Source: Psammoneis japonica
Taxonomy: Eukaryota
Reading direction: 5' to 3'
DNA length: 44,086 nucleotides
Assembly: GCA_008632985.1 (NCBI GenBank)
Contig: QPGO01000230.1
Span: forward strand, 62,001 to 106,086
In this document: positions 1-44,086 of the stretch, in pieces
How positions within the stretch are numbered: position 1 is the first letter of the stretch
Layout: each line of letters starts with the position of its first letter
Position numbers and translations under genes: made by a program
The notes under the pieces: model-generated
Databases searched by the model: none
Told to the model about the DNA's origin: nothing
The model's input: the letters and a program-made list of their open reading frames with translations, nothing else

Positions 1-2932
1 TCGTTTTGTGTGGCTCTTTAAAACTCGAACGTCGCGGTTTTGGCACCTCTCTGATTAGATTCGTCACACGTCCTCAGAAACCTACAAAAACTTGTAACTT
101 CTCTTCACAAACAAGTCGAGGGGAGTGCAATTAAGGCAATCGCAGAATGAAGGGGCAAAGGCACGACAATTTGATTTTTCAGGATTTTCGGCAATCGTCC
201 AGCTGTGCAGGCAGCTCTTTACAAACTGTGCAGGAAATGTGCCAGGGTTTGTGCAGAATTTGACGACGACACAATTCCATTTTGACAGCGACAAGTAGAA
301 ACCCACATGGTTTTCCAGCGCAAATTTGACAGTGACGCCACAGACGGAATCACTGTCAATGTGCCAATCACCGCATTGTTGTGGGTTTTCGATCACAGGG
401 AATTCCTCATTTGGCGCTGAATTTCCTAGACAAGGAAATGTGAGAAAATGAGAAAAGGAAAAAACAATTAGTGATTCAATGCGTGGTTGCAACCGTCATG
501 AACCATTCATCTAGAAGTTGATTTGCACAGAGCCTTTGGCTGCCAAAACACCTCTTTTTGTGCAATGCACTCAATGAGTGAGGCAGACACCATTGGGAGG
601 CACTTTCTCAAGGACAAAAAGATGTGCTTCCATGGTCTCTTCAAGTGCAATCTGCTCTGAGCAAGCCCACAAAAGCTCAAATTGGTGTGGCAAATCTGGC
701 GCACATCGTGCAACAAAACAAAAGAGGAAAGCCTCTTTGTTTTCTTCATTTAACAAGCCAATGAGGGGGAAATCAAGATGTGAGCATGAGCGGGGTTTTG
801 GGTCATGGGGGGCTCCTCTCTCAGCAGCCCCCAAATTTCCTCAGATGAAAGGAAAATTTCCTGCACTTGTTTGGTGCCAGTTGTGACCAACACAGTCCTT
901 TCATCTTGCAGCCAATGTTGTGGTCCACTCATCTCTGTTGGATGGCCAGCACAGAGCACAGCTGCTGCAGCACTTCAAGCAGCCCGCCACCATGGAGAGC
1001 TTGGCGGCGGCTGCTTGTCTCTTGTGCCGCAGATGGCTCCTTTCCTTTTGCAATCATTTTTTCATGCAGAGCTGGCAGAAATGCCATTTGACTGCAGTGG
1101 CACAGCTGCATGATGTGGCCCAATGCCAACATCATGAGAGGAGGCCAGCACCCACTGTGCTGGCGGTGGCTGGCTGGCTGGGCTGTGCCTTGCAGCCGGT
1201 CTTGCCAGCACAGCACCACAAACAAGCACATTTCCTTTGACACCAAACCACAGGAAAATGCACTCTTGATTGCTTGTCTCTTGTGTTGCAGCAGGCAGAT
1301 CCTTTCCTTTTGCAACCATTTTTCACAGAGAGCTGGCTGCTGGATTGCCAAACAACCTTGTCGCTGCTGCTCACAGGCACAGTGTGACAGCAGAACCTGA
1401 CACCTGATTGCTGAAAGTCAGCCTTCAATCTGTCAAGTGCAAACTTAAATTGAAGTGCACAAGCTGTGAGAGCTGAGAGCCTGAGTCTTGTGGCAAAACC
1501 TCACAAAGGGCCTTTGCATTTGCCCTTCTTGCTTGGGTTTTTTCCTGCTGTGCCTCTCTTTTTGCTGGCACACTTGCCAAAGAGAAACAGCACAGCATGC
1601 TGATCATCAGCACTTTTGGCAGGAAAGGTTTGGCAGCAAAAACAGAACATTGGTTGTTGCTGTGCAAGTTGTGAAAATGTGCAGTCTGGGCAGCGGGGCA
1701 CAGCTGCAGGAAGGAGCTTTTGTTGCTCATTTTTGGGTTTTCTCTCATGTCTCTTGCAATTGACACACTTGTCACAGCAAAATGTGGATGTCATGCATTG
1801 ACATTTTTGGCAGGAAAAGGTTTGGTGGCAAGATCAAACATCGGTCATTGCCGCATCATGGTTGGTTTGTTTTTGTCGCAGCAGCATGAATGTCGTAAAA
1901 CGTCTGTCCATCGTACGTGCGAGTTGAACGTACGTATGGCGTTTTCTCCTCCCCTCCTCCTTTTCCTCTCTTTTTTTTTCATAAACTCGGAGCTGCCTAC
2001 GTGACCGGACACATGCCGGATTTTCTACTGTGCGAGAAACGCGCAGCGCGCTACGCGCCTCGTCGCCAACAATCGGCGACGTGACGGTGGTGCGTTGTCG
2101 CAACGACAGCGATGACAGCGACGTGTCCCAGAGTCTTTTGTCATTATGGACATTTAGTTTATTATGTTTAAGAGCGCATTCAGTCATGAAAGTCCCCGCG
2201 AGCAACCTCCATTAGAGCGCAAAACGTCACACCAATGAGGAGCTCTGTTTTTCGACCATCGTTTTATGCACTGGATTGTCGAACCATTGTGAGTTCATCC
2301 GGGGGACTTTCTTTACATGTGTGTGTTCTGGACAGTGTAATTGATTAATGCATTGAGTGCCTGTCGCAAAGTCGTCCTCTATCAGCGTCTGAAAATTGTC
2401 ATCGTCATCGTCGGCGTCGACGGCAATTTGTCGTGCAAATCGCAAAAAATGCACGACTGTCGTCTGTCTGACATTGCGCTACTGTGCGCTCGTTGAGCGC
2501 ATGCCTCAAGTAGTTTAAACACTTTGTTGTGTGAAATGTCCAAGTTTCCATCGTCTGGGAGAGGGATCAAGTTGGCGAGCCGACTTTGGCGATTTGTGTA
2601 GAAAACATGCCAAGCTCTACGTGTGTAGAATCTGACCCACTTTTGCACCCGTGCCACCTTGAAAGATTCGCAACACAGTGGATGATTTTCGGCGAAAACA
2701 TTGCCGTTATTTGGATGTCACCTGAACACCGAATCGAAAAATTTGCGACAAAAAATCCGCGTGCGCACGCATTTATTTCTGGTGCACCTGCAACACTGCG
2801 AGCTGATGTGCCGATGTGCCTCACACGTCAATCACGCCCCCGTTGTCTTCCGAGGCAATGCTCACTGCATCATGCCCCATTTGGCATCACGTTCATTGAG
2901 CGAAGCTTCACATGGTGCTTTTGTAATTGGAA

Positions 2933-3782
2933 AATGGGCAGATGTTGCTGTCGTCAAAGTGGTCGACTCTCAAGATTAAAAGGTGTTTCTGTTGCTGATG
3001 ACTTGACAGATGACATGAAAAATGCTGCAGATGCATTGCTTCCAATGCTTGAAATGAGATTGGAATGGCACATTGCCAAGCGGGTGGCAAACAAGAAACA
3101 GAACCATCCGACTCTTGTTTTCACACATGACAACCTTCCTTGCATGTCGGCAGCACTGTCTCTTGTTGGGCATGCCACAGACGATTTGGACTGCATGGAC
3201 GTTGATTCTTGTTTGCTCAAGACACTTGTTGCAGATGTTTTCAAAATGATGACGGCACCCTTGAATGAACTCGAGGGTTGCCACTTGTGCTGTGACAAAA
3301 ACAAAGGTCGGTGGATTCGGAGCGGCAAAGTTTCTGGGAGTGGGGAGCCTTGCTTTAGAACCCGTGGCAAGCAGCATTGGGAGAACTCCAGAAAGATAGA
3401 TCAAATGAGAAACTCAAAGTTCTGTCGTGCGCACCCAAGCAAGAGCACGTCTCAAGCACTCAGTCGGCGCGACGGATGCCATGAAAACCTTCAGATGCAC
3501 TGTGCCTTGGCATTTGACAGGAAAGATGATGCATCAACTTTGTTTGACTGCTTTCATTGGAGTGATGAGACAATGGAATTTCTCCGTGGACGCAAGGGTG
3601 ATGCGCTTGATGACTTGCGGCTCGACATGTTGGCGCATCTTTGGGAGCTGAGCTACGATCTCATGATCGGGCATGACGACAATGTTTCAGAAAGCCCAGG
3701 GTGTGAAGCCTTTGGACTTGGGGACAACCACAGAAAATTAAAGAAGGATTGGCACGACAAGACACAAAAGCACATGGATTGA
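2933..3782 (+). pseudogene. Hypermutated ORF of unknown function, probably a repeat-associated protein family
   Basis: Long open frame within ORF 2586..3782. It reads naturally once C/H are restored to Y: EGCHLCCDKNKGRWIRSGKV, KFCRAHPS, GCHENLQMHCALAFD, LAHLWELSYDLMIG..DNVSESPG. Only one Tyr in 398 aa. Confidence 0.5.
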
Positions 3783-5049
3783 AACAGTGTCTAGCTAGAG
3801 ACTTGCTGCTGATGGAAAGGAACAGTGCAGTCAACACTGTCATTTCTTCTGGCAGTGAGAGCTCAAGCGTGATTTTGTCGTAACAAAATTTGAGCCATTT
3901 TGGCACTTGTTAAATTTGCGACAAAAAGGCTGTCGCAATTTTTGCGCCAAAGAAATGTCAGCATAAATCTGCAGACGTACAATCAGCATTGAGTCTGCTG
4001 AGGAAGTTTGTGATGCATGTCCCATGAGGACTTGAACACCCCTCAAAAAACTGTTTAAATGTTCACACTCTACAAGCCCACAAAAGTCAATCCGTCCAAG
4101 CATTTTGTGTGAAAATGCTGCATGCACTAAAAGACACACAAATTACACTCAAAATCGATTGTCGTTTTGTGCGTCACCTGGGGCTGGAACACGTCACACC
4201 TTGCACACATCTGAGTTCTTTCCACAAAGTTTCAACTTGCCAGTGGCTGGGTTTGGCTCTGCATGCTTGACAGGCCACACACTTTGCTGTTGTTGGTCAC
4301 CATTCTTGGAGTTGTCATGATTCATGATGCTTGCAGTTGTTGCCTGGGACTCCATCAGTTTTCTGAAACAAGAGAAGTCGTTCATGATCTTGCTGCACAA
4401 TGCACTGCCAAGCTTGGCACTGCAATTGGGGTGAGAGGGATCAGTGAATGGGTGCACACCATCAGGGATGATTGACGCCATTTCCTCCAACTTTCCTGCA
4501 TTGTTGGAAGCTTCAATTGTGGCACCAATGAAAACAGGATTGGGCTGATGGTTGCTTGACTTAGACTTGGCCAACCACATGGCTTCATCAGAGATCTGCA
4601 GAAAAGGCCTTGAGTCACAAGTCATCAAACCCCACCATCTCATGGCACGCGCATGCCCGCCTGCATTGGTGGACCCCCCTCCTGATTGAAATCGACACTC
4701 ACTTGTTGGAAAGGCCACATTTTTGTTCATTTTGAATGTGGCGATCAGCACATCTCGCATTTGTTGCCCCAGAACCCATTTTGTTTAGTTCGCATTCATT
4801 GACTTGAATGCCAACATGCCAAGTCACATGGCTGCATCATTCCCTCAACTGAGGATGATTGCATTTTGTTCCAACTGAAAAACATTCATTTTCATGTTGC
4901 ACTTGGCGCTTTCGTTGAAAGTTCTACATTTCTGTCCTCATCATGGATTTCGATCATTCCGCAAAATTTTCCTCCCTTTTCTGCTTCCCCTCCCAAACCC
5001 CCTCCCCGCCGGCAAATCACAATCTTTCATTTGCACCACTCACCGGAGT

Positions 5050-7975
5050 GATTGTGTTTGGGGCATTTGTCCCTTCCACCTGTGATCCACGGATCCAATC
5101 TCCTGTGTTTTTGGCGAATCAGCACAGAACTGCAAAAGCAGCATGACAAGAAGTCCGTGGGTTTCTGCATCCTCTGTTCATGCCACGATCACCCATGGCG
5201 GTTTGCCTCTCCCACCATTGTGATCATGCCCCGGCTCAAAGTCATGCCCGAGCCAAAGCCACGATTCTCTTCTTGCTCTGAATCATTCGGGGACAACACA
5301 GAATGGGAAACTCACCCATCTCACCACTTTGTCACGTCTCCAGACCACAACGGGTTGCTCAATGACATTTTTCACCCTCCAACGTGGTGGCAAGCCTCTC
5401 TGATGATGTCAATCTTAGCTCTGACAACAACTCCAGTGGCAACGACTTGTCTGCTCCATGCAATGATCATGCCAGGTTGCTGTCTGCATCCAGAGACCTT
5501 GACGGACGGTCATGCTGGTGATCTTTCTTTTCCCAGCAAATTCTTTAGACACGGAAGTGATGTTTCTGTTCTTGATGGCCATGCTGGAGTGTGCACAAAT
5601 GGTGTTGACGGTGCCTGCACAACAAAGTCCCAATTTAAAAAATCATTGAGATGCAGCACAGCCATCAGCAGTTCATCAAGACTCACAAATGAGCTCCCTC
5701 CACTGATCTCATCTCCATGATGCCAACAACCCCAAGTTTGAGATTGCTTTCACACCTGAGCACCGACTTGACTCAAAACAACTTCAATGGGCCCTTGTGG
5801 AGCATGACACATTTGACATGCCAGAAGAGGACAAGGAACATGTCCCTGAGCTTGCTTTGGCTGATGTGTGATCAATTGCTGTGTTGCGGTTTCCCGACAT
5901 TGATTTCTTGGCTGTTGATGACATGGATGCTCCACTTGCACCGTCAATTGACCATGATGCAGGCATTTTCAATCTTTTTGCTGTTTCTTCTCATGCTGTC
6001 ACCCCCAAAGAACAGGCTTTAGATGGGTGCACTTGTCGTCATCTTCAAAAGCTCCCACTTGGCCCCTTTGGCGCAAAGGCGAATTCAAACAGCTTGATCA
6101 TTTCAATGCACTCAGCATGTTTGACACACAGATGTCTCACCCCAAGGATGCCATTTTGTCCTTTGCCCCCATTGGCAACACAACATCAAGATGGATGGCC
6201 CGCACCAGTCTTGTCACTGCTGTGATGGATCTCCTCAAGCAGCTCCTGCATTGCACTGTTTGCAGTCCACTCATTCATCTTGTGTGGAGCAACCCATTCA
6301 ATGCCTTTTTTTGCTCTGTCAGCTGCCATGGATTGTTGGGCATGTTCTGGTGATGCTCAGGATGCACGAGCTCACTCCGCACCTCCATCTGCACTGGCAT
6401 TTGTTCAGATTGATGACGCACGTGCTGAGTGGCACTTGGACCAGTTTGGCATTGACTTGGATCACTCCATGGTCTTGCCCATCTTACATGCCTTGCAGGG
6501 GCATCCTAAATCCAGCATTTTCTGGGAGAATCACATCAGTTCCATCTTGATGAGTCCCAAGCTGCTGTTTTGGAACACCGCTCATGACAAGTGCATTTGC
6601 TCTGGGACATGTGATGGTGAACAGATCCTTCGTTTGCGCCAAGTTGATGATTTTGCATTGCATGCCCTGTGGAATCCCATGCTGTCAAGACTTTCAATGC
6701 TGCTGGTGAATTGCTGCAACCACCCAGTGAGGGTTTGGTCCCCTTCAAGTGTTTGGGTCTTTGTGCAGAATTCAATGGTGTGGACACACATCAATGCAAT
6801 GATTCAGTCTTGACCGCTTGCCATGCTGCAAATGAATCTGAGTCAGATTTTGTGGTTGCTCCTGCTCCTGTTGACTCCACTTCCCAATTGCATTTGGAAA
6901 CCGGTCCTGAGGAAGGTGCACCTGAGTGTCACAAATTGGTGGAAGCTCAGGGTTTTGGACACCAAAACCTCCTTGGGGAACTGTTGCACAATTGTGTCAT
7001 TTGTCATCTTGACATTGGCCATGCTGTCACCACCCTTTCCAAGTTTGCATCACACTCAGCACCTGTTCACTGCCAAGCATTGAAAGGTGTTGCCAAGCAT
7101 CTCTGTTGCGCATGAAGTGTTGAGATGTCAACTGTTGCAAGCCATCCAGAGTTGACACCTCACTGCCACACCCTTTTGAATGACTTGTCTCTGATGCTTC
7201 ATTGCCCCCTTTTCTGACTCTGGATTCTCTGCCACAATTGCAGCTTCTTTGGATGCAGCTGATGGGAATGACCTTTGCAACTGCCGGCTGACTGCTGGGT
7301 GTGCTTGTGTGTTGGTTGGTGCTGCCACTGTGCATCAATGCAAGACACAGACAGTGACTGCCACCAGCTCAACAGAGGGGGGATTCTGTGCTGCCGGCAC
7401 CACTGCAAAGTTGGTTCTGTGTCTCTGTTTGGTTCTTCAACATGGCTTGGGTTCTCTCAAGACTTGCCAACCTCATTGCATGTTGACAATGAATCAACCA
7501 TCAAGATCATCAGCAATCTCATCCCGACCAAGCGCTCTTGCCACATTGACACCCAGTGGTTTGCTCTCCAGGACTGGAAGGAGGCTGGTCACATTGTCAC
7601 ACAACACATCCCTGGCATTGTCAACCCCAGCAATGACCTCACCAAGGCTCACGGGTCAACACTCCATGCCCACCATGCCCGTTGGATGATGGGACACTTC
7701 CGCCAATTTGTTGTTGCTGGCATCTGTTGAATTGCCCGATGTCGTTTTGTGATGTCTGACTCCTTTCCAGAGTCATCTGGTTTCTTCTGCACTTTTTGTG
7801 CATGAGACTGTCTTCCCTTTCTTTGTGTTGTGATCTGCATTGTCCAGTTTCTTGACATGTTGGATCAGGGGAGGGTGTCAGCCCACTCTGTGCAGGACAC
7901 ATGGCCAGACTGTGTGTGGATGACAGTCAGACTCTTTTGAGACAGATGAGATGATCTCTCTGAGATCTTCTCTCA
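5050..7975 (+). mobile_element. Decayed Ty1/Copia LTR retrotransposon (RT, RNase H, polypurine tract, start of 3' LTR)
   Basis: RT motifs SCVEQPIQ, DAQDARAHS, LHALQGHPKS and LRQVDDFAL (about 6270-6660). RNase H C-terminus DNESTIKII..TKRSCHIDTQWFALQDW..HIPGIVNPSNDLTK (7480-7700). Many frameshifts. Outer boundaries approximate. Confidence 0.9.
7867..7880 (+). other. Polypurine tract followed by the TG start of the 3' LTR
   Basis: AGGGGAGGG (7867-7875) is immediately followed by TGTCA, about 150 bp after the RNase H end, which is the usual Copia arrangement. Confidence 0.65.
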
Positions 7976-9235
7976 CTCTTTCTTGCTGGTGCACATGTCA
8001 TCCACTGTCGCCATTTTGCAGGGAGCTCCTTGGCTTGTTGCTCTTGCCCCCCAGCACTCTGACAGTTTTTGTCTTTTGCCAAAGCACCAGCTCCTTGGCC
8101 GTTGTTGTCAATCACTGTTGTGTTGTTGCAATGGACAAACATCTTGGGATCACACAAACAAAAGGCAGGAGCCACACCCAGATCTTCACAAATCTGTTTT
8201 AACTTGCTCATCAAAAAACCAATCAGACACTGGCCATGGCCACACTTGCTCTTGTGCAACAAATGAGCTTGTCACTTTGCCTGTGGCCAATGGCAAATCT
8301 TGGAGACATGCTTGAGGATGTGGTCGATGCCGAGTTTGCCAGGGTTGACTGAGTTTGCCATGGTCAATCAAAGCAGATTTCTCTCTTCTTTGGCAAGTTC
8401 AAGCCATTTTTTGTTGAGCTTCTCAACAAAAAAAAAACATGGTTGAAAACGGACTTTTCTCACATTTGGAAGCAGGCAAGGAATGGCACAAGCATGTGAA
8501 ATCTTCTTTGGTGCAAATGGGAGAGGGAAGATGGCTGGACAGATTTGGCAAAATCACCTGATTTTGGCAAATTGAGAATCCCAGCATCTGGGTTGCTTTG
8601 GGCAGGTTGAACAGCCACAGCCTCCTGGTCACTTGAGGTTCGTGCATCATTGCCACATGTTGCACGTGCAAAGCTGCACATTGTCAGGGTGCATGATGTG
8701 GCATTTGAAGTTGAATCCCACACAACACTCAGAACAACAAAGAACACCACAACTTTCACCATGGGACTTGATTGTTTGTAGATTGATGGCCACAATGCCA
8801 ACCAAGATGAGAGTTTTGTTGTTTGTTTCAATCACTGTTGAATGTCATGCCATGCTTGGACATGCCAACAAGCAGCGTGTTTGCTGACTTCTGCGTGAGG
8901 GCTCTCACAATCACTGTGCAAACAAGTCTGCAATCACTGTGTTTGTTTCTGCTGCAGATGCAGTCATTGGCATCTGAGAAACACATGCATGTGAACAGCA
9001 TCAGATGATGCAGAAAATTGCACCTTGATTTCCAAGGTCAACAGTGCACCATGCATGACACAGCAAGGAGCAGTGGAGTGCACTCTTTTTTCCAAAAAGC
9101 AAAGATGAGCTAATTTGTGTGGCAAGTGCAGTTTTTTGCCTGCGACTCTCCCATTTGGGTCTTTGCAGTTTTCTCCACAGATGGTGCCATGCATCCATCT
9201 CTTCTTGTTTGGAATGTTTTTTGCTTCCTCATGCT

Positions 9236-11433
9236 GGGAGTTGCATGAAATGTCGAAATTTTCGTTTTTCCCTGTTTTTCGTGGTTTTTCGTGTTTTTTC
9301 GTGACGATAATTCATTTTACACATCCCCTAAAACGTTGCATTTTGGGCTATGCGAACACCAGACACCAGATAGAAGATGGGGTCGAACGGCGAACGCGGC
9401 GATGGTTCGTTGATGCGAAGCGAAAGTCAGTGCCGTCCACCGTCACCGTGCATGCCATTGTCATCCATAAACCTGTGTTGCCAGTCAATCTAAGATGATA
9501 AGATGGTGAAGCTAATGCCAGTACGTTGATTTTCAAAAAGAGATTGGAATGATGGTACGCAACAAGTCCAGATTTACAATTAACTCTATTCCGACACAAA
9601 ACCATTTTCTTATCGTGTCTTCGTGTGCTCCACCACAGATTCCCGGCAAAATGGTTTCAGAACAATGCAGATTCAGAAAACAAGGGCACACAACAAGTGA
9701 GTGGGCAGGAACCCATGAGAAAGGTTGCCTTCATCTTGAAGAAGGCCCCACAACTCGCACACTACTGTATGTCCTGCAAAGTGCTCAAGTGTGACGCGAA
9801 CCCATTGGTTCCAAATCCATTCCGATCTTGTCTGCCTCTGAATGACTGTCCTTGCAAGACAATCTACTGTGGCTCTGGGCAGGCGCATTTGTATGGTGAG
9901 TAGTACAGTCGTGTGTTGCGCATTTGATATTTTACACTATGCTAAAATGATTGATACCGCGCTATTGCCATACAGCAGTGTTTTTGTTGCCGTAGGTGGA
10001 TTGATGGTTCCATGTATTATCGGGCAGGGTTCTCATTCGTTTCCAACGTCTAAAAACAATGTTTTGATGTTAGGCCTTTTAGAGAGATTCCCTTCGGGAA
10101 CGCTTTTGGTGCGGTTTCGGAACGCTTTTGGTACGGTCCCGGAACGGTGGAAACACGGGAATGACGAAATGCCTATTTCGTCGAATGGTATTTCCGTGTT
10201 GGAGCTATTGGCGGTTGTTATAGATATGGTTTATTGTCAAACAATGCTAGTAGTTACAACACACCCTTATAGTTCAACTTATAGCCACTGTAACTCAAAA
10301 TTATTGAGACTTCTACCAGCCGTTCTTTTTCTTAGAGAAAATAGAAACCTGTTTTGACGGGTGTACCTTTTTGCAATAAATCCATATAATCTGTTAAACT
10401 TTTACACTATTGTGCCATACTCAAATAGTTCTAACAATAGTGCACTAATTACAATGCATCATATGTCTCATTGGCGAATTGACCGGCTCCAAAGTTTGAT
10501 TTCCGCGCGAATTAGTGCATATGAGAACGTTCTCGGAACGCTTTTGGAACGCTTTTGGAACGGTATGCAAGGGAATCTTGAACGACAATAATCCAAAATA
10601 GTCTCTAGCCCCAGTCCCCCCCAAGAGGCCTTTTTTGGTTTTGGCGGTTGGAGCTATTTGGCGGGTTTGAATTTGAAATTGTACTATCGCACGAAGCGAT
10701 GAGGTTGAGACAGTCGTGACTGGTTCAAATCGGAGTTCGGGATCGAGAAGGGAACTCAACGGCGTCTCTTGCAGTCGTACGGTGCCATGCGTATCATCAT
10801 GCGTGCAGAAACGCCGTGACCGACAACGTGATGTGCTCATGGCAACTACTTATGATGTATATGTGGATATACAAATTTGGATACAGTAGAAAATGAGCGC
10901 ACAGGCAGGCACCGATAGAAGGTGTCGTCATCATCGATCATCGCACCGTTTTGTCGTTCATTTCAGTGCTTGATGTCACCATGCCAACCCAATTGAGTGA
11001 GTGCAGGTTGTCATTTTTCACGCACTGTGCAACATCATTTAAACATTCTCATTCCATCCAGTGGGTTGTCTTCTCAACGAGAAATTTTGGCGGGGTCTGG
11101 TGAAGACACAACCACCTGCATTTCTGGGGGCATTTTGTCTCAGCACTGGTTGGGAAAAAAGGCAATTGTTGAGAAACCTTCCATGGAATTTCGACATTTT
11201 GTCAAATCAAACAGAGCCCCAAAAACACAGGATTTGTCCTGCAGCCAAATGCAACATTGTGTGTCTGTGGCATGTCCCCTGGCAAAAAGTGCGAGCAGCG
11301 TTTTGGTGGCAAGTGCACAAACTTTCGCAGCATCGTGCAGACTGTGGCGGCACTCACGTGCAGGCAGGTCTCTCTGACATTCTGTGCATTTTTGCAGGGA
11401 AAAACGAAAATTTTGACATTTCATGCAACTCCC
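9236..11433. mobile_element. Segment bounded by a 39-bp inverted repeat; candidate non-autonomous TIR DNA transposon
   Basis: 9236-9274 (GGGAGTTGCATGAAATGTCGAAATTTTCGTTTTTCCCTG) and 11395-11433 are reverse complements at 38/39; the mismatch is CpG vs TpG. No target-site duplication or transposase recognised. Confidence 0.5.
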
Positions 11434-13099
11434 TGGCAACTGTCAAAATCACAACACCTTGTTCTTTTTCACCCCATGGTGTCAATGCAGCTTTTGGCTG
11501 CATGATTTGGCACAAGATGCACTTCATCGCAGGACAGTGCATGGAATCCAACAGTGTGATGGAGGGGAGCTCCAAACCAATGGCAACCAGATCTGGAATC
11601 ATCAAGCTTGTTCCAAATCTGTGCTCAAACAGATCAGAGTGAGCAGCTGTCCTTCCTTGCATCTGTGCATTGTCTGCACAGAAACTGATTTTGCCACCAG
11701 TGGGCACTCCAGCTGGCAAACCACCTGAGATGCAAACAGCAGCAGGGGGAAGCACCAACATCAGCAGTGCTGCTGTTCTCATCAACACTGGCAGCATCAC
11801 CATCAGGGAAAAGGTGGCAAGCAGGGGAAGCACCAACATGAATGGTGCCACCACTCTCACCAACACCAGCATCGTGACAAGGGAAAAGGCAGCAATCATC
11901 CATGGCAGCAATGTTGTCAGCAGAAACCACTGGATGGGACATGCAGGGGAGGCAAGGTGCCTGCCAACCCTGTCCATGCTTGGCTGGTGATGACAACTCA
12001 CTCAGCAACGCTGATGGTGAAATTTCAAAAGCCAAAGTGGCTGCACAAGCAAGGAAACACCGCCCTTTCTTGACCTTGTTGAGCAACACTGAGACAAAGA
12101 GAACATGCACCCAGAGGACAAAGTCACTGTGCATGACTTGACACACACCCCTTGTGATGGCATTTTTGATTCCTGCCACAACTGCCGCTGCAACAGTGCT
12201 TGGCATCAGCACATCTTGCCAATGATGCTTCACTTCCATGCCACCTGGAGGGGGGGAAACAATGCAGAGGTGAGGGAAAAGGATGCACCACATGTCACAA
12301 TGCAGGTGTGCATTGCTGGGGTGTTGGTGCAGGCACTCACCATGTGCCAGTCTTTTGCCATGGTGGTTGCTGCTTTTTGTTGTTGTGATGGCCGGTCATG
12401 TGTGGGAGGTGACTGCACCATTGGTCTGCAAAAATTTCAAGGAGGCAAATGTGCACACAGATCCAACAGACATTTTGTTGATCACTTGATGCAGGTGGCA
12501 TGTGTGTGATGTGCAGTTGTTGCCTGCTGCCCAGGTCATGATGGAAAATGACTGATTCCAGACATTTCAATGGCTTGTGCCCAGTTGAAGATCATGAGCA
12601 CACATGCAAATGAACAACACATCAAATCATTTGTGACCATTTCTTTCAAAATGACTTCTTGATGTCTGAACAGTGTCTCTGGACAGTTTTGCTTGTTCCC
12701 ACTCTGGAGCCAATCCAGAAGCATTTGACCCCAGATTGTCCCAATGTCCAGGCCCTGGAGCTGCTCAACTCCAGATCATTGTCTGGGCATTTGGCACGGG
12801 AGGATCACATGGGTCTGTCCCTTTGCAGACACCAAGGAGCCACAATTTGGTTGGGCTCCACCCATTGAGACTGAGTGTTGACCATCTGTTCTTTGACTCT
12901 GTTGACACCAAGCTGGCAAGACAACCAAACCCTGCCATTGCACTGGTTGCAGCACCAAAAAAAAAACAGACACAGTTTTTAAAGTGCTGCCACTCCTTTG
13001 CCAGCCATGCCAACACCGGCTGGCCCACACTTCCAGCACACAGTCAAGCACAGCAGAAGAGGACAATGACCAGCCAAGGTGGACATCACTGGAAGGTGA

Positions 13100-16031
13100 C
13101 ACACCACCAAAACATCCAGCAACAGAGCAAGTGCTGCAAAACGTGGAGTGCTTTGCCTTCTTCATGCCATCTTTGAGTCTTGGCTTTGCTGTGGCAATCC
13201 AGCTGAACATCCTGGAAGCAGTGCAGGCCAAATGATCCTCAATGAAATCCATCAGAACCTCCCTGTCCTTGGCCAAGGCAGCAGCCAGTTCAGCTTCAGC
13301 CTGCAAGCATTGTGCAGATTTGCAGGTGTCTGCATCATGTCCATGCACCACCTGATTGTGAGCCTCCCACAATTCCCATCATGATCTCCAAATGCATGAT
13401 CCAATTTGCACTGCCCACACCAGAGTGTGTCCATTTTCGCTGTGCTAAAAGTCCCAACTCTCTGAGATGCATCTCTTGAAAAGTGTTCCACAGCTTGGAG
13501 CATTGGCTGTTGAACACTTGGCACCATCCAACATCCATCTGTTCTCTCCATGAATGCAAAACATTGGAGTGACATTGGCTGCATGCACCATTGAGTCTTG
13601 AAACCATGCTTCTAAAGAGGACAGAAGAAAATCATGCAGTGGAGGCATTGTGCCAATTGACACAGTGTCTCTGGAGGCCTTGTGAGAGTTTCCATTTCCA
13701 AGCTTTGTTGTCTGGGCATCTGAGAATGTGGTCACACGATCTTCCACAGGGTCTTTGCAAGCAAGGCAATGACGGGGGTGCACCGGGTTGCATCTGTTGG
13801 TGATTTCAGCAGAAGCTTCTTGTGAACCAAGTTGACCACAGAAACATGTTGCTTTGAAAATCTGCAGACCAGGGTGGCAAGAAAAGACCATTTGATCTTG
13901 TCCACAATTCATTCATTCCATTCACATGTGTGATTGAGCAGAGCTGGAGCTGTGGCTGCACACCAAACAATGGACTTGCAACCTGCTGTTGCTGTGTCAT
14001 CTGAAAGACCAAGACAATGCTGGCAATGAGGGAGCAGGGGAATCATCTCAGTGTGAGAAGAGGACTGACCCTGACACCAGCCTGCCAGTTTGTCTGCCCA
14101 CACATTGACTCTTCCACCAAAAAGAAGGGATGCCAGTGGTGCCTGTTGATCTGGATGTCCTTTGACCCACTCCATGGTTGGCGCCCATCCAGGAGCATCT
14201 GCCAACTGGTGCGTTGTCAATTGCAAGGGAAGACTGGCAAATCTTGTTGATCATGATGTTGGCGCTGTGCTGTCAGAGATTGAAATCTGTCTCTGGTGCT
14301 GGAGAATTTTGCAGGTTCAGTGGCAGGGCAAGATCCTGACAAGTGGAGGAGAACTCTGACTGAAGCCTTGTTGTCACACCAGTTCTCCATTCCAGCAGCA
14401 CAGTGGGAAACCTTGCAAAATTCCAGAAGCCTTCACATGAAATGCAAGAGAAAAAGCACTCTGTGCACCTCAGCATGGCAGGAAGAAGGCATCCATCCAA
14501 AAACTGGTCTGGCACAATCAACCAGGGGTCTGCTGTTGGTCGTGACAGTCCAACCAAATGTTGCGCTTTGCTGAAACACAGAACCATTGCTTCCTGCCAC
14601 AGCTCTGCCAGCAACCAAGCAGTTGGTGAGTTCACAAAGGGACACACAGAGTTCCAGGTCCAAGAACAGGGTGGATTCCCAATCAGGAAGTGCCTTTGGG
14701 CAATCCTGAAAGAAGCCAGGGACAGGCATCAGAGTGTCCAACTGAAGATGCAACCCATGGGGCAGGAACTGCCAATGGCTGTCCTGCACAGAAGTGATCT
14801 CAATGGGGAAGGATGCCTCTCTGAAGGGGCTGGAACCATTTTGATCTCTTGCATGGAAGTTGTCACCTTGTTTTGAACCAAGAAAACACAAAACCAGAAG
14901 GAGAGCCAACACACAGACGTGATTCTTCAGGAGAGAAACACGCCAAAGCCTGTGCTCACATTTTGGATGGAGGCACCAACCAGTTGCCAAGAGAGGCGCA
15001 CCACAACTGTGTGGATTCTGGATGACACAAGAGCTCACACAGTCAGATCCACAAAATTTGAGCGCAATGGCAAGGGTGTTTTTTCAACGTCATTGAGAGT
15101 GCTGACACTGCTGAGAGAGGTTGGATCTTTGCACATCTTGGATTTGTCTAATTTCAGCCCATTGGCCAAAACAATGTCTGACACATGAGGACCTTGAGTT
15201 GCAACTGGCAACAATTGATCCATTTCATCTGCAAGGAAGAGAAGATCACTGATTTGAGGGCAACGTCCATTGGGCATTGATTGTTGTCATGCTGGAGGGG
15301 CAGAACACCATGGCTTGACAGCTGAAAGTTCCTGCCCATGCAATGCAAATGGGAGTACACGGATGCAAACCACAAGGACTCATTCCCAGTTGCATCTGAG
15401 TCCATGCCACAGCAGTGTGCACAGAGCTTTGCATCAAGCAATTGTTGGAGTTGACCAACTCTCTGCTCCACATCAAGGGACCAAAAGCCCCTGCCTCCAA
15501 GAGACTGAGGGCCACACAAGATGAGGTGCTTTGTGTTTCTGTTGCAACCACATTTCACAAAAATCACACGCATTGCTCTTTGTTGCATCTTTGACAAAGC
15601 TTTGCACTGGAAATGAGAGTTGGCCAACACAAAGGCAACTGACTGCAGATTGCATGCATGACAGTGTTGCCACAATTCAGAATGGTTGAGTGGCACAGAG
15701 CATGTGAACAAAGCCCTGCTGTCTCTTTTGGTTTTCAACACTTGAAGCTGCTTTTTCAGCCCACCCGCTGGAGACATGTGAAGAACAAGAGTTTTGCAGG
15801 GGGCACAGTTGAGTGCTGTGCCTGGAAGAGGAGAGGTCAGCTGACAACATTTCAACATCCATGTCTGGGCTGTGTGGACAAAGACTTGGTTTGCCATGCT
15901 TAGAGAACTCCCACTCTGTTGCATGAAAGGAGCACTTGGGCAGTTCCAGCTCATGCCCACTTGCATGGAGCAGATCACACCACAATTGGTTGTTGTGCTG
16001 CAGCCTCAACACCAATTTGTCAGTGGAAGGT
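13100..16031 (-). mobile_element. Decayed, 5'-truncated non-LTR retrotransposon (RT C-terminal part, RNase H, C-terminal domain)
   Basis: LQHNNQLWCDLLHASGHELELPKCSFH, NRNTKHLILCGPQSLGGRGF, RNase H end WVKGHPD..GRVNVWADKLA, and C-terminal WEAHNQVVHG..FSWIATAKPRL. Fragments are colinear with frameshifts. Confidence 0.8.
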
Positions 16032-16676
16032 TGAGGCAGTGCTCAGAAATTGTTGACTTGCTTGGACGTGGGGTCACAGCACCAGAGTCCACTCAAGTTT
16101 TGCACACACAGACAGCAAAACTTGCAGGCAACAACAACTGCCCCTTGCTCACATGACTGCGTTGACTGCACAACACCCACTTTTTCACTTGGCTCTAGAT
16201 TGCCCCAATCTTGAACTGCACAACTCCAGATTGTTGCACTCCAGAGCAATTTGGCCAACTGCTCAATTGTGGGTTGCAGTGGCTGCTTTTAGCTCAGCGC
16301 ACAGTGCAGCTGCCAAGAATGGAAGAAACCTTTCCATTGTGACCAATGAAACATGAGGCAATGCTCAGAAATTGTTGACTTGCTTGGACGTGGGGTCACA
16401 GCACCAGAGTCCACTCAAGTTTTGCACACACAGACAGCAAAACTTGCAGGCAACAACAACTGCCCCTTGCTCACATGACTGCGTTGACTGCACAACACCC
16501 ACTTTTTCACTTGGTTCTAGATTGCCCCAATCTTGAACTGCACAACTCCAGATTGTTGCACTCCAGAGCAATTTGGCCAACTGCTCAATTGTGGGTTGCA
16601 GTGGCTGCTTTTAGCTCAGTGCACAGTGCAGCTGGCCAAGAATGGAAGAAACCTTTCCATTGTGACCAATGAAACA
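16032..16676. repeat. Near-perfect tandem duplication of about 322 bp
   Basis: 16032-16353 and 16354-16676 differ at about 4 positions; the 71-aa ORFs at 16043 and 16365 are identical. Confidence 0.95.
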
Positions 16677-16949
16677 TCTTCTGTGTTGACAAAAATGACT
16701 TTTTGTTTGAAGAAAGTCCCGCCAGAGTCACATGTTAAATCTGGAAATTTCATGCACGCAAGGGTTGGCCTCCAGTTCAATGTGTCAGTCCTGTGTCCTG
16801 ACCGTGCAGCAAAAAAGTGCAGCACCAAAGATCAAAGCTTGGACATGAACAAATTGACCAGATGCAGGTGTGTGTCTTGCTTTTCCTGCTGCTTTTGTGA
16901 TGCATGGCATGGATGTCTGCTTTCAATGAAAGGGTGGTGAAATTGTTGG

Positions 16950-18379
16950 GCCACTCTGCCAAATTTTTTCAATGCACCTGTTGTGCAAGCATGTGATCAG
17001 CTCTCAGTTCAATGCCAGCAAAGTCTTGACCATGCAATCAACAAGCCTGGGATCAAAGGTTGCAGCACATGCACAAATCAACCAGCTTCCACCAATGGGC
17101 AATGTTTTTTCCTGCTTTCCATGGCAGATTTCATCAGATTGGGTTGTTGGTGGAGCAATGAGCACATCAAAGTTGCACCCATTTCTTCCTTCTTTTCAAA
17201 GGGTGCAGAGTGCATCAAGGATGCCCTCAATTTTGCAGCATTGACACTCTTTTTCCAACAAATGCAGAAAGGGACTGGAGTGAAAGGTGTTGCATGGCAA
17301 GAGGTCCTGCTTGACATGGGTCTCCAGCAAGAGACAAGTGCAGGCTTGGTGGCCTTTTTCAATGGAGCAGTCCAAATGCATCTGCCCCTCCTTGTTTTTG
17401 GAGTGCAGCAAAGCACCACACTCCAAGAGGAATTTGGCCACACACACCTCCAAAACTCACAACATGCAGTGCTGTGTTCTTTCAGTGGTGCATTGTTCCA
17501 GGTTGGTGTTGTTTTCCAGAAGCATGCAAGCAAGGCTGATGTTTCCTCCTCCCAAGCATGCAAGCAGCAAAGGTGTCCACCCCTTGTTGTCTGAAGCATT
17601 CACATCGGCACCCAGCTCAACCAGCAAAAAATGTGTCATGCTTTCCTGATTGTGTTCACAGGTGCAAAGCAATGGTGTCTGCATGTGCACTCATCTCTGG
17701 CTTCCAAATCAGCGCCATTGGCAGTGAACAAGAGCCGTGACAACATCATGAACAGAATCAACCATGCAACAACATTCAAGTTGCAGAGGCGCAAGACCAT
17801 CCCCATTTGTTGCATTGTTGACATCAGCTCTGTGCTCAACTGACAAGCTTGTGAGGAGTGCAGGATGGCCCTTGCTGCGTGCAACAAACAGTGGCATTTC
17901 TGCAGAATTCAAGTTGTCAATGGCATCCACCCATGCACTGCATGACATGAGCAACTGTGTGATTGCTTCAGATCCAATGTGGCAAGATGAATGAAGAGAG
18001 GGCAAGCTCACATTGTTTCTTGGCTCCACAATGATTGCACCATGGTCCAAGAGCATCTGAACCATTTTGGTGCTTCCAGCAGCCACAGCATGAAAGAGTG
18101 GTGCACACAGCCAGAAAACAGCACAATGTGGGTTCACAATGTCTTCCCCAGAACTGTTCAGCAAGTGTTGAACTTTCTCCAAAGCCTCATTTTCTGTTGT
18201 TCCACAGAGGTCTTCCATTGCAGGCAGTGGAGTTTATGAGTCAGAGGAGAAGGCACACAAGGCACTCTTGCGGCAGCGGAAGAAGTCAACACATGTGGAG
18301 AGTCAAAGTCCCTCCAGTCTGGCTCAGGTGGAGGAGTCATTTCCAAGTTTGCATTTGTGACAACATTTGTGCCCGGCAA
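16950..18379 (-). pseudogene. Ankyrin-repeat protein pseudogene
   Basis: APLFHAVAAGSTKMVQMLLDHGA, LLVELGADVNASDNKGWTPLLLAC and KFLLECGALLHSKNKEGQMHL lie in shifted frames. The 3' boundary is uncertain. Confidence 0.85.
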
Positions 18380-18770
18380 AAGTCAGTCAATCACACTTCA
18401 ATTGCATGTCACATGTCACTCAGAAGCAGTTGCCCATCATGTCTTTGCAGTCAGGAACAAGCAATCGTCCAGAACAACAAGTGACAAGTGCCAGATCAGT
18501 GACCCCTGTGCTGTGCCACAAGTGTGACTCACTCCAACAACCCATCTGCCCAGCTGAGCCAACAAATTGCTTTTCCATGCTCAATCTTGCTGTGGGATCT
18601 GCAATGGACACAGCCCTTCAAGCAGCTTGCAGCAAATCATCTTTCCGTTAAAAGGTCAGCTGGGCCATTCATCAATGTCTGTGCTGCAGCAGCAAAAATG
18701 TTGACAAATGACTGATTTGTTGTCAAAATTGCTGCAACCATCAACCAACTCTCGCTCACGTGTTTTGTTC

Positions 18771-18850
18771 CAATTGTCCTCAATTGTCCTCAGTTGTCTT
18801 CAAATGACCTCAGCAGTCCTCAACTGTCCTCAAATGTCCTCAGTTGTCCT
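18771..18850. repeat. 10-bp minisatellite, consensus CAATTGTCCT, 8 copies
   Basis: caattgtcct caattgtcct cagttgtctt caaatgacct cagcagtcct caactgtcct caaatgtcct cagttgtcct. Confidence 0.9.
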
Positions 18851-20727
18851 CAGGCTGTCATCATGACATTTTTGTTCAAAGGGTTGGTGACAAAGGCATC
18901 AAACAAAAAATTGTCCAATTGCTGTCGCCAAACAATTTTCTTCCTGTCGCCAACTTGTGTGTGGATTGGTCATTTTCTTTTTAATTGCAACGTGCAAATT
19001 GCACATTTTTGTGACAATGTTTGGCAATTTGAAGACATTTTGGTTTGGTGGCTGCATTTCGATTGTGCTTGTTTGTCTGAACAATGGACTGAATGCCCTG
19101 GATTCCAGTGTGGAGCTGAGGGCAGATTTTTTTTTGCACAAACCCTTTCAGCCAGCAAAACTGCAGCATGCTGCAGTGCTTGGTGCAAAGTTGTGTGTGC
19201 ACTTCACCATGTTAAAAAAAATGGAAACCATGGTGAAAGCATGAAGGAAAGAGGCACTCCATTTCCTGCTCTGTTTGACACTGGGGTGCATCTTGACTGC
19301 ACAAACTGATTGAATGGACACACTTGACAACATCTTCTGCTGAAAGAATCTGCTCAATGAGTTGTTCAAAGCCTCATGAAGTGTTCCCAGTTAATTGCTG
19401 GCAATTTGTGCAGCAACTGGTGAGCGATTCACTGCACTTTGCCACAGTGAAACAAGGGCTGTCTCAAAAATTTTTGATTTGACACATCTGGCAGTGAAAG
19501 CTTCAAGCTGCACAACCTTTGCATGTGTTGAGCAACAGTTGTGTGATGTTGAACCACTGGCATTGCTCATCTGGACGTTCTCCACCCCCCTCACACTTTT
19601 GGCCCATTCCAGCTCCAGGTGATGCACACAGCAGGTTGGATTCCCATTTTTGCATTTGGTGGTGGCACAATGAATTCCTTCAAAATCGGGATTTTGCCAA
19701 AATGAAGGGTGAGTGCACACCAGAAAAAAATTGGCCTGTCATGTGATGGATTTCTCATCACCTGGGGCTGGAACAGGCCTTTTCACTGTGCTTTCACTGC
19801 ATGATTTTGATTTGCAGCACGGCAAAGTGTTGATGTAGAACTCCAGTGTTTTGTGTGCTGCGTGCTGTTGGTTTGGCCTTGTTCTGAAAACTGAAAGGTT
19901 CGTTTGTTAAAACGAAGCCGTGACATCATCACTTGTCTCGTCCTCAAACATTTTTTTTGATCTTTTTAACCAAACTTGTCTCTCTCTCTCTCATTTGAAA
20001 ATGCCCATGAGATGTGCAATGTGCAACACAGACCGGTCACAGTGCTGTGGGTTGGGCATTGTCATCAACACCCACAGCTGACAACAGAATTCGATGTCCA
20101 TTTGACAATCTAAAGTGTCATTAAAACTGTGACAAATTGATGGAACGAGATGTGAGAATCATTTCAAAAGTCACTCTTGCAGCATGCATGCAGACAAAAG
20201 GTTGTTTTTGTCACAACCTTTGTGACTTTTAACGTCGCCATGACACATTGGCTCTTACAAGCAGCTGTGTGTTGCACTCTTGTTTGGAAGAGCCGTGCAA
20301 AAAACACAAGGAATGACTCAATGCTTCATTTGCATCAACTGCAATGGTGTTTCAGCACATGATGAACAATCTGCCCTCATTGCACAGCAATGAGAATGCT
20401 TTCTTTCTCTCCCACAGCACCTGTGTTGTGGTCACATGCACTCCATCCCCACTGACGAATGAACAGATGTCAAGCAGAAACTTTGCTGGTTCAACGCAAC
20501 TCAAAGCCAAGTGTCATGGTTGCAATGCTTGTCTCAAAGCAAGCGGTTTGCATCACACACAAAAATGCAAATGACACTCTCACTGTGATGCATTGACAGC
20601 AAAAGGAGGCAAGTGACAGGGGCAGTCATTGCCGTTGGTCTGTGAGGTGTCAATGCCTCGCTTTTGACTTTGGCTGACAATGTTTGCACTCTGCTCTTTT
20701 CTCTGTTTTGCATTCTGAGCAGAAAGA

Positions 20728-23245
20728 ATGTTCAACAACAAGAAGAATGACTCAGACAGCTCCACTGGTTCTTGGGCAAAGTTTTCCAGCAGCACCAAAT
20801 CGCACACTGCCAGCACTGGCAACAACCGAGAAGAATGTGCAGCATCTGTGCCAGACCCTCCCACTTCTTCCATGCAAGAACCTTGTGCCACCGAAGAAAA
20901 AAAGTGGAAGAAGAACATCAAGAAGGCATTTCCCTTGATCAAGAGGAGGGCTGCTGCAAGGACATCTCCTCCATGTGGTGGGGAACAGGAAGCCACCACC
21001 GCCAACGCAGCTGCGCGTGTTGATGAACAGTGTGCTGATCCTGAAGACTTTTGCATGCCTGGAGCAGACCCAGATGTGGAATCCCTGGATGATGGTGCTG
21101 ATCACTCACCCGGGGTGCACGCCATTCCTGGACCTTATGGTGATGCCACAAGCCATGGATTTTCTGCAAAGGAAGTTTCCATGATGCCATGAGCTGTCGG
21201 GGGCGTTCACCAAGGGCAGGACTTTTCGACCAATCTCGCATCGGCCCATTTGGTGGACACAGAAGAAGAGGCGCACCGGACACAGCAACTTGAAGAGCAG
21301 AGCCGCATCTTGCAGGAGCACGAAGAGAATGTTGCGATTGCAAAAGTTGTTGGCAAGGGCGAAATCCTCAAGAAGTTCTTCAACCTGCGCGATCCCGAGT
21401 TTTGACACCAACAACTTTTCTGCATTGGCGTTCTTGGGCTTGTGGCTGCTGCCATTGCTCTTTCTGTCATTCTCACCCGTGACGACAACCCTGCTGGACT
21501 CGTCCCAGCTGGCACGCCGCCTCCGACTCCAGAGCCCACCACTCCAATCCACAAAGAGTTGAGTGAGCGTCTCTCTCACCTTTCTTTCAACAACGGGGCT
21601 GCACTTTTCAACCAGTCAATGCCTCAGCATCAGGCAGTCAAGTGGCTCGCAAACAGCAGCAACATCTGTGACTACAAACAGATGCAGATCACCCAGCATT
21701 GTGCTTTGGCTGCACTTTGCTTCAGTGCCAACGGACAGAACTGGACGAATGACGATCTGTGGTTAGACGACGGTCCTGAATGTGGACAGTGGTGGCAGGC
21801 CAAGGGAGAGCAATGAATCTTCTGTGTGCAGATCAAGGTGAAGTTTCATCCATCGAGCTCGATGACAATGGTTGCAAAGGAACAACACCTCCGGAGCTTG
21901 TGTTTCTTTTGAATTTGATTGAACGAATCAGCTTTTTGGGGAACGCCATGACAGGCGCAATTCCTGCAGAGCTTGCACTGCTGAGTCTGGTGTTGAATCT
22001 AGATTTCGACAACAACAGATTGAGTGGCACCATCCCTTCCGAGCTTGGACTCCTGACAAATTTGCACTTTCTTGGAATGGTGCAGAATGAATTTATGCAG
22101 GCTCCATTCCAACACAATCATTTCTCTTGATGAATCTGTGCAAGTGTGATTGCTGCGTGTGTGATCTTCTTTTGTGCCAATTGTCCTGCTGATGCCTGGT
22201 TAACGTGCGTTTGAGCAGCGACACTGAGGCTCGGAAGCGGTCTACAAGGCACAATCTCGGCTGATGCAAGCACCCTTTCCAGATGAGAAAGTTTCAACAG
22301 AGGTCACATTGGAGTCATGAAGGTCACTGTTGAGGTGTTGTTCTGTTTCTAACTCTACATGATGACTCATCTTCGTTTCTGATCCGACCAGCCAAATTGG
22401 ACACACACGAGAATAAATTCTCTGGAGCTGTCCCAACCACCATCGGTCTCTTGGCACACTTGACCGACCTTTCGATTTGGTCAAATCAACTGTCTGGAAC
22501 GATCCCATCCACCTTGGGTCTTTTGAACACTTCAGGCAACAGCAGATTTTTTGAATCCTCTGTCAAGCCAATGTCTGCAAGAATCAGCGACTTGGCAATC
22601 ATTCACTTGTTTCTCTTCCTCGAGCACAGTTCATCTGTCCCTTGGCGGCAATCATCTGGTTGGGAACATTCCAAGTGAGATTCAGAATTTGGCAAACTTG
22701 AAAAAGCTGTGGTCACATCACAATCATCTTTCTGGGACAACTCCGTCTGCCATCGGCCTCCATTCTAACTTGGGTGAGTTTTCGCTGTCAGTTTTCCGTG
22801 GTTTGTCACTTTTTAACATGCTTCTCATGGCTGCATTCTTTCACTTCATCTTGTACAGAGGAGCTCAAAATAAATTGAAACAACTTTGCAAGTTCCATTC
22901 CGAGTGACTTTGGCGCCCTGTTGAACATCAAGCTTTTTCTCCTCGGAGCAAACCTTCTCAATCGAACCATCCCTTCGGAACTTGGTCTCCTGACTAACGC
23001 CCAAAGGTTTTCCCTGAATCGAAACTCACTCACTGGCCCTGTCCCAAACAAAATTGGAGAGCTGACGAATTTAACACATCTTTCTCTCTTCAAGAATGAG
23101 TTGACTGGTGCCATTGCACCTGGCATTTACAACATGACCAGCCTTGGAACTCTGTGACCTGACCGGTCCATTCACCTGCCCCGAGGATGTTGAGAGCTGC
23201 AAAATCTCTTGTGAATCCGTTGACGAAGCTTGCCGTGTTCTCTAC
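20728..23245 (+). pseudogene. Membrane-anchored leucine-rich-repeat receptor-like protein pseudogene with introns
   Basis: PGVHAIPG motif, then a hydrophobic segment near 21425-21480. N-cap QHCALAALCFSANGQNWTNDDLWL..EC (QRYALAALYF-type). Repeated plant-type LRRs such as NRLSGTIPSELGLLTNL. Frameshifts, stops and probable introns near 22100-22390, 22530-22625 and 22775-22860. Confidence 0.9.
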
Positions 23246-23981
23246 ATGCAGCTCGGAAGGGTGCGAAGAATTGCGTGTTTTGTGCTTGGTGTGACGAGTC
23301 TGGTGGGGTGCACCTGGGTGAGCTGTGCGGTGCGACATTTTCTGACAGTGCTGTGCCACAGGTGCAAAAGCCTCCGCTTTCGCGCAGCAAGAAGGGCACT
23401 TGGCAACTGCAGATTCTTTTCTTGCTGCACAGGATGATTTGTTTTGTGGAACACACACCTTTGTTGGTTCCTCCTCTTTTAGGTGGAACTCTCTAGATCG
23501 AAGTCTGAAACCGAAAGATTTTGGATTGCCGCCCTCGCTGCTGTCAGAAAATGGAGCCATGACGATTGCCTGCACCAATCATTTTGCTGCATTTTGCGCC
23601 GGGCGTTCGAATTAATTGCAACACATGACGGTCACTTCGGTGCGCACTTTTGCGCGACCCACGCGACATGACTAACGTGCGTCAGTGCGTGGTGCTGGTT
23701 GTTTTGCTTCTGACCGTTCTGTCTTCTGTGAGGTTTCATGAGGCTGTCTGTGCACATTGATGTTGTCTGGTTGTGCATGTTGATGTTGTCTAAGGCAAGC
23801 TGCATTGGATTAAGTGAATGTGGAAATGTACGAAATTTACGCATTGTTGCAGTTTCTTTGCCAAACAGTTGGTCCTCATTTGTGGCCATGCTCAATCCGC
23901 GGCGGCTTGAGTGAAAGTCCATGTGCATGCATTTTGCGTGTTGATGCGGTTGTCTTCACCAAACAGTTGTTTGCAACTTGC

Positions 23982-24383
23982 TCAATTCCATTCTTTCTGG
24001 CCATGCTTCTTCTGAAGGGACTTTGCTTGCTCCTTCTCCTGCTCCGCCATCTCCTCCTTGGTGAAAAATCTCCCCGACCGCTGTGGAATCGCCACTGCAC
24101 ATGCTGCCTTTAGCTCCTCCATGGTTGAATCATCCTTGGGCGCGACTGTTGTTTCCACATGATGACTGTCCACTGTCATGTTGTCTTGCACAAGTGCAGA
24201 AGTGACATCAAAATTTCCCGAAGTGAGGTCAAACGCCGCTCTTGCTTCTTCCAAGGTAATCTCCTCTTCGTCTTCCTTGTTCATCAATGACTGAAGAAGT
24301 TCCGCATGTGTCTGCACCTTTTTCTTGTCCTCACCAGTTTTCTTTGGCTCGTCTGCCTTCTTTGTTTGTTGTTGCAAATCCAT
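23982..24383 (-). CDS. Small charged hypothetical protein downstream of the helicase
   Basis: Open frame with natural E/K-rich composition (MDLQQQTKKADEPKK..EEEITLEEARAAF), same strand as the Rep-helicase. Confidence 0.4.
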   Translation of the reverse strand: MDLQQQTKKADEPKKTGEDKKKVQTHAELLQSLMNKEDEEEITLEEARAAFDLTSGNFDVTSALVQDNMTVDSHHVETTVAPKDDSTMEELKAACAVAIPQRSGRFFTKEEMAEQEKEQAKSLQKKHGQKEWN

Positions 24384-24517
24384 GTTTTCTCTGTTGCTAC
24401 ATTTTCTGTGACGGTTGCGTTCGCGTTTCTTGGTTTGTTGGTTAAAATCCATTCGACGTTGTGTGACGTATGTGTAGATTTCCATGCAATGTGCTGATCT
24501 AATCGAAATGTTTTGTT

Positions 24518-27118
24518 TTACGAAATTTCCGCATTTTTACGGTTGGGGTCGCTGAACAGTTGTACAGTGGTTGAGCATCCCAATCTAATGTTTGCGTGCT
24601 GCACCAACATTTCTGCGCACTGTTGCTGAGAAAAACACGTGGCGCTTCTCTCCTTCATGAGTCTCATCAAGGCTTCGCAGCCTTCTGGGACCTTGCATTT
24701 TCGCAGGTCCTTGCTTGGTGGCTTTCGCATGAACAGCCCTTCTCTGGTCTTTACTCTGGAGAGCACAACACACACCCAATTCTGAGTGTAGCTCCAAGAG
24801 TGTGCAAACAACTGCGGGACTCCACTCCCTTGCAGTTTGTGCCCTGCAGTGGCATTGTTGATGACAAACGGCAGCTGGGTTGCCTTCAGTTGGAAAGTGT
24901 GCCTTTGTTTGTCGCCTTCTTCTAAAGTTAGGCTGGGCTTGGCGATGCAAGCCCTGAAAGTGTTTGTTTTTGGCTCAACTAAAAACTTCGCGGGGTCGAT
25001 GCTTTTGTTGCAGTGTTCCAACACAACATGGTCTGCCTGACTGGCAAGCACAGCAGGAATGCCAATGTTGTTGTCTAAAGTCACTAGTCTTGGTTCCTGT
25101 CCTGGTTTGAGAACGACCTCATCAACAGTGGCTTGCGCTCCGTTTGCTTGACCGTTTGCTGCATTTTCGTTGAAAGGTGTCATGACTCTGCATCCTCTGT
25201 AAATTCGTAAGACTGGATCCATTCTTCCTGATTGCATGATGACGTCTCCTTCACCACAGTTGTTCCAGAAGCTGTTGCAAACCGGAAATGGCTGGCAGAG
25301 TCTCGTGCCATTCTGCACCTGCAAGTCGTCACTGAAAATCAACATTGAGTCAAGGATGTCTCCATCTCTTCTATGCAGTGTTTTTGCTCTTTTTTCGAAT
25401 GGGCCAGTGTCAATTGCATCTCTGTCCTTGTTTGCGTGCGTGGCACAGCGGAGGTCACTGGGCAGATCATCTTTGTTCTGAACTGCTCGTTCGTTGATGT
25501 GCTCTGTGTCGTCAACTGCAATCTCACCAGCGCGGAATCTCTCAAGCAGTTTTCCCCATGATGGATCGTCTTTAAACCTGTGTACACCACGAAGTTCCAT
25601 GTGGCAGTTGATCCACTCGTGAAACTCGGGACACACATCTTTGCACAGTGGTTTCACTCCTTTTCCGACTGGTTCTAGTTGCCTGAGGTCACCTGCGAAA
25701 ACAATGTTCATGCCACCGTGCAGCTTGCTTGATTCACTCTTCAACACTGTCAAATTCTCATGGAGTTTTTCTAGTTCTCTCTTGCTTGTAAAAGAAATCT
25801 CGTCTGCCACCAAAAGTCTCGTGTCTGACCATGCTTCAATTTGCTCTTGGGTCATTTGCTTTCTTCTCATGAGGCATGCAACTCGGTGGATTGTGCCCCC
25901 TTTGAGAATGGTGGCAGCCACTCCGGTCAGTGCAGTCACTCTGATTGTGCTTGTTGTGAACGGCTGCTCAATGAGCGAGCAATGCTCTCTTCTGCACTCC
26001 ACGACGAGGTCTGTTGTGGTTGATTTGCCACTTCCACCTGCACCATGTAAAAAACACACAAGTTGCAACGTTCCACGTCTTTGCACTTCCACGAGTTTCT
26101 TCAATCGGCAAAGGTTTGTTGCGAATCCGTGTCTGCTGTTTCTCCTGTTAAGTCCATTGCGTGACGTCTCGTCTTGAAGAGCATCTTGACAGCAAGTGAG
26201 CACAAAGGTTCCTGCTAGAATTTCAAAGGCACGCTGCTGTTGCCCATCCAGTCTTGCTTTCCCAGCCCAGTCTACGGTGCTTGCTGCAGATCCGTTTGCT
26301 TGACGTACATCGACGTGTTCTTCCAAACCTGTCATGTCCTCAAACGACCTTCTTGTTCTTTGCGTTCTAGTCAGTGTCACTCGAACAATGTCGTCTCTTG
26401 ACAGTGGTCTGCTGTGGATGTGTTGTTGCACTCCTTCATTCTGGTCTTCCTCGTCGGTGTCATCGCCGCCCTCTAGATTCTCAAAAAGTTGTCGTTCATT
26501 AACCTGGCTTTCCTTGTTTGGTGGGTCAGTGTGCATGTCTGCCAAGCATTTGCAACCACCCATGTGTGAACCTTTCTGTCTTGCACGTTTGCCACTCAAA
26601 TGCGCAGGAACAACTGCTTGGTCGCTCAACCCAATGTCATCGTCTTCTGGCTGCTCTGCCATTTCTTCCAAGAGTGCATCCAGCAGTTGACCCTGAACGG
26701 CGCCTGAAAGACCTTCTTCCTCATCACTTTCGCAACAGTCAAACGCAACGTCAGCAGGTCTAAATTGCTCTGTCTTTCTTTGCAGATCGTCAGATGCACT
26801 TTTGAGACGAAGGCAGTTGGACTTGGCATCCTGCAGGTTCTGCAAGAAGTTCAAGTTTTCCTCTGTGACAACACCGGCCACTGCGGAGAGTTGGAATTCA
26901 TGCAGGTGTGTGTGGGTTGTTGGTTTGAGTTCCGTCATTGTTCTGCAAGGCGCAAACAAGGCCAATGCCAACTTGCAGCACAATTCTTTGTCTGGTGTTG
27001 TTGGTTGCTGCGGATTCATGAGGCAACTGCCAAACTTGGCTGCATCAGGAAAATCACACTGAAGCACTTTTTGACAATCGCGGTTGCTGTCGCTGTCTGA
27101 CACCTTGAAGAAACTCAT
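24518..27118 (-). pseudogene. Helitron Pif1-family (SF1B) helicase region
   Basis: Walker A GAGGSGKS, TALTGVAA, Walker B DEISF, GGMNIVFAGDLRQLEPV, HRFKDDP, GHKLQG, WVCVVLSRV. Only 2 Tyr in 866 aa. Confidence 0.93.
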
Positions 27119-27169
27119 TCTTTGTTGAATTGCAAGACGGGTGCCTGTGCGCTCTGTTGTCGAACATCA

Positions 27170-29384
27170 TCATGCCGTGTTCGTTTTTCCTTGTGTTGCG
27201 AAGAACTTCGCACTCACTAAAAAACGCAAACGGACTGAGATTCTCCAGTGCTGTTGGACGACATGGGTGTGGTGCAAGGCCTGGCATTGGAAGAACGGTG
27301 TGTCGCCAAAATGGGCCACAGTCGCAGACACTTCATCTCTTTCTAGTGTGCTGACAATGTCTTTCAAGGGGCACCATGCGGTCAAATGAGATTCGATGAA
27401 ACGGCTTCCGTTCCTTGTCATGTAAGATGCAAGTGGTGGTCCAATGACGTTCGTCTTGTTGTGCGAGCAAGCACCCCATGTGAGACGTCTGATTGCTTCC
27501 GATGCATCAGATGCATGTTTCCGTAATTCCGTCGCCATCCTGTTCGTAGTTCGAAGCACTTCGTCGTACGATGCAGCATCATCTTTCTTGGTGTCTTTTA
27601 GGATGCACTCAATCGTGTGTTGAGCAGACGGTCCAGGCATCAACAAAGCAATGTTTGTGTTGCATGTCAGTTTTGATCTGCTTGTTGCAGGGCACGACAC
27701 GTTTTGAAAAGCATCGCACTTTCTCCTCTTCGGAACAACTTCCTTCATGCACCGACACGTGAAAGTCCCATCCCAGCTGAACCACTTTATCTGAGTGTCA
27801 TCTGCGTTCCTCACCAAATTATTTGGACACAAAGCAGCTGGTTGCCTGTGACGGCAGTCACCCAGTTTGAGCTCCTCTCGTTTCCTTTTCCTTGACAGCG
27901 TGTCCAGTTCCTCGTGTGGGGTTTTTTTATGCATTTTACGTAACTCTGTGCATTTGGGAAAACACGACTTCGTAACGTGCATGTGATGGTTGTAAGCTGC
28001 GTCCGGCATGTGTGCCTCCATTGTCCCTTGCGGACCACTTCGCTGGCATTGTACACACATTGCTTTTAGTCGCTTTGCATGGCCATCTGGATGGCGAGTC
28101 AGGCCAGGTGCACGGTGCCGTGACTGCAAAAAGCTTTCTACAAACTCGACGTTTGTCCAGCACTTGGTGCAGTGACGACAACAAGCAAACATTCCGTTCT
28201 TCGACTGCTGGCCGTCTTCATGCCTCAGGTTTCTTAGCTGTTGGTCGTCTGCTGCTTTTGGAGAGGTGCGATGCATTTTTGGCACTGTGCAGTCATGATC
28301 GAATGCTTCGCGCAACGCGTTAGTGCTGAAGTCCTCGCTGCAGATTAATTCCGTGCTGCAGATCTTCTGAACTGTGTTGGTGAGGTGCTCAGCACCTTCG
28401 CGTCGGATCTGTCTCATTGGCGAATGCAGTTTCTCTCTTGCATTGTTGATCGATGCGAACCAGATCTGCATGTGTCCGTGTGCTGTCAGACGTCCCTGCT
28501 CCTCAACTGCGGCTAAAAATGCGGCTGGCCTGCCAATGCAGAAGTTAAAGTTTTCTCTTGGTTGGTTGGCACTCAGATCCCAACCCACTGCCTCTTCCAT
28601 TGCAATGTCAAACAAGCACTCGAATGCAAAGGCTGTTAGACCGGGAAACTTTAGACGCAGTTCATTACGTTGCTCAGCCCTGCTGGCAAGAATTTCGTCC
28701 ATCAGTTGTGTCACGTCTTCGTTTGGGTCCAGGATGACACCCGAGTGCAGTTGCACAAGAAACGAATTTGCATCGTCCGGACTGACGGTTAAGAAAATGC
28801 CACCCTGACCAAAATGATGCTGATTGAGTTTCGGCGTTTCTCCTCATTTTCTTTGCTGCTTCGTTGCTGTGTGGCAGAGACGCAGATGCAACGTCGAGTG
28901 CACGCAAAAAGTGGTGCCCGAGTCCATGATCTCTTCTCTCGCCCAAGTTGCGATCACAAACAGCTCCATCCACATCGTCCACTGTCAGTTCGTTTGCAAA
29001 CTGTGCAGCCTGATTCTTGTCCCTGACTTTCCACCCTGCGCTCTGCAGCATCCTTTGCTTCATTGTCAAGTTGCAGCACATTAACACGAAGAGCTGCTCG
29101 TGGAAGTGAGGCTGGGAAATCCGTGCCAAGTGGTCGGCACAGTGTGCAAGGTTGGTGCTGTCTGTAAGACTTCCGTCTTTCTTCATTCTCGTCTCATTGA
29201 TTCCTCCTCTGCCAAAAGGAAACTGCAGCAGACACGCGCCAATGAAGTTGTTGCCTTTGAAATCACTCGCAGATTCTTTAGACAACTGTGCTTGCACCTC
29301 TAAATCAAATCCATTGGCAGCAGCTTCGTGTGCAAGATCTTTGAAGCAGTCCAGGTTGCGCTGACCACCGGTCGCAGGAGACAT
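27170..29384 (-). pseudogene. Helitron Rep (HUH endonuclease) region, frameshifted
   Basis: LLQFPFGRGG; motif 1 FGQGGIFLTVSPDD (about 28770-28813); HUH motif VEEQGRLTAHGHMQIW; motif 3 equivalent QHTIECILK (Y-x-x-x-Y-x-x-K after restoring Tyr). Confidence 0.88.
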
Positions 29385-29399
29385 GGTTCCATCAGGAAA

Positions 29400-30331
29400 G
29401 CAAGTGTGAAATGACTCTGAGGTCTCAATGTTCGCATTTTCTCCTTCTTCTTAGCTGGTGCTGTCGACAAGTGCGGGATTCCGCAGATTGCGCCTGACTT
29501 TGTCTAGATTTGTCTGTTGGCACACCCACTCTTGGTTTGGTGCAACAGCCATTCCATCGCCCTCAGCATGCAGTGCATCCTAATTCTGTTCTTTGAACGC
29601 GCAAGTTGTCTTTGCTCCGGAGTCATCTTTCCAGTCATCAGTGCAATCACATTCTGATGTAAATTCAGGCATCGAAGTGCACAACAATTCTTACGATGCT
29701 TTGCTCTTGACTTTGTAGTGTGTCAGACTTCCCTGAAGCTTCTTCTGTTTGCTGCCAAGGTGGCTGAAGCAGTGCCCGCATGTTTTCACTGGCGTGAGCA
29801 TTGCCAACTCTACTTTGGTTGGAGACAACAGTTTGTGCGGCGGGGTGCCGAAACAGTGGTTGTTCGCTATCGCGTGCGTTGGCACAACGGCTCTTCCCAG
29901 GCTTCTTCGGCATTCGCTGCAGCAAGTGAATCCGTTGACGCGTCGTCTGTCTTCCTGCACTGCGCATTGGGCGCGGGGAGAAAGCAGCAGGTCTTTGATC
30001 CAATCAGCATCTTCATGCTCTGCAGCGCAGCAGGACTTGAGACGATCAGATGTGCTGTTCCAGTCTGAAGGGGTGAGCAAGTTTCTTGCTGACTCCAATG
30101 TTTCAAGCAGCAAGCAGCAAACTTCTCCAGGTTTCAGCAGAACGTCACAGACTGAACACACGTGTGGTCTAAATTCTCCGTCTCCACGCAGATGCAGCAT
30201 CTCAAACTTTCCATTGATTGCACTGCAAACACGGGAGTTGGCCTCGTCCATCTTAATTTAAGCTGATGCTCCAACTCAACAAATTTCAAGAAGTTGCTCA
30301 GTGAAAACAGTTGTTTTTTCAGTGCGATCAC
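29400..30331 (-). pseudogene. N-terminal part of the Helitron Rep-helicase (Cys-rich, DUF6570-like)
   Basis: CSVCD..CCSECRRSL..PTHAIANNHCFGTPP..TKVELAML resembles the N-terminal domain typical of Helitron Rep-helicases. Confidence 0.7.
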
Positions 30332-30337
30332 CGTGAA

Positions 30338-30994
30338 GCTGTGATCGGTGCCATCCGATCACCACAGCGATGTGTGTTTTCTCACCACCTGGCCAGGTGC
30401 TGAGCACTGCGACTGGTGTCGTCCAGTCATCGCAGTGGTTCTGTCCAGTTGATCAACGAACTGCGTCGGTGCCATCCGTTCACCACTGCGCTGTGTCGTC
30501 TTCTCACAACCTGTGCAATCAGGTTGCTGTGAGAGCTGCGACTGGTGTCGTCCAGTCACCGCAGCCAGTAAGTTGCTTGACGAACTGCGTTGGTGCCATC
30601 CAATCACCGCAGCGTTGTGTCGTGTTCTCACAACCTGTGTGATCAGGTCTCTGTGAGAGCTGCAACTGGTGTCGTCCAGTCACCGCAGCTGAGCTTGTGC
30701 GTCATCTCACAACCTGCGTTGCGAGGTGCAGCGCTGTGTTGTTTGCTCACAACCTGTGCAATCAGGTCGCTGTGCAGCCAAGTGAACCAGTTGCTTGACG
30801 AACTGTGTCGGTGCCACCTGATCACCGCAGCGATGTGTCATGTTCTCACAACCTGTGTGATCAGGTCACTGTGAGAGCTGCGACTGGTGTCGTCCAGTCA
30901 CCGCAGCTGAGCTTGTGCGTCATCTCACAACCTGCATCACTGGGTCACTGTGAGAACTGAGAACTGCGATCGGTGTGGCCCAATCACCGTAGTT
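30338..30994. repeat. Array of about 16 hairpin units in three sequence classes with one shared geometry
   Basis: A: gctgtg-atcgg-tgccat-ccgat-cac-cacagc (30338). B: gctgcg-actgg-tgtcgt-ccagt-cac-cgcagc (30877). C: tctcaca-acctg-tgtgat-caggt-cac-tgtgaga (30844). Confidence 0.85.
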
Positions 30995-31148
30995 GGATGC
31001 TTTTCGTTTCCCTTTGCGCAAAGGTTCTGTCACAAAAAAGTGAGACGAAAGTGTGCCTCTTTCACCTCGATGGAAGAGTGACGTGTGCGTTCCTCCCACG
31101 TCCTTCTTCGTGCCAGACGTGCGATGTCCTGCTCAGTTTCGTTGACGT

Positions 31149-31258
31149 TGAACATCCCATGGGATGAGATTTGGATCTTGTTCAAGTTGTTTCGGCCATC
31201 TGCTCTGAACATTCCATGGGGCAAGATTCGGATCTTGTTCAAGTTGTTTCGGCAATCT
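31149..31258. repeat. Two-copy tandem repeat, period 57 bp
   Basis: tgaacat.ccatggg..agatt.ggatcttgttcaagttgtttcggc occurs at 31149 and 31206. Confidence 0.85.
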
Positions 31259-31794
31259 TGGTGGTGGGTGCAGCTTCATGCAAATTCTGCAGAATTGCGC
31301 TTTAACGAGTTGCGGGGCAGCCGAGTCAGTCGTGTGGCAACAACAGTGCGATTGACGTCATTCGGGTTTCCAAAGTGCGCGCAAATCCTCCAAATGGGTG
31401 ATGGACCCACCTCAGCCAACTGCCGGCACAGCAGTGACAGCGATGGCGTCAACCATTTGGCGACCACATTTCGTGCGCGATGGCCGCGCGGCAGCAACGG
31501 CTGAAATGCACACAAAGCACGGACGGAATTGCACGTGATTTTGCGCATTTTCAGCAAACTCACTGCGACTTTGCGTGCTCTGATCCTTGCATCTGTTTTG
31601 TTCAAATTGAATCCATGCACCACTTGCAAGTGCTGACACCTGGAAGGTTGCCTTGTTGCAGTTCGATGTGTTTGGATCTAGTTGCTGACGTTGCCAGTTC
31701 TCCTTGGCATGATGTGCGCAGCTCTGCTGGGTCTTTCTTGGCACTTCTGAACGATCGCACTTTTTGTTCCCACAATTTCTCTCCAACTGATTCG

Positions 31795-32661
31795 ATGGCA
31801 TGCAAAAGAAACACAACGACCTCCCCGGCTGCGAAAGTTGCCGAAACCAAACAGAAGAAGGCAAAGACGAAGTTTTCTGATGCTCTGTTGAAGAAACTAA
31901 GTCTGCCCCGCAAGACCAACGGCTTGACCAACGACGACCTTAAACCGGAAGACTGCCTTGCCAAGCACGGGTTCAAGCTTTCCAAATCCGCCGGTTCTGA
32001 CGATGGCAGCCATTCTGATGAGGACGCCCTCCTGCGCTGCGCCACCGTCACCGTCTGCCGCAAGAAAGGTGTCGTTTTTCGTCTCCAAGCCAAGAATCCC
32101 CTTTTGGCCAATGTTTGGTTGGAGAAGGTTCTGTTTGACAACCTTCGCAGCAGGACTCCGTGGGCGGTTCAAGTCGGATTCCACCCTTGCGCTGGCAGGT
32201 GGGTTCACGAAGGCGAGTTGCAGATGAACGCCAAGAACTGCGCCGTGCGTCTCTTCTTCATCTTCCTCGAAGAAGTCCCAACCGATGCCAAAGTGCACGG
32301 CCTCAGGAAGTGCATTGCAAAGCAGCTCAACGATGACCCTGAGAACAACACCGAGGTCTTTGTTGAAGACAACTTCTTCTGGATGAAGGATGCTGTTTGG
32401 TCCGAAATGATCGGCAACGAGGCGGCGCTTGCCAAGCTTCAGAAGGAAGGTGGTCAGTTTCACATCGGTTGGTGCGCCCAAAACAAGAACTTGCTTCACA
32501 GTTGCTTCTACAAGAGGTCGTTGCCTGTGGAACTCTGTTGTCTCATTAGAGCTCCGGCAGAAGAAGCTGGAGAAGAGGCCGACGATGATGTCGAGCTCAA
32601 CTGCGAAGTTGACCTGAACGTCGATGACGACTTGGTGCTTCATGACAGTGACGAAGACTGA
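31795..32661 (+). CDS. Hypothetical protein of about 288 aa with a basic N-terminus and acidic tail; hypermutated
   Basis: Uninterrupted frame with strong third-position C/G bias, a K-rich N-terminus (KQKKAKTK) and a D/E tail. No domain recognised. Confidence 0.7.
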   Translation: MACKRNTTTSPAAKVAETKQKKAKTKFSDALLKKLSLPRKTNGLTNDDLKPEDCLAKHGFKLSKSAGSDDGSHSDEDALLRCATVTVCRKKGVVFRLQAKNPLLANVWLEKVLFDNLRSRTPWAVQVGFHPCAGRWVHEGELQMNAKNCAVRLFFIFLEEVPTDAKVHGLRKCIAKQLNDDPENNTEVFVEDNFFWMKDAVWSEMIGNEAALAKLQKEGGQFHIGWCAQNKNLLHSCFYKRSLPVELCCLIRAPAEEAGEEADDDVELNCEVDLNVDDDLVLHDSDED

Positions 32662-32933
32662 GTTGTTTTTTTTTTGCCGGTGCAGTGCAAATTTGCAAAT
32701 GTTCAGCAAACCAAGTGTCGATTGCAACTCAGCTTTCCTCTGTCTCTTCAAGCATGTGCCATCTCCGACAACAACTTGTCGTCACCGCGAAGCAATGGCG
32801 AATTGAGCAGAGCAACTAGCGTGTGACGTCCAGTGCAGTGACAGCAAAAAAACAGTTCAGTTGAGTTCTCAAGCAAAATTGGCTGTTTTGCGATGGGCAA
32901 ATGCTTCCGTTCCAAGTGTGTCGGAGTGGGACG

Positions 32934-33800
32934 TCACATGTGCTGGCTGGTTGACTGAGAAGTCTCCTCTTTCTTGGTGTGCTTGTGGAAGACGAGATGT
33001 TTCACATCTCCGCTGTGCCACAAAAAGTCGCCATCATGGTGATCCACCGTGAAGGACTTGCACATCCACTCTCCCACGCACGACGCGAACAGCAGATCTA
33101 GCGCCACCACCACAGTCCCATCACAACACAACTTTGAAAGCATCGCCTCTGCCTTCTGCTGTGTGTTCTTGTCGTCGACCATGCGGGAGTTGCAGTTGTT
33201 GAAGAACACCTTGAGTCCTTTCTTTTTCCACAAAGGAGCCAGGCTCTCGTCCAAAAATGACTTGTTGATCAACTCTGACCCACCGTTTGAGCGAAGGCCA
33301 GCATGATGAGCCCAACGCACAGCCTCTTGGTGACAATCGTGGTTGGCCTTGATGCTCACCACGGTGCAACGGCGACGAAGTAACTTGAGCCCGATGCTGG
33401 GTCCGGCAACTCCCCTGCCCATGTCGACAGATGTGTCGCAGGTGTGATTCACGCCAAGAAGGCGTTCGTTCAAAAACACTTCACTGCTCAAAACGAAGCC
33501 AACTTCGCCGCCGTGTGAAGATCTGCTTCCGTCTCCGGAGACATGCCTGCTCTGGAACGTGGAGTCCGGAGCCGTTTGAAGATGAAACTCCCTGACACTT
33601 CTGTGACGATGGTTCATCGCACCCAACTTTGCAGCAACATCAACCTTGCTTGCAGCGGGTTCGACCAGATGTCGCGTTTCCAAACCAAACTGTGGCATGT
33701 GCAGAATGCGTAAATTTGCCGTCGCGCCCTCTGTGCACGCGAAATTTTCAAACGCGGCGTGCTGCCTCCACCTGCGCATGGAGCGATGTGTGAAGTCATT
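32934..33800 (-). pseudogene. DOT1-like class I SAM-dependent methyltransferase (putative histone H3K79 family)
   Basis: Motifs in DOT1 order: SSHGGEV (YGE), DTSVDMGRGVAG (DxGxG), VVSIKAN, INKSFLD, KVFFNNCN (vFvNN), LSKL..GTVVVAL, FLW..VFHKHTK. Lies within ORF 32934..34304; true start uncertain. Confidence 0.6.
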
Positions 33801-34620
33801 CAAACAGATGTGCAGATGCATTGATTTAATGAGACGCCTCCAGGCGATAAAATTTGTTTTGAATCTCGGCCTGCTTCTCATCGTTGCCGTGCTTGTACAT
33901 CTGTGTGATTCGAACGCACGAGCTGGCACGACACGTGACGCACTTCTGCACGAGAACTCGTGCTGAGATTGCCGTGGGATGATCCTCCCTCCGCGGACAC
34001 AAAAACAACGCGACAACACTTCCGTCATCATTTTGAAACACATTTCAAATTGAGACACACCATGTCGCAACTGCCTCGTGCCTCGCTGCGTCATCCTGCC
34101 AACCACAAGCACTTGTCGCGATTGAGTTACAATCGGTCTCGACAGTGTGGGGGTTTGGGACGTGCAGCTCGCAGCCCGACAACAAGCAAACACTTCTCGC
34201 GATTGGGTTTCAACCCCACTCCCGATGCGTTCCAGACACAGGTGGGAATCCGTGTGACATTGGGCCCCGTAGACTTCCACGTGCGAGCTCCGCAGTAAAA
34301 TCACACGGCAATTAAAATGTCAATGATCGCCAACAGAAAATGAGGCAATTTTGCGAACGCACAAACTCGCACATGATTGAAGCACATCATTTTTTACTCA
34401 GCCAGTTACATTCTTCAGACATTGAAGAATGTAACTGGTGCATTGTTGTTTCTGTGAATTTGTCACACAAAACGTCTGGGGGCTTCGCAAAACAGCGAGT
34501 CTGGACAATTTTTTTTAAATGTCACATGTAGAAATCTACGTGCGAAACATGTGACGGATGACAAAAATTGTTGTTGTCACACGCCAGCACTGTGAGCTCC
34601 CACCCAGGGCTGGAATGCGT

Positions 34621-34780
34621 CTCCCCTGGAGTCCACCGGTCCCTGTCAACAGAGTTTTGCTTTGGGTGCTGTTGAGGCAATGGAAAGCAGACACATCTCT
34701 TGATTGGGTTTTGACCCCACTCCCCTGGAGTCCGCCGGTCCCTGTCGACAGAGTTCTGCTTTGGGCACTGTTGAGACAAC
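34621..34780. repeat. Two copies of a roughly 60-bp direct repeat, period 99 bp
   Basis: ctcccctggagtcc.ccggtccctgtc.acagagtt.tgctttggg..ctgttgag occurs at 34621 and 34720. Confidence 0.85.
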
Positions 34781-35840
34781 AGCGACAGTGTCGAGTGGTG
34801 GAACATTTGCCGGCAAGTTCGCACACACGTTCTCTGTGAACACCGCATCGTCCATGCACACCAGGACACACGAGAACGTGTTGAGGGCTCATCCGCCATC
34901 CAAGATTGCTCGCCTCGTTCCACTCGCGCCGTGCGCCACCAATAGTCTCTCCACACACCACGTAGCCAACCGCACTCTAGCTCATGACGGCGACTACACT
35001 CAGCCTGCACCACCTTGTCTTGCTGACATTGACTTTGCCGAATTGGCTCCTCTGGTTGTCTGTGACCCTGTGCTCGATCTGAAGCCTTTCTTTGGCTTGG
35101 ACGGTTGCCGCTGTGACAACACCTGCACCCTGCTGCCGCGTTCTGCTGTGGTGTTCAGCTCCCCCAACCCAGCAGAACTAGTTGCTCAGTGCCGGGCACT
35201 TGAAGCACTGGAAGGCTGCACTGCCCAGTCCACCGTGCACGGCAAACAACGCGTTACCTTCATGGAGACGAACAGGAGCAAGCATTCCACGATTGGCCTG
35301 GCTGCCACGAGAGATGCTCAAATTTCTTGCAAGCAGCCTGGCATGGCCGACCAACACACTCACCACCTCACCAGACTTCTTTCACGCATGGAGCACCTTG
35401 TCAACGAGCACGTGGACTGTGCCATCCTCAAGGGCATCTCTCGTGTCAAAAAGTTTCACAACTGGAAATCCCTGGCACAGTCAGATGGCATTTTCTCCTC
35501 TCTGGCGGCTGGGCACAATGTCTTCCTCAACGCCCATCGGGACCAGGACTTCTTCCTGTCAGTGGTCACCGTGGTGGGAGTCCCTCTGTCCGGCAGCCAC
35601 ACCATGAATGACGGGATTGTGGTGCACTTCTGCTTCCCTGCCGAAGGCATCTCCATTGCACTCCGGCTTGGTGATGTCATAATTTTTAACCCCACCAAGC
35701 ACCACTGCATCTCCAGCAGGACAAACTCAAACGACGAGTTCTTCTGCGTGTCTCTCCACCTGAAGAGTGCTGCAGCAGGCAAGAATGACAATTCAATCCC
35801 CCTTTCTCTAGAGGAAGAGACCATTCTCAGGCGACTGTGA
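34704..35840 (+). pseudogene. 2-oxoglutarate/Fe(II) dioxygenase, TET/JBP-like
   Basis: NVFLNAHRDQDF (HxD), FCFPAEGISIALRLGDVIIFNPTKHHCISSR (distal His), VSLHLKS. The frame is open but has 1 Tyr in 378 aa. Confidence 0.65.
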
Positions 35841-36128
35841 CAGCACAAAATAATTTGCTAAATTTGCGTAAATTTGCTGACTTTCTGTGCTCAGGCAACC
35901 ATGCTGGTGCCAACTGGTTCACTGGATTTGCGCAAATTTGCCGACTTTCTGTTCTTCCTCGTTCCCATTTTTTGAACGACAACTGGGGCTACGCCTTTCC
36001 AACTGATGCTGCAGTTTCGCTGAAAAACACCAACACACTGTGCTGCTAATTTACAGAGCACACTGCACGGCAAATGTTTTGCCAGACGCAGAGCTTCTCT
36101 CCCCCGACTTGGGGAGTAGACGCGATTT

Positions 36129-37484
36129 CTAATTCCGATTCATGGCTCCCAACGTTGCCTTCCTCTTCTTCTTCTTCTTCTCCGATTCATCCAAGTTGCA
36201 TCTGGAGAGAAATTCCTCCCCGGGCATGATTCGCTTCGTGACTGCCAAGCACCCGTTGTTGTAGAACTCGCAGTTGTTGTCTGCCTGTTGGCTTGCCTTG
36301 ATCTTCTTCTTGTCCTTGAACGACTCGGTGGCATCATTCACGCAGTGCATTCCGAGGCAGAGTGGATGGGAATTCTTGTTCCCTGGACCGCTAAAATCAA
36401 GCGGTTTTGGCTCCACTGTGACGCAGTGGCCCTCGCTGTCATGGATGGTGGAGCAGCACACGCTGTGGTCTTCTCCAAACTTGCTGTCGTGGTTGCACCA
36501 CAAGTGGCTCCTCGTTGCACCGGGCACCCTGGGGCCCACATGGATTCCAACCGCACTGCCTTTCTGGAACTGGCGCAAAGCAAAAAAACCAATGCCTGCG
36601 CCCCTCCGTTCCTCCTTGGGGCCTGCGGAGCGAGCGGACTTTTCGAGGCAAAACAACGCAGGTTGAAGTGGCGCGGCGCCTCATCCAAATGTGCACACTT
36701 CTGCACTTGCTCTCTTCACGAGGTGGACCAGTGCGAGCGACCACCCCGCTTTGAAAGCCTCGACGGCGGTCTTGAACACTTTGTTGCTCTTCGGCGTCGA
36801 GTCTGGGATGCCCCTCTCGCCGACTTCCGTGTGGCACCTCCACACCCACTTGCAGTGTTCGCCGTGAGCATTCGCGACGGCTTCAGGGTCGCTCCTGATG
36901 CACCCCAGTTCTCCCAGCGCGGGGAACCAGAGGTCGGGATCATTCGGCACATCCTTCATCAGGCACATGGACTCCTGGAAATTGTCGGATTTTTCGTGCC
37001 GCCACACCCAGTCCCACAAGTCGAATGACGGCTCGTTGGGGTCCGGAAATTGCTTTCCTTCTTCTTCCTCTTCCGCCGTTGCTTTTGCAACCACTTTGGC
37101 CGTGGGCTTGGCTGCCTCCTCGCTTTTGCCACTGCAAAAAGGTGGGACCTCCGGTTTCACAAAGGTGGCCTGATCACCCACCAACTCGATCTTGCAACCA
37201 GCCTTGAGGAGCTGCTCGGCGGTGTGACCCAGCTGCTGTGCTTCTTTCCAACCACAAATTTGAAAGGTTGGCTCCGGCGGCACGGCTTTCTCCCCATTTT
37301 CAGTTTGGGACTGCGCCGGCTTCTCCGACATCCTTGCGCATTCGGACTTGACGGACACACCCTCGGCGCCAAGTGCAGTCATGGCAGCTGCCGCCGCGCC
37401 TTCAGCGCCCGTGAGTTCTGCCATGACTTCCAGAGCTGCTGCATCCTCTGCTTTGCCAGACACAACGATGTTGTCCTCTGCCAT
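36129..37484 (-). pseudogene. SET-domain lysine methyltransferase with a long N-terminal extension and one in-frame stop
   Basis: GAGIGFFALRQFQKGSAVGIHVG, LGMHCVND, NNCEF..AVTKRIMPGEEFLSRCN. ORFs 36681..37733 and 36129..36656 are in the same frame, separated by TGA at 36681-36683. Poly-Lys C-terminus. Confidence 0.75.
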
Positions 37485-38775
37485 TCTGGCGCCATGATGA
37501 CAGAGCTGCACTGACTGCTGTGTGGTGTGCTGCTTTGTTCCAGCCATTGGCGATCCACATCCTTCTGCGCACGTAAATGTGCAACACTTCGCACCAAATT
37601 CCACGTGCCCTGACACACCCTGCAATGCCTGCCGCGTGCTTCCAAGTTCCTCAACGCACCGCCTCCAGACGTGGCGCGTCTGCACCTGTCTACATCCGTC
37701 TTCACTGCTGTGCGCACTGCGGTGATGCAGCACACCCCATCAAAGCTTCATTGATGTTTGTTTTTTCCTTCCTTTTCCTTTTCTCTTCTTCTTCCATCTG
37801 GCTGGGAGGAACTGCTGGATAGCCTGGGCATGAGATCTTTCATGTCCATGCACAAAAAGTTGCACTGCATGTGCACGGGGAAATTTCAATGGCTGAGGAT
37901 CTCAGGTGGGTCTCAATGTGTGACAGACTCTGCCAGCAGCTTCTAGAAAGGGTGGGGAATGCAAGTCGAACGTCAAAATCAAACAGGATGCGAAGGTGAA
38001 CATCAACCATCATCGCCATTTGACATCAGCGTGTGGAATTGGGGAGGCCTCATAACTGCATCAACTGCTGCACAGTGCAAAAATCTGTTGTTTTGCAGTG
38101 GAGCTCTCTGCGGAGCTCTCCATGAAAAGTGACGAAAACAGAAACGACGGCATCAAAGCATGCAACAACATCACAAGCGCTGCGACCGCCATCGTAGTCC
38201 AGTGACATGCACATGGAACAAGTGACATGCCAACAAAGATTGCTGTCTTGTGCTTTAAGTCTTTCTGCATCTGTTGGAAAAGTTTCAAAGAGTGTTTCAA
38301 AATTTGAAACGCGCCAACATCAAAAGTTGACAGAAATTGGTCGCGTGGGACAACATTGCCTCCAGAGAGCCATCAAAAGATGGCGCTCAAGCTTTTTCCC
38401 ATTTTCAGGATAGATCGCCATCCCAAAAAAAAGAAAAAGGGGGGACGCACTGCGGAGACAGCAAGAAAACTTGCGAGTCAACCGCGTTCTAAATCAACAC
38501 TCCCTGCAAGTGAAGACTTGCCGCATCATGTCAATGACATGACAGAACCCCAAACCTGTGTTCTGTCAATGGCATGATCTGCTTGGCGAGCTTTTGCTGC
38601 TTCACAGATGAACGCTGCTGTCTGTTTCAACAGCCGTGACCTGACGGGTCAAGCAAACAGGCAACTTCCTGCGCTCAAAGACACTGGAGTGACGTGGACT
38701 CAAGGCTGGAGAGACGCACTCGATTTGCCCCAACCTCCGGACTCAACTGGCAACACCTGCGCCGCCGATTGAGAA

Positions 38776-39067
38776 AACACGCCATCAAGCAAAATGATTT
38801 GTGGAGTTCCAAACAAGAGCGAGCAATCTATTCCAGAAGAAGGGCAAGCCATCCTCGGCGATCGCGGCATCAGTTGCTTGGCAAACAACAAACACATCGT
38901 GCGAGACGACGAGTTTTAAAAGAGAGACAACACGCCATCAAGCAAAACGAGTTGTGGAACACCAAACAAGAGAAGGCAATTAGAGCCAGAGGATGGGCGA
39001 GCCATCCTTGGGTGTTGCCGCATTCCGGCTTGGCAAACAACAAACACATCGTGCAAGATGACGAGTT
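38776..39067. repeat. Two-copy diverged tandem repeat, period about 153 bp
   Basis: aacacgccatcaagcaaaa ... gcttggcaaacaacaaacacatcgtgc ... gacgagtt begins at 38776 and again at 38929. Confidence 0.85.
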
Positions 39068-39271
39068 GTGAGCGAAAGAAGAGTGCGAAACCAAGAGATT
39101 TTGTTTGTGTCGTGACCGTTGCCAAATTTCTCAAGCACTGTCAATTTTGCGCAAACGTGTAGAATGAATGCCATGATTTTGCATGTGGGACACACGCCAG
39201 GACTTGGCACTTTCAAAATTGTCACCAATTCCTTCGCACACTTCACGGCAACCGTCCAAACGCAAAAAAAC

Positions 39272-39750
39272 TGCTGACTCCATGACGTCTTCGTTGTCGA
39301 GGTCCAAGCTCCTGCTCCATTCATTTGCCTCACAGGTCTCTGCAGAGCAACACTTGACGCTGACTTGAGCCCCACACAGCACACTCTCAACTCCTTGTTT
39401 GTCATGGCTTTCAAGTTGACAGTGGATGGGTCCTGCCGTTGCTGTCCATGTGCTCTTCCAAGCAGCAGCAGCATCAAGTTGTTTGTGGTTTCAAGAAAAT
39501 GGTGGATCCAAAACATGTTGTCCCCCTGGAAAAGCCCTGCGTGTGCTTTGATCCCGAATTTCTCCCGGATTCCACTGCAGACGCCTTTCACGAGGATCTT
39601 CTCAACAACGTGAAGTGGGAAAAGACAGCCAAAATCAATCGATGGGTCAGTCTTCATCACACAAAGGATTTGGAAGATTGTCAGCACCGCGATGCACCAG
39701 GAGCTGCCCATGTCGGATTCAACTCCACCATTGAGAGCATTCAAAAAAGG
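39272..39750 (+). pseudogene. Truncated 5' fragment of an AlkB-family (ALKBH2/3-like) dioxygenase gene
   Basis: VCFDPEFLPDSTADAFHEDLLNNVKWEKTAKINRWVSLH..CQHRDAPG resembles the AlkB N-terminal part after restoring Tyr. It ends before any HxD motif. Confidence 0.55.
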
Positions 39751-42543
39751 TGGCCTGGGGCTGCAACAGCACAACATGGTTGTGCTGGTGTGGGCAACTG
39801 CTCATTGGAAAAAAGGAGCATTGGCAGGTGACAGTGCAGCTGCATTGCCCCCCACCATGTGATGGGGGCTGTGCTGCTCTGGCTCTCTCTGCAGGCACAT
39901 GTCCAGCGTCACAGCCATGCTCCTGACCCAGTTGACCTCTTGCTTGACCAGCTCCCTGTCCATGACCACCTGCATGACCAACTGCACAATCTCTTCTGAC
40001 CTCCTCCTGCAAGTTTCAACCATGACAAAAACAATGCAACAGCAGCAAAGGTTGATGTTCTTGTTGTGCATTTGTGTGGATCAGCTGCTGCAGCATCCTG
40101 CAGACAGCCCCACAAACAAACAAGCTGCACAGACCAGCACAAGTGTGTGAAATGTTCTTTCTCAACAAGAGCCAACTAAGATCATCAAAACTGAGACATC
40201 TTTTTTTTTTCAAAAACAGATGTGATGCATCTGGTTGAAACAATGCCGGGCATCCAGCTGTTCAACAAATGAGAGTTGCAAACAAAACACATCGCCAAAG
40301 AAGACCAACAAAGTGGGTCATTTGAGTTGATTCAAATGGTTGCAAACTTTGAAAAGAGTGTGATGAAAAAAGTTGAAAAAAGAACAACCACTTGCAAAAA
40401 TGGCACAGGCAACAATCACCACACCAACTGGCTCAACTTCATGAAAAAAAAACACATCACCAACACACAAAACAACACAAAAAGGCAGGATGCACCCAAA
40501 TGCACCCAAACAATGACCACATTGCAGGGAGGCTCCAACATTGCAGGGAGGCTCCAACAGAGTCCAGGGCTCTGCATGTGCCAACACACAAAAGCTGTGG
40601 GAAATGCAAGAGGTCAGAAGTGAGACACAGGAGCAGGCAGCTTGCAGCAAACAATGAACTGATGCTTTTGCTGTGTTTTCATTTCTTGAAAACTTGGACA
40701 AGTTGAAAAAATGGCCAAAGACAAGAAACAAAGTGCTGCAACATTGTGCACAGGTGAGTGGAACAAACACCAGCAGCATGGCATTCACACTTGCCAAACA
40801 AAACATGCCAAACTAACAACTTTTCTGCACTGCACTCTTCCAGGGATTGCTGTTGTAGCTCACAGTGAAAAGCTGTTGCAGCATCTGACTCTCTTTGAAA
40901 CCTGAAATGTTGGAGCACAATGCAAAGCCAGTGCAGCCAGGAACACTGTGATGCAAGACAGGCTGCAAAAGAGACAGTGGGGTGGCTGTTGGGTTGAAGC
41001 AAGAACAGAGAGAGAGATCAATCAAGAGATGGAGAACAAGGCAACAGAGTGATGGCATGTGGATCAAGAGCATGCACCCAATGTGTCAAACCTTGCCAGG
41101 GCAGAAAGCAAACATTGTTGCAAACCAAAGCTGCAAGGTGCATGTGCCATCTGACAAACAAACAAATTGAACTGTTGGCATGCTCCAGTGCCAACAACAA
41201 ACAACAGCAATTGGTGGTGAGATCAACTTGGGCATGTGCACACAGAAATGAACCATGTTTTGTCCATTGTTGTTTCCCAGTTTTTCCAAACATGTGCAAA
41301 AATCATTTTGTCAAGAGCCCATGCAATGCAAGACCAATTTTCCTCAAGTCTGGTTTCCTGCTTTGCTGGTTTGGTCAGCTGCAAAAAGCCACTTCTCATC
41401 AAGCAAACTTCAAGAGAGCAGTTGCTGCCTTTTTCCAGACATTGCCAACCTTTTGTCGTTTCTTGCACCACACCCACACCAGAATCTTTGGCAAGTTCTC
41501 TCTGGCCAGCAGTTTTTGCACAACATGTGCTGTCTGTTTTCTGTTCTTTCATGCAGGGTGCTTTGCCATTGCACTTGGCCTGCACACAGGGGATGTGGAA
41601 ATTCCTCTTCTCAAGAAGCGAAGCTCACATTTTTGTGCAGTTCTTGGGTGCTTCAGCAGCAGACCATGGCTGCCTCCAGCACTTTTGTGAAATGGGAAAT
41701 TTGCCCCTTGTGGGTTGCATGCATGGACCAAAGCAAGGACAAAAGCCAAGTGTGTTGGTTTGTCTCAAGCAATTCATGATCTGCCATCTCTCCCCACCAT
41801 GTGAGATCTTGGGAGGAAATTGACATGCGTGTCCTCTTCATGTGGCCCCTGTGAGTGCACTCCAAGGATTTCCTGCATGTGGGTGAAGCAAGCAAGTGGT
41901 GCTGAAGTTTGTGATTTCTTGTCTTGTGTGAGCAATTCCATGTCATGGTGCTGATTGATTGGCCCACCAACATGCAAGAGGTGAGACTTCCCTTGCTAAA
42001 ACCACCACTCCACATGGCACAGCCACCACTTTCAGATGAAGCTCCAAATTTTGCAGGGTGCAAAGGAAAAAATGGTCAAGGAGTCTTGTATGCATGATTG
42101 CATGATTGATTGCAAGCCAGGGTGTTCAAATTGCAACAGAACATGCAAAGGTGATGATGCCAAGCTTCATGGGTGTTGTGCCCTGTCTTGGTTGGTTAAA
42201 CCATTCAATGGACATTGCTGCTCCTCTTCCTGTCCAGCAATGCCATGTGTGGATGTGAAAATGATGTGGACAAACTCGAATGACAACAACTAAAACGACA
42301 GCAAAAGACAGACTCACATGCACTGAGAAAAGAAGTGGTCCTGTCCCCCCAGGATCGACCATTCTCACTCGCGCGATTATTTACCAGCGTCTTGAGAGTG
42401 TCTCATGTCTCCCCCGCTTTGTGTACTGTCAGCTTTCTAGAGAGTGGTCTTTGTCCAAACAAAGAGAAATGCAAACGCGAGCAATTCATACGCTGGCTAA
42501 ACTTAGGAATGAATTCTTCCGCCTCAAATGACAGGCGAGGCTC

Positions 42544-44086
42544 TCAATTATCTTCATCGTCGACAGCTTCCATGTGAATCGCTTGATACATTTCTGGACT
42601 CACGTTGACGTATTGATTCATGTATGCCAACTGACTCTTGATGTTTTCGCGGAGTTCGTCGCGTGCCAACTTTTCGATTATCACAATGCTTGGAAGATTG
42701 TTTGTGGTCCGTATAACATTCACATTGAGAAGCCGAAAACGCCCACTGAGTTTGCGGACGATCCGAGTGATTTGCAAGCCCCTCAAAACAAGCAGGACAA
42801 CTCGACCACCTGGTTTCAAGGTGTACCAAGAATTTCGTAAAAATATCTCATAAAGAGTCTTGAGATCCGAGACGCTGTTCTTTTGACCCGTTTGAACTCC
42901 CCAAGGCAAGTTGCTAATGATGGCATCCACCGACTCGTCTTCCACATGCCTCCGCAAACCCCGAGCATCCGAACAGACAAACTTGCAAATTTCGGGACCG
43001 CATCCCTCGGCAAGAGCATTGTCCCTGGCACCATCCGCACTCCGTTTGGACACATCCATTCCAATACAAAAGACTTTCTTTTGGAAGATTTCCATTGCTT
43101 CCAATAAGAGGGTCCCGCTTCCGCAAAACGGGTCCATAATTGTATGGCCAGGTTGTACATTCCCCAGACGGACCAGTGCGTAGGCAATATTGGTCTTGAC
43201 GGTGACTACATTGCGATATGCTAAAAAGTGTCGATCTTTGCTCAAGTCGGCAACGTTGAGTTGCGTCCCCACGATGATTCGGTAGCCTACAATTTCAATG
43301 CGAATGGAAACGTCGTAATCCTCCATCTTTGGTCGAACCTTGCGGTCTTCATAGTATTCAGCCAGGGCTCCACCCATTTCCATCTCTACTTGGGGACTCT
43401 GAAAGGCATGTGGCCCTCCAATTCGTTCGCAAGTAGCCCGAAAGGTTCCCCCGCCACTTTCGGCCAGCTGCTCCAGAGAAGACACAACTACGGTCTTTTG
43501 GACGAGGTGGTCCTTGAAATACTCGTAAAGGGTTTCAGCGTCAACAAGCTTGGGGTTGGAAATGTTTCATTGCAACAGGCCTCCAACTGGAAATCCATGT
43601 GATAGTCTAAAACGTGAATGGCGGACTTTAGGCCCAAGAGTAGCTTGATCGTTGACGCAAGTTCGTCAGAGTGGCTTGCCTCAAAGTCAGCCTTGGAAGA
43701 TCCCCCACAGCAACAGGCCACAAAGCCATCCATTCCTACTGGCCGCGCAATAACTCGCCACAAGCTATTCAAGTTCTCATTGGCTGTCAATACCTCTTCA
43801 ATCTCGGCGCCACAGTATCGTTCCGCTCCAAGATTGGTCTTTATCAAAAAGTAGATATTAGGAAAGTCCTCATCGAGATCTCCCACACTGACGGTATCTC
43901 CAAATATACCGCCACTATCAGGATTACCAAAGACGTTGGATCCCTCGGTGGTTGCCGACCATGCATTCGCATTGGGTTCCGCACCGTCGGTAATGCTGGA
44001 GAGCCAGTCATCTCGTCGTTCGTGCTCGTGTTCCCCCTCTGTTTTGAAATTCTTGCATCGAAACGTCAGATTGATGCGTCCAGTCT
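42544..44086 (-). CDS. Host gene (5' end outside the window): AlkB-type C-terminus, THUMP domain and SAM-dependent RNA methyltransferase (UPF0020/Trm14/THUMPD3-like); apparent 1-nt indel at 43552-43555
   Basis: TFRATCERIGGPHAFQS (THUMP), IMDPFCGSGTLLLEA and ISNLPWG. The upstream frame stays open to the window edge and reads GRINLTFR. One extra C in the CCCC run joins the frames as FPTPKLVDAETLYEYFK. Normal TpA and Tyr content. Confidence 0.88.

Follow-up and report, generated by a model that had tools for sequence, protein, structure and literature searches.

TpA depletion coupled to TpG and CpA gain in mobile and pseudogenised DNA beside a spared host gene of a diatom-like genome

The window analysed here, meaning the whole stretch of 44,086 nt, contains mobile-element remnants, a gene-family copy and a host gene. 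Two classes of DNA are distinguished by composition. In class A (500-1750, 4250-9250, 11000-21000 and 39750-42250), the dinucleotides TpA and CpG have both been lost, and in class B (21000-39750), TpA has been lost (observed/expected ratio, O/E, 0.05-0.26) with CpG retained (O/E 0.5-0.98). The features are as follows.

500..1750, no strand: class A hypermutated DNA; 0-1 TA and 1-5 CG per 250 bp against 51-62 TG+CA
4250..9235, no strand: class A hypermutated DNA; TpA O/E 0.00-0.10; contains the copia-type remnant
6226-6810, plus strand: copia-type reverse-transcriptase remnant; 542 relatives with E<=1e-3 (56% identity to the best)
9236..11433, no strand: 2.2-kb element with 40-nt terminal inverted repeats (TIRs) and high summed depth
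11041..21000, no strand: class A hypermutated DNA by its TA counts; includes the TA-free run 11041-12979
15157-16005, minus strand: reverse-transcriptase-like frame within the class A stretch 11041..21000
16032-16677, no strand: tandem duplication (2 x 322 bp) within the same stretch
17712-18233, minus strand: ankyrin remnant (match E 5e-9)
21600..23154, plus strand: hypermutated copy from a leucine-rich-repeat (LRR) gene family, class B; LRR_1/LRR_4 matches
24518..27166, minus strand: Helitron PIF1-type helicase, open but hypermutated (PF05970, E 4e-14)
27170..30257, minus strand: Helitron Rep (HUH nuclease) region with an N-terminal DUF6570 piece; 42% identity to P0084 over 527 aa
30258..39750, no strand: class B DNA with long open frames, of unassigned origin; TpA O/E 0.05-0.24, CpG O/E 0.5-0.98
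30345-30998, no strand: tandem repeats within the preceding class B stretch
39750..42250, no strand: class A hypermutated DNA that stops about 300 bp short of the host gene
42544..43566, minus strand: host gene, THUMP-domain tRNA guanine methyltransferase (Trm11-like), unaffected (PF01170, E 9e-27)

Dinucleotide counts over the 44,086 nt give 403 TA against about 2,869 expected from base composition, a whole-window TpA O/E of 0.14; the corresponding values are 0.54 for CpG and 1.62-1.64 for TG/CA. Depletion is coupled to a gain of CpA and TpG, with about 38 kb having TpA O/E of 0.00-0.26 together with TG/CA O/E of 1.3-2.0. The most depleted 1-kb bins (5001-9000, 11001-21000 and 39001-42000) reach TpA O/E of 0.00-0.07. 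A preliminary description of this DNA had given 11042-12979 as free of TA, and this interval is exact: the longest gap between one TA and the next runs from 11040 to 12980 (1,940 bp), a run with a chance of about 5e-40 at a normal TpA O/E of 0.7. The depletion of TpA in the window is a confirmed observation. Both strands are used about equally (4,529 TG and 4,436 CA). Normal TpA is found in an island at 9250-11000 (O/E 0.75 in the bin 10001-11000) and in a zone from 42250 on (O/E 0.62 in the last bin).

Loss of CpG is distributed differently. Depletion of the type produced by 5-methylcytosine (5mC) occurs in class A only, where CpG O/E is 0.04-0.26. At 31001-34000, TpA O/E is 0.05-0.11 while CpG O/E is 0.84-0.98, and because TpA is depleted there with CpG intact, the two losses are not coupled; decay of CpG is a second process, separable from the first. 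Deamination of 5mC at CpG also feeds TpG and CpA, and explains why class A has lost CpG. However, it cannot remove TpA, which is gone where CpG is intact (31-34 kb), and it leaves the TpA loss unexplained. Fungal RIP and the RIP-like TCG hypermutation described in basidiomycetes (PMC3318451) resemble the present case in their dense, context-specific transitions, which disable mobile DNA in place and are visible in dinucleotide indices. In fungal RIP, C>T changes at CpA (or TCG) increase TpA and AT content and introduce stop codons, whereas here the change is A>G at TpA, TpA is removed, GC is near 48% (0.44-0.56 along the window), TG/CA is raised, and no stops can arise. Fungal RIP was rejected on these grounds, and the earlier view that the direction is opposite to RIP and is not that of 5mC decay holds.

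The depleted zone is continuous across unrelated elements, coding and non-coding alike, and halts near the host gene, whose closest named relatives are diatom genes. At 42250, approximately 300 bp from the stop codon of this gene, counts per 250 bp pass from 0-2 TA and 0-1 CG to 7-8 TA and 11-16 CG. The affected DNA is mobile and pseudogenised, and the adjoining host gene is spared. It contains 11 Tyr in 313 aa, or 13 in the 340 aa of its full open frame, compared with 2 Tyr in 882 aa for the helicase frame at 24518-27166(-), a contrast already drawn in the preliminary description.

That description also called the process repeat-targeted, which is more than the data establish. The TIRs of the 2.2-kb element (9236-9275 and 11394-11433) match at 40/40 positions in purine/pyrimidine code and 39/40 in letters, and one contig joins 9228 to 11447 with the element absent. 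Summed word depth over it is 1,270-2,960 against about 35 for flanking unique contigs, yet both TpA and CpG stand at normal levels between 9250 and about 11040 (about 1.8 kb), with no TA from 11041 on. The Helitron and the LRR copy lie in DNA of high summed depth and are TpA-depleted, whereas this element, also of high depth, is largely spared. Copy number alone is therefore not the trigger, and most class A DNA is without shown repetition.

The Helitron provides evidence for the polarity of the changes. The sequence has the Rep/Hel architecture of this group, with an HUH Rep and a PIF1-type helicase; matches to PF14214 and to DUF6570 (29694-30257) are weak. Tyr makes up 0.2% of the helicase against 3.1% in 19 homologues. 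Of the 11 Tyr columns conserved in these homologues, the window retains 2 and has Cys in 7 and His in 2, while other residues are mostly retained (F in 20/22, G in 23/26, W in 6/6 and H in 5/5 columns). Altogether, 84 of 294 conserved columns have changed, of which 26 fit one TpA step, 4 one CpG step, 11 another transition and 20 a transversion, and 23 need several steps. Other swaps at conserved residues are Ile to Met, Thr or Val, and Val to Ala, and the probable TpA-derived sites alternate between TG and CA along the gene. Within Rep, 16 Tyr of P0084 could be aligned, with 1 kept as Y, 4 read as H and 3 as C. The catalytic motif CQYQFKYGTK of P0084 is aligned to AQHTIECILK in the window, and because the catalytic Tyr pair has been mutated to H and C, this Helitron is a dead member of its group. 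The copia-type remnant (6226-6810, plus strand) keeps 0/3 conserved Tyr columns, which read R, H and C. The five peptides quoted in the preliminary description are all present (24752-24778, 24827-24853, 21694-21723, 15493-15522 and 36534-36548), and the frames of 273-461 aa in 30258..39750 gave no Pfam or PHROG match.

Two hypermutated Helitrons in environmental data show the same pattern. The metagenome locus L002 has a TpA O/E of 0.03 (10 TA in 6.5 kb) and a single open frame, 1,882 aa long, in which Tyr occurs twice. All 13 conserved Tyr columns have changed (7 to C, 4 to H, 2 to F), whereas other residues are almost fully retained (R 22/22, P 13/13, G 26/27). The protein P0260 keeps 7/43 conserved Tyr columns (20 H, 11 C), compared with 37/44 and 39/43 in the controls. 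Replacement of conserved Tyr by Cys or His thus amounts to 9/11 in the window helicase, 11/13 in L002 and 31/43 in P0260.

Contigs from sequencing runs X1 and X2 differ from the window at 363 places, 40 of which were listed and classed. At 8 of the 40, in the LRR copy against its relatives, the other copy has TA where the window has TG or CA, and at 2 the window has TA where the other copy has TG. For CpG, the other copy has CG against TG or CA in the window at 11 places, and the window CG against TG at 1. Another 6 make up three TG<->CA double differences, and 12 are of other kinds. For example, position 21719 of the LRR copy lies in TGC (Cys) where related contigs have TAC (Tyr), and at further sites these contigs carry TA or CG where the window carries TG or CA. 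The comparison of copies, along with the replacement of Tyr by Cys or His, bears out the direction TpA to TpG/CpA that had been put forward earlier. The changes are polarised in this way, restricted to TpA, shared about equally between strands and independent of CpG. All 341 places of difference in X1 comprise 273 transitions and 68 transversions.

Some of the loss may be older than the present locus. X1 depth sums to 2,400-5,000 over the Helitron, 70-140x the level of about 35 in unique DNA, although summed word depth is not copy number. High-depth contigs share TG at 26074-5 and 27536-7, where the window has CA, and 792 of the 2,711 contigs matched to the window are at least 99% alike to it. 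TpA-poor words are thus common to many copies, and some TpA may have disappeared before the last round of amplification instead of after insertion at this site. A stronger proposal is that most TpA was already gone before these copies arrived, having been lost from a master copy, at some earlier locus or in a previous host, so that the window holds amplified, already TpA-poor families that were never edited in place. We regard this as unlikely, if deserving of some weight. A master with both catalytic Tyr replaced could not transpose itself, and the double differences need independent events in different copies. Furthermore, the depletion is unbroken over unrelated elements up to the neighbourhood of the host gene, and TA>TG/CA sets the LRR copy apart from its relatives at 8 listed places.

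Methylation-linked systematic base-calling errors occur on some platforms, and a modified base at TpA might be read as G during sequencing or assembly. Unique X1 contigs of 562-2,584 nt with word depth 31-39 show 0 differences from the TA-free DNA, matching 11600-15962, 16648-19540 and 20820-21381. X1 is possibly the sample behind the window's assembly, and for that reason does not count as independent support; this leaves some room for an artefact. Even so, an artefact is highly improbable. Contigs of up to 2,584 nt at a depth of about 35 are identical to the window, and misreading on both strands would yield only two coherent versions, all TG or all CA, whereas the helicase sites alternate. 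In addition, L002 and P0260 come from other data sets, and real de novo events of this type are reported in the chlorarachniophyte Bigelowiella natans.

This last system is significant, as the preliminary description knew of no described case. A 2026 preprint describes precisely this change, TpA>TpG/CpA, as hypermutation of NCLDV and virophage sequences integrated in B. natans (Mettrop et al., bioRxiv 10.64898/2026.01.13.699255), and because the same signature was seen there arising de novo, the kind is already described. In mutation-accumulation lines, according to that preprint, de novo changes were A>G or T>C in 20/20 cases in the virophage region and 210/211 in the NCLDV region, all GC-biased de novo mutations fell on TpA, and the rate in target regions was about 1000-fold above background. 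The same source gives the main target as single-copy, finds TpA-poor genes enriched for DDE and reverse-transcriptase domains, and proposes ADAT2 as the enzyme. The present case is alike in its A>G/T>C transitions at TpA giving TpG and CpA, in its restriction to foreign or mobile DNA with normal host DNA adjoining, and in its long-term trace of TpA depletion with CpA+TpG gain. It differs in that the host is diatom-like rather than a chlorarachniophyte, and the DNA shown to be hit comprises a Helitron, remnants of retroelements and a copied LRR gene rather than viral inserts. Depletion is near saturation (O/E 0.00-0.07) compared with a Rho of 0.45 in the B. natans NCLDV region, and the process is known here from sequence traces, whereas de novo events belong to B. 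natans. The main text of the preprint makes no mention of CpG, Helitrons, flanking context or diatoms, and a literature search found no diatom or transposon case of the signature; so far, it has been reported in this one preprint only, on an unrelated alga.

The present analysis adds an effect of flanking bases. Counts per kb in normal, class B and class A DNA are 21.3, 1.0 and 0.1 for ATA, 19.2, 3.9 and 0.5 for GTA, 15.7, 5.4 and 1.4 for CTA, and 16.5, 6.7 and 2.8 for TTA, and TTAA and CTAG are barely lowered in class B. R-T-A-Y is thus the first to go and Y-T-A-R (TTAA/CTAG) the last. Strand votes favour a 3' pyrimidine by 27 to 6 (11 to 2 in the unbiased Tyr subset). P0260 shows the opposite, with His (20) exceeding Cys (11), and this counts against the explanation that follows.

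We think it likely that silenced mobile and pseudogene DNA of this diatom-like genome has undergone an in-place process acting on DNA, of the same kind as in B. natans, that converts TpA to TpG/CpA until almost none is left. On either strand, such a process would turn A:T into G:C at TpA much faster than any other change arises, and its targeting would follow a silenced chromatin state rather than copy number. An enzyme may deaminate adenine to hypoxanthine where the DNA is transiently single-stranded, and this agent could be a TadA/ADAT2-like polynucleotide deaminase. This enzyme class is suggested tentatively and is doubtful as it stands. In the tRNA anticodon loop, U33 lies 5' of the edited A34, and the invariant 5' T would mirror this U33-A34 pair. 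Adenine base editors are TadA-type deaminases acting on DNA, and ADAT2/TadA-type enzymes can deaminate A (and C) when DNA is single-stranded or forms a hairpin; in the substrate on which they naturally act, the edited A has U on its 5' side. Counted against the assignment, the only ADAT2 tested on DNA, amphioxus BjADAT2 in E. coli, is reported to prefer GAA for adenine, with contexts GAA and TCG and not TA (PMC10354150). No candidate enzyme was seen in the window. The earlier suggestion of Pol eta finds no support because the changes are transitions only at TpA, on both strands.

The sequence gives the same outcome whether A or T is the base attacked, since an A>G change reads as T>C on the complementary strand, and the substitution data would also fit another chemistry with the same signature and targeting. 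In dinoflagellates, 5-hydroxymethyluracil is found preferentially at TpA. A TET/JBP-type enzyme, for example, might oxidise the T of R-T-A to 5-hydroxymethyluracil, which would then be repaired wrongly or mispair (T>C), or N6-methylated A at TpA in silent chromatin might decay to hypoxanthine, parallel to 5mC>T at CpG. The joint loss of CpG and TpA in class A would suit two methylation-driven decays in one chromatin state. We consider these routes quite unlikely, as the losses are uncoupled at 31-34 kb, and the rate in L002 (0/13 Tyr and 22/22 Arg kept) favours an active process over slow decay.

Deaminase-driven hypermutation against mobile or viral nucleic acid is also known from APOBEC/AID and ADAR in animals. 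APOBEC acts by C>T and ADAR on double-stranded RNA, whereas the present changes lie at TpA on both strands of a DNA transposon. To our knowledge, ADARs form a family of metazoan proteins. An ADAR-like enzyme that edits transposon RNA in double-stranded form, with the edits fixed in DNA via reverse transcription, would suit the retroelement remnants of class A and a favoured 5' U (discussion of bioRxiv 10.64898/2026.01.13.699255). This route is very improbable, given that the best-documented targets are the Helitron and the LRR gene copy, that TG and CA are about equal, and that depletion spans contiguous unrelated DNA; an ADAR-type pattern of sense-strand A>G confined to retroelements was rejected on the same observations.

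For the likely process of TpA conversion in silenced DNA, a wider role is conceivable, at somewhat under an even chance. TpA-directed editing may be a conserved genome defence of marine SAR protists (diatoms and chlorarachniophytes), in which silenced chromatin is recognised by a polynucleotide deaminase dedicated to this task, which removes R-T-A-Y sites. If so, transposons and viruses would be killed by loss of Tyr and other TA-containing codons, never by a stop. It follows logically, as a further new detail, that stop codons cannot arise by TpA>TpG/CpA, and therefore dead genes keep long open frames while catalytic Tyr is destroyed. If the defence is conserved in this way, Tyr-free frames of the L002 and P0260 type would be common in ocean metagenomes, misleading gene callers. 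Open frames reach 882 and 557 aa in the window, and the one in L002 has 1,882 aa. Their length might instead suggest living elements under selection against TpA (avoidance of stop codons, RNase or restriction) with no mutation pressure. This is extremely improbable, as such frames are expected anyway, non-coding and unrelated DNA is equally depleted, and conserved and catalytic Tyr have been replaced.

Within the window (44,086 bp, GC ~48%), the dinucleotide TpA occurs 403 times compared with ~2,869 predicted by base composition, an observed/expected ratio (O/E) of 0.14, and the near-absence of TpA in the preliminary description is therefore confirmed. Over the same DNA, dinucleotide counts give a CpG O/E of 0.54 and a TG/CA O/E of 1.62-1.64. 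When TpA O/E is plotted along the window in 1-kb bins and as a 250-bp profile, the depletion is clustered and interrupted by normal islands, with values of 0.00-0.07 in the bins at 5001-9000, 11001-21000, and 39001-42000. The TA-free stretch that had been picked out by eye is exact: the longest gap between TAs extends from 11040 to 12980, and would have a chance of ~5e-40 if TpA O/E were at a normal 0.7. Three composition states are told apart by the 250-bp profile.

Composition states along the window (positions and character)
Class A: 500-1750, 4250-9250, 11000-21000, 39750-42250; TpA and CpG both lost
Class B: 21000-39750; TpA lost (O/E 0.05-0.26), CpG kept at 0.5-0.98
Normal islands: ~1750-3000, 9250-11040, 42250 onward

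In class A DNA, TG and CA together make up ~24% of dinucleotides, matching the expectation for conversion of both TA and CG. A single mechanism shared by the two losses was considered and rejected on the evidence of the region at 31-34 kb, which lost TpA and kept CpG. Because 31001-34000 is poor in TpA (O/E only 0.05-0.11) yet close to normal in CpG (O/E 0.84-0.98), the TpA process is independent of CpG decay.

The identifiable components of this DNA are a Helitron, pieces of other elements and gene families, and one clear host gene.

6226-6810: copia-type reverse-transcriptase remnant, class A (542 relatives at E<=1e-3)
17712-18233: ankyrin remnant (Pfam)
21.8-23.2 kb: LRR gene piece (Pfam)
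24518-27166, minus strand: Helitron PIF1 helicase (Pfam)
27170-28843, minus strand: Helitron Rep region (Pfam)
29694-30257, minus strand: DUF6570, weak match (Pfam)
42544-43566, minus strand: Trm11-like tRNA methyltransferase, the only clear host gene in the window

The best named relatives of the Trm11-like gene are from Nitzschia, a Bacillariaceae MAG, and Amphora (57-66% identical), and its best match without a species name is 81% identical. On the strength of these relatives the host is taken to be a diatom, probably of the raphid pennates, and not Bigelowiella. Among the 192 open frames of at least 90 aa, 150 were scanned with Pfam in addition to 15 scanned before, and matches in those 150 were limited to the ankyrin, LRR, and Helitron pieces. 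Frames at 30-39.7 kb had no Pfam match, and eight long frames likewise gave nothing with PHROGs. Between 31000 and 38000 (GC 52-56%, CpG near normal, TpA O/E 0.05-0.24) both strands carry open frames of 300-461 aa that overlap one another and have no match in either collection. Another distinct region is the CpG-rich island at 1750-3000, with up to 26 CG per 250 bp (O/E 1.24) and intermediate TpA; it is followed by an open frame of 415 aa (2535-3779) with no family match. A promoter or gene would be one explanation for this region, and an insertion of younger age another.

The direction of change can be read from the encoded proteins. Tyr is rare in the helicase frame, with 2 in 882 aa compared with 13 in 340 aa for the host frame, in agreement with the scarcity described before, and every peptide quoted at that time is found in the window. 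Alignment with 19 homologues (29-44% identical) gives a Tyr content of 2.4-4.2% in the homologues versus 0.2% in the window frame. Two of 11 conserved Tyr columns are kept, seven read Cys, and two read His; other residues are mostly retained (Phe in 20/22 columns, Gly 23/26, Trp 6/6, His 5/5). Replacements of Ile by Met, Thr, or Val, and of Val by Ala, match the expectation for ATA, T-AT (the hyphen marks the codon boundary), and GTA codons. Changes affect 84 of 294 conserved columns: 26 fit one TpA>TpG/CpA step, four one CpG step, and 11 another transition, while 20 fit a transversion and 23 need more than one step. At the catalytic Tyr pair of the Rep nuclease, a database Helitron protein (P0084) has 'CQYQFKYGTK' and the window 'AQHTIECILK'; judged by its residues, this copy is predicted to be enzymatically dead despite its open frames. 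All three conserved Tyr columns of the class A reverse-transcriptase remnant are also lost. Metagenome contigs contained no close relatives of the window's Helitron.

Contigs from three sequencing runs (X1, X2, and X3) were compared with the window over 9001-29000. Run X1 contains 91% of sampled words of 9001-19000, and its unique contigs (562-2,584 nt, word depth 31-39) have zero differences at 11600-15962, 16648-19540, and 20820-21381; therefore, accurate reads back the TA-free letters. The concern that reads might not support the assembled bases is answered in part by these unique contigs: X1 may be the sample behind the window, so their agreement rules out careless assembly and is not independent proof. 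Over 9001-11668 the summed depth is 1,270-2,960, and over 23008-29000 it is 2,400-5,000, which suggests many related copies, with the caveat that summed depth is not copy number.

Differences between contigs and window were found at 363 places, and the 40 listed ones were sorted by context. At eight of these the window has TG or CA and the other copy TA, and at 11 the other copy has CG; two have TA in the window and TG elsewhere, one has CG in the window and TG elsewhere, and 12 are differences of other kinds. The remaining six are three TG<->CA double differences, which need independent opposite-strand events in separate copies. At 21719, a Cys codon in the window is a Tyr codon in the other copy. 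All 341 X1 places comprise 273 transitions and 68 transversions. Together, the replacement of Tyr by Cys or His and the other copies with TA support the proposal that mobile DNA was hypermutated in the direction TpA>TpG/CpA. Among the runs sought for 9001-19000, none is listed as RNA. The cover of run X2, its kind guessed as DNA, is limited to 9.5-10.2 kb and LRR relatives, leaving class A and the Helitron uncovered, and its contigs skip 80-123 bp at 9762-9975 and 22095-22219, with GT..AG ends at the skip 9894-9975. The skips and narrow cover would fit a transcript library, the kind of run being only a guess.

The depleted zone is continuous over unrelated elements and ends near 42250, ~300 bp beyond the host-gene stop codon. 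Inside it lies a 2.2-kb element (9236-11433) with terminal inverted repeats of 40 nt (9236-9275 and 11394-11433), 39 of 40 letters being alike and the sole difference being CG versus CA. Its TpA and CpG are normal from 9250 to ~11040, the last 400 bp excepted, its summed read depth is high, and it has no recognisable protein domain. Since this high-depth element keeps normal TpA over most of its length, copy number alone would not be the attractant, and the description of the process as 'repeat-targeted' is not established. The element may have been inserted once editing was over; alternatively, the process may respond to the state of chromatin or to silencing. One X1 contig links 9228 to 11447 without the element, with 18 other letters between, and so resembles an empty site or an alternative one. 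Within the window itself, self-BLAST, both ordinary and purine/pyrimidine-collapsed (noise floor ~62 bits, set by shuffle), found no dispersed repeat copies; apart from the 40-nt inverted repeat, all that it detected was short tandem arrays. Editing may have come before or after amplification of the Helitron family.

Further cases were found in environmental data. When a profile of the aligned helicases was used to scan metagenome contigs, it identified 51 Helitron loci with TpA O/E of 0.03-0.94, and only one, L002 (Ga0210318_1000018), is below 0.3. This locus has a TpA O/E of 0.03, a CpG O/E of 0.29, and 10 TA in 6.5 kb, and is a second, cleaner case of the same editing. A single Helitron frame, full-length and free of stop codons, occupies positions 818-6463; its 1,882 aa include 2 Tyr, 83 Cys, and 71 His. 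None of 13 conserved Tyr columns is kept (seven Cys, four His, two Phe), with Arg kept in 22/22, Pro in 13/13, and Gly in 26/27 columns. From its sequence, L002 appears to be a young copy altered almost only at TpA, and as such would be the best sign here for hypermutation over slow decay. Unmutated relatives more than 57% identical were absent from the 51 loci, and the best in the protein collection was 53%.

A database protein, P0260 (2,012 aa, from an ENA metagenome assembly), has 0.8% Tyr compared with 2.0-4.3% in the rest of 51 database Helitron proteins. It keeps seven of 43 conserved Tyr columns, with 20 His and 11 Cys, and two controls keep 37/44 and 39/43. It is a partly edited Helitron called as a 'protein', and illustrates how dead frames of this kind pass gene calling. 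Another Helitron locus, L001 (Ga0075467_10006850), is intermediate (TpA O/E 0.37); ATA is its most reduced trinucleotide, at 9.6 per kb versus 20-26 in unaffected loci, and this copy may have been edited in part.

Both strands are affected, with 4,529 TG versus 4,436 CA in the window and only local imbalances. Loss also depends on the flanks of TpA.

Strand-collapsed trinucleotides per kb (normal, class B, class A)
ATA/TAT: 21.3, 1.0, 0.1
GTA/TAC: 19.2, 3.9, 0.5
CTA/TAG: 15.7, 5.4, 1.4
TTA/TAA: 16.5, 6.7, 2.8

Baselines in unaffected Helitron loci of comparable GC resemble the window's normal DNA. ATAT, ATAC, and GTAC are nearly gone, and TTAA and CTAG are little reduced in class B. From these losses it follows that R-T-A-Y sites are lost first and Y-T-A-R last. 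Counts of product trinucleotides are confounded by composition and unfit to show which flank matters. Taking the window and L002 together, 43 events were inferred, and in 35 of them C or T is 3' of the mutated A. Strand votes favor a 3'-pyrimidine rule by 27 to 6 (p = 3e-4), a count biased by cross-codon sites, and by 11 to 2 for Tyr alone, a subset that can reveal either outcome. In P0260, unlike in the window and L002, His exceeds Cys, which a pure rule of this type would not predict.

In the genetic code, the only products of a TpA>TpG/CpA change are TGA or CAA from the stop codon TAA, and TGG or CAG from TAG. The process cannot create a new stop codon, and because of this many long open frames are present in edited DNA. 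Edited dead genes thus stay open, and annotation pipelines will call them as proteins.

No mutation process that removes TpA was known before 2026, when a preprint described one in a single chlorarachniophyte, Bigelowiella natans (bioRxiv 10.64898/2026.01.13.699255), and the view in the preliminary description that the system was undescribed is outdated by this months-old report. In mutation-accumulation lines, two integrated viral regions are reported to mutate ~1000-fold faster than the remaining genome, with A>G or T>C in 20/20 mutations in one region and 210/211 in the other, all on TpA, and with events in some lines only (bioRxiv 10.64898/2026.01.13.699255). The same source describes 124 genomic clusters poor in TpA and rich in CpA+TpG, enrichment of DDE and RT domains in TpA-poor genes, and an ADAT2 homologue as the proposed enzyme; its main text leaves CpG, Helitrons, flanking context, and diatoms unmentioned (bioRxiv 10.64898/2026.01.13.699255). 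The sole ADAT2 reported as tested on DNA prefers GAA and TCG, a mismatch with the TpA context here (PMC10354150). Adenine deamination, a thymine-directed route, and a methyl-adenine route are candidate chemistries.

The finding in the window is best filed with TpA hypermutation of the B. natans type. It differs in that the host is diatom-like, from a different major lineage, and the targets are transposons and a gene-family copy; near-saturation, the flank hierarchy, and the no-stop consequence are new. Apart from that preprint, a literature search with most subscription journals outside its scope found no TpA-directed hypermutation in diatoms or any transposons. The same signature, saturated in a diatom-like genome and present in two environmental Helitrons, suggests that the process is more than a peculiarity of a single alga. 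It provides a comparative handle on the enzyme, through genes common to signature-bearing hosts and missing from diatoms without it, and the R-T-A-Y preference is a fingerprint that any candidate must match. The process is relevant for models of mutation rate and base composition in phytoplankton, and diatoms are tractable hosts for genetic tests of it.

Two tandem arrays were also observed. At 16032-16677, two copies of 322 bp lie in tandem; they are 98% alike and both free of TA, and the duplication is therefore later than editing. The array of ~124-bp units at 30345-30998, on the 5' side of the Helitron, has units that differ, among other things, by CA versus TG (TGCAAT versus TGTGAT).

Follow-up and report, generated by a model that had tools for sequence, protein, structure and literature searches.

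A tandem array of hairpins that share one shape and differ in their stems occupies positions 30338–30993 of the window (the whole stretch of DNA analysed, 44,086 bases), upstream of the Rep/Hel gene of a Helitron. The array is real, correctly located and beyond chance, and it is best explained as a non-coding minisatellite, specific to its lineage, within the control region of a Helitron with several genes. Judging from the sequence, its units may have acted as stem-loops recognised by a protein on single-stranded nucleic acid within that control region, with DNA as the likelier strand and leader RNA as the alternative, a role that we favour only tentatively. Tandem repeats inside rolling-circle transposons are already known; the structural signature of the present array is unusual and testable.

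The hairpin units and their arrangement

The array consists of 14 clear units (5 A, 4 B and 5 C) and two degenerate C units, and thereby bears out the description in an earlier note, made from the letters of the DNA, of three interleaved hairpin classes with a common geometry in the order A-C-B. Each unit has an outer stem of 6–7 bp, an inner stem of 5 bp, a 6-nt loop (TG...T) and a 3-nt bulge that is mostly CAC. The units follow one another as A, 12/13 nt, C, 0/1 nt, B and 16–23 nt, which gives about five repeats of ~124 bp, and TRF accordingly reports a period of 124 with 2.8 copies at 30345–30689. Two 147-bp segments of the array, 30571–30717 and 30789–30935, are 94% identical and are a recent larger duplication. 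When read in register, the A units start at 30338, 30460, 30584, 30802 and 30963, the B units at 30406, 30535, 30659 and 30877, and the C units at 30503, 30627, 30746, 30845 and 30924, with degenerate C-like units at ~30381 and ~30706; as had been noticed before, the spacings are not all multiples of 3. The individual units are as follows, with sequences given as outer arm/inner arm/loop/inner arm/bulge/outer arm.

30338–30368: A1 hairpin, GCTGTG/ATCGG/TGCCAT/CCGAT/CAC/CACAGC, 11 of 11 pairs Watson-Crick
30381–30404: C1, degenerate and C-like, with a 4-nt loop, no bulge and one C.C mismatch
30406–30436: B1 hairpin, bulge CAT, all pairs Watson-Crick, with a seventh pair C-G at 30405/30437
30460–30489: A2, its 3' outer arm spoiled in the present copy
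30503–30533: C2 hairpin, CTCACA/ACCTG/TGCAAT/CAGGT/TGC/TGTGAG
30535–30565: B2 hairpin, GCTGCG/ACTGG/TGTCGT/CCAGT/CAC/CGCAGC
30584–30613: A3 hairpin, inner stem ttgg/ccaa, 4-nt bulge
30627–30657: C3 hairpin, bulge CTC, loop TGTGAT
30659–30689: B3 hairpin, one A.C mismatch
30706–30742: C-prime, the 5' half of a C unit joined to other sequence, with a different fold
30746–30776: C4 hairpin, bulge CGC, two outer-stem mismatches
30802–30831: A4, decayed, with A.C, T.G and G.T and one base absent
30845–30875: C5 hairpin, all pairs Watson-Crick
30877–30907: B4 hairpin, all pairs Watson-Crick, top model score (46.6 bits)
30924–30954: C6 hairpin, two G.T pairs and an altered loop
30963–30993: A5, the final unit, with G.T and C.A

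Across the 14 clear units, 136 of 154 stem positions are Watson-Crick, the remainder being 5 G.T, 7 A.C, 3 other mismatches and 3 unpaired positions, and half of the units (7/14) are Watson-Crick at all 11 pairs. The loops of the classes read TGCCAT, TGTCGT and TGCAAT/TGTGAT, and the bulge is CAC in 10/14 units. The invariant or nearly invariant columns are the G-C pair that closes the loop, the loop TG, the base after the inner 3' arm and bulge bases 1 and 3, and the T at the end of the loop is also conserved across the A, B and C classes. Two particulars reported previously, a ttgg/ccaa variant and a G.T in the last unit, are indeed present, in A3 and A5, respectively. The bulge of A3 measures 4 nt because one base is absent from its 5' arm, and in its ttgg/ccaa stem both CpGs have decayed, compensating each other. 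Further variation is seen in other copies from the public DNA run X1 (described below), in which three contigs have TGCGAT as the loop of C3, and C1 is affected by 1- and 9-nt deletions in other contigs.

Specificity of the shape, folding and covariation

The shape is concentrated in this one place. A rigid geometry scan of the 44,086-base window (6 bp + 5 bp + 6-nt loop + 5 bp + 3-nt bulge + 6 bp) returned nine places when no mismatch was allowed, 8/9 of them within 30300–31000; with at most one mismatch 10 of 28 places fell in the array region, and with at most two 13 of 239. The covariance model that had been proposed as a check separated the units just as clearly: when built from the 14 units it scored these at 29.6–46.6 bits, against 13.6 bits (E 0.4) for the next best place in the window. 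Since this model detects no similar hairpin elsewhere in the window, the array has no link to the terminal sequences on which Rep is known to act.

Folding of each unit, likewise proposed earlier, gave a divided result. The minimum-energy fold of the single-stranded DNA is exactly the shape described above in 7/16 units (−8.5 to −10.9 kcal/mol, z −2.4 to −4.5) and close to it in three more (A3, C4 and C6), while the other six (A2, A4, A5, B3, C1 and the 30706 unit) fold differently. The array as a whole folds better than its dinucleotide shuffles on both strands (z −4.8 for the plus and −8.45 for the minus strand), and when the Rep-sense strand is folded as RNA the bulged shape is obtained in 6/10 units tested, at −14 to −17.2 kcal/mol.

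Pairing is also better maintained than the letters alone would give. When the 14 units are aligned with MAFFT, pairing extends to 90.9% of 164 cells, compared with 71.8 ± 2.2 after shuffling (0/500 shuffles reach the observed value) and 27–36% when the partners are slid, and 10/12 pairs vary on both sides; these covariation counts are slightly lowered by one G that MAFFT misplaced in three A units. The units are paralogues, with effectively about three independent lineages (A, B and C) bearing the covariation signal, and we therefore compared one clean representative per class (A1, B2 and C5; 31 positions). A1 and B2 differ at 8/31 positions, all by transitions, which change three pairs on both arms, none on one arm only, and two positions in the loop. 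B2 and C5 differ at 16/31 positions, with seven pairs changed on both arms and none one-sided, and A1 and C5 at 18/31, with eight pairs changed on both arms and again none one-sided. Random placement of the differences equalled the observation in 167 (A1/B2), 8 (B2/C5) and 1 (A1/C5) of 200,000 trials. Several of the between-class changes are not at CpGs; among them are T-A to C-G at inner position 2 and the transversions by which C is set apart from A and B. The proposal that structure rather than sequence is conserved thus holds within the array, where all between-class stem differences are two-sided.

Within the classes the picture is that of decay. The present copy has 15 imperfect pairs (5 G.T, 7 A.C and 3 other mismatches), and the within-class changes are mostly uncompensated, as neutral decay predicts once a copy has died. 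The compensated within-class cases number two, both at CpGs; two CpG decays re-pair half the time by chance, so the ttgg/ccaa stem of A3 and the GCTGTG/CACAGC stem of A1 are weak evidence. Between the classes, fixed loops and bulge combined with freely covarying stems are the signature of a hairpin that is read by its shape and its unpaired bases, a pattern that neither three independent palindromes nor symmetric double-stranded sites would easily give. The bulge renders the palindrome asymmetric, a feature more in keeping with a hairpin than with a symmetric site in double-stranded DNA. The strand of action is not separated by the G.T and A.C counts (5 vs 7) or by the folds, which form on both strands.

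The host Helitron, its other copies and its relatives

The window reads as eukaryotic DNA. The Rep/Hel gene lies on the minus strand in four pieces and is separated from a divergent accessory gene by the gap that holds the array:

24518–27166, minus strand: helicase piece of Rep/Hel (PIF1, E 4.1e-14)
27170–28843, minus strand: Rep (HUH) domain piece, HGH motif kept, His and Cys at two near-invariant Tyr
28674–29450, minus strand: Rep/Hel piece in another frame, 48% identical to residues 283–495 of P0004
29691–30251, minus strand: N-terminal piece of Rep/Hel, zinc-finger-like, with a weak DUF6570 match, 43% identical to residues 7–187 of P0004
30252–31479: Rep/Hel-accessory gap, 1228 bp between the divergent genes, containing the array and a 57-bp repeat
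31149–31258: second tandem repeat, 57 bp × 1.9, 88% alike, nearer to the accessory gene
31480–32661, plus strand: accessory ORF, 393 aa, oriented away from Rep/Hel

The HUH and helicase pieces belong to one frame, split by an in-frame stop at 27167–27169, so that the element encodes a HUH Rep fused to a PIF1-like helicase, as is looked for in a host Helitron. The Helitron_like_N match (E 0.0035) is under the Pfam cut-off, and the pieces are 43–48% identical to metagenome proteins of ~1900 aa with PF20209+PF14214+PF05970 (DUF6570, Helitron_like_N and PIF1); no endonuclease domain was detected in Rep/Hel with Pfam. The frame is broken near 28700 and between 29450 and 29691. Two tyrosines are near-invariant among 24 relatives, and the present copy has His and Cys in their place, so that it has neither the intact catalytic tyrosines nor the unbroken ORF of an active copy. 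From the in-frame stop, the two frame breaks and the replacement of both tyrosines, we conclude that the present copy is a dead member of its family.

In the alignment with the full-length homologue P0004, residue 10 of the N-terminal frame in the window falls on residue 7, which places the start of Rep/Hel at the ATG at 30251 (minus strand). The array thus lies 87–743 nt upstream of this ATG, confirming its reported location upstream of a Helitron Rep, and it is more than 5.7 kb upstream of the Rep/Hel stop. The array was also considered as the 3'-terminal hairpin of the Helitron and rejected as such, with its 14 units all located 5' of the Rep start. By eye, no terminal motif (5' TC, or 3' hairpin with CTRR) could be assigned to the element at the edges of the CpG-richer block at ~21000–39700. 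Contigs from run X1 still cover the stretch up to 32500, which puts 1.5 kb or more between the array and any element end.

The array is non-coding: it is made of head-to-tail repeats inside the element, and its period of 124 is not a multiple of 3. An in-frame peptide repeat had been named in the earlier note as a finding that would speak against a structural reading, and such a repeat, whether at the N-terminus of Rep/Hel or in another protein, is refuted for this element. Open frames of 90, 90 and 94 aa do run over parts of the array on both strands, and distant relatives have in-frame 69-bp repeats inside their Rep ORF; against this, homologues align with the Rep N-terminus starting at its ATG (30251), which is downstream of the array, contigs carry indels of 1, 9, 1 and 3 nt inside the array, and a search among proteins of 49–158 residues gave no relatives for the 90-aa frame. 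The Rep-sense strand contains 8 ATGs within the array and 9 more further upstream. Over the window, Rfam 15 (IRE and micro-RNA models included) gave no match at gathering thresholds, and a local E-value search returned five rows, all at chance level (E 1.9–8.4), the micro-RNA rows among them at E 5.7 and 8.4; no tRNA or tmRNA was found. The B-hairpin pattern had no match in viral contigs and none in genome contigs, and a spliced-leader motif of dinoflagellates gave no match when up to 3 mismatches were allowed.

The accessory gene is found upstream of Rep on the opposite strand, using a profile of its family, in 7/80 related loci (L003, L007, L009, L012, L023, L024 and L029). Its protein family comprises 203 clusters at E 0.001 or better. 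The structural model of the protein is disordered in its N-terminal half and confident only at residues 180–370 (mean pLDDT 69.7). Searches gave no Pfam family, no PDB sequence match and no usable Atlas match, and fold comparison reached at best E 0.023 with Foldseek and Z 5.2 with VIA-align, under the usual chance level; the lack of an assigned fold does not show that the fold is new. For a further ORF, at 34704–35840, relatives were found in four Helitron loci that are more distant, and the element as a whole probably comprises several genes.

Other copies of the element were retrieved from X1, in which 28% of the sampled words of the stretch occur; two runs of the same sample contributed no contigs. 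At ≥80% likeness, 2493 short contigs map to 23500–32500 and cover all 30 bins; 666 of them are at 99% or above, 797 at 95–99%, 789 at 90–95% and 241 below 90%. This spread indicates that the element has many diverged copies and extends past both ends of 23500–32500. Transitions account for 203 of the 210 differences tallied, and adjacent CA/TG swaps make up 8/40 rows among the differences listed, each of which probably goes back to one ancestral CpG that decayed on opposite strands. CpG is strongly depleted in the window outside a block at ~21000–39700 (observed/expected 0.05–0.3, vs 0.5–1.1 inside it), and TG+CA stands at 1.3–1.9 times expectation in every 2-kb stretch except the short last one. 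At the spoiled arm of A2, 7/7 contigs carry G at 30485 and A at 30487, restoring CGCAG, and the family consensus therefore has the hairpin. Larger changes were seen in single contigs only, one in which 67 nt (30271–30337) are absent and the array comes to lie ~20 nt from the Rep ATG, and one in which 30391 is joined to 30660.

The relatives used for comparison were 80 metagenome loci that encode Rep at 24–46% identity, and the hairpins are missing from all of them (best model score 14.5 bits, E 2.9). A scan of these relatives for the architecture gave two background matches in 565,000 bases, both strands included. For 24/80 loci, picked for having ~930 nt or more upstream of Rep, the 1 kb upstream of Rep had no excess of hairpins (0–2 each, like shuffles), while the same test in the window gave 7 strong local hairpins vs 0–3 in shuffles. 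The array is thus not a structured element conserved at the same place across the clade, and its absence from the relatives means that it is not needed by such elements in general. The Rep-accessory gap of relatives contains tandem repeats of its own that are unrelated to the present ones (175 bp × 2 in L023, 64–70 bp × 2 in L003, 77 bp × 2 in L009 and 33/66 bp in L007). Isolated small palindromes also occur in the relatives' gaps, and the repeats inside the Rep ORF of more distant relatives (69 bp, 23 residues, in frame) are a different phenomenon. The array is thus an invention of one lineage, at a site in which this clade is prone to build up repeats.

Possible roles of the array and comparison with known systems

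In the reading that we tentatively prefer, the A, C and B stem-loops would derive from one ancestral hairpin. While the element was active, the hairpin shape would have been kept and the stems altered by paired substitutions, with the loop and bulge letters nearly fixed, as might be expected if a protein read the single-strand hairpin through its unpaired bases and its shape. The strand would most likely be DNA, exposed during rolling-circle unwinding or when the divergent promoters open, and the candidate reader would be a protein encoded by the element, most likely Rep/Hel or the accessory protein. Many tandem copies may raise occupancy, with a putative effect on the control of the two genes or on a step of transposition or strand handling. 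Selection on shape, the DNA strand, protein binding and the outcome of binding are all four things that we infer. Besides the shape and the covariation, the reading draws on the non-coding position of the array between divergent genes whose pairing recurs in 7/80 loci, and on the contigs that restore the arm of A2. Against it stand the lack of the hairpins in the 80 relatives, the unrelated repeats in their gaps, the mostly uncompensated recent changes, the small number of independent lineages, and the distance of the array from any element end. We place DNA before RNA because a leader would carry 8 upstream ATGs, because G.U is not favoured over A.C, and because the Helitron life cycle exposes one strand (PMC5714925, PMC13085455, in the parts of these papers available to us); the 5 G.T vs 7 A.C together with the 8 ATGs suit DNA somewhat better than a translated leader.

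A promoter-region minisatellite whose hairpins have no function, which we judge somewhat unlikely, would explain the array by duplicated promoter or enhancer modules or by slippage, with the shape inherited rather than selected, and the palindromes by double-stranded binding sites or by template-switch correction of imperfect palindromes. It agrees with the relatives' own unrelated tandem repeats in the same gap and with the second, 57-bp repeat of the window, with the conservation of the hairpins in 0/80 relatives, with a unit number that may vary between copies, judging from single contigs (the 67-nt loss and the 30391–30660 join), and with the mainly uncompensated changes within classes; moreover, where 203/210 differences are transitions and CA/TG swaps are many, palindromic CpGs can 'covary' by chance. 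What it does not readily produce is the count of one-sided differences between classes, 0/8, 0/16 and 0/18, several of them not at CpGs. Template-switch correction should moreover remove the 3-nt bulge, yet this is kept in all three classes, and sequence-specific double-stranded sites should keep the letters of their stems rather than let them covary.

Two readings place the function in RNA. A structured leader, transcribed with Rep/Hel from upstream of the array so that hairpins in the 5' UTR bind a protein or slow scanning, gains from the proximity of the array to the Rep ATG (87 nt, and ~20 nt in one contig) and from the folding of the Rep-sense array RNA (z −8.45, with 6/10 units bulged at −14 to −17.2 kcal/mol). 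We nevertheless regard it as unlikely, given the 8 Rep-sense ATGs in the array and the 9 further upstream, the lack of preference for G.U over A.C on either strand (5 vs 7), and the absence of any Rfam family, IRE models included (best local E 1.9–8.4). Precursors of small RNAs, micro-RNA-like or siRNA hairpins, had been suggested as well, and many tandem hairpins inside a high-copy transposon would be a natural setting for them. Dicer-type processing needs duplexes of ~20 bp, though, and the stems here measure 11–12 bp, are interrupted by the bulge and fall below that requirement; the Rfam micro-RNA rows are moreover at chance level (E 5.7 and 8.4), and we consider this origin very improbable. 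Returning to protein-read hairpins on single-stranded DNA, a narrower version would make them cis signals solely on the displaced strand, for loading, pausing or second-strand priming via Rep/Hel or an accessory protein. We hold that version to be improbable; if it is true, no earlier internal single-stranded DNA element would have been described for a Helitron.

To our knowledge, Helitrons require no more than their terminal sequences and a single 3' hairpin, and we know of little that explains their gene control and the handling of the displaced strand. The array offers a concrete and cheap test, namely oligonucleotide binding with the two element proteins. If it binds a protein, it would be a cis element of a kind new to eukaryotic rolling-circle transposons, and if it does not, it would be one more lineage-specific minisatellite inside a Helitron. 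In the literature surveyed, mostly titles and the first lines of abstracts, we found no Helitron reported to contain an array of covarying hairpins of one shape, which is weak evidence that none has been published.

A close layout comes from Paramecium, where the region between the left terminal sequence and the ORF of Helitrons contains several satellites, one of which, 'Mosaic', consists of 11 different segments of ~44 nt (PMC13085455, in the portion available). Shared with the present element are tandem arrays of mixed short unit types that lie 5' of the ORF in an autonomous Helitron and are missing in more distant copies; in Paramecium the length differs between copies, as it may here (PMC13085455). 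In the available portion of that report, nothing presents the satellites as same-shaped hairpins whose stems covary, and compensatory changes are mentioned for one structure only, the single stem-loop of the right (3') terminus (PMC13085455). Unlike the satellites, the present array sits between two divergent genes. Helentrons and their DINE-1/HINE derivatives combine central tandem repeats with short palindromes (PMC4067079), and satellite-like arrays occur in Helentron-type elements of oyster (PMC7492417), so that a rolling-circle transposon bearing internal tandem repeats is common to all of these, as far as the accessible text of both papers goes. The Helentron palindromes are single, subterminal and near the ends, and the accessible text does not report the central repeats as structured (PMC4067079). 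The present Rep/Hel also differs from that of Helentrons in having no Pfam endonuclease domain.

The Helitron 3'-terminal hairpin is likewise a short G+C-rich stem-loop, thought to be read as a structure on the displaced strand, and the point that its structure counts and not its sequence has reportedly been made in work on Helraiser. It is single and stands shortly before the 3' end, followed by CTRR (PMC13085455, portion available). The present hairpins, in contrast, exist in at least 14 copies, are internal and 5' of Rep, and have a conserved bulge.

Outside Helitrons, bacterial REP/BIME sequences are extragenic, usually alternate in orientation and carry a conserved tetranucleotide beside the hairpin. 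What they appear to have in common with the present array is clusters of imperfect palindromes of a few classes, tied to a HUH (Y1) enzyme that reads single-stranded DNA hairpins (PMC3333891, in its available part). This likeness would be a functional analogy, with no homology expected. In geminiviruses and circoviruses, the HUH Rep gene and a divergent gene flank a gap with repeated Rep-binding elements and hairpins. Rolling-circle plasmids have structured single-strand origins (sso/ssi) that prime the second strand (PMC5714925, available part). The gap that contains the present array resembles this layout. A nonanucleotide-type nick site, an iteron pattern and an origin function are features of those systems, and the present hairpins are instead repeated 14 times with differing stems. 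On the Rep-sense strand, the geometry also resembles that of IRE and TAR, with a lower stem, a bulge in the 5' arm, an upper stem of 5 bp and a 6-nt loop. The likenesses to REP/BIME, to the viral gaps, to plasmid sso and to IRE/TAR are thus best regarded as functional analogies.

State of the Rep/Hel copy and the ORFs near it

The copy of Rep/Hel, the Helitron Rep (HUH) and PIF1-like helicase gene, that occupies 24518-30251 on the minus strand is a pseudogene: an in-frame stop interrupts it at 27167-27169, and its reading frame breaks twice, once near 28700 and once between 29450 and 29691. Two tyrosines that are nearly invariant in 24 relatives are replaced by His and Cys in the window's Rep (about 27605-27619). 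The HGH motif is retained in the broken gene. Other ORFs in the window include:

31480-32661, plus strand: accessory gene, pointing away from Rep/Hel
34704-35840, plus strand: 378-aa ORF with relatives in distant Helitron loci
42544-43566, minus strand: probable host gene; the ORF has no introns and encodes THUMP-like and RlmKL-type methyltransferase domains (UPF0020, E 8.7e-27)

The accessory gene is conserved in seven of the 80 related metagenome Helitron loci, for example on the minus strand, in locus coordinates, of L003 (840-1823), L009 (5112-6275) and L007 (278-1351), and 203 clusters belong to its family at an E-value of 0.001 or lower. The model of its protein has a disordered N-terminal half and a confidently modelled C-terminal domain (residues 180-370). 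Searches with the protein returned no Pfam or PDB match, and fold comparison gave no clear match. The 378-aa ORF matches no Pfam family. Its relatives, with identities of 29-39%, lie in L037, L038, L042 and L045, four Helitron loci that are more distant, and the ORF may represent an additional gene of these Helitrons.

CpG content and differences between copies

Around the Helitron genes lies a block of roughly 18.7 kb (about 21000-39700) in which the observed/expected ratio of CpG is 0.5-1.1; elsewhere in the window CpG shows strong depletion, with ratios of 0.05-0.3. TG+CA is in excess (1.3-1.9) in all 2-kb stretches apart from the short final one. Transitions, CA/TG swaps among them, account for 203 of the 210 differences between element copies. 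Together, the CpG pattern and this transition bias have the appearance of a young insertion under heavy CpG methylation.

Tandem repeats in the window and in distant relatives

31149-31258: 1.9 tandem copies of a 57-bp unit, 88% alike
16032-16677: 324-bp tandem duplication, 98.8% identical, in CpG-poor flanking DNA
38771-39067: tandem duplication of about 150 bp, 81%, within the CpG-richer block
34621-34779: tandem duplication of about 100 bp, 90%, within the CpG-richer block

The 57-bp repeat contains small palindromes and shares the gap between Rep/Hel and the accessory gene with the hairpin array, lying closer to the accessory gene. In distant Helitron relatives (Rep identity 24-32%), tandem repeats of 69 bp are present at L044 (1710-1969), L050 (1945-2237), L059 (363-1070) and L065 (351-700), as well as in about a dozen further distant loci. 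The four loci checked have them in frame within the ORF for Rep/Hel, towards its N-terminal end, where they encode 23-residue repeats in up to 10 copies.
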